This document shows positions 1-64,000 of a DNA stretch of 64,000 bases, one piece after another (position 1 is the first letter of the stretch; each line of letters begins with the position of its first letter). The notes below the pieces were generated by a model. It was not told the origin of the DNA, searched no databases, and worked only from the letters and a program-made list of their open reading frames with translations. Both the position numbers and the translations under genes were made by a program. Source of the DNA: Bilabrum cf. latius (taxonomy: Eukaryota); NCBI GenBank assembly GCA_965178125.1, contig OZ237764.1, positions 124,001 through 188,000 on the forward strand, in the 5' to 3' direction.

Positions 1-310
1 GCGAGGTGTGGAGCGTTCTGACAATCTACAGCAACCGGTGGCATCCAGCGATTATCTGCATCAGAGCAAGTGGTTTCGGGGCACTGGCAAAGCATCATAC
101 CTAGATACGTTTTAGTGGCGTTGTGTCATCCCCACTAAGCTCCGCGCCACCCATCAGCAGTCGAAATGCTGCAGGCTCCAAAGGCAAGGGCAACACGGGG
201 TGCTTCTCTGCTACTTGCTATCGAATTGTCGCAAGCGTCGAGTCACTCGGCACCTCGATGTGGAAAGAGCCTTTCTCCTTGTTGTAGACGTCGATCACCT
301 GCACTCTCAT
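1..310 (-). CDS. Protein with N-terminal ubiquitin-like domain (partial, runs off the window start)
   Basis: ATG at 310: MRVQVIDVYNKEKGSFHIEVPSDSTLATIR(TAG)QVAEKHP...FRLLMGGAELSGDD resembles a Ubl beta-grasp pattern. Reads through TAG at 218-220; probable intron donor GTATGA at 100. Confidence 0.55.
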
Positions 311-480
311 GTCATATATTGTGAATATCCACGGCCCAGTGTACACGTTGCGTGCTCTTTCACGCATCATCCTGGTCAAATCGGATCTGTTGCGTGCTCC
401 GCTCTGCATCCCAACTTCGTTCGTCTTGGAGGCAGCTTCCTTCCATAGCTACTTACTTTGCAATTGCATCTAGGATCGAG

Positions 481-3400
481 ATGGAAATGAGCCACAACGA
501 GCTGAGAGAACTCCAAAACGGTGAGCTGCCCGTTGTCTACTCCCAACTCCGACTCATTCGTTTGGATGGCCTAATACAGCGGAACATAAATGGTAGAATA
601 GATTTCTTAGTTAGGCATTGAGGCAACGATTGGCGCCAAGTTGTCGCATAGTTAGTGGTCCGTGGAACTGGGTGTTTCCGTTCGGTTGCAGTACGCTCTT
701 CTTTCGCAGGCTTCGTGGGGTACAAGGTGAACAAGAAAGGAAACTACAGCAAAGTGAGAAAAAATTGTCTAGTATACTAGTCAGAGCTTCGCCTGCCTTG
801 CATTTAATACCTCTAAGCTCCACACAACACGGCGACGCAGAAAGCTGTGTTTTTTACATCTGACGGTTGCAAGCTGGGCTGGAAGCCATCTAAGAACGCA
901 ACAGAGTACAGTGAGTGGACATGCACGAGTCTATTTTGTAGCTATCCGTACTCAGAGGTTCCACCTCGATGGTGTCCCGCTTCCCTACCCGCAGTCCCGC
1001 TGCAAGAGATCGAGCATGTCGCCGGGATCACACACGATGATAGCTGGCAGTCCTTCCTGGGAACGTATGCAGCAACTCTGCGGAAGCAGCTCAGCACGGA
1101 TCGTGCTGTTGATACTCCCGACTCCACGGTGGTGGAGCTAGAGAAACTGGGAGGAGCAAAGGGCGGCTGGGCCTCGTGGGCCGCCAGAGTGTTCCGCCTC
1201 CGCGGCAGGGAGCTCGCCTACCACAAAGGGTCCCTGGACCAGCCCATGGCAGGCACCATAGACGTCCCACTTGGCACAGGGGTGGAGACGCGCGGGGAGG
1301 GCCCCGTCCACATGCTGCTGCGGCCCCCGGCCCAGGCGGAGGGCCCCGTCAGGGAGCTGAGGTCCAGCGACACTGCTGCGGTGGCCAGGCTGAGCGCAGC
1401 GATCCGGACCTCGTGCAGTGTGCCGCTGCACCGATGCCTGCAGCAGGCTGCATCCATTGCGGAGGGCAGGGGCATGGAGCCAGATCGAGGAGGAGGTGCA
1501 CCTGGCTCTGGCTCTGGGTCGTCGCTTGAAGCCCGCGCGACGAGGGCGGGCACTGGCACCGGCATCAGTGCACTTGGTGCTGCCGCCAGCCGCTGCATAG
1601 GCGAAGCGGCCGGGAGCACACCCCGGGAAGCAGACCGGTCGGAGGACTTTGCCAGCCTCATGGGCCGACGGGCGATCACAATCGTCACACGCCGCCGGTC
1701 TCTCCGTCTGGTGGCCAGCAGCCCTGCCAACGCCTCCAGGCTGCTGTTCCTGCTGTCCTCGCACCTCATGCAGAGAGAGCAAGGAGGGGCCACTGGATCC
1801 GCCGGGAGAGGTCCCACTGTGCCTGGCCTGGATGCCGTGCAGCGGGCCTCTGCAGTGCTGGCGCGGCCCCTGGAGAGCGAGCCACCGATCAGGGCCTCGG
1901 CTGCGGGGGTGCTCCTGAGGGCGGGGCGGGCATGGGAGGCGCTGGGGCTGGTGTGCACCCGCGGCACGGAGGGATGCCCCGCCTGCATGGAGGTGCGGGG
2001 GCGGTGCGCGGCGGGGCTGGTGGACGGGCTGGTGGGGGGGGAGAGCAGGGAGGGGGTGGCGGCGGGGGGGCTCGAGGCGGCTGCGGCGTGCTGCAGGATG
2101 ATGCCTCACCGATCGGAGCTGTGGGCCCTGCTTGCGAGGTGCGCCGTGCAGGCGGGGCACGTGGATCTGGGCGAGCGGATTGGGGCGTCGCTCGAGGCCG
2201 AACTGGGGGCGGCAGACGCGACAGGCGCCCTGGCTCTGGGGTGGGCCCTCGGGGCCGCAGAGGACGCAAAGAAGAAGGTCCGCGGGGCAGGGCTGCTCCT
2301 TAGGGCTCACAGGGCCGACCCGCAGTGGGTGGAGGCAGGGGCGATGGCTTGCACGCCGAGTGAGCTCGGGGGCTGCAGCTGTGGCTCAACGGATCTATCG
2401 AGCTTGCAGGCGATGGTGTTGCGGCACGGTGTGCTGGGGTCTTGCGCTGCCAGATGCGCCGCGCTGGCCTCTCTCTCCTAGGGGCGGCCGGAGGAGGCAG
2501 TGGCTTGTCTTCGGCCCCTCGTGGATGGGAGCACTGCCGACAGGGGCGTGCTGGCGCTGTTCTGCTCGTCTCTACTGGCGGTAGGAGGGGCCGAAGAGGC
2601 ACTTGGCATGGCACGAACAGGGCTGCAGACTGGGGCTGCACCTGGAGCAGCTGCAGCAGCAGCAGCAGGGGCAGCAGCACAGCTCGGGCTCGACAAGGCC
2701 AGTGGCCAGAGAGCACTCACTGACCCGGACACTGCCTGGTTGCTGGCAGTGTGCGCTCGGTGCGAGCTGGCGGCGTGGCTGGAAGACGTGGGTGCAAAGC
2801 CTTGGCCCGAGGTGGGGCCCATTGACGGAGCTGAAGACGACCCGGACTACTGCAGTGCGATGCAGCTGGTAGAGCGGGCAGAGGAAGTAGCTCGGTCCAG
2901 CGGCAGTACACACAGTTAGACGGTGGCCGGGCTCGCTCTTGCGGAGTGTCTCATCGTCGGGGGCAGGGAGGCAGAGGAGGCCAGAGGGGCTCTGCCGGCG
3001 GGGGGGCTGGCTGTCAGGTGTGGGTATGCGGGGGACCTAAAGAGGCTGCGGGGGCTGCTAGGGATATCAGCGGAGCAGGAGCAAGCCGATGCAGGGGAGG
3101 AAGGGCATGGGGATGTACGCGAGAAGGACGGAGGGCATGGGGATGTACGCGAGTAGGACGGAGGGCATGGGGATGTACACGAGAAGGACGGAGGGCATGG
3201 GGGTGCACACGAGAATGAGGATAAGGCCGTGGGCGGCCGTACTGTGGAGGGTGCTGTGGATGTGGACGAGGAGAAGGATGAGAAAAAAGCCGATGGAGAC
3301 GCGGAGGAGCGACGGGCTCAGTATTTCGCGAAGATGCGTGCGGCCAAGGAGGAGGAGCGGGCAGCGAAGGCGAAGGCGGAGGCGGATCGGCTGGCGGTGA

Positions 3401-3597
3401 TGAGTGAGGAGGAGCGGGCGCAGTACGAGGAGGAGAAGAAGGTAGGGGAGAGGATGAAGAAGAAGCAGGACAAGATGCTGAACAAGATGGCCGGCACGTA
3501 TGGGAGTGCCCGAGCGGTTGGGCTGCGAGGCAGGGGGCGAGGCAGGGGTAGAGGCAAGGGCAGGGGTAGGGGTAGGGGCAGAGGTCGGGGGCGATGA
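481..3597 (+). CDS. PH-domain protein with alanine-rich helical region and C-terminal charged/RG-repeat tail; small 5' exons
   Basis: ORFs 847-2481, 2500-2919, 2923-3156 and 3229-3597 share one frame and are separated only by TAG; TGA at 3595-3597. PH-like motif LEKLGGAKGGWASWAARVFRLRGRELAYHK. Probable first intron 521-579 (GTGAG...CTAATACAG); exon structure before 847 is uncertain. Confidence 0.7.
3101..3213 (+). repeat. 30-bp coding tandem repeat (about 4 copies, EKDGGHGDVR-like)
   Basis: Unit gagaaggacggagggcatggggatgtacgc; one copy has TAG in place of AAG at 3154-3156 and the frame continues. Confidence 0.9.
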
Positions 3598-4129
3598 TTA
3601 TCATGCAACAGTGTGTGGCGCGAGCGACTGGAACTGTTTTTTTCACTCACGCGTCGTTGCTGCATCCAGCAGTGACATAAAGATGAAGACAATGTGGCAC
3701 GCAGGAGAGGTGCACACCTTCCCGCGACTTTCCGTTTTATAGACGTTGCACGATGCGCCGCATCCGTTGAGGCTGCCGGGCCTGTCTAGCGCGCAGTCAG
3801 CCCATGCGTCGCGTGCAGCTGTCTCCAGGGCCCAATAGTGTACAAACCGGAGCCTCGTTGGCCCACTTTGCGTGACTGCATCCCCGGGTCCGGCCATCTG
3901 CGGCGTGGGGCAAACTGGTGCGCGGGTCTGACGGGGCAGTGGGGCCCTGCCTAGCTCCCTGAGTGGTCATACATCTCCAAGGTCGAAGTTGCCATCATTA
4001 AACAAAATCAAAACAAGAGGAGCACGCAGTAAACCAGGCTTGCCCACTGGAAGAACTGCATCGCACTGTAGAGCTCTGGTGGAATGGTTCCGTTGGAAAG
4101 GCATCTGGCAATACACACCGACTGATACG

Positions 4130-5585
4130 ATGCCAAAGAAAAAGAAAGGCAAGAAGAAGAAGGAAGAACCAGATGTGCTTCCTGTGAGGCTTGCAGAGTC
4201 GTTAGTGTTGAACGCGTCCATGCGTGGTCATTGCAGCCCTGTCAGTGTTTGGCGAATGGATTCTGTATTATCGCAGGTTGACTTTAGCAAGGTTCCCCCA
4301 GTTGATGGCTTGGATGGTCGGTTAGGCATCGAGCCTATCGAGCTCAAGCGCAAGGTCGAGTCTGCGAAATCGGAGCTGGTCGTGCATCGTGTGCGATCAG
4401 CGCTGGAGAGCGGGAGCAGAGGCATCGACTTGGCCTCCATGGAATTGAGCGAGCTGCCACCCGTTCTCGATGCATTGGAAGCAGCTACCGAGATTGTTTT
4501 AGCAGGGAACATGCTTGTCAATGGGGTGATCGAGGACCTTGGAAAGTTCGCCGCCATCCAAGTGCTCGATCTCAGCCGGAATCTGATCGCTGGCGAACTG
4601 CCTGCGGCGGTAGGAGAGCTCAAAAAGATGAAAGAGTTGCGATTAGACCGTAAGCAGATTGAATGCGTCGTTTGGCTGCGTTTGTGCCTCCAGTCGTGCG
4701 AGCCCTTAGCCCAGCTACGCCATCCCCCGCCCTTCTCCAACCTCGTTGCTCGCGCGCACCGCAGACAACGTGCTGGTATCTCTGCCCCCGCAATTGGGCG
4801 ATCTGCTTGAGCTGGAGGTGCTCGGCCTCCGCAACAACAGGCTCAAGGAGCTGCCGGCCGCATGCTGCGAGGGCTGGGCCAGGCTCAAGTCCCTGGACCT
4901 CGCTGACAACAAGCTAGAGACTCTGCCCGACCAGATCGGGGACTGCGTGTCCCTGCAGCGGCTGGACCTGGGCCACAACAAGCTGCCCGCCCTCCCCGGG
5001 ACCCTCTCCCGACTGGCCTCCCTCCAGCACCTGGACGCCAGCAGGAACGCGCTCACCGAGGTGCCGCTGGAGCTGGGCAGCTGCTCCAGGCTGAGGGTGC
5101 TGCTGCTCGGCGAGAACGCGATCACCGGGATTCCGGGCGAGGCGTTGCGCGGGCTGGGCCAGCTCCGGTGCCTGCACCTGCAGGGGAACAAGCTGTCCGA
5201 GCTGCCTGCTGAGGTGGGCGAGCTGGGTGAGCTGGAGGACCTGAGCGTGGCGGGGAACAGTCTCAAGACGCTGCCTGACTCGCTGGGCGGGTGCCGGAAC
5301 CTGAAGCGGCTCTACTGCCAGGGCAACGCGAAGATGACGAGCGTGCCCGATTCCATGCGGGAGCTGACCGAGCTGGAGGAGGCCAGCTTCAAGCTATGCA
5401 AGCTCAAGAAGCTGCCCGAGGGTGCGGAGGCTGGGTGGAGTAAGCTGCGTTACATGGACGTGTCGGGCAAGGGCAAGAAGCCCTGCTGCAAGCTGGACGC
5501 GGAGATGGTGGAGACCCTGGAGCACGCCGAGGTGCGGCTCGTGGGCTTCGGTCTGGCCAAGAAGAAGAAGAAAAAGAAGAAATGA
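4130..5585 (+). CDS. Leucine-rich-repeat protein (LxxLxLxxNxLxxLP repeats) with poly-Lys at both ends
   Basis: ATG at 4130 (MPKKKKGKKKK). Probable introns 4184-4276 and 4650-4764 (GTAAGC...CCGCAG, restoring LDHNVLVSLPPQLG). Many canonical LRRs; TGA at 5583-5585; no TAG codons. Confidence 0.9.
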
Positions 5586-5756
5586 TGGACCAGTGGGAAG
5601 ACAATCGTATGCTACTCCGTGATTTCTGAGCATCTAAGTGCATTCCACGCTCTTCTGACGTACACCTTGGCGCCATGATCGGCCTCCCTGCACCCTGCTG
5701 CCCCTGCCTCGCCGCTTGCCCCGCCCACCCCCTCCGCGCTAAACGCATACCACCGA

Positions 5757-7375
5757 TCACCCCATGACGCTCACTGCCCCATGCCCCTTCCCCCCGACCC
5801 CCTTGCCCCCGCCTTGCTCGATGTCCTACTACGGATCGCTTACCCCGCTCCCCGCCTGCCTAGAGCTCATGGATCGCCCCAGGGTTTCGTCCTCCCTCGA
5901 CTCCCTCAGCCCCTGCACGATGTCACCCAGCCGACTGCCCCTCTTCCGCATGGCAGCGCGAGCCAACGCCATGGACATAGACCCAGCGGGGGAGCTTGAG
6001 GGCCTACTAGTGCCAATGAGACTCGCCGGAGATACTGCCCCTGTCCCAGCCTGCCTGGCACCCCCAGCCCCAGGGGCACTCGTGATGTCCCTGGCCTCTT
6101 TCTAGAGGGGATGGGACACGTGCCTGGAAGTGGCGCCCATGGACTGGGCCTGCAGGCGGGCCCGTCTGTCTCGCATGTATCTAGCACGATTGGAGCCGGC
6201 CATGCGGCGGGCGCGGTCCTGGATCGCCGTCTCAGTGCGCTTCTGTCGGTCCCTCCGCGCTGTGGCCCCATGCTTGCGCTCTGCCGAGGCTTCGTCAGGC
6301 GAGGACATGACCGAGCCTGGAGCCTCCGCGGAGGCATGTTTATTGTCTACACTAGGATCATCATTCCCACTGCCTAGATTTTCAGCCCCCCATCGAATGC
6401 CATGGTCCCCCAGCGCGGCCATGACGAGGCTCCTGGTCCACCACTGCGGCAGCAAGAGAGTGAGCCAGGATGCTGGTAGCGTAGCGAGGCGTGCGAGCAA
6501 AACGCAACATCTATCTGGCCGAAATAGCTGTACGTATAGCAGCGTAGTCCTACTCACTGCGAGAGCCCCTGTGACTCCGTGTAGCGCCCAGCTGAGGCAC
6601 AAGTCTTGAAAGAAACTGGCCTAGAACTCGCGCATGGACCAGCGGTCGCAATACAGCAGCCGCTGCTCGGCGCACTGCAAGATGAGAGTCAGAGCAAGCG
6701 CGTATTCGTAGATGATAATGAATAAAGAGAACATTGTGGATCTGGCACCGACATGCACGCGCATAATGCGGCTCTGCAAGCGGCTGGACTTGGCCTCACG
6801 AATTCGCGTGCCTGGCGGACTAGCACGACCAGACCAGACATGAACCCTAGCTGGAAGAAAATGCAAACCCCCGCCGCACCAACCGCTAGAAGTATCCAGA
6901 GTAACCCGCATCGCAGACCGAGCTTAGACCGTCTAGTCGCTGGCAGTACGACAGCCAGGCCAACCACGACCATCGCGAACACCGAGGCAGTGACGCTGGC
7001 AATGCCGACCAGCCAGAGCAGCGCGCGAACGCTGGATCTTCGTTGGCTGGTATCAACCGTTGGAATTTCGGAGAATGCCATACTTGTTCCTAGGCATGTG
7101 TTAACCAGTGCGACAGTGGTCGTCATTCCTGCTGCCGCGACAGCCAAACGAAGTGAGCGCGGGAGCACGCCGATCGCAGCAAGAATGGTGCCAATCCAGC
7201 CAAGAGTGCAGGAGTATATCAGCCGAATAGGGAAGCACGCAACTGAATTCGATAGGAAAACTCCGGCGTGATAAATTAAGTTTTGGATTCCCGCGCAGCA
7301 GAATGGATCGTCCGCTGCCGCAGCTACATCGAGCAGCCATTCTTGAGCTTCTATATCGCGTTGGCTAGCCTCCAT
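5757..7375 (-). CDS. Hypothetical multi-pass membrane protein with low-complexity C-terminal tail
   Basis: Hydrophobic ORF from ATG 7375, probable intron near 6740-6800, then the frame of 6621-6911 and 6102-6602 joined across TAG at 6621 and 6102 and a TAG-TAG pair near 5830; TGA at 5757-5759. Confidence 0.55.
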
Positions 7376-7490
7376 GGATCATCAATTTAGTGTCTATACG
7401 ATTCCTCCCATCCCAGTATATGATTCCTTCCATCCCAGTGAGTCGATTCAACTGTGACGATGAGCCACCCCGAGCTGCCCCACTCATTGC

Positions 7491-10412
7491 TCACCTGCAG
7501 TGCGCGAACGTAGCCACATCGGAGACAAGCAGATCAGATGCCCCCAGCGCTAGCATGCCAAAGTAGCTCGCCCTATCCTGATCGCCCGTTCCTGTCCCGC
7601 CACTATCTGCCTCTCCCTCTCCCACTGCCGTTGCCACTGCCTCCTCGCCCTCTTCGCGCTCCTCGCCCTCAGCCTCGGCCTCCCACTCTCTTGCATCCCG
7701 AGCGAGCCAGAAACTGCCCCACGGACTTGTCTCTTTTCCAGCCGCGGCCTCACCACCCACATCCCCATCCCTGCGGTCACCTGCCCCATCACCTTCCCCT
7801 GGGCCCATCTCCACCCCTAGCCCCTCGAGACAGCTGGACCCCCCCCCAGGCAGGTCCTACGGTCCAACGGCTCCCGACAGACTGCTCATCTGAAGCGCGG
7901 GTGGGGTCGAGCCCTACCACACGCTGCCGCTGCTGCGGCTACCACCACTGCCTGCATCCCCTGCACGTCCAGACACTGCGGTCCGGGACCCACTCGACGA
8001 CCCACCCTTCCCCTGGCAGGGCTATTCCACCTCCTAGTCTACTGAGTCCTGCCTCACTACATCGCCTGGTACCTCATCAAAGCTGCCCGAGCCCACGGCA
8101 TGCGAGGACGAGGAAGAGGACGCTCTCGGGACGCTCCGCCCCTGCCACAGCGTGAGGCTGTCGGCCCTGATGCCGCCCACAGCCTGCAGCGCGCACTCGG
8201 GTGCATCGCGTTGCAGCGCATCCCACGCCCGCCTGGCCTGGCTCAGACCCGCCCCCTGCAGCTCCTCGCACACCGTCCCCGTGGACCATCCCATGTGTGC
8301 CCTGGCCGCCGCGCTATCCCCGTGCAAGTGGTCGCCCACATACATGCACCTGGCGTGCTGTCGGCGGGCGAATTGAGAGGCAGACACGCTGCCGGGGGTC
8401 TCTGCCCCTGCATCGGCGCCGGGGGGGCTGAGCGATGGACCCGCCACGCCCGGCACAGACTGCAGCGCACTGCGGCGCTTTGACCCCGCGGCCTCATCCG
8501 CCTCCGCCGCAGTGAGCCCATGGTATGCCTCCCCTCCAGCCGAAGCCCCCGCCCCAGTCCCGCCCTCGTCCGCTCCCAGCACGCCCTCCACCACCCCGGA
8601 GTCGTGCGCCCCCCGGTCACCTGCGGACCCAGGTCCAGACCCAGACCTAGACCCAGGAATGGCTCCCTGCTCCTCGATGGGGTCCGTCACGGTGACCTGC
8701 CTGCCAGCCGAGGGAACAACGAGAGGCCTATCCCTAGGCACCTCGCCCCCCGTGCCCTAGATCTTCATCTTCATCTTCATCTTCTCCCCGACGCTGGCGC
8801 TGCCCGCCGCTCGACCCGGTGCCTCCTCACTGGCAAGCACCCGCAGAGTCGATCGGCCCGCCCCTCCAGACACCACACCACTCCCGGCAGCCACCGGCGG
8901 CAGCACCGCCCCGGATACCACGTGCCCAGTCCCGTCCATGCGCACCCCTCGCCCCCTCGCCGCCAGCCTCCCCCGCAGCGTGCCCCTCTCTGATGGAGGC
9001 ACACCGGAGGTGAAGTCGTCCGCGCCATCGTGCCCTGCACCTGCACCTGCACCTGCCCCTGCACCCCACTTGAGGCTGTCCAGCAGCACCTGCACCGCAG
9101 CCGCGCTCCCCTCCAGCAGCACGTCCCTGCTCTCCGCTACAGCGAGAAGCTCGCCGCCGGGCCCTGGCTCCTCCCGGAGCTCGTCGGGCGAACGTTCCTC
9201 CCCTCCCTACTTTTGTTCCCTGCAGAACCGCACCAGCTCCGCCGCTGCCCTAGCCTCTTCCCCCAGCCGGGCCCGCAGCTCCGACTGCCCTCCCAGCCCC
9301 CAGCCCAGCCCTCGTCCAAGCGCGCCGGCACGTGCAGGGGGCAGAGGGGAGTGGACGGTGCGCGGGAGCCGGACGGCCCGCCGCCCCGTGCGCCAGCCGT
9401 CATCGGCCATGACCTTGAAGGGGCGAACCTTCGCGAACCACCCCCCTTTCCCCGTGTCGAAGAGCATCGAGTCGAAGCACTCGCAGTACCTCTCCCCCAG
9501 GCAGAATCGGAGAAGCAGGCGCGCGTACCTAAAGTGCGAGTTGGTCGCAAGCACCACAAAGACGCCGCGCCGCCGCAGGTCCAGCAGCATCTCACGCACG
9601 TGCGGCCGGGCGAACAGGAAGTCCTCGGGTCTGGCCTGCATGCCGGTCATGAAGCGGTGCCGGGGCGCCCCCAGGGCTCCGATGTTGTCAAACACCGCGA
9701 AAAAGGCCCGGAACAGCGGAGGTAGCAACCAATCGTAGCTACGACGTGGTTTCGAATCCCCTGGGCCTGCCTCATCGCTACCTGTGCCGGCAGTCGGATC
9801 GCCCCCACTGGCACTGGCAGCCCCGCCGCCGATGGCCTCCTGGGCGCGCTGCACGGCGTCGTTTCGCTCCTTGCCGCTGGTCTTGTCAAAGCTGGAATCG
9901 GCGCCCTGCGTGTCCGCGGCTGCTTCCGGTGTGAGCTCCCCCGCATCTACTGCCGCCACGAGGTCCTGGATGACTAGCACCGCCGGAGCGTCGAAGTACG
10001 TCACGAATGCCAGGAACGACGGGTGCTTTTCGCGGGAACGGAGAAGGTCAAAGCCATCCCAGGTGCGCGTTTTGCCAAAGTGCTCGACTATCTCACCGGG
10101 GGTCAGCTGCCGTCTTCCCCTTGAAGCCCTGTCCACGCGCCCATGAGCATCCAGCTTCAGCACAAGGCCAGACGCAACATCGAACACTAATCCCTTCTGC
10201 TAAGCCTAGTGATCGTACCCCTTCTTGCTCCGTCGGAATGATTCTGGGAGCGCATCGAATATGCTCTCGTATATCGCTCGCCCCAGTGTTCTCAATCGGT
10301 ATCTTGCGATTGTGTGATCTAAATCCAGCAGCACGCAATCCTGCCGGGCCAGATCCGACCTTGCTGGACTACCAAGCCATAGCACTGCATCAGATAATTC
10401 TGCTGAAGCCAT
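7491..10412 (-). CDS. HAD-superfamily 5'-nucleotidase (NT5C2/NT5DC-like), about 973 aa with low-complexity insertions
   Basis: Motif I LLDLDHTIARY, KGLVFD, LATNS, motif IV YVGDHLHGD...GWST..VCEEL and C-terminal WGSF. All fragments lie in one frame, joined by TAG (10206, 10200, 9207, 8757, 8034, 7914, 7857); TGA at 7491. Confidence 0.88.
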
Positions 10413-10651
10413 CCGAGTTAGAAATCAAAGGTGAAAAAGATTAAAATGCCCCAGTGAGCCGCTGTGGCGGTACTACAGTACACTGCACCCAGCTGCACAC
10501 CGACTGGTGGTTGTTGCCCAGGCATATCGCCGGGCTTGAACGCCACCAGTGGCGCGCTTGAGTGCCGTGCAGCAGCGCGTTGCCCTCCTCGAGGCGTGGC
10601 ACAAGCATCCTGCCAAGTCCAGATTCAAGCAGCGGTGAGCCGGCATCGACA

Positions 10652-12769
10652 TCATCCCGGCGCCTGCAGCAGCACATCGCTCTCCTCCTACTAGGCATCC
10701 CTTCCCAGCTCCTGTCCATGGCCCAGCTCCTGCTAGAGGGCGGCAGCGCCTCTATTTCCGTCTAGTGTGCGCGCCCTGCGTCGCTTCGAGGCCGCGGGCA
10801 GCTGCACGCTGCCGCCGACACCAGCACTAGCCCCGACACCGCTGCCGGTGCCAGCCCGTCCCGGAGAGTCGCTCGGCTCCAGCTCCACGCCACCCAGTCC
10901 ACTCGTCACACGATGCACCCCAAATCCGCCCGACCGCCCCGCCTCTAGATCGCTCCCCAGCAGCCCCGTCGCATACCCCCCCCTGCGCTGTTCCCCGGAC
11001 AACAGCCTCCCGAGCGGCCCCGCGCTCCCGCTCAGCAACGAGTCAGACCCACTCCTCCCCCGCCTTGGGGTCAGCGTCCCCGCCAGACTCATGGCCAGCG
11101 CCATGCCCCCTCCCGCGCCCCTCGACTCCTCCAGCATCCTCAACCTCCTGTCGTCACCATCCCCCAGCAGACTGCCACCGTCACTCCCCCCGTCGCTGCC
11201 ATCCCCGTCCTGCAGCCCTCCCCCACCCCCACCCACGCCCCCCAGCCCCAGCCCCTCCGCACTCCCAGTGCTGCTCAGCCTCCTCCTCGACCTCTGCATC
11301 GCGTCTTTGGCCACCTGCTCCCAGTCCGTCTGGATCGTGAAGTAGAGTCCTACGAACGCGACCACTGTGTATCCAATCAGCATGGCCAGCCACAACCCGT
11401 CCAGTCCGAGATCCGTCGTGTAGATCAGGACGAAGGCGAGGGGCACGGCAACCCCCCACGCCCCTGTAACGAAGCTGATGGCCACGGCCTGGGTGCGGGA
11501 CTGCCCCTGCAGCAGCGCCATGGCGTAGAAAAACACCGCGATCACCGAGTATGCGGGCGCCAGCGCTGTCCTGCAGATCCTAGCCATGAGCCTGATCACC
11601 TCCTCGTCAGAGGTGAAGATCCGGCCCACCTAGTCCGCAGCTGCCAGCAGCACGATCCCAACCACGAGTCCGAAGATCATTGACACGAACAGGTTCAGCC
11701 GCCCCACGAACTTGGCGAGCTCGATCCTGCCCGCCCCGAGGTTGTAGCCCACCCGTATGGTGGTGCCCTTGACGCTCCCGTACAGGCACGAGGTCAGCAG
11801 GAAGAGTACCTGCATCGTGGACTAATGCGCGGCCAGGGCCTGCTTCCCCAGCCTGGCTCCCAGGAAGGATATGACCTGCAGCTGGAGGTTCTCCACTAGG
11901 TTGCCCAGCATCAGCGGGAGCGTCTACCGGACAACCATGTCGTAGGCGCGCGCGGGACTGAAGGCCTCGGGCAGCCAGCTGCCTATGCCGTGCTCGAAGC
12001 AGCGCTTGTGCTTCCCGTCCCACAGCCACATGTACGCGATGGCCAGCACCAGAGCCAGCCAGCGGGTCACCGAGGTGGCCAGCGGCGACCCCACGAACCC
12101 CAGCCCCTCCCAGTGCCCAGGCACACCGAAGATGAACACCTGGTTCAGGCCAATGTTCACCGGGATCAAAGAGAGGTTGATCCACAGGGCGGGATACGCG
12201 TTGCCCAGAGCCTGCAGCGCGTTCTGCAGCACCGTGTACCACACGAAGGGGATGAGGGACAGGCAGTAGGTCTTGGTGAACAGGCCAGCCAGGTGGCTCT
12301 CGCTCTCGGGGAAACCGACTGCCAGCAGGATCGGCTCTGCGAATCCCCAGGAGATCAGCACGGGGACAGATGCCACCGCGATGCTCCAGATGCCGATCGT
12401 CGTCCAGACTGCCACCAGTCGGTAATTCCCCGCGCCAGCCGCCTAGGCACAAAGGGCGTTTACGCTCGCTGCATACGCTTGCCAGAGCGCAGCCGAAGTA
12501 AAATCGCAGAATACAAGCGCCAGAGCAGCGGCAGCGAGTTCTTCCACTCCGAGACGACCCAGAAAAGCTGTATCTGTGGTCTCTAGGATGATTCGGCCGA
12601 GCGACGCGGCACTTACCGGCGCAGCGATTCCGGCCCAAGACCACGACTCGGTGCGCCACCCTTGCGGTAGGGTCATGCGTCCCCAACATATGACGGTACG
12701 TTCGCCTTCATGGCTCAGATCCGTGCCTGTCTAAGGGCTGCTGTCCGCAAGCAGCTCCATGCTGTCCAT
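10652..12769 (-). CDS. MATE family efflux transporter, about 705 aa
   Basis: FLGRLGVEELAAAALA, ALCA(TAG)AAGAGNYRLV, LAAH(TAG)STM, IRVGYNLGAG, GLGLDGLWLAM. Eight in-frame TAGs (12731, 12443, 11924, 11822, 11630, 10733, 10691, 10688); TGA at 10652. Confidence 0.93.
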
Positions 12770-13377
12770 CCCCGCTTCGGAGACTGCTTGCGCCTCTTTT
12801 CTCGGACCTATATAATCATCCGGAGGGTAGTATCCTTCCCCTTTTAGGCTATCACTGATTTTGCTGTTGACTTGGTCTCTTGCGCTGTTAGCGTGCTCCT
12901 GCGAGGCCATCCAAAGAACTCCTTTCTGGGGAAACTTCCTAAGTTAACCCCAAGCAGGCAAGAACACAAATCAAATGTCAATCCGGTATAATGAGTGTAT
13001 AAATTACGAATATGCAATGCGTCGTTGACGGATACACTGCCACCGCTGGACGCCCTATCTAAAGGCCGCACAAGCTCACCTTGGCACTTATCACACCGTG
13101 ACCGCTCCGTACGCGATTCCGCCCACCGGTGGGCTGGCATCGAGAGGGGCTAACGAAGTCCTGCAGGAAAGGTGGCTCTTTCTGTTGCGCCTGCTGTAGA
13201 AGTTGGGTCTGCCAGTGTGGTTCGAACGCATCATGAACATCATTCATCAACGATTAGGATGGAGTGCCACAGTGTGTCGCCCTCCGCGATGAGAAACCCT
13301 GGCAGCTGAGCGGCATCACCAAGCAGGGGAAAATGCCGTCCGATGGAACCTTTTTTTGTCCACAGTGCATGCCCATG

Positions 13378-13461
13378 TCACGGCAGCAGCGCCGTCACGA
13401 AATCGTCCCAGTCCACCGCCGATGTGCCACAGCCACAGCCGCCCCCGATCGACGCTGCCGG
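13378..13461 (-). repeat. Degenerate copy of the 3' end of the gene at 15899-23185
   Basis: 13391-13428 matches 15921-15958 (1 mismatch) and 13430-13461 matches 15980-16011 (1 mismatch), with two internal deletions; the copy includes the stop codon. Confidence 0.85.
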
Positions 13462-13709
13462 ACGGGCGGCTCGCATGGCGACACAGCTGCCGGCCGGGCA
13501 GATCGGAACCGACCCACCCAAGTCTTCTGCTGCAGGAGTAGATGCTATCTGCGGGCCTGCAGGAGGCGCTGAAGCCAGAAGCAATCCTGCCGCAGGCATG
13601 GGGTCGATATATGGTGCAGCCCTGGTCATCACCACGGTGCTTGTTGAACACTCGTCACTATGACTGCACACTCTATAAATTTCCCGCCCGTCTGGTATCC
13701 CCAGCAATT

Positions 13710-15761
13710 ATGTGTTTGTAGAAAAGCTGCTCTATAGTGTCATTGATTGTAGCTTGCAGTGGGATGGCTGCTGTTACGGTCAACTTGACCTCACCGCTAG
13801 TGTACGTCGGCGATATGAAGCATACCGCGCCTCAGCCACTGGATCGAAGTCAGTACATCAACATTGCGTCGTCTCCATGGAGTGATGATTGGAATCAAAG
13901 TACTACGATGCAATTTGCGGGGGACTATGGTGCTTTTCTTGGCAGAGATATGCCGATCTCTGGCCGTATGGCTGTGGTCACGGAGGACCCAAGCAGACCA
14001 GGGTACGTTGACGTTCAGAAACTTCTGTAGTCGTGCCGACAGCATCCAAGCACTCTGAACGACTGGCCAGAAGCGCAGGTTGACGTCATCCACGGAGCAG
14101 TGACAGAACAGCTCTATGAGACCGGCTGCGTGTCTCCCCCGCAACGGCCCCGCGGATTCGTTCCCGTGAACGGCAATGCTACAGCCGAGTTCTTCTCTAT
14201 ATTCTATCAGCATTGCATGCTCCCAACGCTCCGTTCGCGGTATCTGATTGAGGTCGCCAACGAGTGCAATGTTAAGGTAAAGAGGTGCAACACCACTTGG
14301 GATGAAATGATAAAGAGGCACAACCAGGTGGCGGACAGCGTGCACCAGGCGTGGGATTCCATCGCGGTAAACCAAAAAGCCTCGGAGACAGTGGTGCCGG
14401 CGAATCGTCTTCCCCGCCCGCTCGTGTGCGGCCCTACCGCCGCCTTCCCCGAGTTCCAGCTGGGCAAGTTCAGCCACTTCGCGGGCATCATGGGCGCCTT
14501 TATCAACGGGACCGGGGAACACCTCGACTGCCTGTCCGTGCACATTTACACGACCTACATCACGGGGCAGCCCAACGCCACCGTACACCGCACCGGCTCG
14601 AATGCAGCCGCCATCCTGGGCCTCATGTCTGCCTTCTCCAACGCAACCTCTGCCCGGGGCCGCCCCTTGCCTCTCATGGTCTCAGAGTTCGGGGCCGGGT
14701 TCAAAGGGCAGGGGGACCCGGAGTACTCGCCCTACCACGACTGGCTGGTGCTGCGAGAAGTCAATGGGCACATGGCGGAGTTCCTGGGGCGGCCCGCCCA
14801 GCTGGCCAAGGTGGTCCCTTTCATCGTGGGGAGGGCCTCTTGGATCCCGGAGCAGAAGCACAACACGAGCCACCCTTACCCTTTCGCGCTGTGGGACTGG
14901 AAAGGCACGCCCACAGAGGGCGCTTGGCACCAAACATTCCTGCACCTGCACTACCAGCTGTGGACAGGTGTCACCGGCGTGCCCGTGCTTGTTTCATCTA
15001 GCGACGTAAACGTCGTAGCGAGAGCATATGTGGATCAAAATGGCATTGGGGTATTTGTGCTGCTTCACAGCTTGCACGAGACATATTCACAGGTCGAGCT
15101 GCAGCTGGACGCAGGCCGAGGAGGTGAGCTTATCCTCAATGGCGCTCGCCGCCGGCTGGTCTACAACGAGTCGCTGGGCGTGCCTCAGCTGAAGTACGAA
15201 TCCGCAAGCATGCGAGCGGGCGAGGCCACCTTGCGATTGGCACCGCGAGAAACCACGATCCTCGAGCTGGCCATCGGGGGGCAAAGCAAGGGGGCCGACG
15301 AGCTGCTGCCACAGCTGAGAACCGCCAGTGCACAATCAACTGACGCGCTCCTAGTGCAAGACGTCTACGATCAGCAAGTGCTGCGGCCGCTCGATCCCGG
15401 CCAGCTGTTCAGAGCAGAGCTGCAGCCGTGTCCTGGCAACGCACAGCTCGTCGCCGCCTCTCTCCTTCTGGGCCTCGGCGGTGACGCGGCAGCCTTCCGG
15501 CGCGAAGGAGCCGCGGTCGATGTGCTGGTCAACGGGCAGGCGAGGATGATCAACGAGACGGCTGACATGGCCGGCGTGCTGCACGTGTCGCCGCAGGACG
15601 GGTCTTTCTTCGGGGAGGCGGTCGTGCAACTGGGCGGGCAGTGGGGCCTGCCGGTGGACATGCAGGACGGCGCATTGGACGTACAAGTGTCGGTGAAGGG
15701 CGTGCAGGCGGGAGACATTGTTCTCGCGTACATCGGAGCTCGGGGGTTCTGCAGAGACTGA
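13710..15761 (+). CDS. Secreted glycoside hydrolase, GH86-like beta-agarase/beta-porphyranase (clan GH-A), about 683 aa, intronless
   Basis: Signal peptide MCL(TAG)KSCSIVSLIVACSGMAA; second TAG at 14028. Motifs IEVANE (acid/base), GPTAAFPEF, LDCLSVHIY, RTGSNAAAIL, PLMVSEFG (nucleophile), KVVPFIVGRASW. TGA at 15759-15761. Confidence 0.8.
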
Positions 15762-15898
15762 GGACCGCCCAGGCCTGGGCATCCACCCAGAACCGAGATG
15801 CCTCATCCTTGGATCCGATTGCAGATTCCGGATGCTAGATGTTGTCTCAAACTTCGATTTGAGTTGCTATGACATGTTATTCCATTATTGTAATCGTT

Positions 15899-18800
15899 TC
15901 ACGACAGCAGCATCTTCAGTGCCGTCACGAAATCCTCCCAGTCCACCGCCGATGTGCCCGCCTTCACGCCCAGAGCGGCCAGCCAAAGCCGCCCCCGATC
16001 GACGCTGCCGGCGCCCCGTGCACCGCATGTGAGACCCTCAAGCACGCTAGCGGGGGGCATTGACGTCGCCATGGCAGGCACGGCAGACTCGAGTCCGGCC
16101 AGGAACGCCCTGGCCTCCATCGGTCGATTCGCAGGCCCCGAAGCCCCCCCCACACCAGCACCAGCACCAGCCACCGCCCCAAGCGCCTCCCTCACCGCAA
16201 TGACCGCTGCAGCAGGCCGGAGCCCGCGCCTGGCAGCCTCCTCCGCTGCCATGCTCGCCACCGCTCGCAGGGCAGGCTCAGGAGAATACCCGGGAAGCAA
16301 CTCGACCTCGGCGCCTTGAGGTGCTACCACCGCGGCGGGCGGACCAGCCGGAGCTGCGGCGTCTTGCTGCCGGGAGCCGGCACGGTGCCGCTGGCTGCTT
16401 GGGGCAGGCATGCCGCCATCGGTGCCAGCAGGCTCCGTGTGCTGCCACTGCCAGGCGGACGAAGGTCCAGAGCCTGCAGAGCGGTCACTTTCCTGCCCCG
16501 AGGGCACATTGCCGTGGTACGCATGTCCCAATCTGCTAAACTGCGGGCCAGCTGCCGCGTTATGCCCTGCTGCGGACGGCACAACTCCTTGCCCTAGGTA
16601 TGGCACTCGTCCCCTGGCACCCGCATGTCCCTCCAGAGACTCCATCTGCGGCTAGTCCAAGGTACCCTCGCCTGCCGTGCGAACTCCGCGCACGTCTCTG
16701 CGGGCCGATCCCGCCTGTGCCCCCTGCCCCTCCTTCGCCCGTGCTTGCGCTTGTGCTCGCTATCGAGATCTGGACCTCGATCGAGCCCTCCGCTGGTGGG
16801 CCCGCAGCGCGACATCAGCCGCTTCGGCCGCTTGGGCCGCCGCCGCGTCTGCCGCGGCCTGCAGCTTGCGTGCCTGCACCCTACGGGCGGCGGCTCGGGA
16901 GGCGGACACGGCCCGCCGGCGCTGCTGGCCCATGGCGTGGCCCTGGCCCGCTGCCCCTGCAGGCACAATTGGATGCTGCCTGTGACCCGGCCAGTCAAGT
17001 TGGCCACCGCCATGCTTGGTATGGCCTCGCCCATGCCCATCCCGATGCCCGGTGGCATGGAAGTACTCTGCAGGTGCCTGCGAGCCTGCCACGGCGTGGG
17101 ACTGGCTTGGGCCGGCGCCGCGCAACATGACATCTAGTTCCGCTCGAAGCGCCGCCTCGTCTCCGTCCAGCATGTCGTCCCTCGGTTCAGGTGCGCGGGA
17201 GGACGCAGCAACACCGTTCCTGTCCACGGCCAGCCCTGCTGACTTCGTGCCCGGCGAGTCCCTCGTTGGCTGCGCACCAGCCCTCGAGGGGGGCACGGGA
17301 GGAGTCGCTGCCTGCTGCACGCCAGCCCGATGCACCGAATCGGCGGACTGGCGAGAGTGCTCAGCGCCTTGCTCATGCGGGCCATGGGGCCGGGCCTGCG
17401 CCCGCACCCTCCTCAAGGTGGCGATCTGCTTCCCGATCCGAGCCAGGGCCTGGCTGGCCTGCCCCGCAGTGATCTCTCGGCGGGCCCGCAGCATGGCCAC
17501 GTGCTCCCTCTCGCGCTGCAGCCGCACCATCTCCGGGTGGGGCTGGATCTGGCCGTGCAGCGACCGGACGCCCGTCTCCGACACGATCGAACCCGATGCT
17601 CTCGACCCATCCCCAATCGAGCTGCGGCGGCTGTGGCTGCGGCTTCTCGCCCTATCCGGGCTGCGCCTGCGAGGGCCGTGCACTCGGCCAGGAGACCCTC
17701 TGCGGGACCCTGGCATAGACCCAGGCTGATTCTGTCCGTGGCTCAGCCTCGACCCGTGGACCGCCATGCCCGCTGCTGCGGTGCTGGAGTCGGCCGGTCC
17801 GCCCCAGGATCCACTCTCCAGCCCCTCCCCATGCCCATGCTGCTGGACCCCTCGAGGCCTCTCCCCGCCATGCCCCAGGCCCGACTCATCCCTGCTCCCC
17901 TCATGCACCCCGTCCAGCACCCTAGAGACAGACCCGCGCCTGGACCCCGCCCTCGAGGACTGCCTGCTGCCCCCCCTGGAGATGGGCCTCGACCCCGCGC
18001 CTCTGCGCTGGGGGGAGGGCGAAGGCGCGGGGGACAGCACCCTTGAGGCAGACAGCGGCTCCACGGCCGTGCCAGAGGCAAGAGCGAGGGCGCCTGCAGC
18101 CATCAAGGGCAGCAGAGGATGCGCTGCACTGGCATCTGCCGCGTGCTGCGGCTGCTCCTCCTCACCGCTCGATTTCGATTCCGTCGTGGGCTGTCCAACA
18201 TCCGATGTGGAATGCCCACCGGCACCACCGTGCCGTGCACCTTCCAGGAGCAGCCGCATGGCAGCCTGTGCCGTCCTCGGCAGGGCGGGAGCAGAGGCGA
18301 GCGATGTGACGGCTCTGTCGCTCTGCTTCTGGGACTCGTCAGGGCCTCCAGCAGGTGCGACCATCTCCATCTCCTGGGTCCGGACGGTGGAGATCTGCAT
18401 GGGTCGGGGCAGGCTGCAGACAACAGACGCTGTACCGCTAGTGGCAAGTCGCGCTGCCCATGCAGCCGCAGATGACGGATCCAACGGCACGGGGCGAGCT
18501 GCGTACCGCCCCAAGCCCCAGTCCACAGGGGGGACCCCCTAGCTAGTACTAGTGCCAGTGCCGATGCTGTCACCCATGGCACGTGCCAGCTTGCCCACGA
18601 AGGAAGCGCCCATCGCCCCCATGCCATCGGCTCCGGCGGCACTGCAGCCTGCCTCCACCACCATGAGTGCCCCTCGCAGCATCGCGCCCTCTGGAGGCGA
18701 AGGAGCACCTGCCGCCGCACGAGACGCGCCTGCCTCGTCGCTTCCTGCCTGCTGCTCCCGGCTGGCTAGGCTCAGCAGCAGAACGCCATCCTCGACCTCT

Positions 18801-21800
18801 GCCTGGGGCCGCTGCGAGGTGCGCCGGGAGAAAGCCGCCTCTGCGACGGCAGTGGCTGCATCTGCCAGGCTGCACCACACCGTCTGGAGCCGCGGCAACT
18901 GCTGGTGTCCCTATTCGCTGTCTACCAATAGGGGCTAGGGCAGGCTCGGGCTCGATGCGTTCGCAAGGCAGTCAATCACGAGTCCCACTGACCTGTCGCG
19001 CGACTCGCCATTGCTTCCGTCGTCGGTTCCGCTGGCGCTGCCGCTAGTGCTGCTGCTGCTCCAGCCGTAGTAGGACAAGCCCACCGCGCTGCCCGCAGGC
19101 AGCTAGCCGCGCTCGTCACACCCAAGTCGCTCAAAGGCTCTCCGAATCGCAGCGAAGTGGAATTCCCCGGCTGCCGCTCTCGCCAGAGAGGCCGACACGC
19201 CCCCATCCTCTCCCGATGCCGCCCCGGGCAGCAGCACAACCACAGATCCAGCCGGAGATAGTCCATGCTTGCGGTGGAGAGTGGCACTTAGTGCATTGTC
19301 AATAATCGATGCCGAAGACTGAGCCCCGGGAGCTGGCGGGTCGTACGACGTCCCGTCTGCCGGCAGCAGGGGCGCAGTGATTGGCACAAGCACCCGCTCG
19401 GGCACTCGGCTACTGGCCGTGCCCCTGGTTGCAGCCGGTGTCTGTGGAGCCCTACTTGCGATTGACTTCGAATGGCCACTGCTACCAACGGATTCCAGTG
19501 CTGGGTCGCTACTATGGCTACTGACGTCCTGGCTATGCTGCTGCATCAGGCACAGCCGCGCGACACAGCGCGGCTCCTCCCCGGACTCTTCACCAACATC
19601 GAGCGCAGCAGACTCCAGCGCGGGTACTACGGTGCATAGCGACTGCCCAGTGCCGTTGGCAATCGTTGAAGGGGTGGCTTGAGCGGATCCCCTCTGGACT
19701 ACCCGCAGGTATAGCCGCAGTCCAGAGCTTTGCACCGTGTCCTAGCCTCCACCCGGGCCATTGTCTATCGCCTGGTCTTCCCGTGCCCCTGTGCCCTCTG
19801 TACTCGCATGAGCACGGAAGGTGCGGGGGGCTTGCTGCGGCGAGAACCGCGGGACCCACGCATGCGAGGCAGAGGCTGCGGGTCCCTCCCCAGGCCTGCT
19901 TGCTCCCGATCCAAGCTGGTCTGGGGCAGGGGGCGACGGTGAGGAAGAGGAATGGGTAGGACCGTCGGCAGAGCCACTGGACTGCCTGCGCAAGCGGCTG
20001 TGATCGGGCGCCACATCGCCTGCTTGTTGCGCGTGCGCGAGCCACAGCGGCAGCTCCCGTGGTGGAAGGCTGCCTGCCGCGGCGGCACGGGCGGCTGCCT
20101 CGAAGGCGATCGATTCCAGAAGGGAGAGCCCGGGTCTCTGTGTAGCAGTTCCACCGGATGTACTGCCTGCGGCGCCACCGAAAGCAGCGACAACATCTTG
20201 TCGCATCTGGGCGTTGGCCAACCGCAGGTCCCCAAGCCCCTCTGTCGCTCTCAGCACGCACGCACGCAACCGCTGGACCTGGTCCGCAAGCACCTGCCGC
20301 TCGGACTCTGCCCGCCGCTCCTGCTTCTCTGCAAGACCTCTTGTCTCCTTCAGCTCCCTCTCCTTCGCCTGCAGCCGCTGCCGCGCCTCTGCAGCCGCCC
20401 TCTCCGCCTCCTGCCGCCCCAGGTTGGCAGAGGCTGCCTGTGCCGCAGCCGTGCCAGCCTCGGCGATTGCCGCCCGAGCCCGGCTGCGAGCCGCCGCCAG
20501 CGCGTCCTCGTCCGCACCCCCACCCGCCTGCCGTTCCCGCTGCTGGCCCACCTGGAGCTGCTCCCTCGCCGCCCGGGCCTGCACCTCTGCCTCGGCTCGG
20601 GCCCTCCTCTCGCGCTGCAGTTGCTCCCTGAGATTATCCACCTCAGACTTCAGCTCGGCTTCCGCCGCCGCCCGCCCGGTTCCTGCGGCTGCATCCGCTT
20701 GAGCCTTCAGGGCAGCCTCTCTCGCCTGCGACTGCGCCAGGGCCTCCTCGGCGGCAGCAGCCCGATCCACGGCCTCAGACAGCGCCTTCTGCGCCGCGTC
20801 TCCCTGCTGAAGTCGCCTCCTCAAGCTCTCGTTGGCTGATCTCATGCGCTCCTGTGCCTGCATGGAGGCCCTCAGCTGCCTGTCGACCGAGCGGGCTTGC
20901 TCCTCGGCAGCGGCCCGGTCCGCCGCCGCCTTCTCCGCTCGTGCAGTGGCACGCTCCACGCCGAGCGCAAGAGACCGCAGCACAGGCAGCACCCCGCGCG
21001 CCGAAGCGGTGGCTAAGCCGCCCAGAGCAAGCACTGCGTCTACCGCCTACTCTGGAGTGAATACCCCCTGACGATCCGCGGTGGTGCCTGCAGCGGCCTC
21101 CCGCTGGGCCACCAGGACCCTCGCGACCACTGTTGCCACATCCTTCGCCTCAGAGTCTGTGTCGGGCCCGACGCCTGGCTCGCGCCCTGGCGCACGACTG
21201 GCGCGTGGCTGCACGCCTGCCTCGCCATGAGTGGAAGCGGTGCCTTGCCTCTGGCCTGGCGCCACGTCACCGCCCCCAATCGAGTCCGAGTCCGAGACGG
21301 AGTCATCGTCCGGGTGCCCGGCATCTTCGATCAGCCCCGGACCAGCGCTTGGGCTTGAAGTTGGTGGCACGCTTCTCTGAGCGGCACGTGACTCGCTTGG
21401 TCGCAGCGCTTCCCGCTGCTTGTCTGCGAGTGAATCGAGCTGCTTGTCCGCGAGTGAATCGCCGCGGGCACCAGTCGGCTGCCGTGCGGCTGCCGAATTC
21501 AGCTCAATGCCAAGGTTTCTAGGGCCTCTGTGCATGGATCCGTCAGCGCCACTTGCCTCTGCGCATTCCGCCTGCGTGCTGCCTGCCCCCTGCTCTTGCG
21601 CCTACTACTGCAACTCGCCACCAGTGCCAACACCGCCAGGCTTCGGCAACGTGGACTGCGGCTAGTGCGGGGATGCCACGTCATCTCTATTTGTCTCCAA
21701 CGATGCAGATGGGGCGGCCTCAGTCTAGTGGCCCCGCCCCACCCATCCATCCAGACGGTCCACAATGTCGCTACCATCGACTTCTTCCATTGCTTCAGTC

Positions 21801-23185
21801 GATAGACTGCCAGGTGTTGGCCCGACTGCATCTGCAGAACCACTGCCTAGTGGTTGGGATGCCGCAACACTCGAAGAACTTGATGTGTGTAATCCAGCGG
21901 CCCCCAATTCACTACTGTCTGAAGCCTGTGCCGCTGAGAGGTTGCCAGGCTGATGCTCAGCAGGCGCATCTAGGCTGCCTCCCGCACGCCCACTGGCACC
22001 GGCGCTATCACTAGTAGCCTAAACTGTTGGACCTTTGCTACCTGGTGGCACCACTGTGGCCGATCCCGCTCGTGCGGTGCTGTTCCGCTGGGCCTTTGCT
22101 GTCGCCTAATCCCGCTGCTGATCTTCGCCTTTGCCCGTGCTATTGTTCGCTTCGCTGCTGCCATGTGCGCGGACACCCATCTCTTTTTCCACGCCTGTCC
22201 CCTCCCCTGAGTCCTCCTGTCCAGAGGGGGGCACGGGCGAAGGGCCCGGCGGAGTAGGCTCCCTGTCGGCGAACGCCTGCGCCGCCATGCGCTGCACCTT
22301 CCTGGCCTCCTGGGAGCGGCGCTGCAGGCGAGGGCCCAGCACCCCGTTGAAGGCCAGCCACGATATCTCCACACCCGCCAGTAAAGCAGCTTCCGCCGCC
22401 GCGGCTTCCTCCGAGGTACCATCCCCGGCGAGCCTGGTTGCCTGCCCGGACATGGTGCGCGCAAGCCGGGCGCACCCCCGGCGAATCAGCCAGCAGGGGG
22501 CACGGGCGGCGGGCGGAAGCTCCACGCGAGCACCCGCCGCCGCCCCTGCGCCTCCGTGCGCTGCACCCCCCATGCCCCTGCCCCTGCCCTTGGCCATCGA
22601 GGCATCGATCAGCAGGCGGCGAGCCTCTCCGGCAGCGCGAAGCAAGCTGGTGCCCGTTGCATGAAAGCCCATCCCGTCGCCCATACCCATGTCGTCGTCG
22701 GAGTCCAATGCGTCTCGTGCGGCAGTTCTAGATCCAGCAAAGCCTCCGTCAGTCTCGTTCGGCTCCGGCGGCCATGACCAGCCAGGGCCACCCCAAGAGG
22801 TGCGCCGGCTCTCATGCGGAGGGGTGCTGGCCATGCAGCACCATTCAAACAATTCTCGCATATTTGTGACCGCCGGTGCGCGCTTCCCGGCCGGCGTGGT
22901 GGGGAGCCTTGATTCTGAGCAAAACTTTGAGTCCAAGGGCAGCTTGGCCAGTACAGCGAGAAGAATTAGTTCCGCTGCAGATTCTTCTGCATTCGAGTCC
23001 ATTGATACAGATGAGCCTTGCGATGCCCGAACACCGGCCCCGCTCGTCCCAGTCTGTGCCACGGCTTTGGTAGACGTTGGCGCTGCCCAACTAAACGACG
23101 ATGATAGGGCACCGAGCACGCGCTGCGACAGCGAGGCGCTGCGCTATGGTGAATCGGACGATATTGCACCCCTCTTGGATGCCAT
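15899..23185 (-). CDS. Very large hypothetical protein (about 2428 aa) with coiled-coil and disordered regions, single exon
   Basis: Eight ORF-track fragments share one frame. I checked the gaps: 15 in-frame TAGs and no TAA/TGA between ATG 23185 and TGA 15899. Confidence 0.78.
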
Positions 23186-23379
23186 TACGAAAAATACTCA
23201 ACCTGTGACTCTGTGAAAGGCACTTCTGGATTCGAGCAGGTTGGATTTAAAGAACGTTCGATATGCAGGTGAGAAAGGTTCGACCACGTCGCGGCAATTG
23301 GTGCGATGTCAATCACATCAGCGAATGTCTGCACCGTCAGTATCAGACTCCTAAGTGATCGCTGTGTAATTTACTAACA

Positions 23380-26300
23380 ATGATATACTTTTGGCGCGTT
23401 CAGCGCGTTCTGCTCTTTGCGGCCGTAGCGATGGCAGCAGCTCGTGCTGATATGTAGTACGACGTTGAATTCGCAACGAGCAGCATATCTGCGTTCCACG
23501 CGTACGGATTCACGTCTTTCAGTGGCATCGATCTAGATTTTGAGGTGTAGATTGATCCGGAAACGAGCCATGGGGGTGCCGATGAGGAGCATTGGTGGGT
23601 GCCGGCAGGTGTGATGCCTTCTGTGCTCATCTGTAACGCTGGCTAGCCCACTCGTCGGATAGAGCAGATGTATGGAAATTTGCAAGCCGATCGAATGTGC
23701 TCCCGTCTTGGTGAGACTCAACAGGAGCGGCATAACTCAACGCTTGGGCTCTCGACGAATCCAGGCCAGTTTCCGGCGTTTCGAGTCGACCCTGAGACCA
23801 CGATGGGCCCTTCCGTGTTCCCCGACAATGACGTGTTCGACACAGACGACGATGAAGTTACCGCGATCCCCGCTGTGTTCGGGCAGACCACGGACGGTTG
23901 CGCCGAGGTGCCGCTGCAGGCCGCGGAGCCCGTCCTGTCGCAGGGGCAGGGGGGCGTCATCCGCGGGACCCCGCTGTGGAGGGGGCGGCTCCGAGGGAGG
24001 CTGCAGTCGCGCGCTCTGCAGTACGTGACGATGTATTTCCTCAACTGCGGCGAGTGGCAGCTGCAGCCGTACACCAGGGAGGGGCCAGGGGAAGAGTCCG
24101 CCTCGAGGAGACGGGGGCTGTAGAGCGGCAGCACCAGCAGCAGCGGCAGCAGTGGCAGATCAGGGGCGAGTGGGGCTTCTACGCGGGCGCTGCAGGTGCC
24201 CACCATCCCGGGAGATAGCGGCAGCAGCAGCAACCAAGGGGACAGCGAGGGCGGCGATACCACCGATGACGGCTCCTCGCGGGGCCCCCGCCGCCGCAAC
24301 CTACTGGTCAAGGCAAAGTACTCGATGGCCACGGACTCGGGGAACAGTCTGGGCACGGGACAGGAGCCCCTAGTGCAGGCCTACATCGTCCTGCTCATCC
24401 TCAACTTCGTGGTGCTGCTGCTCTCCGCCGCCGCATCCACGCGCGCCCCCAACACGGTCTCTGCGCCCGTCATGACCATAACCCTGGCGCTGCGGGCGGG
24501 CGCGCTGGCCTGCCTTATGCAGGCCGCCCTGCTGCTCTGGGCCCTCAGGGAGCAATCGGAGGGCGTCCCCTGGCGCATCGTCAGGAGCAGCATTGCACCT
24601 GCCGCAGCAGCTGGGTCTGCCCTTGCCACGGGCACGTGCGCCGGGATCGTGTACCTGCTGTCCACTGGCTGGCAGGTGCTGCAGACCACGAACGTGTGGA
24701 GAGACCATCGTGCCGTGTGGATAGTGCTCCTCTTTGCGACCATATCGCAGGCCATCCGACAGGCCGTGGCAGTGCCCGTGCACCCGGCAGTCCCCGAGGC
24801 CTTTCTGACGGCTATCCCTCAGGCTGGACAGGCTCAGGCTAGCCAGGGGCTGACCGCCGCCGCCGGTGTGCTGGGCGTGGTAACCTCGCTGGCTTTCCTG
24901 TACATCCTCTGGTGGGCTGTGAGTCGGGCAAATGCGTTTGAGGCCACGGAGGTCGCTGACCTCAGGGTGAGGGGCTACCCGTTCCGGGCGAACGCGGTGG
25001 CTCGCAGGGCGGGTCTCTTCCTGGGCATCAAGCGGTCCTTCGTTGTCTTCCTCATCATCTACGGGGCCACGCAGGTTCTCAGGGTATCCAGCGTGTTCTC
25101 GCAGGAGAGGCAGTGGCTGGAGGTTGGCCTGCCCGTGGCGGGCTTCCAGCTCTGCTTCCTCTACATCCTGCTGCTCTACAGGCCATCGGGCGGTGTGTCT
25201 GCCATGGAAGAGGCTCGCAGGGACCCGCGCTACCAGCAGGAGATCGACAACCAGCGCAACTTTGCGGGCCCGCCCATCGGCATCAACGGGGGCCCTCTTG
25301 GTGCACTGGGTGCCAACGGCCGCGCAGAGCTAGTTCTCACCAGCCGCAAGTGGCCCAGGGAACAAGCGGCCATGGCGCTTCTGAAAATGCCCATCCGGTC
25401 CTCATGCCTCTAGGCACAGGCTGCATGGCGGGCCAGCCAGGGAACAGGGACAGGAACAGGGGAAAGCTCTCGAGACCGAGGGATGCACGACAAAGACCAG
25501 GCGGGACCAGATTCAGCTGCTGACACCGACAGCATCGGCGCTTCCAAAGGGAGGCTCCCAGTGCCGGTGACGTGGGGCAGCGGGCCGATCGGCTTGCAGG
25601 ACAGCACGGCCATGGCTGCCAGCGGCGCGCCTGGCCGGGCCGCTGAGCCGCCCCTGCCATGGTCCAAGAGCGGCCTGTCGGCAGCGACAGTCGCACCGCA
25701 AGGGGCACAAGGGGCTGCTGCTGCTGTTGCTGTTGCTGCCGGTCAGGGGGCAACAGGCCCGGACTCGTCGCAGGGAGTGAGCAACCAGGGGGGCGTGGGT
25801 GAGCAGAGCACAGGTGGCGGTGGAAGGTCGGGTCAGCAGCAGCAACGGAGGCAGGAACAGCAGGACGAGGACGAGGAGCCGGAGGGCCCGGTGGTGCGGC
25901 GTGGCACTGTGTCTCTGTGCTTCGCAGATCGCAGCACGTGTCTGGTGCCAGTGGAGGCCGTGCTCGAGCTCTCTAGACTGGAGTCGGAGCGGAGGCAGAG
26001 GGGGGGTAGATCTAGGAGGAGGAGGAGGAGAAGCAGGCATGCGAGGAGGAGCTAGGAAACAGGCAGCGGCGGTGGGAGTGGCGGGATGGCTGCAGGCAGG
26101 AGGCATCGAGGGAGCAGGGGCAGGGGGGTGGGGAGGGGCAGGGGCAGGGGCAGGGGCAGTCCGCGGCGCAGGGATAGGAGGAGGAGGCGGACGGGGGGTG
26201 GACGACAGGAAGGTGGAGAGGGAGAGGGAGAGGGAGAGGGAGAGGGGGTTGAAAGGGGTGCTCGAGGGAGGGAAGGGAACAGAGAGAGGGGCAGGGGCAG

Positions 26301-26625
26301 GGCAAGGGTTTCCCGACAGATCTCGAGCAGCACCAGCAGCAGCACTAGTAGCAGCGGCGATGACGACAACCAGGAGGTGAGTGGAGCCGGCAGTCTGAAC
26401 CCATCGTATAGGCAGGGTGGCGGCAGCAGGCAGCAGCGTATGGCCAGGCGGGGGGGGCATCACGGCAGCGCCGTGGTCACTGCGCCAAGCCAGGTCCGGC
26501 TGATTCCCAGCGGGTCTCGGTCGGATGAGCCGGGCGATTTAGAAGTGGTACGCTCTGGGCAAAGAGCCGGCGGCCGACAGGCACTAGGGTCTGAGGGTTC
26601 TAGCGATCTGGGTTCCATCGTGTAA
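23380..26625 (+). CDS. GOST-like (GPR107/108/TMEM87-type) 7TM protein with signal peptide, lumenal domain and long disordered tail, about 1081 aa
   Basis: Signal peptide MIYFWRVQRVLLFAAVAMAAARA; YVTMYFLNC; SLGTGQEPLVQAY before about 7 hydrophobic helices. Joined across TAG at 23455, 24121, 25411 and 26053; ends with TAA at 26623-26625. Confidence 0.7.
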
Positions 26626-26796
26626 TATTCGTGCGACCGTCGAGTTGAAGCATCCGAAGGATGTTGCGACCACGGGGCACCGAATTCGACGAATGGAACG
26701 TTCGTTGCTCCATGACCAATTTGTTTCCGTGCTGCTCCAGCACTCATTGATGTCGCTATCGATGTTGTTAGTAGCTAATCACCTTATTAAAATACC

Positions 26797-29700
26797 ATGC
26801 TGACTGCTGCATCGAGGGTGGCTCTGAAATTTGCGTGCGTTGCTGTCGTGATGACTGTCCAATGCGGGTGCTGGGCGTACGATTCTGTAATTTGGCCTGC
26901 ACGACCCGCTGTGATTGGATCTTAGTTCATGTATGGAGGAGATGTACTTCATATGTATGCTCGTGTAAGCCTGGCTGCATCGGAGGGCGCAAGAGCGGCG
27001 GCTATGGCTCAAGAACTTGATCCCATTCCCCAAGTGTATTTATGTGATTCAGGGAGATCAGTTTCGCTGATGGATATGATTCTTACACAAAGAACAAATT
27101 TAACTTGCGAACATACTCCTATACCTAGTACGGCATCGCGAACAGGCTCCGAAACACTGACTTTGAACTCTGGAGAAGGATCATTGCGACGCATGCGTGA
27201 GAATGCCGGCTGTGTGCGAATAGTATCTGCATCGAGAAACGCAAACGTAGAAACCAATAGAACCTACAATTCCAAAGGTGTCGACCACGTGATTGATGTC
27301 GCCTTGCAAAGCAGTGAGCCAGTGGCGCTGACGTTCTTCGTGGCAATGTGTGACCAGAACAACGCATCGTTCGGGATGGAATCGTTCAACATAGATGTGC
27401 GGTACCGACTGTCCAGAAATAGGCTAATGCTTGCATCTGTATGCACTGCTGCGACTCTGGCGGCCGCGGCACTTGCCGCAGCTGCTGCGACTGTGTACTC
27501 GGCGTGGACAGGCACCTTGCGATTCCCCATGAGGTACATGCCAGTCCGTGAAAGTACTCGCATGCTTGCGGCAATCCAGATGCTTATTTTCGTAGCTATG
27601 TTCATACTCGCGGGCGATTTCGGCGGTGGGTTGTCGCAAGACAGCTGGACCGATATGGGGAGGCAGAGCGTGGCGGTGGCCTCTGCATTGCGAGTGCTGT
27701 GTCTGGGAGCCGCCGCGTGCATGGCCAGCGTGCTGGCGAACGGGTACCCCGCTGTTGTTGACGAAGCAAACTAGCACTGCTCCTTTAGTGTCGTGCTTGC
27801 GTTAACCTCCGCAGGGCTGGCGATGATACTACAGGTCGTCGGTCTCGCTGCGTGGCAACCGGTCCTGCCAGAAATTGACGATTCCCCAGAGCTCGCGTTG
27901 GGGGAGATCGGCCGAGGCAAACTGATCAACCCGATTGAATACCGCGTGCTCATGGGTATTGGGGACATCGCGTGGCTCGTGTGGGCTCTCGCTACCGTGC
28001 ATTTGTGCAAACAGACGCACGGCCATGTGTTGCGGAGAGGCGTGGTCGTTGCAGTCCCGCATCACAGGCTACACTAGGCCCTGGCTGCATGGGAGGCTTT
28101 TCAAAGCGTGCAGTTCCGGTCAGGAGCACTATACCTTGCGTGGACAGGCGGGGGATCATACGCTGCAGCGTGGGCAGTCGTGCGAGGACTCGTGCTGTCA
28201 GGGGTCGTGCCTCGCTCGCACGCGCCCATTGCTAGCGTGATTGGGATGGGGCTGCTGCTCGTATTGAGCGCTAGGCTCGTAGCAGTAGTGAGCTAGCTGG
28301 CCGATCTGCACGAAAGCTTGGTCGCCCTCGAGCGTGCCAAGCGAAGGGCCAGGGGAGACGGTCTGGCTGACATGTTCGTTGTGCCCCACGATGATAGTGA
28401 CGAAGAGGGAGATGATCCAGCTCCAAATGCGGCGAATATACCTGGGGATTGGGATCGAGCGCACCAGCTTCGCCACGAGGAAGGCCTCCGGCGGCTTGCA
28501 GACGAGATCCACAGAAGGCGCACCAACACCAATGAGGGGGCATTGTCATCCAGTGATGACTCCGATTCGCCCATTCTCGTGCACGGGCATTCGAGGCTTA
28601 TTCCCATGTCGCTCCGTGCAAGCAGGCCAACTAGAGCTCGTAGACACGTGCCTACTAGCTCTGCTCGCTCTGCTCGCCGCTCGATCACCCCGCCGTTGGG
28701 CTCAACCAGGCATGGTCATCACCAAGCCCCGTGGATTTCAGACGATGCGCTAGGCGATCTTAGGCGCAGCTCAGTTGCACCATCAAGGGAATCGAGACGG
28801 GCCGCGAGGAGACTGAGGTCATTGTCACCGGGGCCCCAGCGTGCTGAAAGCAGGCCACCCAATGGTACTGCAGCGCCAACCGCCCGCGAAAGAGCCGAAA
28901 TGGGCTTGCTGGTGCCTACGCGAGCTCCACATCGCTCGAGTCCTGCTATCAGGGGTGACAGTAGGATTCGTCAGCTTCCTTCGTATAGTCTGTCGCACGA
29001 GATCATTGAACGGGATGATCCGCTCATGTAGCCAATCAGTGGACTCAATTGGCGCGCCCGCTCCAGCGCGAACCGTGCTCAAAGCCCCTTTGCGGTGAAT
29101 CAGGGCTTGTAGGGGTCCGATGCCGCGTTTGAGCCCTTTCGCGTTGTGCGCCTGAGATCCCCGTCAGGGGGGGGAGGAGGATATGCAGCTGGATCCGCAA
29201 GATCGATTGGGCAGCGCGGTGGCAGTCCTCGGGTCAGTGAGCCAAGTGCGATGAATCGGCGGCGGAGTCATGAACCAAACGAGATGCCCAGGCTGCGCAT
29301 CGCGATACCGCCAGGTGGAACAGCTGATGAGCGCAGCAGAACCTCACACAACCCTGCGCCCCCGCCGGATACCATCCAGGACGTTCTACTGGCAGCACTG
29401 GGACGCATCGGTGCGGGTCGGGGCGGCGCAGGCCCGGATTTCACAGGCTCTCAACTCAGACTGTAGCGAAGGGCCGCCACGTGCAGCACCCGTCCGCCTG
29501 CCTCGTGCGCTGTGCAGTGTCGCCAGTCCGCTCTCGCCATCATTCTAAGGCCCGCCAGAGACGTGTGTGAGCAAGCCGGCAGACTAGCCAGGGCACGGCG
29601 TCGCATCGAAACTACATCAGCCAAACTAAGCCCTGCAGCCACTGGTACCACCTCTGGTGGAGCCGCAGACGGTTTTCGAAGAAGCCAAACTACCACGCGT

Positions 29701-31782
29701 GGCCGAGGGAGAGCTCCAGGCCCCCTTCTTGCCTCGATGTTGACTGCTAGCTCGCAGCAGCAACCTATGCAGGCCCTCGATCGGGCACGACTATTTACCA
29801 GAAATCAGCTGGGGACCGCTGCTGCTGTCGCAATGGCAGCTGGGAACGAGCACAACCAACGGTCAGCTGAGGATGAGCACCACCCGCTGGCCCGTCGGAT
29901 ATGCTTGCCAATGATCGCCACATGCGACCGCAGCACTGCTCTCCTACCGGTACGAGCAGTACTCTCGAATGCTGCTGCGGCGGTGCACCAGGTCAGCAGA
30001 GACCGCGCAGAGCTCGAACCCCTCAGCGCGCTCATGCGGGGGCTCAGGCGTATGGGGCAAAGTCTAGTGCCCCGGCGAATAGGGGATGTGGCCCAGGGCT
30101 AGGGGGCGGACATCGAACGCGCACCTTTGCTGCAGGTGGTGCGCGGTGCGCGACCGGCCGCAGGTCGCCGGGCACACGGCCGCGACTCTCCGACTCCGAG
30201 TCCATTCGCAAGGAGTCCAGTCCTCGGCGCGCCGACTGGTTGGCATGGGGCCGGCAGTCGGTCCCCGCCACTCCCTGGCAGAGGGTTAATGGTGCAGCGC
30301 CGAGAGCTGGACCCGATAGTTCCATCACCAGCACTGGACGGCGATTTTGTGCATTCGCTCTCCCAGATGCATCAGCATGTGCCTCCACGCTGGCCTAGGT
30401 TTATGTCACACACCAACCCAGGTCGTGATGATCCGATCATAAGTGTTCCGCTGGAGTCGCCGCGCCAGACTAGGATCTTGTGGAGGGGGCGCAGCTCTTC
30501 CTCCAGCAACGCCGCCTCCTTGCCCCAGCTGGCTCGTGCCCAGGGCTCGTCCTCAGACGATGCTAGCAGACCATCGGCCCAGCTGAACGGCTCCATCCCG
30601 AGGGTCGACAACTGGCCGCCGCTGCCGCTCTCAACGGCAAGCGACCCAGAGGGAGGTATCATGCAGGGAGGCGAGGGTGGCATCCTTGGGGGCGGAGCCC
30701 AGGCCTCCATGCTCAGCCGGCTCAACCCGTCTCCGCCGCTGGCACCACCGTCTAGCCCAGCGCGGTGGGGTGGAATGCCCGCGGGATTCGGGCCAGCGCT
30801 GCCCACGGTCGGTGGTCCCAACAGGACCGGCGGGTCTAGCTCCGCTGCATTATAGCAGATTGGCGACGGTGCAGGTGCGCTTGAATCAGGTGGTGTAGGG
30901 AGGATCGGTGGCCGGGACTCGAGCAGCAGCAGCGGTAGCCGTAGCAGCAGAAGCAGAAGAAGCAGCAGCAGCAGCACTGGTAGTAGCAGCAAGAGTCTGC
31001 GTTCGCGTTACAGGGGAAGAGTCATTGGAACCTCTCTTCGTTCCGATACAGGCAATTCCCACGGACCCGGCTCTCGTCTCGTTGACCTGCGCCGCGAGCA
31101 GCCAGATGAAGCCCGGCTATCCGGGCCACTCTTTCGGCGAAGTGCTACAGCTCTAGTGGAGGACACTACAGACATGGGTGCTGTGCTTGACGCAACCCTA
31201 GGATCAGGGGATCAGCAGGGCGGCTGCACGGCACGGTTGAACTGGGGCATGGACCTGACGGCTGCGCTGAACGACTAGGATGACAACGATGGTGAGGACG
31301 ATGACGGGGACGGTCTTCCTGGCAATCCATCTGGTGCGTGCATCGATTCAAGGTAGGATGGTGACGCTGTCAGTGGTCTCAATTCCACAATGTCCCCGTG
31401 GCGTCCAGAGATGGGCGGTACGGCTGGAGGGAACGGGTCGGGCAGCAGGGAGCCGCGGAGTGCCCTGGCCATTCCGGGTGTGTGGCAGTGGGAAGATCAG
31501 CAAGAAGACGAAGAAGAAGAAGAGGAAGGTGCCCCTGAATCGCCGCGATGTGGTTGCGGGTCGCATCCGAGGGGGATGCAGGCTGGACAGGAGGAGAGCA
31601 AGCTGCCTGAGGACAGCGACGAGGGTGAGAGCAAGTCGGACGATGAGGAGGATCGGGGTGAGGAGGAGGACACAGGCGGAAACGATGGGGTGCTTCGGCC
31701 TGCTCCGGAAGACGACGGGGGTCTAGTGCAGCATTCCCAGGGGTCCGGCGATGGCCGCTCGAGTGGACGACTGTCGTTTTGA
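26797..31782 (+). CDS. Second signal-peptide + multi-TM protein (probable divergent GOST-like paralog) with very long disordered tail, about 1661 aa
   Basis: ATG 26797 with signal peptide; LTFFVAMCD; TM segments around 27420-28290. Eight ORF fragments in one frame joined only by TAG; TGA at 31780-31782. Confidence 0.68.
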
Positions 31783-32295
31783 ATGTGGGCCTGCATTTCA
31801 CCTGGCCACGTGGCACGCTTTTCATTTACGGGAGGGCATCCAAATGTGCGCGGGATCATCGCTTGCAACCTGATGGGGGCAGCAACCGGTGTGCCGGACA
31901 CCACCTGGATACTGGATACTGGTGACGGGCACGCTGTATGAAGCCTGCCTGCGCCTTCTCAACTGGCACCATCCCCCGCAGCTGTCTGCTTCCAGGTCAA
32001 ACCGGCACCCGCTGGCAAGGTATGTCGGGACAATCGTGCTGCTCGCGTTGGGGAATTCGCCGGAGCGGGGGAGCGGCAACGGCGAGCTTGCTGGCGGTGT
32101 GGCTGGGCGCAAGTTGTAGCGCCTTCTGGGAGCCGGGCTTGTATGGCGTCGAGATTCTTCCCGCCCTTTAAAATCCGGTGTGATTCTCGTGCGGCAGACC
32201 TGCCTCGTTCGGGCCAATCTTGTTGCGTGTGCTTTCTATCGCCGATATCGGATGCCGTGGACGCCTGCCATATCCCAAACACCAACAAAGATATC

Positions 32296-33524
32296 ATGAT
32301 AGGCATTGCATCTGCACTCCTTGTTCTTGGTCTGACGCGAACGCTGGCAAAACCCATCCCGGTAGTCCTTCTCACAGACTTAGGATAGGACAATGACGAT
32401 CAGTAAGATAAGATCCATTTGTGCCGGTTGCTCCGCATGGCTGGCCCTTGGAAGTCTCTGATATCAGAAACTTTCAAGATAGTTTCATACGATCACTGCC
32501 TTGCAGATTTGCACTCGTGTACTTGGCAGCAAGACCGGACCTGTTCGATTTGCAGCTGGTTGTATCGTCGACGAGAAATACTACGGGCCGGGCAGCCATC
32601 GCTGCCAAGGCACTGTAGGCAATGGGTCGTACTGATGTTCCTGTCGGTGTCGGTACGGAGACAAGCTTCGGGGGCGTGTACAAGGGAGTAGGTGCGATGT
32701 ACGACTGGATCGCCGACTACCCCCTGGATTCTTACCCTGGCAAGGTGCTGTAGGACGGGGTGGGCGCACTGCGCGATGCAATGCGTAAAGGAACTCCAGA
32801 TAATCCAGTCTATGTGGTCGAAATCGCCCCGACGCCCAACCTGGCAGAGGCGCTGCTCGCGGAGCCAAGCCTCGCATCCGGCGCGCGGGTGGTCGCAATG
32901 AGCGGCTCGACGCACATCGGGTACGACCTCAAGCCGCCCATCTCGGCCGAGTACAACGTGAAAGAGAACATCAGCAGCGCCATCGTGTGCTACAACGCCA
33001 GCTGGGCCGCCCCCATGCTCACGGCCCCCGTGGACACCTCCGCGCTGGCTCGCATCGACGGGCAGCAGTACCAGCAGCTGCTGCAGGCCGAGAAGGAGGG
33101 GGGACAGGCGGCGCACGCGGTGCTGGACATGTACAGGGTGTGGTACGCCAACGGCGGCAAGCACCACGGCTCTGCGTGGCCTTTTGACCCCAGCACGGCC
33201 ACTTCCCCCCTGTTCGATTTCCAGGCAGCCGCCATGACGGGGGTGCTGGCCCAACAGCACCAGCAGCAGGCGAGGGCGAGTGGGAGCGGGGCAGTGGGAG
33301 CCAAGGACGGGCCCCCGCCCATGCCCTACCAGCGCATCGAAGACGACCGCATATACGTGAATACCACCGGGTACACCGTCGTGGCTCCTCCCGGCGATGA
33401 GGCTGTGCAGCGCGTCTGGCCCTCGGTCGCCTGGGACAATGCCACGGACCCTGCGACGTCCATGCGCGCCTTTTTGAAGGACGCCACTGCCAGCATCGCC
33501 AATTGGAGGAACAAGGCGAACTGA
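32296..33524 (+). CDS. Inosine/uridine-preferring nucleoside hydrolase family protein with signal peptide
   Basis: VVLLTDLG(TAG)DNDDQ matches the Asp-rich Ca-binding motif. Intron 32403-32506 (GTAAGA...TTGCAG). Also VPVGVG, IAPTPNLA, VVAMSGS, AEYNVKE, SPLFDF. Further TAGs at 32616 and 32751; TGA at 33522. Confidence 0.88.
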
Positions 33525-33634
33525 GGTGCTTCGTGCAGAATCTCGCTTTCGATCCGTGGCCCACCCAAAGTTGGGTGCTGCACCACAGTCTGTCGTGCTG
33601 CAGTCGCGCCGCGTGTTGCTTCGTACACATTCAG

Positions 33635-34582
33635 TCACGCACCGCCCTCTTCCCCGCCGCCCTCCCCTATCTCGGCCTTCATCCCGAGCCACTCCTTCCG
33701 AGTCACCTGTCCAGTGCCCACAGGCTCGTACCATTCAGGTGGCAGCCCCGCGTCTCCGCGAGATTTCTCGTTGAAAGGGGCGGGCAGCGGAAAGTCGCAG
33801 TGCCGTCGCACCAGCCTGCGGAACTCCTCGCCGGGCTCCTGTGCGCGGCGCCGGCAAAGCCAGCGGAACCACCGCACCCCCGCCGCCACGTGCGGCACCT
33901 CCTCCTCGCAGATCCGGCGCACCACCCCCGCCGAATCCCCGTCCCCCCACGCCTCCAGCTTGCGCACGAGCCTGGGCTGCGAGTCTAGGGCCCTGGCCTC
34001 CTGCACCAGGGGCACCACAACGAGGCGGGCACCCAGGTCGTGGCGAGTGTCTGCCGCGAGGCCCTTCAGGCCAGAGTGCGCCTGCAGCTGGCCGTACCTG
34101 CACCCGTACCGCGCCCACAGCCGCTCGTCCAGCCACCCGAAGTGCCTGGCCTCGTCCGCCACAATGGTCGCCAGGTCGCGGAGCATCTCCTCGGGCAGAT
34201 GCTCGGGCTCTGCGAAGCGGGCGAGCGTGTCTGCATACAGGTCCACAGCACTGGCTTCGACGTGCGCGAGGGAGTGAAGCAAATGCCTTGCCTTTGCATC
34301 GGTGCCCTGCCCCTTGATCGAGGCTACCGCCGCTTTGTTTACGATCTACATGCCTGTCGGCGCCACGGGCTCATCGGGGAGCCCAGGCGCTTCAATTGGC
34401 AGGCTAGACTCAACATCGCCAAGTGTTGCGATACTATGGTGGGAGACACTGGATTCGCTCGACTAGGCCGGGCCAAAATGACAGGCCAGTTCGCCCAAGC
34501 TTGCAGCAGCTCGTAGCTTCGTACCGATTTCAGCACTGAGTACGATCGTCTAGCAAAGCCGTGTGGCTGCCTGTCTGAACAT
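33635..34582 (-). CDS. DUF455 ferritin-like protein
   Basis: LHSLAHVEASAVDL, DEARHF, PLVQEARALD, EEEVPHVAAGVRWF. The N-terminus extends to ATG 34582 through three TAGs; TGA at 33635. Confidence 0.88.
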
Positions 34583-34752
34583 TAATGGTTCATTTTTGGT
34601 TCAATTTCCTTCTCTGTGAAGCAATCCTGGTCGGCGCGGCGCCCAGCAAGTGGCCTTGCGCCGCGCAATCCACCTGCGGAACCTAATTCAGTAACTCCAC
34701 ATCTCACGTTGCAACTTAAGATTACTTCCTCACGATACACAAACCAGACCCT

Positions 34753-37700
34753 TCAGCGCCTCATGCGGGGGCCCCCACCTACGCCCAAGGCCCGCACATG
34801 CACCAGCTCCCCGCTCACCATCATCCCGCCAACACCTGCCCCCACCTCACACACTGGTCTCACCTGCATCGGCATGACCCGCAGCACCAAATCCAACCCC
34901 GGCTCTCCCTGCACCCCATCTATCGCCTCGCTACTCCCTGCCCCTTGTTCCCCGGCCATGGCTGGGTCCATGGTGAGGGTGGGCCGCATGCCGCGTTGGA
35001 GAACAGTGGGGGACGGGGCCGTCAGCACGGGACTGGTGCGGGGCACCATGTGAGGCACCATGTGGGGCAGAGAAACACGGGAGGTTGAGTGGGAGGCGGG
35101 TTGGGCAGGTGGTGCATCTGGCCTAGTTGCGCCCATTGCCGCTGATGCAGAGGATGCATAGGCGGACATGTTACCTCTGCCCCTTAGCACCCCTTGCACA
35201 GGCCGCATATGGTCCTCCTCCTCCCACCCTCCATCACTACTGTCATCGCTCATCCACCCATCCCGAGGAGGGCGGCGAGGCCGCACGGCTGCCAGCTGGG
35301 GCAAATGTTTGTCCGCGCTGCCAGCCTGGCCATCGTCACCATGCTATTCTTGCTCCTGCCGCTGGCTCGATGCCGGATGCTACTCTTGCTCCTGCTGCTG
35401 GCTCGATGCCGGGGCTTCGCCACCACCCCCGTGCTGTTCCTCGCCCTCCTGTCCACTAGCCCTCTCTTCCTCCTCGCCCCCCTCCCTTCCAAGCCCCCTC
35501 CTGCTCTTCATGCCCAGCAGCTTGCTCCACGACACACCACTGGATCGAGCTGCATCCCGCAGAGCGAATCGATCCATCAGGAAGGGCTCGGCGAGAGGAG
35601 AGGAAGAAATAGGTGCAGGTGGCAGGACGTGCTACCCATCCCGGGAATTGGCATTTGATGATGCTGAGGATGCTGATGGCTCTGCCTGCATCTCTCCCTC
35701 CCCCTTCCTGTTCCTGTCCCCGTCCCTGTCCATCTCCCTCCCTGCATCGCCCAGCGCGTCAAACAGGTCGATCCGGTCAAGCGAGCTCTCCAGCTTGCCA
35801 TCCAGCTGCACGATCACCTGGCCCCCCTGCATCACCCGCTTGGCCTGCTGCAGGGAGCCAGCAGGAGCCACGGAGGCAGCACCACTAGGGGCCCTCTGCT
35901 TCTCCTTGTCGTGGGCTGGATGTGCCCCAACCTTGGCCTAGGCCTAGGGGGCACCGCTAGACGACCCACCTGGACCAAGACCACCACTAGACGACCCACC
36001 TGCAAGACCACCACTAGACGACCCACCTGCAAGACCACCACTAGACGACCCACCTGCAAGACCACCACTAGACGACCCACCTGCAAGACCACCACTAGAC
36101 GACCCACCTGCAAGACCACCACTAGACGACCCACCTGCAAGACCACCACTAGACGACCCACCTGCAAGACCACCACTAGACGACCCACCTGCAAGACCCG
36201 GGGGATCAACCCTGGACAATGCCTCCGATGATTCTGAACGTGCCTCCCCAGCCTCCCCAATCGCTCGCCCCACCACAGAATCATTAGAAGATATTCTATT
36301 CCCAGCACCTGCATGCCCTGCACCTGCACTATGTCGCACCAAGTCCACCGCCTCTTCTTGCGTCAGATCAATCTGCAGCTCCACCGGCACCTGCATCGGC
36401 TCCACAGCCCCGTCGTCTGCAATACTGCGGTGTGCCACGAACCTTCGCTCTGGCATGGAACTGGACGGAGGGAGGGCCCGAGACATGCCACTAGCACCGG
36501 CACAGCTATTGGCGATGGCATCGTCTGCATTCGTCGTGCTCTCGCGGCAGTGTGTCTCAGCAGCCGGGACCCCTCTAGGACCATCGACATGCGTGTCTAC
36601 ACTAGCCGCACCACCCGCTGCCAGGGTCATTGCACCCAGCTCGGGATCCATGGAAGGGGCAGTTGGCTTGACGGATGCATGCCCAGTGACAGCCCTTGCT
36701 GGCAAAGACGATGGACCTCCGTGCTTGTCCTGTTTCGCAGCCACCGGCTCCCCCTCCTCCTTCTGATGGCCCTCCCGCCCCACAGCAAGCATCCCTCTGA
36801 GCTATGCTGCCGCCCCGCAATCCCTTGGCTCCATCCACCGTAAGCCCCTTTTACTGGGCATGAACGCACGCCTGGCATTCCCGTCCATGCACCCACTTCG
36901 GTCACGCTCCAGCTGCAGCCCTACCACGATCGCCCCCCTTCCCCCCACGATTTCCAGAATCGTGGCCCTCTCGTCCCTTTTCACTTGCATGCAGTCCACC
37001 ACGATCAGAGGGCCGGGGGGCAGCAGAGGCATCGGGGTCGTGGCCTGGGCATCCTTACTGCCATCATCATCGTCAGAATCGCCGCCATCACGCGGCTTCG
37101 GGGCGAATCTGGGCATTGCCATGCGCCCCATGCCTTGGATCTTCCGCTCATAGTGCGAGGCCAGAGCGGCATCCCCGCGCTCTGTCGCCTGCCGTATGCC
37201 TTCTCGCAGCGCATACAGTTTTCGCAGCCTGACTTCGTTGCGCGACCGCTCCAGCTCATACATCAAGGCATCTGATTCCGCCATATCATACTCATCCTCA
37301 TCATCCCCGAATTCATCCGAATCCTGGCTGCTGTCTTCCACCACGGTCTAAACTGAACCCACAACGCCGCGTGGATCCACGGGGCCTTCCTCCAGCAGCA
37401 GTTGCGGCATGTCGTCCCCGTGCGATGCACCCTCCCACATCCCGTGCTCCATGCACGCCAGAAACTCCTGCCCGTCAATGCCAGCGGCCCTGTAGCACCT
37501 GCCCAGCTCCCTCTCAATCTAGTGCTGCACCAGCTCGAACCGGCCCTGAAGGTCGTCCTCGGACACCCGCACGGACCCGTGCCCCGCCTTCTGCACGAGC
37601 CACCTGGCGATAGTGGACTTGCCGGCGCCTTGCCGCCCCGACATGATCACGACCACCGGCGGAGAGGACACGTGAGGGACGAGATCGCGCTCGGTGCAGA

Positions 37701-37881
37701 AGCCCGCAAACCATGGGGCACTGGATGTCTGCAGCTGCCGGATGGAGCCATACACGCTGGGGTGGCGCGGGACCCCCGTTTCAGATTCATAGAGTCGTGC
37801 ACTATCGTACATTTCGGGCGATACAGCAGCAGCAGGCCCTGAGCTCTGTGCGCGCGCACTATTCACAGACAAAGTGCCACT

Positions 37882-37913
<32 letters not shown>

Positions 37914-40232
37914 TGCTGCTGCTGGTGCTGCTCGTGGTGGCCCCACGCACACCTGGAGCTGCACAGCCACGGACACTGTGAGCCAAGACTGTGGCCTTCC
38001 TATCCAGCGCACAGCTGGGCAGCAAGGCCACCCTCCGAGGTGCGCCCGGAATGGGACAGCCTGCAGCCACTGCGGCGCTGGCTTGCCGGGCCCTCTGCAT
38101 CCACCACTTTCCCTGCTTTCGCAGCTTGAATTGCCTCACGGGCCCCAGAGTGTGCCAAGCCGCGGCGCTGTACTGAGCCTGAAGCAGCCCACACGGGCTG
38201 GTGCGATAAACACCGTTTCCCCCATCCTCGTGCGCTCCATTGTTTGGGCTAGTTGCCCAGAGCATAGAAGGCAGCTCTGTGTTGATGTGCTACCTTAGGC
38301 CTCTGGAGACCAGCAGGACCTTCTCCTCGGACTGACCGAATGGAACAGAGCCACCAGCATGCGCATCCGTGGGGCCAATCATGTCCAGCACGATGTCTTG
38401 GTCCCCCAGCATCCTCTTGGTCAAGCCAAACATGCACTCCTCCATCGACACATCGACGCAAGAGGATGCACCCGCCTGGCCTGCCTCCGGATTCCTCGTC
38501 CACCGGCCCGCAGCTGCCTCGATCTGCCCTCGGTAGAATCGCACAAGAGCCTCTCTGGCCGTGATGGCGGGCAGCCTGGCGCATGGGTACACTTCCCCCA
38601 GCAGCACCAGATCGGCATGTGATAGATGGCTCGCGCTCGCATTCACGGGCACTGGGTCGTACTGCCTGGCCTCATCAGCCGATGCCTGTGCCCCTGCCAT
38701 GCCTACAGGGATAGCTCCTCTGGTCCCGCACACAGCCAGCAAGCATGCCTCGGGGAAGCGCAGCAGCGGATGCGGCCTCCCCGGGGCTGCCAGCGGGGGC
38801 TCGAAGAAATGCTCGGGTGTGCAGAACCGCATGCCGGCGTTGAGAGCGAATCCAAGATCAGACGAGGAATGGTCCGAGCCGCCGTACTCGCCATGTCGTC
38901 CTGCCTCATCTCCCACGAACATGCTGCGCGCATGGTCCACATGTAGTCCCCCTGTGAGCGCATGGATGGCCATGCAGGCCATCTGCCAAGCGCCAAGACC
39001 CGGCTTGCGGCACCAATCGTAGGACGGGGCAGCAACAATGAGGCACGGAATGCCGGACGATTCTAGCTTGGCCACGACTCTGACCAGCCTGCTCGTCACG
39101 TTGTTCTCTTTTCGCTCCGAGTTCTTGTCATAGGCCATACCCCCTTCGTTCGTGACCAGCACCACGAGCGGGAGCAGTAGAACCTCCTACTGGCTACCAG
39201 AGGACGGCCCACTCGAGCTGCTTGATGAGGACGACGAGGATGAGGACGAGGACGAGGACGATGCACTCGGTACATCCCCACCCTCTTCTCCACCACCCTA
39301 TGCCTCTCCAGCTCCAGCTCCGGCTCCAGCTCCAGCTCCCCACGTGGCCATCTCGATGGCCCGCTGCCGGATGCGCCTGGCTATGGTGCGGAAATTGCCA
39401 CCCGCGAATCCTTTCTCGTCGCGGTTGTTCCTCCTCACCACTGTCTCATCCACGTCCATGGCCAGCACCTGCACGAGGCCCTGCTGTGCTGCAGTGCCAT
39501 GCACAAGTCGCCAGTTGGGCTCCGATCGCTCTGCAGCGCAGTGCCTCACCGTGTGTCCAAATGCCCTGGCCTCGTGAAGCCAGTCGCTGGAGGCACGCAG
39601 GTAGCACACGCCGCCCACGGGGCCATCTGTTGATACGGGCCGCTTGTTGGAGCTGATTCTGCCCAGTATACCGTATGAGATCCACTCGTCACTGGGTAGC
39701 GTTCCGATGGCCCTTGTGACAGGCGAGATGACAGGCATGCCAGCTGATGGCTATGCATCGCTCCCCGATGCTCTGCCTTCTCTCTGCTCAGCCCCCCCGC
39801 CCTGCTCCTCTTGTGTATTCGAGTCCTGCATACTGCTTCTCAGTTGAGAATCAGAGGGGCACCCCACGAACATGCTCCGATCGCCCCCCTCGGGGCCCTG
39901 GGGTGGCCCTGCCCCATTTCCGGCCACCTTCCATTTACTCGGGTCCAGATACCCGTACATAACGTCGGACCGACGCGTAGCCTATCGCATTCTGGCCCTT
40001 GCCTACCGCACTCTGACCCCGCACCCCAGCAGTCTCATCGCCTCTGCCGCTGCCTCTTACCTGCTCAAACCCTCCGGCGGTGCAAATGCCAGGCCAGGAG
40101 CCAGCACCCGGGAGCTGCCACGGTGGGACACAAGCGCGGAGGTGAGCGGCGGGACAGGGGGGGCTGCAGATGCAATAGACAAGGGAGCAATGGCGGCTGT
40201 AGAGCCACTGGACATATCCTTGTCCTTGCCCT

Positions 40233-40271
<39 letters not shown>

Positions 40272-41460
40272 CCTTGCCCTTCCCGTTGTCCTTGCCTCCA
40301 GTAATGCTGCTATCGATACTACATGCGCTGCTGGCTGCCGCTGATCCTGCCCCTACATCCCCTCCAGAGTTGGCCATCCTAAGCTATGCCGCCAGTGCCA
40401 GTCCCCTGGTGACCACCCTTTCAGCCACGTGCTTTGGAGCTTCCACCGGGGGCTGCTTGGCGGTGGGCAGCGCGAGACCAGGAACCCACTCCAGGGCAGG
40501 CTCGTATCCCAGACCATCAACTTGGGGCGGCTCCGCGGCTGCCGCTGCCTGTGCGGCCTAGTATGCCCTGGCCCTGGCTGCCTGCTTGGCCCGGATCTAG
40601 GCGGCAAGGCCATGGCCGAAGAACGGCTCGGCCGGGGCAGGGGCAGGGGCAGGGGCAGGGGCAGGGGCAGGGGCAGGGGCAGGGGCAGGGGCAGGGGCAG
40701 GGGCAAGGGCAAGGGCAGGGGCAGGGGCCGAAGTGCCCGTGCTTCCTTGGGCCCCTGGTTCTGGTTCACCATCTTGGTCGGTATGTTCGGTCCGCCTACG
40801 CTTACTGGGTGCTTCCTAGTCGCCGGCGGATGCGCGCGCTGCAGTCCCCGCCCCACTCCCTGCTGCCTTCGCCGAGTGAGCACTTGCTTCGCTGGAGGGC
40901 GCGCCTCTGCTGGCGGGCTCTTCGTCGCCGTCATCCGATTCAAGGTCTATGACCACAGGTGATCTGATCTGTGGCTACCTGGGACGCTTGTTACCCACAT
41001 CGCTCGTTGTTGCTTGCGCAGGTAGGGCACTTTCTCCCGCGGCGCCCCCCGCAGCCTGGCTCGGACCCGACTCCTGCCCAAGTTCGGGCGTAAAATAGTC
41101 CCACCGGTGCGGTTCTGTCGGAACCAATCTCCCTGTTTTAATGCATTCGTCCATCCAAGACTTCTTTACCATGTCGATTGGTCTATAGGGCCGCTGCAGG
41201 AGTGCAATCGGAGAACCTGGCTTGCCTAGCGCGAACAGTTTAGCGTATGTGCTTTGCAGTGTCTAGTACGGAGAGACTACAATAGAATTTTGCAAAAAAT
41301 GCCCCGGAGGAGCATTTTTCCGAATATTGAGCCACTTGCTCAGCTCTGCATGCTTCGCGATGAGCGCCGACAGCTTTCGCACTTTCGTTTTGGTTAATGA
41401 GAACAAATCCACAGAGAAAAACACGTCCACTGGCACTGGATTAATAATATTGCTCTGCAT
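34753..41460 (-). CDS. Bifunctional polynucleotide 3'-phosphatase/5'-kinase (PNKP-like) with N-terminal BRCT-like domain and large low-complexity insertions (about 2200 aa)
   Basis: BRCT-like VKKSWMDECIKTGRLVP; HAD motif LAMDVDETVV, LVTNEGG, RKPGLG, SMFVGDEAGR...DHSSSDLGFALNAGMRFCTPEHFF; P-loop MSGRQGAGKST. Eleven fragments in one frame joined by TAG, except one in-frame TAA at 40057 (possible intron); TGA at 34753. Confidence 0.8.
35957..36198. repeat. 27-bp coding minisatellite (about 9 copies) encoding GLAGGSSSG in the PNKP-like gene
   Basis: Unit ctagacgacccacctgcaagaccacca repeated almost perfectly. Confidence 0.95.
40634..40727. repeat. (GGGGCA)n hexamer repeat encoding a Pro-Ala linker on the minus strand
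   Basis: About 15 copies visible directly. Confidence 0.9.
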
Positions 41461-41591
41461 GGCTTCAACGGTATCGATCTCGTGTGCTGGTTGCAGGAAT
41501 CGGCAAAAAGCCCGGGCTGGGGTCGTCTGGTTCCGGAATCACAAATCAGCTAAAAGCCAATCCCGTCAGCTATACAATCAAAATTGTCTCT

Positions 41592-44158
41592 ATGCAGTCC
41601 GCATCTGATCCTTCTAGGCAGAAGGGTAACGCTGCATTTGCCAAGCGAGACTATCTTGGTGCCGTTTAGTTCTACAACGACGCAATTCGTGAGAGAGAGC
41701 TTGTGCGTAGACCCGGTGCCAAGTGCTCGACTGGTTGTACTTAGCTCCTCAAGAATCGCACCAACGCATCCATGTGATGGCTATTTCGTTTGCAGGATAG
41801 GATAAGACGGATGTTGCTGCCTATTCCAACCTGGCTGCTGCTCTGCTCGCTGTCGGCAGGCCCGGGGCTGCTGCCATTGCTGGTGTTCAAGCGGTTCATG
41901 AAATGCTGCATGGGCACCTGGATGAGGAAACTGAAGATGCAGGTGCCTTGAAGGAGTGGAGGGTGTTGTGCAAGGCTGCGTATCGTGGATCCATTGGATT
42001 GTCGTGGTGTGGCCACGTAGCTGCGGGCGCTAGGCTCGCCGAGTTCGCGAGCGCAGCGGCCAGGGTGGCATCTAGTGGCGGCATGAACTCCAAGGACATT
42101 GCATTTGAATCCCAATCGAAAGAGACTGTCCGCGCTGCGGCTGCCGCCTGGGGCATGCTCCGCGAGAGCAGCCGAACCGCAGGAGATGGATCAGCTGATA
42201 GCACTGCAGGAGGTGGCCCCACTGGCACTGGCGGCGGCATCCACACCGTGCTCATGCGAGCTGTGACAGCACTTGCACTGGATAAATCAGAGTTCAAAGG
42301 CGCCGCTATGTTGACAGGTCCAAAGGCCGACGCAGCGCCCTCAAGCGCCAGTGCAAGCGATGGGGGCGCCGCCACTGTTGCAGCACTGGCAGGGGAGGGG
42401 GAGGGGGAGGGTGCATCAGCGGCGGCCCCTGTGCGCCCACTCCTCCCCGGCATCGATACCCTGCGCGAGGCAAGGTGCACTGCACTGCGGCTAGAGCGAG
42501 CCGCAGCTGCAGCCGCGCCCCCTGCCGGCAAGGCTGCCCCCGTTGCCCAGTTCAAAGCCCGCTCTGCCGCGCTGGAGGCGTGCATCGGCAGCGCATGGCT
42601 GGCAGGGGGGATGGCCTCTGTGGCAGTGGAGCGGCTGGAAGAGGCCCTGGCTCGATGGGAGGACCACGAGGACGGCAAGCGGGCCGCTGCTCGCCTGGAG
42701 GAGGCACTGGCGCCGGCTGTGCAAAGGGAGATGATCGGCAGGTGGGACCGCGGCAGTCCAGAGGGATGGAAGGGAGGCAGGCGCTCCCTGGAGATCATGC
42801 GAGCCGTATGTGACTGTGCACTGGCAGACCATGCAGGTGCCGTGCAGCGACTGCAGCGCTTGCCCCTGGGTGGCAGCGGGGGACCCTCAGCTGAGCCGAG
42901 TGGTGTATGCACTGCCGCGCCGTCGTCTGCAGCTTCAAGCTCAAGCGGTGCGGTGCCGAAAGGCATCGGAGCTCTCATCGCGCACCTGCAGGCTGTCATC
43001 GCTGAGAAAGCTCGGCTCGGGTCTCGCTTCAAGGAGGCCAGCGGGTCCGCAGGCGGTGACAATGCCAGCATGCGGGAGATTGCGGAGGGCTATGCTGCCC
43101 TCGGTGCCTTGTTGCCTGGGCTTGGACCTGGACCTGGGGCTGGGGCTGGGGGGACGGATGCCGCCGGATGGCAGTCGGCGCTGCTGGATGTGCTGCGCAT
43201 CGGTGGTTCCTGCGCCAGCTTCGGTTGCAACCAGAGCGTGGCGCTGCTCCGAGCAGGGGACGAACAAGGGGCCCTGAGGGCGGCGATGGGGGTCTGCCGC
43301 AGGCACCCGCTGAGTGAGAGGGGCTGGCACAGGCTGGCCAATGCGGCGGCTGCCAGGCTCGCGGGTTTGGGAGGTGGTGGCAAGGGGCCAGCGAGCGGAG
43401 CTAGCGTCACGGTGAAGTCCCAGTCCCCGGGACAGATCCGCGCCCTGCTGTGCTCCGCTGTGGATGTGCTGGGATGCCTGGAGGACTACACAGCCCCTGC
43501 GGCAGGCAGTCTCCCGCTGGGCAAGGGCCGGGCCTCCTGGCTGGCGGAGGGGGTCAGGGGGGAGGCATCCAGGAGGGCGCTGGGCAAGGACCTGGCCAAA
43601 GGCAGGGCACTCGTCACACGCGGGGGCACACCCGCCGTGCGAGAGGTCCCCAGCGACGGGCACTTCTCCAGCGTGGCGGCTGCGGCCGCTGCCACTGGCA
43701 CCGTGCTCGTGGTGGACTACCACGCGACGTGGTGCGGTCCCTGCAAGATGCTGGCCCCGCACTACCAGGCGCTGGCCAGACGGCTCTCCGGGCCCCGCTG
43801 CCAGTTCCTCAAGGTGGACGGGGACGTGTGCCAGCGAACGGTCGCAACCGCCGGGGTGAGGGCGTTCCCGACAGTGCACGGGTACTGGCCCCCTTCAGGA
43901 ACCAGACTGGCCGAGCTGCAGGGGGCGGATCCCTCGGCGCTGCAGCGGGTGGTCAAAGAGGCGATCGAGAGGGGGCGGGCGGCAAGGGCCAAGGTGCTGA
44001 GCAGAGCGAGGGCGGCCGGCGACTCGGAGGGGGGCGCGAGTCCTCTGTCCAAGGCCGACGCAGAGGGGGCCGCGGTGGCGGGTCCCGCTCTTGCGGATGC
44101 TGCCCTGGTGCAGGCAGTCAAAGGGGCGCTGGAGGCAGCCGCATCGATGGGGCTGTGA
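41592..44158 (+). CDS. TPR-repeat protein with C-terminal thioredoxin domain (WCGPC)
   Basis: RQKGNAAFAKRDYLGAV(TAG)FYNDAI; intron 41689-41795; R(TAG)DKTDVAAYSNLAAA; VVDYHATWCGPCK...FLKVDGD...GVRAFPT; TGA at 44156. Confidence 0.88.
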
Positions 44159-44348
44159 TGGAGGCGTACTCAACAACCGGATGCACAGTGAAAAGCTATC
44201 ATGTCTCTTCCAAGTCATTCAAAACCTGACGGCCCAATCGCCACGATGGACCCAGCTAGCTCGAATTCGGCCCACATGTAATGTGGAAGCAGGAGTCCCC
44301 TTTCATAGCCCGCCTCTTTCACAGCTCACTGCTCACTGCTTCACAGCT

Positions 44349-44645
44349 TCACTTCGCCTTGGCGGCAAGCGGGTCCGCCGGGCACGGGATCAGAGGCAGG
44401 ATGTACGGCGTGCTCCTCACGTATGCCTGGTACTTGGGGTTGGATGCATACCTCTCTGCGTAGTCCTTCTCCAGCATGGGGCCGGTGAGCAGGTAGAGCA
44501 GCAGCGTGATGAAGGCAGGGCTCAGCTGCGCCGACCAGAACATCAAGGGGCTCTGCAGGCCGCGGGCGGCCACTGTTGCGAGCATCCACCACATGATGAT
44601 CTCAGCTGCGTAGTTGGGGTGCCTGGAGAGGGACCAGAGGCCGGA
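44349..44645 (-). pseudogene. 5'-truncated duplicate of the DUF1295 gene (C-terminal part only)
   Basis: SGLWSLSRHPNY...PLAAKAK, cut at the duplication junction. Confidence 0.8.
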
Positions 44646-45586
44646 GCTTCGGTTGCAACCAGAGCGTGGCGCTGCTCCGAGCAGGGGACGAACAAGGGGC
44701 CCTGAGGGCGGCGATGGGGGTCTGCCGCAGGCACCCGCTGAGTGAGAGGGGCTGGCACAGGCTGGCCAATGCGGCGGCTGCCAGGCTCGCGGGTTCGGGA
44801 GGTGGTGGCCAGGGGCCAGCGAGCGGGGCAAGCGTCACGGTGAAGTCCCAGTCCCCGGGACAGATCCGCGCCCTGCTGTGCTTCGCTGTGGATGTGCTGG
44901 GATGCCTGGAGGACTACACAGCCCCTGCGGCAGGCAGTCTCCCGCTGGGCAAGGGCCGGGCCTCCTGGCTGGCGGAGGGGGTCAGGGGGGAGGCATCCAG
45001 GAGGGCGCTGGGCAAGGACCTGGCCAAAGGCAGGGCACTCGTCACACGCGGGGGCACACCCGCCGTGCGAGAGGTCCCCAGCGACGGGCACTTCTCCAGC
45101 GTGGCGGCTGCGGCCGCTGCCACCGGAACCGTGCTCGTGGTGGACTACCACGCGACGTGGTGCGGTCCCTGCAAGATGCTGGCCCCGCACTACCAGGCGC
45201 TGGCCAGACGGCTCTCCGGGCCCCGCTGCCAGTTCCTCAAGGTGGACGGGGACGTGTGCCAGCGAACGGTCGCAACCGCCGGGGTGAGGGCGTTCCCGAC
45301 AGTGCACGGGTACTGGCCCCCTTCAGGAACCAGACTGGCCGAGCTGCAGGGGGCGGATCCCTCGGCGCTGCAGCGGGTGGTCAACGAGGCGATCGAGAGG
45401 GGGCGGGCGGCAAGGGCCAAGGTGCTGAGCAGAGCGAGGGCGGCCGGCGACTCGGAGGGGGGCGCGAGTCCTCTGTCCAAGGCCGACGCAGAGGGGGCCG
45501 CGGTGGCGGGTCCCGCTCTTGCGGATGCTGCCCTGGTGCAGGCAGTCAAAGGGGCGCTGGAGGCAGCCGCATCGATGGGGCTGTGA
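44645..45586 (+). pseudogene. 5'-truncated duplicate of the TPR-thioredoxin gene (intact thioredoxin domain)
   Basis: Copy of 43217-44158; frame open and WCGPC intact, but lacks the native 5' end. Confidence 0.75.
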
Positions 45587-45805
45587 TGGAGGCGTACTCA
45601 ACAACCGGATGCACAGTGAAAAGCTATCATGTCTCTTCCAAGCCATTCAAAGCAATCATGTCTCTCCTAAACCATTCAAAACCTGACGGCCCAATCGCCA
45701 CGATGGACCCAGCTAGCTCGAATTCGGCCCACATGTAATGTGGAAGCAGGAGTCCCCTTTCATAGCCCGCCTCTTTCATAGCTCACTGCTCACTGCTTCA
45801 CAGCT

Positions 45806-46684
45806 TCACTTCGCCTTGGCGGCAAGCGGGTCCACTGGGCATGGAATCAGAGGCAGGATGTACGGCGTGCTCCTCACGTATGCCTGGTACTTGGGGTTGG
45901 ATGCATACCTCTCTGCGTAGTCCTTCTCCAGCATGGGGCCGGTGAGCAGGTAGAGCAGCAGCGTGATGAAGGCAGGGCTCAGCTGCGCCGACCAGAACAT
46001 CAAGGGGCTCTGCAGGCCGCGGGCGGCCACTGTTGCGAGCATCCACCACATGATGATCTCAGCTGCGTAGTTGGGGTGCCTGGAGAGGGACCAGAGGCCG
46101 GACTGAATCCACGGGGTGGGGCGCTCGCTCTCGGGCACTTGCTTGTAGCTGTACTTTGCAGTGTCGGCCAGGGACTGCGAGGCAAACATGGCGAGCCATA
46201 TTCCAATCAGCACGTAGTCCACCGGTCCCATGGGCTCCCCACTCAGTAGGCCAGCCTCTCCGCTGTTGGCACGAAGGGAGGCATTCGCGAGGATCCAGGC
46301 CGGGAGCGCGTCCATGGTAACCCAGAGGCCTTGCATCGTCCACACGACGATAAAGCGGCGAATGTTCAACTTAATTTGGTCAAACCTCTTGTCCTTCCCG
46401 TCTCTTGCCATGCGTGTGACGAGAAAGCTGCCAAGCCGAAGGGTCCAAAAGATGACCATCGCATGCACCGCAACCGACCGAGGCGCAGATGAGACCGCAG
46501 CCGCGAAAGACCCGAACCCCTGAATGAGTGATATCATCGATAAGGCGGAAGTTGTAAGGAATGTGACGCTGCCCCACCCATCGTAGAACTTCTCTGATTG
46601 AAATATCACTGCGGGAATTGCCGCAATCCACTGCATGCCAACGGCGATCCCAGTCAAGATCCATGGATCCGCATTCGCAAGCAT
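45806..46684 (-). CDS. DUF1295 / steroid 5-alpha-reductase-like membrane protein, 292 aa
   Basis: SEKFYD, WTLRLGSFL..R...DGKDKRFD, WTMQGLWV, SGLWSLSRHPNY; TGA at 45806. Confidence 0.92.
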   Translation of the reverse strand: MLANADPWILTGIAVGMQWIAAIPAVIFQSEKFYDGWGSVTFLTTSALSMISLIQGFGSFAAAVSSAPRSVAVHAMVIFWTLRLGSFLVTRMARDGKDKRFDQIKLNIRRFIVVWTMQGLWVTMDALPAWILANASLRANSGEAGLLSGEPMGPVDYVLIGIWLAMFASQSLADTAKYSYKQVPESERPTPWIQSGLWSLSRHPNYAAEIIMWWMLATVAARGLQSPLMFWSAQLSPAFITLLLYLLTGPMLEKDYAERYASNPKYQAYVRSTPYILPLIPCPVDPLAAKAK

Positions 46685-46857
46685 ACTGCTGTAGTTCTCG
46701 CTTAGAAAGGGGGGTTACCTGAGCCCTTGCAACACTGGTTAGTGAATGCGCTCCGTCACCGATGCTGCAAATTCCTGTCTTCATCATCACCGTTTTGATT
46801 CGGACCGAAGCGGGAACGTGCACTTTGATAACTCGGTTCAACGTTCCAAGGAAGTAA

Positions 46858-47837
46858 ATGGCTGCTGCAGCTTCCGACGCATCGAGCGCCCCTGCGCCTG
46901 CTCCCTCTGCCGAGGCTCTTAAGGATGAGACCAAGGTGACGTGGACGCGAGCGGACGGGACCGAAGTCCCAGGCTTTGCCTTTGGCGAGGGTAAGGGCAT
47001 ATATAGCATTGATGAGCAATTCATTGCATGATGCACCGAATCGAATTTCGAGGGAAGCTTGGCACGAGGCAGCACGACTAAGCCCACCAGGCGCGACGAC
47101 TAATGCATGATTGAACATTAAGATTCGTTTGTTCGCTCGTTCGATGATGTGGCGGATCTTTGGTTCTGTTTTCGCGCACGCCACCCGTCTCTTTCGCAGC
47201 CGGAAAGCCCGGCGTAGTGTGCATCCAGGAATGGTGGGGCGTGGCTCCCTGGACGCGCGCCCAGGCCCAGTACATCGCGGACCGCGGCTTCCGCGTGATA
47301 GTCCCTGACCTGTATCGGGGTAAGCTCTCGCTGGAGGCTAAGGAGGCGGAGCACCTGATGGGGGGCCTGGACTGGGCCGGGGCCGTGGAGGACGTGCGCG
47401 GCGCCGTGACGCACCTCAAGTCGGAGGGCTCTCCCAAGGTGGGCATCACGGGGTTCTGCATGGGCGGGGCACTCACCCTCGCCAGCGCTGTGCTGGTGGA
47501 GGGACTCGCCGCGGCGGCGCCCTTCTACGGGACCCCTTCCCCGGGGCTTGCGGACGTGGGCAAGTGCTCCATCCCCGTGCTCGCTCAGTTCGGGGAGAAG
47601 GACAACCACAAGGGGTTCAGCGACCCCGAGGCGGCCGAGGCCCTGGGCGAGAAATTGAAGGCGGCCGGATGCGAGCACGAGGTGAGGATCGTCCCCGGGG
47701 TCGGGCACGGTTTCCTCAACGATCTCTTCAAGGACGGACTCGAGGCCAACGCGAAGCTGGGCAGGCCATCCGACCCGGGGGCCGCCCGCGGTGCCTTTGA
47801 CGCTGCGATGGAGTTCTTCGGCAAGCACCTCAAGTGA
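46858..47837 (+). CDS. Dienelactone hydrolase (carboxymethylenebutenolidase) family
   Basis: Exon 1 46858-46990, intron 46991-47199 (GTAAGG...TCGCAG). IQEWWG, PDLYRG, GFCMGG nucleophile motif, FGEKD, GHGF; TGA at 47835. Confidence 0.93.
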
Positions 47838-48019
47838 GCCGAGAGCAGCTGCCAGTGGACTTTGTCGCAAAGTCTACCTCCCCTCTGAAAAATCTATACG
47901 TGGCTCGTGCGCGGTTCCGGGTTTGACAGATTGCGTTTCGTGATCGCACTTGTCACACTCCAGGCATCGCGAAGACGTGTCTCGGCACCACCAACGCACG
48001 AATAATACTGGCTACCGCG

Positions 48020-50291
48020 ATGTTGAGAAGAGCATTGAGACAGATTTCTCTTGTAGGCTACCATAGCAACCTAATGAGGACATCCACTAGGTCTTTGCGG
48101 TCAAGTGCACCTGCAACTGCCCGTATTTTGTGTGCTGATAATGTTTCGCCAAGATGCGCCGAGATTTTCGAGGATAGAGGCCACAAGACTGTGCAATCGG
48201 CGGGCCTATCGTTTGAGGAATTGAAAACAGAATTGCCAAAGTACGATGCTGTGATTGTTCGGTCGGCAACGAAACTGCCTGCAGAGGCGTTTCCGTATGG
48301 CACCTCTCTCAAGGTAAGATGATGCCTGTAGAAAGCCAAACGTCGGCACTTGTGAATTACAAGTCGCATGTATTGTACTTACAGCACCCATAGCTTGGCC
48401 GCCAGTGCTCTGATGCTCTTTTGAAGGCAACCCAGGATCGACAAGCGTCCTTGCCGTGTGGTATTTGGGCTTTTCTCGTCTACAAGATGAGTCAGGAAGT
48501 GGTATGCTTCTCCTGTGGCTTATTTTATTGCTGATTTACAGGATTCGAATGCGCCTTTATTCTGAAGAGCGGTGGTTTGGGCAGCGTGTTGCGTACGACT
48601 GGTGGGTGATGGACGTGCCCATGACCATTGCCCTGGCATGGCTCCTGTGATGGCGACCATGTTACGCTTCGGAATCATGTATCTCCACAACGTTGAAGCA
48701 GATCATGTGTTTACTGCCTAGCCCCGTAGAGAAGCACGCTCTGCGGCGAGCGACTGTACCCTCTCATCCACTCACTCGCTCTTCTGCCCACTACGCTGCT
48801 GCTGCTGCTGCTGCTGCTGCTCGTGCTCCGCAGGTGATCGGGCGCGCCGGCGTGGGTGTGGACAACATCGACCTGGATGCAGCCACCAAGCACGGCGTCA
48901 TCGTGCAGAACACGCCCGGCGGCAACACCCAGGCCGCCGCCGAGCTGGCCTTCAGCCTACTCGTCACACTCGCGCGCCAGGTGCCCGCTGCCAACATCTC
49001 GCTGCGGGAGGGCCGCTGGGACCGGAAGCTCTACAAGGGCAGGGAGCTGAAGGGAAAGACCATCGGCATCGTGGGACTGGGATCCATCGGGCAGTGCATG
49101 GCTGGGCTCTGCAAGGCCCTTGGCATGACGGTGGTGGGTCACGACCCGATGGCCTCCCCCGAGGCGGTGGAGGCGTCTGGCGCCGAGCGGGTGTTCGACA
49201 GCCTGGAGGAGCTCATGGGGGCCAGCGACGTGGTGAGCCTGCATGTGCCGGGGGGGGCCTCCACGGAGGGCATGCTGGGGAGGGCGCAGCTCAAGGCGGC
49301 CAAACCCGGCTGCCTGGTGGTCAATGCCGCGAGGGGCGGGGTAGTGGACGCGGAGGCTCTCCTCGAGGCACTGGAGGAGGGGTGGATCGCGGGCGCCGCT
49401 TTGGACGTGTACGACCAGGAGCCGCCTTCTACGGAGGCCACCAAGAAGATCGTGTCCATGCCCCAGGTGGTGTGCACCCCCCACTTGGGGGCGTCCACCG
49501 AGGAGGCCCAGGTCAAGGTGGCCGAGCAGATCGCAGAGCAGGTGTGCGACGTGCTGGACGGCAGGCGGTACGTGGGCGTGGTGAACGCCAAGCACGTGGC
49601 CCTCTCCCAGCAGCCCGCGGGCCAGGCGGTGGCTGGCCTCTCCCAGTCCTTGGGTCTGCTGGCCTCTAGCATCGTCGAGGGGGGCGCGGAGAGCATCCAG
49701 GTGGAGCTGTCCCCCCGCCTCGCGGCCAAGAACCCCGCGTACGAGGAGCTGGTGCGGTCGGCGGTGCTGGCGGGGGCGCTGCCCTGCATCCGGCAGGACA
49801 TCGCGGAGAAGGACGTCAATCTGATCAACGCGGGGGCGCTGGCGGAGGTCAACGGGGTGAAGTGCACGGTGGCGCGCATGCAGGAGGACGACGCGGCGGA
49901 TTTCGAGTCGGTCATCCAGGTGACGGTGGCAAGCGGCAGCGGGCAGCGGTCTGCCCGTGGAGCGATCGACGCGGGGCAGCCGCGTGTGATCGGCATCGAC
50001 CACTGGTCCAGCTTCCCTTCCTTTGCGCCTCGCGGCAGCGTGCTGCTGGTGCAGAACACGGACAAGCCCGGGGCCATCGGGCAGGTGGCCCGGGTGCTGG
50101 CGAACGAGGGCACCAACATCGCGCAGATGTCCGTGGCGAGGCAGCACCCGGGCTCGCCCGCGCTGTGCGTGCTTCTGCTCGACGACCGGGTCACCAAGGC
50201 CACCAGGCAGCGCATCGCCGGGCTTGACGGGATCTACTCCGTGGCGACGGCTTCCTTCGGGGGCCGGGCCAGCACGTCTGCCAGCATCTGA
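48020..50291 (+). CDS. PHGDH: D-3-phosphoglycerate dehydrogenase (type I, with ACT domain) and putative mitochondrial presequence
   Basis: IVRSATK; intron 48314-48833; VIGRAGVGVDNID, NTPGGN, GLGSIG, NAARGGVVD, TPHLGAST, ACT domain NTDKPGAIG; TGA at 50289. Confidence 0.95.
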
Positions 50292-50388
50292 GCCTGCAGT
50301 TTGAGTGCTACCGCAATCCCTTGGTGAACAGTCACATGGTGTAAAACATCTATCATTTAGTCATCTTGAAATGTTCTGAAAAAACGCA

Positions 50389-51003
50389 TCAATCCTGGTA
50401 CCGGTCCCAAATATACTCAAAGATCGCCTCCTCGTCCTGGCCGTCCTCTTCCAACTTCACAACTTCTTCTTGCACCGCCTTCTGCTTGTCAGCTGAAAGA
50501 CTCATTAGCAAGCCAACGACTCGCTTTGCGTACCCCTTCACGGAGTGGACGGTGTACTTCTGCATGTACTCTTCAACCAGATCGGCCAGCTCCGGCACTG
50601 CCTCGCATACGGTGAGCACGAAGTGCTGGCAATTGGTCACCTTGCCCCAGCTTTCTAAGCCCGTAGCATCGAAGAGCTCTTTCGTAAATTCACCACTCGT
50701 AGAGGCTTTTGCAGCTTCACGAGTGACTGCTCGGAGGTCGACACCGAAAGCTTCAGTGGTTGTGACAGGCTTGATTGCATCCGTCCCAGGCTTGACATGA
50801 TACACAAAGACATCATTGTTCAGCTCCTCAGCGAAATAATTCTTCAATGGTTCGTAAGTTTGTGCGTGGTACTCGATTGCGATCCGATCCGACGAGTCGC
50901 TGTCTTCGAGGAGCAGTACGGCGTGGTGAAACATCGCCACAGCCGGGGCCTTCTTGAGCCCTACAGTTGCAATCCGAGCTGTCCAGGAATGAGCTCCTGC
51001 CAT
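50389..51003 (-). CDS. Permuted papain-like NlpC/P60 protein (PPPDE/LRAT-like), 204 aa
   Basis: N-terminal His (FHHAVLL) and TNCQHF catalytic Cys motif; TGA at 50389. Confidence 0.7.
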   Translation of the reverse strand: MAGAHSWTARIATVGLKKAPAVAMFHHAVLLLEDSDSSDRIAIEYHAQTYEPLKNYFAEELNNDVFVYHVKPGTDAIKPVTTTEAFGVDLRAVTREAAKASTSGEFTKELFDATGLESWGKVTNCQHFVLTVCEAVPELADLVEEYMQKYTVHSVKGYAKRVVGLLMSLSADKQKAVQEEVVKLEEDGQDEEAIFEYIWDRYQD

Positions 51004-51181
51004 GACTGTTATTTTTTGTAATGGCTCGGTAGCTTGGTTGGTGTGCACGCCGAGTTTGCCCACCAGTTGCGTGTCACTAAATGACAATACCAGATTTCGG
51101 AAACAGACGATTTTGGACGCAAAGGCTGATGGCGGCGATTGATTGCATCGATAACACATACTAATGTTCCAAGTGATGCAA

Positions 51182-54100
51182 TTATCGCCTGATGATCACG
51201 CCGTGAAACAGGAATGACGCCACCCGGTACCACAGAAGTGAGGGTAAGGCGGCGGGCACCGTGCGAGAGCTGACCTGCTCGGCATCACCGGCTGCCTCCG
51301 ACTCCAACGACTCGAGTCCAGCTGAAGACGATATCGCAGGCTATGAATCAACCGCGCCGCTCTTAACGCGTCCTCCTGCTACGACACTGCCTAGGCGCCC
51401 TGCCGCCTGCACCAGCTCCTTCGCCTGGGCGCGCTCCCTAGCCGCGATCGACAGCTCTTGTAAAACGTCCGCCTCTCGCCGCCGCATGGCCGCCAAGTGC
51501 CGCAATGCGATGCGCATCGTACTATCACTCCCTGCATTATGAACTTCACACTGATCCTTTGTCTACCCGCCCCCTCTTAGATCGGGACCTGCAGCTTGCC
51601 CAGCTGCGTGTTCCAGTCGCAGGGCACCCTCCCTCGCCGAGTCAGCCTCGCGCTCTACGCGAGTGGCCAAGCCGACAGCATCCGGTAAAGGGCCCCCATC
51701 ACTAAGCACGCTGGAACCCTCTTTGCATCGCACGCTGACTGATCCGTCAAAATCCGAAGCTCCACTGCCAGGCGCAGCCCTCGCGCCCTCGGAAAGCCCC
51801 TCTTGCTCCTGCTCCTGCCGCACCGGAACTTCCAGCCGGCCCATCACCATCCGCACGCGCCGATCCGCCCCTTGCTGCAGGCGCATGGCAGTCTGAACCA
51901 GATAGTGTCGCTCTCTCAACGCTGCTGAGTCCACGCTTTGAGACTGTGGATGCGACCTCACCGACAGCAGGGCCATCAGCTGCTCCTTCTCCAGACCAGA
52001 AAGACACGGGACCATCGCTGACCGGCCCCACAGCCAGACGCGCTGCACCACCTTGAGCGGCGGGATGAATCGCGATACGCGAAAGAGCGATGGGTGGGCT
52101 GTATTTCGCAGCATCGCGTCAGAAATGGGAGCCACTCTTCGCTCTGCAACTGCCTGGTCCAGCAGTGCAGGGACGCGCATGTGGGGTCTGCTGACGTGAG
52201 AGTACATGGCAACAGAGCGCGCGACTGCAGATAGGTACAGGCCGTGGCGATGCATCACCCTCTAAGAGACCGACGCGGCCCTCTAGCGCGGGCTACTTTC
52301 GTACTCACGCATGGCTTGGCAGGCTGCTCCCAGCGGGAAAAGGACTCGCGTAGCGTGCTACTCTTCGGGTCTTGTTGCAGGTCCAGACACAGGCCTGCTT
52401 TGGAGTATTTTGCCGTTTGATGCACTGGCAGCTGCGTCCAGAGCAGACCCATCCTCACAGAAAGAATGCCCACCAGTGCCCGGCTCATGGGCGAGTCCGC
52501 TGTCACCGCCACCCATGGGTCCGTGAAGTCGACTTGCTGACCGTGGCCCCAACAGCCGGCGAGTATACCACGCAAGCAGCACACGCAGTTCAACTGTGCT
52601 GTTAAGTATACCTCGAGCCGCAGCTCGGAGGCTTCTTTCGGCCCGTTCAATGAATTCCTGCCTCCCTTGCTCGCCGGTTGCCTGCTTGATGGGGTTTACC
52701 CTGCACAAGTCGGACACAAGTGCCTAGTGGCTCGTGGGGTCGAGCGAATCGATCGAGCTGTCACTCTAGCAGCTGATCGGCAATTGGTACAGCTGCACTG
52801 GGGCTGCATACCTAGCTGCTTCGGGCGGGACCGCGGTCATTCCAACCCAGCAAGGAGGGGATCCTGGGATCCAGACTGTCGGCCTGATGCGCAACTGAAG
52901 GTCTGCACTAGCGCCCGCGCCTGCACCCGCACCTGTACTCGCACCCGCACTCGCTACACTCACACTTTGTAGCCTGCGCTCGGTCGCCCTCAGCCACCTA
53001 CCAACAAACGAGTGCTGCAGCAGCCTCTCGCCGCCCGCCATGCTTGAAGGCACCCAGCTACTATCTGGGCCGAGGTCCCACGGCTCAAGCACGTTCCGGT
53101 CGATCGGGCTATCCGAGGTATGCGGTGAATCCATGCGTTCATCGCTCGCTCCGCATTTTGTAGCTGTTGCACAGTAAACTGCATCGGCTCCGTCAGTAGT
53201 TGCGGTAGGACCAGCTGAACCTGCACTCTAGTCTCCTTTGCCCTCAGCCGAGTGGGCGGGCCTGGGCACGACCTTGGGTCCAGCAGTAGGGGTGTGGTCG
53301 AACCAGAGAGGTGACGAGCCGCCTGGGGCCGGGCGCACCTCAAGCGCCCTGCCCCTGGCCATCGAGGCGATGTCCTCATCGGATCGGCAGAAAGGCACGA
53401 TGCAGAAATCGCTGAATAGGAACCTCGGGCCCCCGGAGCCCCTCGCTGCTCCCAGGCAGATCTCGTCCCTTGAAGCCTCCAGCGGGCCCACCTACTCCTG
53501 GGCATTGCCCACGGAGATCCGCAGCTATTGGATGTTATTCGCATGGAGGAAGATACCTTCTTCTGCATCTGCTTCCTTAGACTAGATCGCGATGGCAGGC
53601 AGCGCCCCCAGCGGCACCCGTCCCTCCCGATCTACTCCTGCCGCAGTGGCCAGCCGGGGATCCAGCCGGAGATGCACATCCCTGCGATTCGAATCGCACA
53701 GATACGCAGCCTTGATATCGTTGCCGATATGCTTGCCGTTGTGGAATATGTCCATCTGACGAACGACTGCCAGTTTCAGAAAGTTGCCCTTGTCGAGGCC
53801 AGCGAGGCTCCGGCGAGCTGCGGCGGCTGCTGAAACATGATCTCCACGTGAGCCCGTGGGTGTACCATCGGTACCCTGCCTGGCCTCCGACACATTAGAA
53901 GCTTCGTTTAGTATTTCCCGTATCCGAAGTTTCGCTAGTTGGCCCGTGTCACCATTGCTGTCGCTACAAACTACCAGGACTACAAAGTTGCTGAGGCGGA
54001 ACGCCCAATGGATCCAATCGCGAGATGTGCACACGTTAGGAACTTCGGCACCAGTGACCTTATCTCCGCACATGGAGAATTCGGGTACCTTGTGCTAGCG

Positions 54101-54367
54101 TGCCAAGCAATGCAAGCCCCTTCGCACCATTTGAGCCTTCCGGGAGCTAACGAAAGTGGTAGTTGGGAAAGCAGACAGTTGGGTGCAGACAGTCCAGTAT
54201 GACAGCGTCCAGCTAGGAGCAAGAGGGGTCAAGATGGCACCAGACGGTTTTATTTGTATTCCGTGCCATCCTAACCCCAGGCTCTCTATGGAACCGATCA
54301 CGCACTATTTCGTGCCGGAGTCCGCTTCTATTGCGAAAGGCTCCAGCGCAATTGGGGCGGCCTGCAT
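51182..54367 (-). CDS. Hypothetical protein, about 1061 aa
   Basis: ORF fragments 54095-54301, 53582-54073, 53228-53491, 52766-53134, 52358-52717 and 51563-52258 share one frame joined only by TAG; ATG 54367; first non-TAG stop is TAA at 51182. Confidence 0.7.
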
Positions 54368-54490
54368 GTTAAGATGAAGTTATTATGGCAAGAGACATAA
54401 CTATGATGCTGTTGAAGCTGCCAGTGGCAGTAAACTGGGTGCTCCAAGTAAAGGTTCAGGAAGATTCCGGTTTGCTTGAGCCTCGGCAAG

Positions 54491-54870
54491 TGATGGTTGG
54501 TAATGTGGATCTGTCGATCAACCGCTCAATGCTTCGCTCCCCCAGCACTCTCCCTCTCCCGCCACGCGCCACTCGTGCGCCGCTACCCACCGTCGCCCAC
54601 TCGTCTGTCGCTAGCACGGCCGTCTCCGTGCCGCCTAGGCCCGGCTGGCCGCTTTGTCCTGCCCTCAGCTTCCACTCTCGTACCTAGTACCTGCTCCTCG
54701 TAATCTCCTCCTTCCGTGGCGCTTTGGTTTTGGCTGGTGCTTCCCCGGGCACTGGGCAGGCGGCACGGACCTTTCAAGCCGCTATGGGGACTACCTGCCA
54801 CTGGCCACGGGATCTACACTGGGCCCCCCTTTTGGCTGTTCGCCCATCGAACGCCGCAAGGAACACCCAC
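54491..54870 (-). repeat. Ngaro split direct repeat B2 (380 bp)
   Basis: Appears identical to 56309-56688. Confidence 0.95.
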
Positions 54871-56153
54871 GCCGCCCCGACCTAGGGGACGCCACCACGC
54901 AAAAAGAAGAAAAAATCTTGAACTCGATCGAGTTAGGGCATCACCGCTCGCACATCCCGCCCAGCCCACCACGCTCGACACGGTCCTGTATGCTCACCGC
55001 AGCCCCAGCACAGTCGTCACCCGGTCCGCTCCTATTCAGGCTCCCATTGCCTTACCCTCTGTGAGGATACGGGGTCCGGCTGCTGTCCGCACGTTGCCGT
55101 GCCTCTTGCAGCACCACAGTGGTCCTCCACTGCAGCGTACGCTGTGCAGGATCTCGCCTCGCTCTCTCGGTGGGTGTCGCCGGTGCGACTGTCCCAGGGT
55201 CGATCCGAGATTCAGGCTCTCCTCTCGGCTGTGCAGGTCACTCTGTCCCCCTTCGGCCACGGAGCCATCCAAAGGACAGAAGTTTCCTGGGCCCGCAACG
55301 CGGTTCTTTGTGCTTCCAGAAAAACAGAGGTGCTCCACATGGGGGATTTTACGGCACGGACCACACCTCTGCTCCCAGTCTCATGACCACCTCACGCGTG
55401 GCCACCTCACACCCGTCCCCACTGTTGCAACCGGGAGGGTGGGTTGCTTCCGACCTATAGCCGGATTTACAGCGATCAACATGAGGCACGGACCTCATAC
55501 TGACCGCACCCACCCCTACTCCCACGCCTACTTGACTCAGCCAAGTCCCTGGCCCCCCAAGCCACCCACCAACGGTCCTGCTAACAGTGGCCATCGGCAC
55601 CAGATGCGACCACGGAGCCTCATCTGGTTGGTGAAATGGGATGGTGGCAAAGGCCACCACCAGTTCGTCCACGTGTTCTAGATGGCTAGACGCACGCAGC
55701 TTCCCTGGCCCCGTTCCGTTGCCCTCCGCAACGCTTAAATGTTGGTAGCTAGGTATGAGTGTTGGTACCCTCCGAATCTGCGCCGCCATCCTGCGTGGGT
55801 GCCACGTGGTCCCCCCGTTGTCAGGGGGTCCACATGAACAGAAAAGAGGGCTGGTTCATGCTGGTACTGAGTGCGGAGGGAGGAGGAGCGGTCTGCCTCC
55901 GCCCCCCTCCCAAGAGAATATTACACACACTACCGGGCAGCAGTGACACACACACACTTACCCGCCCCTAAGACGCCCTGTCTCGCTGAGTAAACCTTAT
56001 CCGCCTGGCACCCCTCCCTTCAGCTGTAAGCCCCTCTGTTGTCCGCCAACTACTGGTCCCCCCTCACCTCCCGGCCTCCGCCGCGATGCCGCCCCATCCA
56101 TATCCGAAGGAAATGGGGCCAACAAGACAAGAAACAATTCTATAAAAGTAAAA

Positions 56154-56308
56154 ATTATTTCCTTTATCTTCTTCTGAATTCCCCTAAGTGAGAGCGCTGG
56201 TCTCGCTCAGCTCGTACTCGGAATTGATCCGATCAGTATACCACTATCGGCCCAAACATCACTGTACATGGATGCTCTGTATTCGTCAGTAGGGGTGCCA
56301 TTGAATCA
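56154..56308 (-). repeat. Ngaro split direct repeat A2 (155 bp)
   Basis: Appears identical to 62676-62830 and abuts B1 directly. Confidence 0.95.
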
Positions 56309-56688
56309 TGATGGTTGGTAATGTGGATCTGTCGATCAACCGCTCAATGCTTCGCTCCCCCAGCACTCTCCCTCTCCCGCCACGCGCCACTCGTGCGCCG
56401 CTACCCACCGTCGCCCACTCGTCTGTCGCTAGCACGGCCGTCTCCGTGCCGCCTAGGCCCGGCTGGCCGCTTTGTCCTGCCCTCAGCTTCCACTCTCGTA
56501 CCTAGTACCTGCTCCTCGTAATCTCCTCCTTCCGTGGCGCTTTGGTTTTGGCTGGTGCTTCCCCGGGCACTGGGCAGGCGGCACGGACCTTTCAAGCCGC
56601 TATGGGGACTACCTGCCACTGGCCACGGGATCTACACTGGGCCCCCCTTTTGGCTGTTCGCCCATCGAACGCCGCAAGGAACACCCAC
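56309..56688 (-). repeat. Ngaro split direct repeat B1 (380 bp)
   Basis: Appears identical to 54491-54870. Confidence 0.95.
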
Positions 56689-56696
56689 TGGCCCAG

Positions 56697-57935
56697 TTAG
56701 AGCCCTGAATCCCGTTCACCCCCACCACTGCTCACTGGGCTCCGGTGAAGCTCCCTGCGTTGGGATTCCCAAATCTTCAGAAGTTCTGGGATGGAGCCAG
56801 CTCCCACCATAGCCCGAAGAATCCCACTCCTCGTAACCCTTGCCGCTTCCATCAATGAGTAACGATCATACACCGCTGGCATGTTGGGCAGAGACCACCC
56901 AGCCTGGCCGTGCACGTACTTCTCGTCCTTGGTTGGGTCCGTCTGGCGCAATGCTGACACTCCCGCACTCTTGAAGGCGTACACACCCTCCCCCTTGCGG
57001 TGCACAGGAATCCCTTGCGCTGTTATCCACTGCAGCGTGGCACTGTGCGCAGCCCGTGTTCGAGAGGCGAATACTTCCCCGCGCTGCCCTTGTGTTGGCT
57101 ACCGAACTGATACCCACCACTTCAGCCACCGATACGGGCACAACTCCTCGAATCCATCCGGCAAGCATGGAATGACCGCTGGCGGGCGCTGCTCGGGGTT
57201 GCCGCCGAGCACCCGCGACTTGTACCGCTGCCACCCAATCAGGGCCACGGGAACAACCTCGTTGTCATCAGACGCTGCAGTCCACTCTATCTCCCCTATT
57301 GCCAGATGCACCAGATCTGGCCACCGGGCCAAGCCACAGAATGTCCCCACATAGCAGCACATAAATGTATCGAGAACCGCTGGTGTTGAGTTGTAGTCCG
57401 CACGGGCCAGCGCAGCTGGGCCTTGCCACATCGAATCCCACTCTGCCTGCAGCTACCAGGCCATCATCACTAGTGCTCGCAACGTTACAGGGTTGTCCAC
57501 CAGGACACGTAGGGCACGTACCGCGTCCGGATCCGTCGCCCCGGCACATCTACGCTTGTAGCCGAGCAGGGCCAGTTTGACCTGCCTGTACTCCACGTCT
57601 GCGAGTGGGGTACGCGGGAACTCCGCTGACCTGAACCACGCCGTTTGCGCTTGGAACAATCGCAACACTGTGGCATACTTCAACCCGGCGGCGCACTACT
57701 CCGTCAGCAAAGCCCACATGGCCTCCACCGGATCCCCGACCTCAAGTTCCGCCTGCATGGTCAGATTCCGCCTGCGCGCGTCCAGAGCTCCCTTGCCGAG
57801 CTGCTGACTCTCCTACAGCATCAGGGTCCTAGTCGCCGCCACCGCTGCTCGCCGTTGTGCCGCAGCACTTGAGCCTGCTCGTCCAGTCACTGGGATCAGC
57901 TCCCCAAATGGTCCTGCGAAGATGAAATGGTGCAT
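56697..57935 (-). CDS. Ngaro ORF3 tyrosine recombinase (about 412 aa from the first ATG)
   Basis: FCGLARWPDL, ELCPYRWL, YAFKSAG, AGWS..MPAVY. Four in-frame TAGs (57813, 57696, 57453, 57099); TAA at 56697; overlaps the end of ORF2. Confidence 0.85.
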
Positions 57936-60141
57936 GAAAAGTTGAGTCAGATGTCGCCCTTGCCGCCGAGACAAACCCCGTTTTGCCCACGCGCTGCCCC
58001 GCCGTCTACACCAGTTGACCAGCACCGTCCTCCACCCTGCTCAATCTATCGCATGCCACCATGATCGGTGTACTTCGCCTCTACCACACGGGGAAGATCA
58101 CGTATCCCAAGTTCTCAGCCAGCCTTCCAATCTCTCGCAGCTCATCTCGCTACCCAGCCTTCATCGAGCCGCCCTTCCGCAGCAAATTTGGCAGGGCTTG
58201 ATTGTCTGACAGCACGAAGAGCGCCTCTGGGCAAGTCTGGCTCCTCGCCAACTAGCCTGGTCCTGACAAAAAAGCTCGTAGTGATGCTAGTTCGCGTGCC
58301 GTACTGGATAGTAACTGCATGTCCTCGTGGAAACCCATTTGCATCAAGCCAGAATCACCATTGCCTCGGCGCCACATTGCACCCAGTCCATGGGCTGACG
58401 CGTCAGCACAAAACACGGATGCTCTCCCCTCCGGCAACGGGTATATCGGTGCAGCTGCTGCCGCTGTCAAGATACCGCGGTCCCTACATGTCAGCCACCA
58501 CTCAAATTCCTCGTTGAACTCTGCCGTCCAGATGTGCCTACCACCTTTGCGAGCCTTTGCAGCCGCCTAGTATATCGCAAACACGTGCTGCGAAGCGTGG
58601 GGGATTACTGCCGCAGCCGCGCCCAACTGTCCTGCCAGTTTCTCCACAGCCTTGACCGCCAGCGCACTCGTTGCTAGCATGTTGAAAGCTCGCATTCGCT
58701 CAACGGTCCTCAGCACTGCGTGGATCCGTGGCCATCGATCCGAGCGCAGTGTCACCTTCAAGTGGGCTCCCAGGGTAATCTTTAGCCCAAGGAACTCAAT
58801 CACCTATGTTGGAAAGGTAAGTTTGCTAGGCTATATCCTCATGCCAATCCCCCGCGCTACAAGCACGGCACACCACAACAACTACATAGTGCGGGCCTCC
58901 GTACGTGCTGACAGAAAGCCATCATCAATGTACCCAAAAGCCCAATGTGCGGTGCGCAGTCGCACCCCCGCTAGACACTCTGCCAACACTACTGATGCGA
59001 CAAAACAGCCCATTCTGCAACCAAACGACAAGACCACAAACTAAAACATGCTGCCACCCACTCCGCGAACTGCCATCCATCGCTGCAGCCCCGGTGCCAG
59101 CGCTATACTATGATATGCCGCCTTGAAATCGAAGGCTGCCCCCCATTCGTGCCTGTCACGTCCCACTCGCTCTGCTAAATGCCGAGCAAAATCACCATAC
59201 CGAAAACGCAAGTCAAGGAATGCCTCATTCGCGCCCGAGCGCTTCATATCCGTGACTAGGCGCTGCTTGCCAGTCGTGTCCTCCCGCTGCACCAAGCGTG
59301 GTGTCTGACCCTCCCGCTGCTGTACCTCGATTGCGGTCCTCTTGGCAACGAACATAGGCGTCACCTAGACCGCGGCGCCCTCCACCGGTCGAATCTTGCC
59401 TGCACTCGCTGCTGCTTCCACGAACGGGACTACATCCTCCTCGTCCGCCGGCAAGTCCTTCGGGTCAGCCCGTACCGGCTGCGCCCCCAACACCTTCAAG
59501 ACTGCCTCCGCCCGAAGCCCATGTCGTGCCAGTCCAACAAACCCCCGGCCCGCTACACAATCGGGCTCCACTGCGCCCCGCGCCCCGCAGCGTCGACAAC
59601 GAGCCAAATGTGCCTGCCATGCTCCACGAGGTGACAGCGTACACGGCTAGCGTGCTGCCCATCGCTCCCCCTGCTGCAGTTCGCCCCTACGCTCCCCGTG
59701 TGACAACGTTCCATACCAGACGTCCAAAGCAGATGATGGTGCCTAGCCCGGTGGGAATGACCGCAAGTCAATCTTGTCCCGCTTTGCCAGGCATCGTGCC
59801 CAAGCCTACCACATCCCGTCCGCACCCAATGCTGACGGTGCATCCCCAGTCATCCCCGCTCCCGCATCACCGTCATTATCCACAGAATAGCCGGCTGCTT
59901 CCATCTGCACCTCGTGCCATCGTCTCGAGGGGCCTGCAGATGCAACCTAGTCCAACAATTCGTCCGCGTGTTCCATGATGTCCGTCACAATGCACCGCCC
60001 ATCCAGTGTCCGCAGGCTCGGCTCACCACGCTGTAGGGTCGGAGTCTTCTGCTGAGCCAGGATTTTTTGCGCTGCTTCCGAAGATAGTGCACATGCCTAC
60101 ACTACTGCAGCCCTTCCCCTGGCTCGGGCCGCGTCACCCAT
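57742..60141 (-). CDS. Ngaro ORF2 reverse transcriptase + RNase H (about 799 aa)
   Basis: FDFKAAYHSI, F(TAG)FVVLSFG, GYIDDG, PT(TAG)VIEFLG; RNase H ADASAHG, RELASL, SDNQ, ACDRLSR. About 16 in-frame TAGs; TGA at 57742. Confidence 0.92.
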
Positions 60142-62677
60142 TCCCCGCTAGTCGGCCACTTCGTCTTGGGGAGGTACGGGGCTCCGCCTACTTTTTGGGC
60201 CCCGATGTCGTCCCTTTGTGGCGCTCTGACTCCTGCTGCGACTCTTGTCCACCCGCACTCGCGCTACTGCTGCTGCTGCTGCTGCTGCTGCTGGCCTTCG
60301 CTGACTACCGTTTTGCCGCTGCCCCCGCTCCTCCAGCTGCGGCCCCATGCGCCTTTGCCACCCGCTTTGCTCGCTCCAATGCTGACTTGTCTATCGCGGC
60401 TGTCACATCCTCCCACGCCATAGCGCTATGGTTGCCTGCCGGATTCAGTCCCAGTAATTCCCACGTGGGCCCCACCTGAGTCTGCGTCATCCGCAGCGGG
60501 GTCTCGTTCTCGCTCCGCAACTACCACAGTCGAAGCACCGCAGGAGTATCCATTCTCCCCACTGGTGCCACCCTATGTATCAAAATCATGCGCAGAGCAG
60601 TTGCTAACACGAAATGCTGACCCGTATTGGCTGTGTCCCCGTTGCCTCCACCTGCCGTGCGGACTGCTGCCGCATGAAGGACCATCCCTAAACCCAAAAA
60701 CATTCTTCGCACTGCAATCTCCAACGCCTCGTGAAGCTTGCTCATTACTGCCCTGGCTTCCGCATGCTTATCCTGGTGCAGCAGTGTCGCAAGTTTGATA
60801 ACCACCTTCAGCAACGACGTGCTCCCTGCCACGACCCACTCGAGCGCCCCACACACCGATCTGGTCAATATCGTGGGTAATCGAAAAATGTTGCCTTGTT
60901 CCAGTTCTGCCACTCCCGACAACACGTGCTACCCGCACTTACTCGCAAATTGCCTGATCCCGTCCGGCATGAGCAAATCACCCGCCTCCTCCAGCACCGG
61001 TGCCACATGAAAGCTGCGGCCAGATCCTGACTCCCGGCGAAAACCAGCCGCACTCGCCATAGAAGCGAACATTATCTGCGCGGGGCGTTCAATCCGAAGT
61101 AACGAAATCTTTGCCTTGTCCGCACTCGTCAGCGCCACTGAGGCCAAGTCCTTAGCTCTCTCGCCTTCCTCCCCGAGTTCGGCCAAATACCGTGCACTGT
61201 CCCTAAATTGAAGCACCTCCTAAGACCGTACGGTGTCGTAGAACAAAGAGTCAACTCCCTTCGCCGTGGGAATGGAATTATGCACTTCCTTGGCGCCGTC
61301 TCCATCGTCTGCTCCGACCTGGCCCTGGTATGGTGACTTCTTGCAGGCGCCGGCTGACGACTTAATCGCCTGGGTGGAGTGCTCGGGCCGGGCATTTAAC
61401 TCAAGCGCAAGGGCACGGAGCAACTACAACGTACCATTGGGCTCACCCGATGCCATGGCCGCAACCGCCTGTTGAATTCGCTTGTCGATCGCGTCACTCG
61501 CGGTCGCCTCTCCTGCTCCCGCGGATGCTCCCTCGACCTCTTGCTCGCGCCTTGCCGCCTTGGTGCGACGTTCCGAATCCGCCACAATGGCCTCCCAGGG
61601 AGCTTGTGCTTCCCCCACCTCTTCCGCTCTCCCCCTTTTTCCCAGCGTTGCGCCCGAGATGGTGCCCATCGACGCCTGCGCCCCAAACACCGCGCTGGCG
61701 CCGCGGCTTGCCGTTGGACCTCCCGCTGGTTTGCCACCCGCCCCAGCATCGGCCGCAGTCACTCCACCACGGCTGAATCCGCCCCCAAAATCAAAGAGGC
61801 CCAGCTCGCTCGGCGGATGGCCTGAGGTAGCAGTCGCCCCTGCACCGGCCCCCCCGCTTGGGGCAGGCAGTTTCCACCCAAACCCGCCACCGTCCATGAT
61901 GCCCCGGCCCAGTGAGTGCGCTCCCATCGGCCCCCCGGCTACACGTTCAGTCCTTGACCCCGTGAATGGTGCTGTTGTTGATGCCCCGGATGGTACCGGG
62001 ATCACCGGTGCTCCCCAGAGTGGGGGCACCCCATTGCTGCCCGTCGCATCTTGGCCTGAATTTCCACCCGTCGCCGCGCTCGCCGACGAACTGCTGCATG
62101 TCGGCTTCGGCATCGCATGGATCAGCATGTTGGGCAACAGAGCATCGAACATTTCGTCGAGGAAGGGGATCGTCCACGGTGCCACCCGGGCATAGCCGAA
62201 CAGGGCCGCACGTGCTGCCCACGCTGCCTGCTGTGGCGTTACACCACTCTGTAGTGGTTGCTGCAGGCATTTCCAGAGCTCACCATGGTCCTCGGGCATC
62301 AGATCGTCCTTTGAGAACCCTGCTGCCGCTTCCAGAGCGCCACGCAGGCCCGATTCCACGTCTGGCGTCGTGGTCGGTTTGAACACGCCCATAACGGCAG
62401 CCCCTGCGCCCAGGGAAGCGACCGGCGTGTGGCCGCGTACGCAGCTGCCCAACAGAGCCCGCTGCGCATCTGCCCCTTCTTTGTTTAGCATGTTCACAGC
62501 CTCGCGTACGACAGGCTCCGAGAAGCTCGACATGTGTTCAACAGCCATACCTTGAAACACATCGAAAACGCCACCCACAGCGTTCACCCTCCGCCTCACC
62601 GTTGGGGCCATACGAGTGGTCATTCGCGCCACGATCGCCCGGCTTTGCTTCCATTGCGCACTCTGCTGGCTGAGCAT
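60134..62677 (-). CDS. Ngaro ORF1 (gag-like by position), about 847 aa
   Basis: ATG at the inner edge of A1. Six in-frame TAGs (61424, 61220, 60929, 60521, 60305, 60188); TGA at 60134. Confidence 0.8.
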
Positions 62678-62830
62678 TATTTCCTTTATCTTCTTCTGAA
62701 TTCCCCTAAGTGAGAGCGCTGGTCTCGCTCAGCTCGTACTCGGAATTGATCCGATCAGTATACCACTATCGGCCCAAACATCACTGTACATGGATGCTCT
62801 GTATTCGTCAGTAGGGGTGCCATTGAATCA
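62676..62830 (-). repeat. Ngaro split direct repeat A1 (155 bp)
   Basis: Appears identical to 56154-56308. Confidence 0.95.
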
Positions 62831-62869
62831 CGGAGCGCCCTGATTCAAGGCCCCTGAAGCTCCTGGCAA

Positions 62870-64000
62870 TCACTCCACAGGCTCACCCCACGAACTATTG
62901 TACGTCTCTGGTGTAAATCCGGCGAGCCCCCATTTCTCCTTCATGTCCTGCAACGTGGGCCCCCCCCCGTCTGCGGCACCAGACTTCTCCTCCTTTTCCC
63001 TCTCCTTCTCCTTGCCCCCTTCATCTGCAGCAGCGTCGTCGGTCGCCCGCATGCCAGCTGCCTGGCGACTATCCACGTCCTCTGCCCCCGCCCCCACGTA
63101 CCTGGGATCCACCTCGTCCCCCTTTGGCTGCCACCTCACGTCGCAGCTGATCCTCACCTTGTCTGTCAGATTGGCAGTGGACATGTGCAGCGTGCGCATC
63201 CCGAACACAATCACGTCTCCCGCCCTGTAGTCCCCTGCTACCCACTGGCACTGGCACTGGCCCGCATCACCATCCGGACCCCCCGACGATGGCGAGGAGG
63301 TTGCAACCGCCTCGATCTCGGCGGGGTCCTCAGTAAACCACCCAGTGCCCTGCATCCCCTCCCTCTCCTGGTCCATCGAGCCGTATGTCTCCCGCAGCAG
63401 ACTCAGCCCCGCGCTCCTGTGCGACCCCTTGCACATGGCTAGACCCCCCATTTCAAGGGGCGTGTCCCCCATGGGGATCCAGGTGGTCAGCAACCTCGGG
63501 GAGCCTCGACTCATGTACACGTGGTCCATGTGCGCTCCGGTGAAGCGGCGGCGGGGCACGCCGCGGAGCCACTTGTAGTCAAACGTGAGCAAGTCGTCCG
63601 GCTTTTCCCCCAGCACCGTGGCCACCGCAGCCCGCAGGTCCTCATGCTCCACGCAGGCGAGCACGTCGGGCCTGGCAGTCTGGACCCCTTCCATGAACGG
63701 AACACACCCAACGCCGCACCTCGCCTAGAGCTGAGCGTCCTCCCGGCCAAAACTGTCACCAAAATCAAGTACATCGCCCTTGACTTTAAATTCTTCCAAC
63801 ACCGCCGATCTTGCGCGCAAAACGGCTTCGCGAGGAATCACACCACGCAAGAAAACGAAACCGTCCTCGCCAAAACGCTCGCGGAGGCTAGCACCAGAAG
63901 CGTCTTCTTCGAGCAGCAATGAGCTGTCTGGAATCTGTCCGAGCTTCGAGGAGGGGAAAAGGACCGTTCGCTTGCCGAGCTAAATATGGCGTTTTTTCAC
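62870..64000 (-). CDS. Phytanoyl-CoA dioxygenase (PhyH)-family 2OG-Fe(II) oxygenase (5' end outside the window)
   Basis: DGFVFLRGVI, TGAHMD (HxD), TWIPMGD, GGL...GSH, GDVIVF..TLH, RIS. TAGs at 63980 and 63725; TGA at 62870. Confidence 0.9.

What the first reader, a model, noticed from the sequence alone, without database searches (positions are those of the whole stretch)
1..64000. Reassigned nuclear genetic code: UAG encodes glutamine while UGA and UAA still terminate, in a stramenopile-like eukaryote
Seen: ORF fragments across the window join in one frame across TAG only, restoring complete domains (HAD nucleotidase, MATE, GH86, nucleoside hydrolase, DUF455, PNKP, TPR-Trx, PhyH, RT). Of 22 reconstructed 3' ends, 19 are TGA, 3 are TAA and none is TAG. 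TAG sits where homologues have Gln: MATE 'ALCA*AAGAG' (typically LCSQAYGA, 12443) and 'LAAH*' (LAAHQ, 11822); DIRS-type RT 'F*FVVLSFG' (YQF..LPFG, 59041) and 'PT*VIEFLG' (PSQ.IEFLG, 58804). It also occurs in Gln-rich runs such as LQ**AQEQ (21602-21607) and QEQE* (35344, 35380). Established: UAA and UAG are usually reassigned together; UAG-only reassignment is rare (Iotanema spirale UAG=Gln, a rhizarian UAG=Leu, some ciliates; NCBI table 15). Inference: I know of no report in a bicosoecid/stramenopile-like lineage, so this may be an independent origin.
Basis: partly seen in the sequence, partly recalled or inferred. Interest (0 to 1): 0.97.

Follow-up and report, generated by a model that had tools for sequence, protein, structure and literature searches.

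The report
UAG codes glutamine in GC-rich eukaryote
In this stretch of a GC-rich eukaryotic chromosome the usual stop signal TAG sits inside genes and is most likely read as glutamine, while TGA and TAA still end genes; this is a rare kind of genetic-code change known from only a few other lineages.

Summary
With TAG read as sense, 22 frames free of TGA and TAA cover 82% of the window. They hold 124 in-frame TAG and no in-frame TGA or TAA in 17,702 codons. At least 23 TAGs lie inside stretches supported by homology or by spliced contigs. A Codetta-like score on 13 TAG columns of the MATE and RT genes gives Gln +9.3 and the next residue -4.6. The same score of 53 sense codons correctly. The closest RT relative (77% identical) has Gln at both shared TAG sites. 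Contigs that bridge a GT..AG intron keep in-frame TAGs on both sides, and no listed difference in four runs falls on a TAG of the retroelement ORFs. TAA read as sense adds nothing.

Caveats:
- The "no gene ends in TAG" argument is circular.
- A few TAGs are intronic.
- No tRNA-Gln(CUA) or eRF1 could be examined, because no genome is held.
- The stramenopile placement and the independent origin were not testable.

Verdict: a UAG=Gln, UAA/UGA=stop nuclear code, a new member of a known rare kind.

The parts
10652..12943 (-). MATE transporter ORF with 8 in-frame TAGs. Four are in the conserved core, at 12443-12445, 11924-11926, 11822-11824 and 11630-11632.
   Evidence: Pfam MatE E 1.9e-40. PDB MATE1 alignment is ungapped around the TAGs. 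Column tallies: Q 7 of 14; L 8 of 14; Q 6 of 14; mixed.
57742..60402 (-). Reverse-transcriptase ORF of a tyrosine-recombinase-type retroelement, with 18 in-frame TAGs (for example 59041, 58882, 58831, 58804, 58567, 58150, 58081).
   Evidence: RVT_1 E 2.3e-10. 377 relatives at E<=0.001. Column tallies. None of the 19 listed run differences falls on a TAG codon, and 7 of 8 differences outside the ORF overlaps are synonymous.
7491..10424 (-). cN-II-type 5'-nucleotidase (HAD) ORF with 8 in-frame TAGs. Two (10206-10208 and 10200-10202) lie inside the first Pfam stretch. The GDH..GD HAD motif lies after four TAGs.
   Evidence: 5_nucleotid E 1.4e-30 in 3 stretches. PDB 2bde stretches at residues 30-108, 273-310 and 693-731. 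The N-terminal 336 aa alone score 87 bits against 107 bits for the whole ORF.
41667..41800 (+). Exon junction of the TPR-thioredoxin gene: TAG at 41667-41669, intron 41689-41795 (GT..AG, 107 nt), TAG at 41798-41800.
   Evidence: A contig of run X6 joins 41688 to 41796 and runs on to 44186 without a difference. After the join both TAGs are in the one open frame, which starts with Met and reads as a TPR-like repeat.
41693..44158 (+). Second exon of the TPR-thioredoxin gene; ends at TGA.
   Evidence: Thioredoxin E 4.4e-17; end codon.
33635..34600 (-). DUF455 gene with 3 TAGs. The one at 34346-34348 is inside the domain. Ends at TGA.
   Evidence: PF04305 E 2.3e-66; positions.
32145..33560 (+). Nucleoside hydrolase, at least two exons. 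TAGs at 32386 (exon-1 frame), 32616 and 32751 (inside the Pfam envelope).
   Evidence: IU_nuc_hydro E 3.6e-13; PDB hits 4kpn and 1yoe; positions.
13293..15761 (+). GH86 glycoside hydrolase homologue. TAG at 14028-14030 lies inside the aligned catalytic region. Ends at TGA.
   Evidence: PDB 8h97 E 5.3e-30 and 4aw7 E 4e-20.
62870..64000 (-). PhyH dioxygenase ORF, running off the window end. TAG at 63725-63727 lies inside the Pfam envelope.
   Evidence: PhyH E 1.8e-13 over residues 45-284; position.
34753..40056 (-). PNKP-like ORF (phosphatase and P-loop kinase) with 14 in-frame TAGs. Codons 18 and 25 are probably intronic.
   Evidence: PNK3P E 1.9e-22; PDB PNKP; sequence read.
40057..40059 (-). 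The only TAA that joins two long ORFs in one frame. It lies inside a CAG|GTAAGA 5' splice-site consensus.
   Evidence: That it is intronic is inferred; no read or contig was laid here.
15899..23197 (-). Frame of 2432 codons without TGA or TAA, holding 15 TAGs (including the tandem pair at 21602-21607). No known domain.
   Evidence: The codon model puts 8 of 9 inter-TAG segments in the ORF frame.
51182..54379 (-). Frame of 1065 codons with 13 TAGs and no TGA or TAA, while the two other frames hold many. Ends at TAA.
   Evidence: Contigs of X6 cover the TAGs at 51341, 51563, 54095 and 54305 with 0 differences, and an X5 contig covers 49712-52844 with 0 differences.
52188..52308 (-). Putative 121-nt GT..AG intron holding two of those TAGs. 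Its removal would shift the frame.
   Evidence: One X6 contig, shorter side 30 letters.
46990..47198 (+). 209-nt GT..AG intron of the dienelactone-hydrolase gene. It shows that the locus is spliced, hence eukaryotic nuclear.
   Evidence: The joint is seen in contigs of X6, X7 and X8 and not in X5. DLH E 3e-41.
48651..50291 (+). Main exon of D-3-phosphoglycerate dehydrogenase: 27 CAG, 0 CAA, 0 TAG. Ends at TGA 21 codons after the ACT domain.
   Evidence: Exon 1 at about 48125-48316.
23359..31782 (+). Two multi-pass membrane-protein ORFs (23359-26625, ending at TAA, 6 TAGs; 26791-31782, ending at TGA, 11 TAGs).

Best explanation
The window is nuclear DNA of a GC-rich (62%) eukaryote with few, short introns. 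Its cytoplasmic translation reads UAG as glutamine and keeps UGA (the main stop here) and UAA as terminators.

Shown here:
- TAG occurs in frame inside conserved domains.
- TAG is present in spliced transcript-like contigs.
- TAG is as frequent in frame as out of frame.
- TAG columns carry the residue profile of a Gln codon.

Inferred by analogy with other UAG=Gln lineages, not shown here: the decoder is a tRNA-Gln with anticodon CUA, one anticodon change away from tRNA-Gln(CUG). It pairs with UAG but not UAA. An eRF1 with weakened recognition of UAG would go with it. TAG makes up about 15% of Gln codons (124 of 813).
For: 1. Frames. In 22 ORFs covering 82% of the window there are 124 in-frame TAG, 0 TGA and 0 TAA in 17,702 codons. 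The off-frame counts are TAG 123 and 156, TGA 270 and 294, TAA 49 and 43.

2. Homology. At least 23 TAGs lie inside aligned domains or spliced-contig-supported coding sequence:
- MATE 4
- RT 10
- 5'-nucleotidase 2
- nucleoside hydrolase 2
- TPR 2
- PhyH 1
- DUF455 1
- GH86 1

3. Residue.
- The log-odds over 13 TAG columns is Q +9.3, with H next at -4.6.
- Q is also top in each gene alone: RT +5.8 over 9 columns, MATE +3.6 over 4 columns.
- The same score of 53 sense codons correctly.
- Q is the commonest residue in 4 of 13 TAG columns, 5 of 25 CAG/CAA columns and 14 of 859 other columns (Fisher p 8e-5).
- The closest RT relative, P0023 (77% identical), has Q at both shared TAG sites, and three relatives at 37-57% identity have Q at column 524.

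4. Coding continues after TAG.
- 66 of 87 inter-TAG segments fit the ORF frame.
- In the control, 38 of 153 segments fit when TGA is taken as sense.
- 7 of 8 differences between element copies in the RT ORF are synonymous in the frame that holds the TAGs.

5. Not an error and not editing.
- Contigs of four runs from three studies agree with the window.
- None of the 19 listed differences falls on a TAG codon of the retroelement ORFs (17 of them map inside those ORFs).
- Contigs bearing GT..AG joints keep the TAGs at 41667 and 41798.

6. TAA and TGA. Reading TAA as sense lengthens the coding ORFs by only about 30-36 codons. The one exception is a junction whose TAA lies inside a GTAAGA splice site. 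Eight genes whose last domain lies near the C-terminus end at TGA with no TAG in between.
Against: - Some TAG columns do not favour Q. MATE column 340 is L in 8 of 14 with no Q. RT columns 751 and 774 are hydrophobic in distant homologues. RT column 524 is N in 47 of 127.
- 21 of 87 inter-TAG segments do not score best in the ORF frame. Most are low-complexity stretches or 5' leaders.
- At least two TAGs, and probably four, are intronic, so the count of 124 overstates the coding TAGs.
- No tRNA gene lies in the window, and neither eRF1 nor the genome could be examined.
- The tool only guesses that runs X6-X8 are RNA, and it marks X6 'probably DNA'. I infer transcript origin from their spliced joints.
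- The window cannot show that UAG never terminates.
- All of this rests on about 22 genes in 64 kb.
Confidence: 0.86

Rival explanations
1. UAG has two meanings: glutamine inside genes and, depending on context near the mRNA 3' end, also stop, as in some ciliates with ambiguous codes.
For: Nothing here excludes it. The MATE ORF has TAGs at codons 737, 751 and 752, close to its TGA at codon 764 and 180 codons after the domain ends. The absence of TAG ends is built into the ORF definition.
Against: Eight genes whose last domain lies near the C-terminus have TGA as the first stop-like triplet after it and no TAG. In-frame TAG is not depleted compared with the other frames. With 8 genes this test is weak.
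Confidence: 0.08
2. UAG is a sense codon for another amino acid, such as Leu (as in the rhizarian exLh), Glu, Lys, Tyr or Ser.
For: MATE column 340 is L/I/V/Y with no Q. RT columns 751 and 774 are mostly I/V/L in distant homologues.
Against: Summed log-odds by residue:
- Q: +9.3 over both genes
- L: -8.6 (RT), -2.4 (MATE)
- E: -2.0, -5.3
- K: -3.1, -3.8
- Y: -11.3, -1.2
- S: -7.3, -1.9
The 77%-identical relative has Q at columns 751 and 774.
Confidence: 0.03
3. The code is standard, and the TAGs lie in short unannotated introns, or are edited (U to C) before translation.
For: The genes do have 107-209-nt GT..AG introns. Two TAGs fall in a putative intron (52188-52308), and two more sit at candidate 3' splice sites near 40000.
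Against: - The four MATE TAGs and the RT TAGs lie in ungapped alignment blocks, with no insertion that an intron would leave.
- The real introns hold TGA or TAA in most frames.
- The contig that bridges intron 41689-41795 keeps TAGs 20 nt before and 2 nt after the joint.
- No A>G or T>C difference listed in the transcript-like runs falls on a TAG codon of the retroelement ORFs, and all but one of those listed also stand in the DNA-like run X5.
Confidence: 0.02
4. The TAGs are nonsense mutations in pseudogenes, or systematic sequencing or assembly errors.
For: One of the richest TAG carriers is a repeated retroelement (18 TAGs), a class that often decays.
Against: - Decay would also give TGA, TAA and frameshifts, yet there are 124 TAG against 0 TGA and 0 TAA in frame.
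- Single-copy genes carry them too: MATE, 5'-nucleotidase, DUF455, PhyH and TPR-thioredoxin.
- Contigs of four runs reproduce the TAGs.
- 7 of 8 differences between copies in the RT ORF are synonymous.
Confidence: 0.01

Closest known systems
Iotanema spirale (Fornicata) nuclear code: UAG=Gln, UAA and UGA stop (Panek et al. 2017, PMC5304391; abstract and passages read)
   Same: UAG alone is reassigned to glutamine. UAA and UGA both remain terminators. In-frame UAG sits at Gln-rich alignment columns. The proposed mechanism is a tRNA-Gln(CUA) together with an altered eRF1.
   Different: In I. spirale UAA is the main stop (104 of 119 transcripts with a scored 3' end, against 15 UGA). Here 18 of 22 ORFs end at TGA and 4 at TAA. 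This genome is 62% GC. It also encodes oxygen-dependent enzymes (PhyH), which is unlike what one expects of an anaerobic fornicate; that remark is an inference. The tRNA and eRF1 could not be seen here.
UAG=Gln with UAA kept as stop in the ciliates Protocruzia tuzeti and two phyllopharyngean lineages (McGowan et al. 2024, PMC11687900; passages read)
   Same: The same reassignment, with UAG uncoupled from UAA.
   Different: In those ciliates 86.9-98.3% of genes stop at UAA, and their GC content is 27-54%. Here TGA dominates and GC is 62%. Nothing in the window looks ciliate-like: genes are closely packed on a 64-kb contig, with a retroelement and GT..AG introns of 107-209 nt. Lineage was not tested.
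The common UAR=Gln code (NCBI table 6; ciliates, hexamitin diplomonads, ulvophytes, Streblomastix, Amoeboaphelidium; as listed in PMC11687900)
   Same: UAG is read as glutamine.
   Different: In that code UAA is also Gln. Here TAA is absent from 17,702 in-frame codons, and reading it as sense joins nothing apart from one splice-site TAA.
UAG=Leu in the rhizarian exLh and a ciliate lineage; UAG=Ser in Scotinosphaera (PMC5304391, PMC11687900; passages read)
   Same: Only UAG is reassigned, and UAA is kept as a stop.
   Different: The residue differs. Here Leu scores -8.6 (RT) and -2.4 (MATE) and Ser -7.3 and -1.9, against Gln +5.8 and +3.6.

Membership tests
Nuclear code UAG=Gln, UAA/UGA=stop (NCBI table 15 type) | In-frame UAG inside conserved coding sequence | tested here: met
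   At least 23 TAGs lie inside Pfam or PDB-aligned stretches or spliced-contig-supported coding sequence.
Nuclear code UAG=Gln, UAA/UGA=stop (NCBI table 15 type) | UAG columns of homologue alignments enriched for glutamine | tested here: met
   13 columns give Q +9.3, with the next residue at -4.6. Q is commonest in 4 of 13 TAG columns against 14 of 859 for other codons. The control of 53 sense codons correctly. Only two genes were used.
Nuclear code UAG=Gln, UAA/UGA=stop (NCBI table 15 type) | UAA is not used as a sense codon | tested here: met
   There are 0 in-frame TAA in 17,702 codons, against 49 and 43 in the other frames. TAA as sense extends the coding ORFs by only about 30-36 codons. 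The single merge has its TAA inside a GTAAGA splice site. This holds at window scale only.
Nuclear code UAG=Gln, UAA/UGA=stop (NCBI table 15 type) | UGA is not used as a sense codon | tested here: met
   There are 0 in-frame TGA against 270 and 294 in the other frames. ORFs built with TGA as sense are not coding by the codon model: 38 of 153 segments fit the ORF frame.
Nuclear code UAG=Gln, UAA/UGA=stop (NCBI table 15 type) | UAG absent from true termination sites | tested here: inconclusive
   Eight genes with a C-terminal domain end at TGA with no TAG before it. The sample is too small, and contigs cannot show mRNA 3' ends.
Nuclear code UAG=Gln, UAA/UGA=stop (NCBI table 15 type) | UAG kept in mature mRNA (neither spliced out nor edited) | tested here: met
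   A contig with the GT..AG joint 41688/41796 keeps the TAGs at 41667 and 41798. No listed difference in X6-X8 falls on a TAG codon of the retroelement ORFs. Caveat: that these runs are RNA is a guess by the tool, supported only by their spliced joints.
Nuclear code UAG=Gln, UAA/UGA=stop (NCBI table 15 type) | A tRNA-Gln with CUA anticodon | not testable with these tools
   No tRNA in the window by ARAGORN or Rfam. No genome is held.
Nuclear code UAG=Gln, UAA/UGA=stop (NCBI table 15 type) | An eRF1 N-domain altered in its stop-recognition motifs | not testable with these tools
   eRF1 is not in the window and no genome is held.
   There is no rRNA in the window. The Atlas look-ups of PGDH and DUF1295 gave bacterial or mixed eukaryotic clusters. 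The best MATE relatives are only 26-28% identical, and the one that carries a name is from Rhodelphis.
DIRS-order (tyrosine-recombinase) retroelement | An RT ORF followed by a recombinase ORF and flanked by split direct or inverted repeats, without an integrase (definition recalled) | tested here: inconclusive
   The RT is present. Split direct repeats are present: 54491-54790 = 56309-56608 and 56154-56308 = 62676-62830. The downstream ORF 56697-58040 has no Pfam hit, so the recombinase is not shown.
Glycoside hydrolase family 86 | Sequence homology of the catalytic region to characterised GH86 enzymes | tested here: met
   PDB 8h97 beta-agarase at E 5.3e-30 over residues 25-505 of the query; 5ta1 and 4aw7 at E 4e-23 to 4e-20.

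The most novel reading that the evidence does not exclude
UGA rather than UAA is its main terminator. That would make it the first such code in a genome under GC pressure, where rarity of UAG as a stop, rather than AT drift, could have opened the way to its capture.
Probability: 0.45. Interest if true: 0.82.

Novelty: new member of a known kind. Interest (0 to 1): 0.72.

Why it matters
Cases in which UAG and UAA have different meanings are few. The passages I read name I. spirale, Protocruzia, some phyllopharyngean ciliates, a rhizarian, Scotinosphaera and one oligohymenophorean ciliate. These cases show that the two codons can be separated mechanistically. A further case in a GC-rich genome that stops mainly at UGA would widen the conditions under which UAG capture is known to happen. 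Its tRNA-Gln(CUA), glutaminyl-tRNA synthetase and eRF1 could then be compared with those of the AT-rich, UAA-stopping lineages.

There is also a practical cost. Gene callers that use the standard code break this organism's genes apart. Public protein collections already hold pieces of this RT that end exactly at TAGs (P0017, P0027, P0047, P0165). Annotation, phylogenomics and proteomics of this organism therefore need translation table 15.

Tried and rejected
- **Whole genome.** None is held, so no genome-wide codon inference, tRNA scan or eRF1 look-up was possible.
- **Sequencing runs.** No RNA holder is listed.
- **PNKP homologue search.** No hit, because only proteins of 971-3093 residues were candidates.
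- **Search for shorter RT relatives.** Only 4 near-identical pieces were found.
- **DUF455 in genome contigs.** 249 pattern matches, none confirmed. DUF455 has no PDB relative.
- **PDB alignments of PNKP and PhyH.** They did not reach the TAG columns. The nucleoside hydrolase and GH86 TAG columns are variable, with too few chains to score.
- **C-terminal 120 residues of the 5'-nucleotidase alone.** No Pfam hit, so my recalled C-terminal motif is not supported by a call.
- **The two membrane-protein ORFs as paralogues.** Only a weak local match (E 0.029), with no TAG paired with a residue.
- **Lineage.** The Atlas look-ups gave none. The listing of cluster members gave no organism names apart from Rhodelphis for one 27%-identical MATE relative.
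- **Literature.** Four searches found no paper in the held library reporting UAG=Gln in a stramenopile, or in a new non-ciliate lineage since 2022. The library lacks most subscription journals, and supplements were not opened.
- **ORF length alone.** Rejected as evidence: reading TGA as sense lengthens ORFs even more in this GC-rich DNA.
- **Metagenome scan.** Not run, because the best MATE relative among 5.8 billion proteins, JGI proteins included, is only 28% identical.

Full report
**What the window is**

The 64-kb window is 59-69% GC and has no tRNA or other Rfam RNA gene. No whole genome is held for it. It is eukaryotic nuclear DNA, on two grounds.
- Contigs of three coded runs carry canonical GT..AG joints. 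The joint at 46989/47199 is in X6, X7 and X8. The joints at 41688/41796 and 52187/52309 are in X6 only. The DNA-like run X5 shows none of them.
- The gene content is eukaryotic: PNKP, LRR, TPR-thioredoxin, a cN-II-type 5'-nucleotidase and a tyrosine-recombinase-type retroelement.

**Checking the observation**

Under the standard code the longest stop-to-stop frame is 785 codons. With TAG as sense the longest frames are 2432, 1767, 1663, 1088 and 1065 codons. These long frames follow one another along the window, one per locus.

ORF length alone proves nothing here. TGA is the commonest stop triplet in this GC-rich DNA, so reading TGA as sense lengthens ORFs even more. I therefore used three tests that do not depend on ORF length.

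1. In-frame against off-frame counts. I took 22 ORFs covering 82% of the window, 17,702 codons in all.

| Triplet | In frame | Other two frames |
|---|---|---|
| TAG | 124 | 123 and 156 |
| TGA | 0 | 270 and 294 |
| TAA | 0 | 49 and 43 |

The single in-frame TGA that the script counted is the stop codon of the DLH gene, whose end I gave 3 bases too far. TAG is therefore not avoided in frame at all, while the other two triplets are completely excluded.

2. Codon model. I trained a codon-usage model on five TAG-free, Pfam-supported genes.
- It puts 66 of 87 inter-TAG segments of at least 40 codons in the ORF frame, where chance gives one third (p 6e-16).
- Most of the 21 misses are low-complexity stretches, 5' leaders or ORF overlaps.
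- Over all ORFs of at least 400 codons, 79 of 132 segments fit the ORF frame with TAG as sense and 38 of 153 with TGA as sense.

3. Homology. At least 23 TAGs lie inside aligned stretches:
- 4 in the MATE core, in ungapped blocks against human MATE1 and two plant DTX chains
- 10 within the RT region aligned to 149 relatives
- 2 in the first 5_nucleotid stretch
- 2 in the nucleoside-hydrolase envelope, 1 in DUF455, 1 in PhyH and 1 in GH86
- 2 in the TPR exon pair

The Q-run coordinates agree.

**Which amino acid**

| Site | Gene and codon | Q count |
|---|---|---|
| 12443 | MATE 167 | 7 of 14, and 3 of 3 PDB chains |
| 11822 | MATE 374 | 6 of 14 |
| 59041 | RT 454 | 36 of 128 (plurality) |
| 58804 | RT 533 | 84 of 126 |

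Against this, some columns do not favour Q:
- MATE codon 340 is L in 8 of 14, with no Q.
- RT codon 524 is N in 47 of 127.
- RT codons 751 and 774 are hydrophobic in distant relatives.

The close relatives, however, do show Q:
- P0023 (77% identical) has Q at both 751 and 774.
- P0015, P0016 and P0019 (37-57% identical) have Q at 524.
- P0025 has Q at 612.

Summed log-odds over the 13 TAG columns with at least 10 sequences give Q +9.3, then H -4.6 and A -5.2. Q is also first in each gene alone: +5.8 for RT and +3.6 for MATE. The same procedure of 53 sense codons correctly.

Q is the commonest residue in 4 of 13 TAG columns, 5 of 25 CAG/CAA columns and 14 of 859 other columns (Fisher p 8e-5). 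TAG thus behaves like a Gln codon. Leu, Ser, Glu, Lys and Tyr all score negative.

**Not an error, an intron or editing**

- Contigs of X5 (DNA-like) and of X6-X8 reproduce the window.
- The 19 listed differences all lie in the retroelement region. None falls on a TAG codon of its ORFs (17 of the 19 map inside those ORFs).
- Outside the ORF overlaps, 7 of 8 differences in the RT ORF are synonymous in the frame that holds the TAGs. The figures are 1 of 2 for the downstream ORF and 2 of 3 for the upstream ORF.
- The X6 contig that bridges intron 41689-41795 keeps a TAG 20 nt before the joint and another 2 nt after it. After the join, both are in the only open frame, which starts with Met and reads as a TPR-like repeat.

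That X6-X8 are RNA is only a guess by the tool, which marks X6 'probably DNA'. My reading rests on their spliced joints.

**Introns matter for the count**

- Two TAGs of the 1065-codon ORF lie in a putative 121-nt intron (52188-52308). It is supported by one contig whose shorter side is 30 letters.
- Removing that intron would shift the frame into a TGA at 51978, while the unspliced frame stays open for 3.2 kb. This is unexplained. It may be a minor or regulatory splice form.
- The only place where TAA read as sense joins two long ORFs (34753-40056 with 40057-41538) has its TAA inside CAG|GTAAGA. That is the same 5' splice consensus as the contig-supported introns. The BRCT-like ORF and the PNKP ORF are therefore probably exons of one gene, and the first two TAGs downstream (GGTAG, GATAG) may be intronic (inference).

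The figure of 124 is therefore an upper bound for coding TAGs.

**TGA and TAA as stops**

Reading TAA as sense lengthens the coding ORFs by only about 30-36 codons. Of the 22 ORFs, 18 end at TGA and 4 at TAA. That none ends at TAG follows from how the ORFs are built, so I do not count it as evidence.

A weaker but independent point concerns eight genes whose last domain lies near the C-terminus: PGDH, DUF1295, DLH, DUF455, both thioredoxin copies, PhyH and LRR. In all eight, TGA is the first stop-like triplet after the domain. A dual stop/sense meaning of UAG cannot be excluded.

**Mechanism (inferred)**

By analogy with the cases discussed in PMC5304391 (passages read), only a CUA anticodon can read UAG while ignoring UAA. 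A tRNA-Gln(CUA), one anticodon change away from tRNA-Gln(CUG), is therefore the expected decoder. It would work together with an eRF1 that recognises UAG poorly. Neither could be looked for here.

TAG supplies 124 of 813 Gln codons, against 532 CAG and 157 CAA. The gene with the strongest GC3 bias, PGDH, uses 27 CAG, 0 CAA and 0 TAG.

**Comparison and novelty**

UAG-only reassignment to Gln is reported for Iotanema spirale, Protocruzia tuzeti and two phyllopharyngean lineages. UAG=Leu is reported for a rhizarian and a ciliate lineage, and UAG=Ser for Scotinosphaera (PMC11687900, passages read).

In those Gln cases UAA is the main stop: 104 of the 119 I. spirale transcripts with a scored 3' end, and 86.9-98.3% of genes in the ciliates. 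Here TGA dominates and the genome is GC-rich.

Four full-text searches found no report of this code in a stramenopile or in another new non-ciliate lineage. The library is incomplete, and supplements were closed.

I could not place the organism.

**Verdict**

A real UAG=Gln, UAA/UGA=stop nuclear code at window scale. It is a new member of a known rare kind, and worth confirming genome-wide.

Noticed in passing
window 54491-62830 (- strand): A retroelement with three ORFs: an upstream gag-like ORF (60134-62728), an RT ORF (57742-60402) and a downstream ORF with no Pfam hit (56697-58040). It has split direct repeats, all 100% identical: 54491-54790 = 56309-56608 and 56154-56308 = 62676-62830. 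This layout resembles PAT/Ngaro-type DIRS-order elements (recalled) more than DIRS1-type inverted repeats. Contigs of all four runs cover it, at word depths far above the neighbouring genes.
   Followed up: partly
window 43217-44491 and 44645-45948: A tandem duplication of about 1.3 kb, copies 1428-1457 bases apart and 97-98% identical. It repeats the 3' half of the TPR-thioredoxin gene, giving a second thioredoxin ORF at 44600-45586. Contig cover is thin across 44168-45501 in all four runs, so an assembly artefact is not excluded.
   Followed up: partly
window 13293-15761 (+): A GH86 (beta-agarase/porphyranase) homologue in a eukaryote. The closest solved relatives are bacterial enzymes (8h97, 5ta1, 4aw7). 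It could reflect feeding on red-algal polysaccharide or gene transfer from bacteria.
   Followed up: no
window 52188-52308 (-): A GT..AG joint that skips 121 nt, seen in one X6 contig. It would shift the reading frame of the 1065-codon ORF into a TGA at 51978, although the unspliced frame is open on both sides.
   Followed up: partly
window 39800-41538 (-): A BRCT-like ORF (40057-41538) and the PNKP ORF (34753-40056) are in the same frame, separated only by a TAA that lies inside CAG|GTAAGA. They are probably one gene encoding a BRCT-PNKP fusion protein with an intron at this point.
   Followed up: partly
window 48125-48832 (+): The PGDH gene has a first exon at about 48125-48316 (Pfam 2-Hacid_dh profile positions 1-64). 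The second exon opens with an alanine run at 48786-48832, where contigs of all four runs break.
   Followed up: no
window 48929-50114: Run X5 has one deep contig (depth 393) with a CA..AC joint that skips 1184 nt of the PGDH gene; its shorter side is only 22 letters. It most likely comes from another organism's PGDH in that run and is not a feature of this locus.
   Followed up: no
proteins P0017, P0027, P0047, P0165 (public collections): Public protein sets hold pieces of this RT, 32-104 residues long and 95-100% identical, that begin or end exactly at the window's TAG codons. Standard-code gene calling has thus already broken this organism's genes into fragments.
   Followed up: partly

Follow-up and report, generated by a model that had tools for sequence, protein, structure and literature searches.

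A probably full-length Ngaro-like retrotransposon that uses TAG as a sense codon in a GC-rich eukaryotic host

Retrotransposons that encode a tyrosine recombinase constitute the DIRS order. The Ngaro superfamily was reportedly defined by Goodwin and Poulter in 2004 for animals and fungi, and Ngaro and VIPER differ from DIRS and PAT in having no methyltransferase. Mobile elements also occur in hosts with altered genetic codes: the ciliate transposons Tec, TBE, and Tlr are written in ciliate codes and use reassigned stop codons as sense codons. The code in which UAG alone is reassigned to glutamine is NCBI table 15. According to the accessible part of PMC11687900, nuclear codes of this UAG-only type are found in Iotanema spirale, Protocruzia tuzeti, and two phyllopharyngean ciliate lineages.

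Ngaro retrotransposons of types 1-4 were described in Cafeteria burkhardae by Hackl et al. 2021 (PMC8547959), and the likenesses given here refer to the accessible part of that paper. Like these elements, the one presented in this work resides in a protist with a GC-rich genome, carries its open reading frames (ORFs) in the order Gag-like, reverse transcriptase (RT) with RNase H, and recombinase (here a probable one), is bounded by split direct repeats (A at the 5' end; B, A, and B at the 3' end), measures about 6-7 kb without its spacer, and lacks an rve-type integrase. The term "genetic code" is not mentioned in the accessible part of the Cafeteria paper, and within the literature searched, no report of a retrotransposon with a tyrosine recombinase from a UAG=Gln host came up.

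The window analyzed here is a stretch of 64,000 nt. Its segment 54491-62830, on the minus strand, is likely a full-length Ngaro-like retrotransposon (DIRS order) that was inserted recently between two host genes. In the nuclear code of this host, a GC-rich eukaryote, UAG stands for glutamine, and UGA and, apparently, UAA are stops. A sequence-only reading of the window had located the element at 56697..62677; the three ORFs do lie there, whereas the whole element comprises 8340 nt. Its layout is A1 - ORF1 - ORF2 - ORF3 - B1 A2 - 1283-nt spacer - B2, with all features on the minus strand. The 5' terminal repeat A1 (62676..62830; 155 nt, GC 0.46) is 100% identical in blastn to the internal repeat A2 (56154..56308; 155 nt), which directly follows the internal repeat B1 (56309..56688; 380 nt, GC 0.64). 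B1 is in turn 100% identical to the 3' terminal repeat B2 (54491..54870; 380 nt), and the apparently non-coding spacer X (54871..56153; 1283 nt) lies between A2 and B2.

All three ORFs start with ATG and overlap one another in the order ORF1/ORF2/ORF3; by their coordinates, each later ORF is shifted into the +1 frame of its predecessor (ORF2 against ORF1, ORF3 against ORF2). ORF1 (60134..62677) encodes 847 aa, has 6 in-frame TAGs, ends in TGA, and is called Gag-like by position only. ORF2 (57742..60348; 868 aa, 17 in-frame TAGs, stop TGA) is the Pol frame with RT and RNase H, and ORF3 (56697..57935; 412 aa, 4 in-frame TAGs, stop TAA) encodes a probable divergent tyrosine recombinase. The ATG of ORF1 overlaps the final 2 bases of A1. 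The element is putatively assigned to Ngaro by architecture alone: the A/B repeats and the three-ORF order agree with the name given in the sequence-only reading, while the spacer between A2 and B2, and an ORF3 that matches no recombinase model by sequence, depart from it.

The identity of the repeat pairs, suspected from the letters alone, was borne out by blastn, in which 535/535 bases agree across A and B. The B1|A2 junction (...ATCA|TGAT...) forms an 8-bp palindrome. The flanks read ...GCGCTCCG|A1 and B2|CTTGCCGA..., the two ends having no bases in common; no target-site duplication was seen at the element ends, and the sequence after B2 is unlike A. An LTR retrotransposon (Ty3/Gypsy, Copia, or BEL) was rejected, as the repeats interleave (A..B A..B) and do not flank the element as LTRs would, and neither RVP nor rve was found. 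A DIRS1-like element was rejected as well, since no inverted repeats of at least 25 nt, terminal ones included, occur in 54000-64000 and no methyltransferase is encoded.

The mechanism proposed for this element follows the Ngaro model in the literature. The transcript would extend from A1 to B2 and be reverse-transcribed, and the internal B1A2 junction would act as a bridge joining the B2 end to the A1 end, giving a circle. The ORF3 recombinase would then integrate this circle without duplicating the target site, and the bridging would not be disturbed by a spacer between A2 and B2.

This spacer raises the question of whether the unit arose in one step. In the canonical layout, B1A2B2 is contiguous (PMC8547959, accessible part); here, the order and identity of the split repeats are those of A1-[ORFs]-B1A2B2, and X parts A2 from B2 by 1283 nt in the single copy examined. 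Because the spacer layout is known from one copy only, the unit may be an insertion composite, made either of a full-length [A-ORFs-B] joined head to tail with a short non-autonomous [A-X-B] or by an unrelated insertion of 1283 nt at A2|B2. We regard this as a serious possibility, although not the probable one. It would fit a spacer without coding or RNA signal: the sole ORF in X (146 aa) has no Pfam match and is poorly recognized in the Atlas, an Rfam scan of 54000-63200 found no match, and X resembles neither any other part of the window nor three related metagenome contigs (L001-L003). Solo AB repeats and nested Ngaros are, moreover, reported for Cafeteria in the accessible part of PMC8547959. 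However, the copies within each repeat pair agree at 100% of their bases, X was not seen to be flanked by terminal repeats or a duplication, and subtracting 8340 nt from the host intergenic gap leaves about 150 nt, which is consistent with a single insertion event. Additional sequence between A2 and B2 is also compatible with the bridging model, and elements of the PAT type have coding sequence at that place (PMC4157794, accessible part).

The reading of the element as one full-length retrotransposon also draws on its coding content. A Pfam scan of ORF1-3 found no protease, rve integrase, or other domain beyond RVT_1. ORF1 has no match in Pfam, PDB, PHROG, or NCBIfam and shows weak local similarity to ORF1 of the related element on contig L003 (E 4e-4). 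In ORF2, RVT_1 matches residues 398-524 (E 2.2e-10). The RT domain (58549..59328; residues about 341-600) carries Y-I-D-D at 473-476, with D407, Y473, D475, and D476 invariant in 11 rows; in the RNase H domain (58039..58431; residues about 640-770), the same holds for D649, E686, D715, and D767. The ORF2 family profile matches the Ty3 RT/RNase H structure 4ol8 (E 1e-31), and this match extends through the RNase H part. No Dam methyltransferase match was found in ORF2 at E <= 0.1 in Pfam, and only 101 residues, overlapping ORF3, lie downstream of the last RNase H Asp.

ORF3 is placed downstream of RT/RNase H, where Ngaro recombinases sit, and it is probably a divergent tyrosine recombinase, as suggested by comparisons at the protein level. 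An Atlas language-model look-up was made with a relative of ORF3, P0172 (83% identical), and not with ORF3 itself. It led to tyrosine-recombinase (PF00589), DUF3504, and NDC10_II clusters, with a best score of 0.95, no E-value, and 14/30 matches in the PF00589 set. The ten best family-bearing matches all belong to a common family or clan; the look-up covers residues 90-330 only, and its 139 features in common are a low number. Residues conserved in ORF3 include R204, K239, Y319-x-F-K322, W347, and Y356. The candidate catalytic Y356 stands nine residues past W347, with the spacing of W315/Y324 in Cre. At the expected position of H-x-x-R, all four lineages read Y-[AS]-F-K, in a register set by eye and not taken from a significant alignment.

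An alternative is that ORF3 is not a tyrosine recombinase and that the retroelement uses another integration protein, or none. We consider this improbable. It accords with the failure of ORF3 and its relatives to match anything in Pfam, PDB (phmmer and profile), PHROG, or NCBIfam, with the missing H-x-x-R motif, and with hhalign comparisons of ORF3 to Cre, lambda Int, and a tyrosine-recombinase profile that were weak throughout (E 0.04-0.2, probability <2%). None of the hhalign comparisons, which covered Cre, lambda Int, P0104, and a recombinase profile of 10 rows, reached significance, and a local HMM of ORF3 had no match among all fetched proteins. Nevertheless, the hhalign segments land on the core-binding helix region of Cre and on its W...Y motif with the catalytic Tyr, the three best in the correct order. 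Together with the Atlas neighbours of P0172 and the position of ORF3, in an element encoding no other integration enzyme, this argues for a recombinase.

The sequence-only reading had counted about 26 in-frame TAGs, close to the exact number of 27 (6 + 17 + 4), with 17 rather than about 16 in ORF2. It had also reported no internal TAA, TGA, or frameshift, and none was found in ORF1-3. The other two sense frames of the identical stretches hold 15 TAA and 85 TGA; given these 100 stops, the three frames are open far beyond chance. They are open only when TAG is read as sense: under the standard code, ORF1, ORF2, and ORF3 split into 7, 18, and 5 pieces, and the element looks dead, as had been remarked before. 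Judged from codon positions and alignments, TAG behaves as a glutamine codon, making up 27/107 (25%) of the Gln codons of the element vs. 85/591 (14%) in those host ORFs that were examined.

TAG must be sense in host genes of the window as well, in line with the host code proposed by the sequence-only reading. Among Pfam-backed ORFs, in-frame TAGs number 8 in MatE, 8 in 5'-nucleotidase, 14 in PNK3P, and 2 each in thioredoxin, PhyH, and IU-nucleoside hydrolase. TAG167 of MatE is aligned with Q in 3/3 of the MATE structures displayed. TAG340, 374, and 438 of MatE face L, S, and H/V and are uninformative on the amino acid; so are the TAG sites of 5'-nucleotidase, PhyH, and PNK, which either miss the conserved parts of the alignments or fall on columns that are not conserved. 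GC content per 2 kb ranges from 0.58 to 0.71 across the window, and ORFs are long and uninterrupted. A tRNA scan of the window found none, and thus no tRNA-Gln(CUA) there.

All Pfam-backed host ORFs terminate in TGA. UAA is apparently a stop as well: the next in-frame stop comes 29-35 codons past TAA in 3/5 cases checked, a result whose scope is 64 kb and which leaves room for rare sense use. A sense role of TAA was rejected for the window on the same short post-TAA extensions and on the similar adjacency that TGA gives at 5757. The idea had been prompted by the L003 element, where a TAA closes ORF1 and ORF2 shares its frame, and by a TAA in frame before the PNK ORF.

Relatives of the element were recovered by a search for shorter proteins and by a full HMMER scan; word-based homolog searches with ORF2 residues 300-800 and with ORF3, at near lengths, gave no match. 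A near-identical second copy is broken at the same TAGs as the element. The three metagenome contigs L001-L003, located with the single protein P0011 as query (an alignment query was too variable), are 34% identical to ORF2 over 647 aa (E 6e-71). Their element carries 10 in-frame TAGs of its own, and the contigs differ by 4 substitutions, all synonymous. In-frame TAGs are present in relatives of 33% to 99% identity, mostly at different sites. At homologous sites, TAG or stop alternates with CAG or Q in both directions. Among the divergent fragments, 6/13 end at Q sites of the element, counted by protein-level ends, of which only the P0011 stop was seen as DNA (TAG in L003). The ORF3 relative P0172 has Q at TAG161 and K at TAG279, and both P0172 and P0169 end at the element's CAG331.

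Relatives show Q in 10/45 cells at TAG sites of the element, in 16/76 at its CAG/CAA sites, and in 71/2591 elsewhere. Fisher tests gave p = 6e-7 for TAG vs. other sites and p = 1 for TAG vs. CAG/CAA sites, with cells that are non-independent, several fragments probably coming from one element. It is very unlikely that TAG is sense for a residue other than glutamine, e.g., Glu, Lys, Leu, Tyr, or Trp. This reading could appeal to the fact that one host TAG only falls on a strongly conserved column and that the 45 cells also contain R (8), C (7), A (4), and H (3). Yet at TAG sites Q outnumbers every other residue and occurs at the rate seen at CAG/CAA sites, every aligned relative has Q at ORF2 sites 506 and 594, MatE TAG167 is aligned with Q in the structures displayed, and the relatives' stops coincide with CAG/CAA Gln codons of the element. 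That the element is dead in a standard-code host, its TAGs being nonsense decay, would explain three ORFs broken under the standard code but is practically dismissed by 27 TAGs beside zero TAA, TGA, or frameshift, by host genes that likewise need TAG, by identical repeats, and by relatives alternating Q with TAG. The TAGs are not private to this copy, a point on which the sequence-only reading had made its interpretation depend.

Among 89 ORF2 relatives scanned, the nearest full-length ones are nearly all RT/RNase H without protease or integrase; a DIRS-type Dam domain was present in 8 and an ALOG domain in 1. In a FastTree phylogeny of unnamed database rows, the element is grouped with L003 on a separate long branch (support 98), outside a 42-row clade that contains 7/8 of the methyltransferase-bearing rows. 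Searches with ORF2 found no relative in viral contigs or in prokaryote genome contigs. No virophage or Polinton-like gene was found in the window.

The element is real and well adapted to the code of its host, and the underlying principle is an expected one. Since none of the three proteins would escape truncation at the 27 TAGs in a cell with the standard code, the lineage would be confined to UAG=Gln hosts, in agreement with the transfer block postulated earlier. The further proposal that it has co-evolved with the recoded host to the point of dependence fits a diversified clade whose members all have in-frame TAGs; we infer this and call it reasonable. A broader scenario, which we offer tentatively and think unlikely to hold in full, is that a whole Ngaro-like clade (at least 5 lineages of 33% to 99% identity, some from environmental metagenomes) diversified only in UAG=Gln hosts. 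Its recombinase would have swapped the near-universal H-x-x-R for Y-x-F-K, cargo might be accommodated between A2 and B2, and the codon would serve as a one-way firewall that standard-code elements may enter and the clade may not leave.

The locus offers a natural clean case of a selfish element with three genes readable only in a recoded host. The free interchange of CAG and TAG at homologous sites makes it testable that codon reassignment isolates the mobile elements of a host from the standard-code world. The window additionally points to a GC-rich eukaryote with a rare UAG-only Gln code, and environmental relatives of the element could be markers for such hosts. Standard-code gene callers cut these elements into fragments of 30-240 aa, so that the protein catalogues of today do not show them. 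Should ORF3 prove to be an active recombinase with Lys for the second catalytic Arg, it would be of interest to tyrosine-recombinase enzymology.

Compared with the Cafeteria elements, as far as the accessible part of PMC8547959 describes them, three differences stand out. The Cafeteria recombinases match PF00589 and have H-x-x-R, whereas ORF3 does neither and is likened to them by description; their B1A2B2 is contiguous, unlike the arrangement found here with a spacer between A2 and B2; and many of them lie inside endogenous virophages, while this element lies between host genes. With animal and fungal Ngaro, as summarized in the accessible part of PMC4157794, it has in common the lack of a methyltransferase and repeat pairs that are identical in young copies, and it differs in the A2/B2 spacer, the divergent recombinase motif, and the use of TAG for Gln. 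Elements of the DIRS1-like and PAT-like groups share a related RT/RNase H (8/89 ORF2 matches have a DIRS-type Dam) and the replication logic of an internal bridge; the element is unlike them in having no methyltransferase and no inverted terminal repeats and in falling outside the methyltransferase-rich clade of the tree.

With respect to the genetic code, the window resembles the codes of the Iotanema spirale/Protocruzia tuzeti type, as far as these are covered by the accessible part of the source, in that TAG is glutamine and TAA and TGA still end ORFs; it differs from them, as noted here, in a GC-rich host with long uninterrupted ORFs. Like Tec, TBE, and Tlr, the element is a mobile element of a recoded host that uses a reassigned stop as sense, whereas those transposons are of different classes, live in different hosts, and follow different codes (UAR or UGA).

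The element occupies the minus strand with three overlapping reading frames, each beginning with ATG: ORF1 (62677-60134, 847 aa), ORF2 (60348-57742, 868 aa) and ORF3 (57935-56697, 412 aa, TAA stop), which contain 6, 17 and 4 in-frame TAG codons, respectively. Once TAG is read as a residue, they are open across 56697-62677 with no internal TAA or TGA, while reading the same stretches in the other two sense frames gives 15 TAA and 85 TGA codons. The standard code splits ORF1, ORF2 and ORF3 into 7, 18 and 5 pieces; the largest of those that bear reverse transcriptase (RT) is 107 aa. According to the coordinates, ORF2 lies in the +1 frame relative to ORF1, as does ORF3 relative to ORF2. An earlier, sequence-only reading had described frames free of TAA and TGA and broken only under the standard code, which the frame counts (0 versus 100) and the pieces bear out. 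It had also counted about 26 TAGs, some 16 of them in ORF2; the open TAG-bearing frames stand, with the numbers corrected to 27 and 17. The extent then given, 56697..62677, holds for the ORFs, but the whole element is larger (54491-62830).

On the minus strand, the element is arranged as A1 - ORF1 - ORF2 - ORF3 - B1 - A2 - X - B2. The repeats A (155 nt; 62676-62830 = 56154-56308) and B (380 nt; 56309-56688 = 54491-54870), which had been said to look identical, are indeed exact pairs when this region is compared with the window by blastn. Because three TAG-sense ORFs without TAA or TGA were found together with exact repeat pairs, the observation is confirmed: the element is real, intact-looking and code-adapted, and the core of the sequence-only reading was right.

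The end of A1 is straddled by the ORF1 ATG, and the B1/A2 junction reads ...ATCA/TGAT..., an 8-bp palindrome (ATCATGAT, 56305-56312). An inverted copy of the initial 8 bases of A, TTGAATCA, is located in the host flank 10 nt upstream of A1 (62831-62852); it may represent a recombinase recognition feature or chance. No target-site duplication is common to the outer flanks. The insertion has the stop codon of a PhyH-family gene (62870) on one side and, on the other, the region where the ORF 51182-54379 starts; if the 8340-nt element is removed, the gap between these genes is about 150 nt, other apparent inter-ORF gaps in the window being 138-350 nt.

The window of this GC-rich host (0.58-0.71 per 2 kb) contains stop-to-stop ORFs as long as 2432 codons only if TAG is sense, with inter-ORF gaps of about 140-350 nt. 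In-frame TAGs occur in ORFs with Pfam domains: MatE (8), 5'-nucleotidase (8), PNK3P plus kinase (14), thioredoxin (2), PhyH (2) and IU-nucleoside hydrolase (2); these, and a DUF1295 ORF with none, all terminate at TGA, and ORFs of the window generally stop at TGA (mostly) or TAA. Among five TAA stops checked, the next in-frame stop lies 29-35 codons on in three (ORF3 and two host ORFs) and 245 and 1767 codons on in the others, the latter in the ORF upstream of PNK. Because of these short extensions in three of five cases, and comparable in-frame adjacency at a TGA (5757), TAA is read as a stop on the basis of 64 kb, though rare sense use may still occur. No tRNA genes were found in the 64-kb window. 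UAG-only glutamine codes are rare, being described from Iotanema, Protocruzia and two phyllopharyngean lineages (PMC11687900).

Several repeats were observed in the host genes. A tandem duplication (43217-44491 / 44645-45948, 97-98% identity) spans the C-terminal thioredoxin-domain part of one gene, and both copies retain an open Thioredoxin-domain ORF (41693-44158 and 44600-45586). The PNK3P/kinase ORF includes about 12 mostly exact copies of a 27-nt tandem repeat (35922-36245) encoding a Gly/Ser/Ala-rich nonapeptide, and a long (GGGGCA)n microsatellite (40610-40754) within the minus-strand ORF 40057-41538 encodes a Pro-Ala repeat.

TAG stands for glutamine in both host and element. MatE TAG167 is opposite the Q of an L-C/S-x-Q-x-x-G-A motif in all three MATE structures with alignments shown, the remaining MatE TAGs falling in unconserved columns. 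For the element, 14 divergent ORF2 and two ORF3 relatives were aligned to its ORFs; six near-identical fragments were omitted, as was P0011, being part of P0165. Q occupies 10/45 of the relatives' cells at TAG sites, 16/76 at CAG/CAA sites and 71/2591 elsewhere (Fisher p = 6e-7 for TAG versus other sites, 1.0 for TAG versus CAG/CAA sites); these cells are not independent, because one element is the probable source of several fragments. Several relatives have Cys at ORF2 TAG sites 328, 436 and 733 (window ~59365, 59041 and 58150; 7/45 cells), an atypical replacement of Gln more than one mutational step from TAG or CAG.

Glutamine is also favoured by where fragments end. In 13 divergent database fragments with the C-terminus aligned to within 3 residues, six ends lie opposite an ORF2 glutamine (five at TAGs, one at CAA); glutamine accounts for 48 of the 868 ORF2 residues. 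The remaining seven ends lie opposite S, R, E, A, E, C and A. The stop codon is known as DNA only for P0011, being TAG in the metagenome contig L003, opposite E569. The ORF3 relative P0172, 83% identical and gapless over residues 90-330, has Q opposite TAG161 and K opposite TAG279, and terminates exactly opposite CAG331, as does P0169 (58% identical). Alternation of TAG with CAG/CAA, a check proposed earlier, is thus borne out in both directions at homologous sites (Q opposite TAG161, an end opposite CAG331). TAG accounts for 27 of 107 glutamine codons in the element, compared to 85 of 591 in 11 host ORFs (Fisher p = 0.009).

A full HMMER scan with ORF2 gave 386 matches at E <= 1e-3, the best 20 of which are fragments of 32-242 aa with 38-100% identity. 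A single 3631-nt contig bears six fragments with 95-100% identity to ORF2 and ORF3, and their boundaries coincide with TAG181, 328, 515 and 594 of ORF2 and TAG161 and 279 of ORF3; a second, slightly different copy therefore has those TAGs too, and they are not private to one copy. Through P0011, three metagenome contigs were reached (L001-L003; 6.2-7.7 kb, GC 0.63, mutually 99.7-99.9% alike) with the same three-ORF layout and 7+2+1 in-frame TAGs, at sites different from those of the element. Their ORF2 is 34% identical to that of the element over 647 aa (E 6e-71) and their ORF3 33%, while ORF1 is barely similar. Among the differences listed between their ORFs, 4/4 substitutions are synonymous and the others are in-frame repeat-length changes; TAG forms 10/92 glutamine codons in the L003 element. 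In all three, the ORF1 stop TAA is directly followed by ORF2 in the same frame (L003:4095-4100), a read-through type of gag-pol junction, whereas the window element uses the +1 frame. L001:1-199 and L003:1341-1539 mismatch completely upstream of L003 1540, the copies being otherwise 99.9% identical, which could reflect truncation of one copy at its 5' end, a variable leader or a chimeric assembly; an A-like repeat of L003 (1179-1304 = 7639-7740) is still further upstream of this divergence.

ORF2 matches Pfam RVT_1 (E 2.2e-10), and its profile matches Ty3 RT/RNase H (4ol8) over both domains (E 1e-31). An 11-row alignment shows no variation at D407, Y473, D475 and D476 of RT or at D649, E686, D715 and D767 of RNase H; no methyltransferase, protease or integrase was found in ORF2. 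Domains were scanned in 89 of 150 listed relatives, the longer ones being chosen (mostly at least 400 aa) and 61 left out: eight have a methyltransferase of the Dam type (the DIRS/PAT hallmark), one has an ALOG domain and two belong to caulimovirus or LTR types, while the remainder consist of RT, alone or with RNase H, and no further domain. A FastTree of 90 rows (the element, L003 and 88 of the 89 matches, P0138 being excluded by a length filter) makes the element and L003 ORF2 sisters (support 98), with P0045 next (91). In this tree, which holds no named Ngaro references, both lie outside a 42-row clade (support 95) comprising seven of the eight methyltransferase rows. The ORF2 N-terminal region (residues ~247-279; 59512-59610) shows a motif, C-x2-C-x(8-10)-C and then G-R-G-x-[IV]-G-L-A-x-H-G, kept in the element, L003 and fragment P0131, which might represent a zinc knuckle located in pol instead of ORF1. 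ORF1 has no matches in Pfam, PDB, PHROGs or NCBIfam, and is called Gag-like by position only.

ORF3 and its relatives likewise gave no matches in Pfam, PDB, PHROGs or NCBIfam. ORF3 is probably a divergent tyrosine recombinase. By hhalign, residues 71-136 fall on the core-binding helix region of P1 Cre (E 0.04) and lambda Int (E 0.2), each non-significant alone, and residues 344-369 on the W/H...Y motif of a 10-row phage recombinase profile (E 0.11-0.17, also non-significant alone), which pairs W347 with Cre W315 and Y356 with Cre Y324. Four ORF3 lineages share G-x-A-R-x-P-D-L (R204), W-x-R-[YF]-K (K239) and Y-[AS]-F-K (319-322); H-x-Q-A-x-W (W347) and V-Y-x-R (Y356) are conserved in the two extending to the C-terminus. 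In a register set by eye, Lys and Tyr would take the place of the expected Arg and His. As a lead without an alignment, the Atlas language-model look-up recognized P0172, not ORF3 itself (recognition 3189, best score 0.95), with 14 of 30 matches in the PF00589 set and further clusters in DUF3504 and NDC10_II, both of them recombinase-derived folds.

Under the Ngaro replication model, as outlined in PMC8547959, PMC4157794 and PMC6681497, a transcript would run from A1 into B2 and be reverse-transcribed by ORF2, the internal B1A2 junction would serve as a template joining the B2 end to the A1 end, and the resulting circle would integrate via ORF3 without duplication. Spacer X (1283 nt, 56153-54871, GC 0.60), between A2 and B2, is outside this bridge, so the cycle need not be blocked by it. 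X has no Rfam match and no similarity to the remainder of the window or to L001-L003, and its single ORF (146 aa) has no Pfam match and low Atlas recognition. Rather than a part of the family, X might belong to another short unit, A-X-B, lying in tandem, or be a nested insertion, a suggestion we regard as somewhat doubtful. That the repeat pairs are identical and the ORFs intact is consistent with a recent insertion.

Ciliate transposons use their host's reassigned codon, and a resident mobile element doing so here is expected; the principle is expected, yet the homologous-site evidence is clean, and novelty of detail lies in the clade, its unusual recombinase motif and the spacer. The literature searched, limited to papers available without subscription, contained no account of a tyrosine-recombinase retrotransposon from a UAG=Gln host. 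The 64-kb window has no virophage or Polinton-like genes, and the viral contigs searched with ORF2 gave no relatives. As for the Ngaro label of the sequence-only reading, the element departs from Ngaro in that strict A1-[ORFs]-B1A2B2 contiguity fails and ORF3 has no recognisable H-x-x-R; for these reasons, it is filed as a Ngaro-like variant, not a member. The layout stands: the element shares with Ngaro the lack of a methyltransferase and of a target-site duplication, the ORF order, and the internal repeats downstream of the third ORF.
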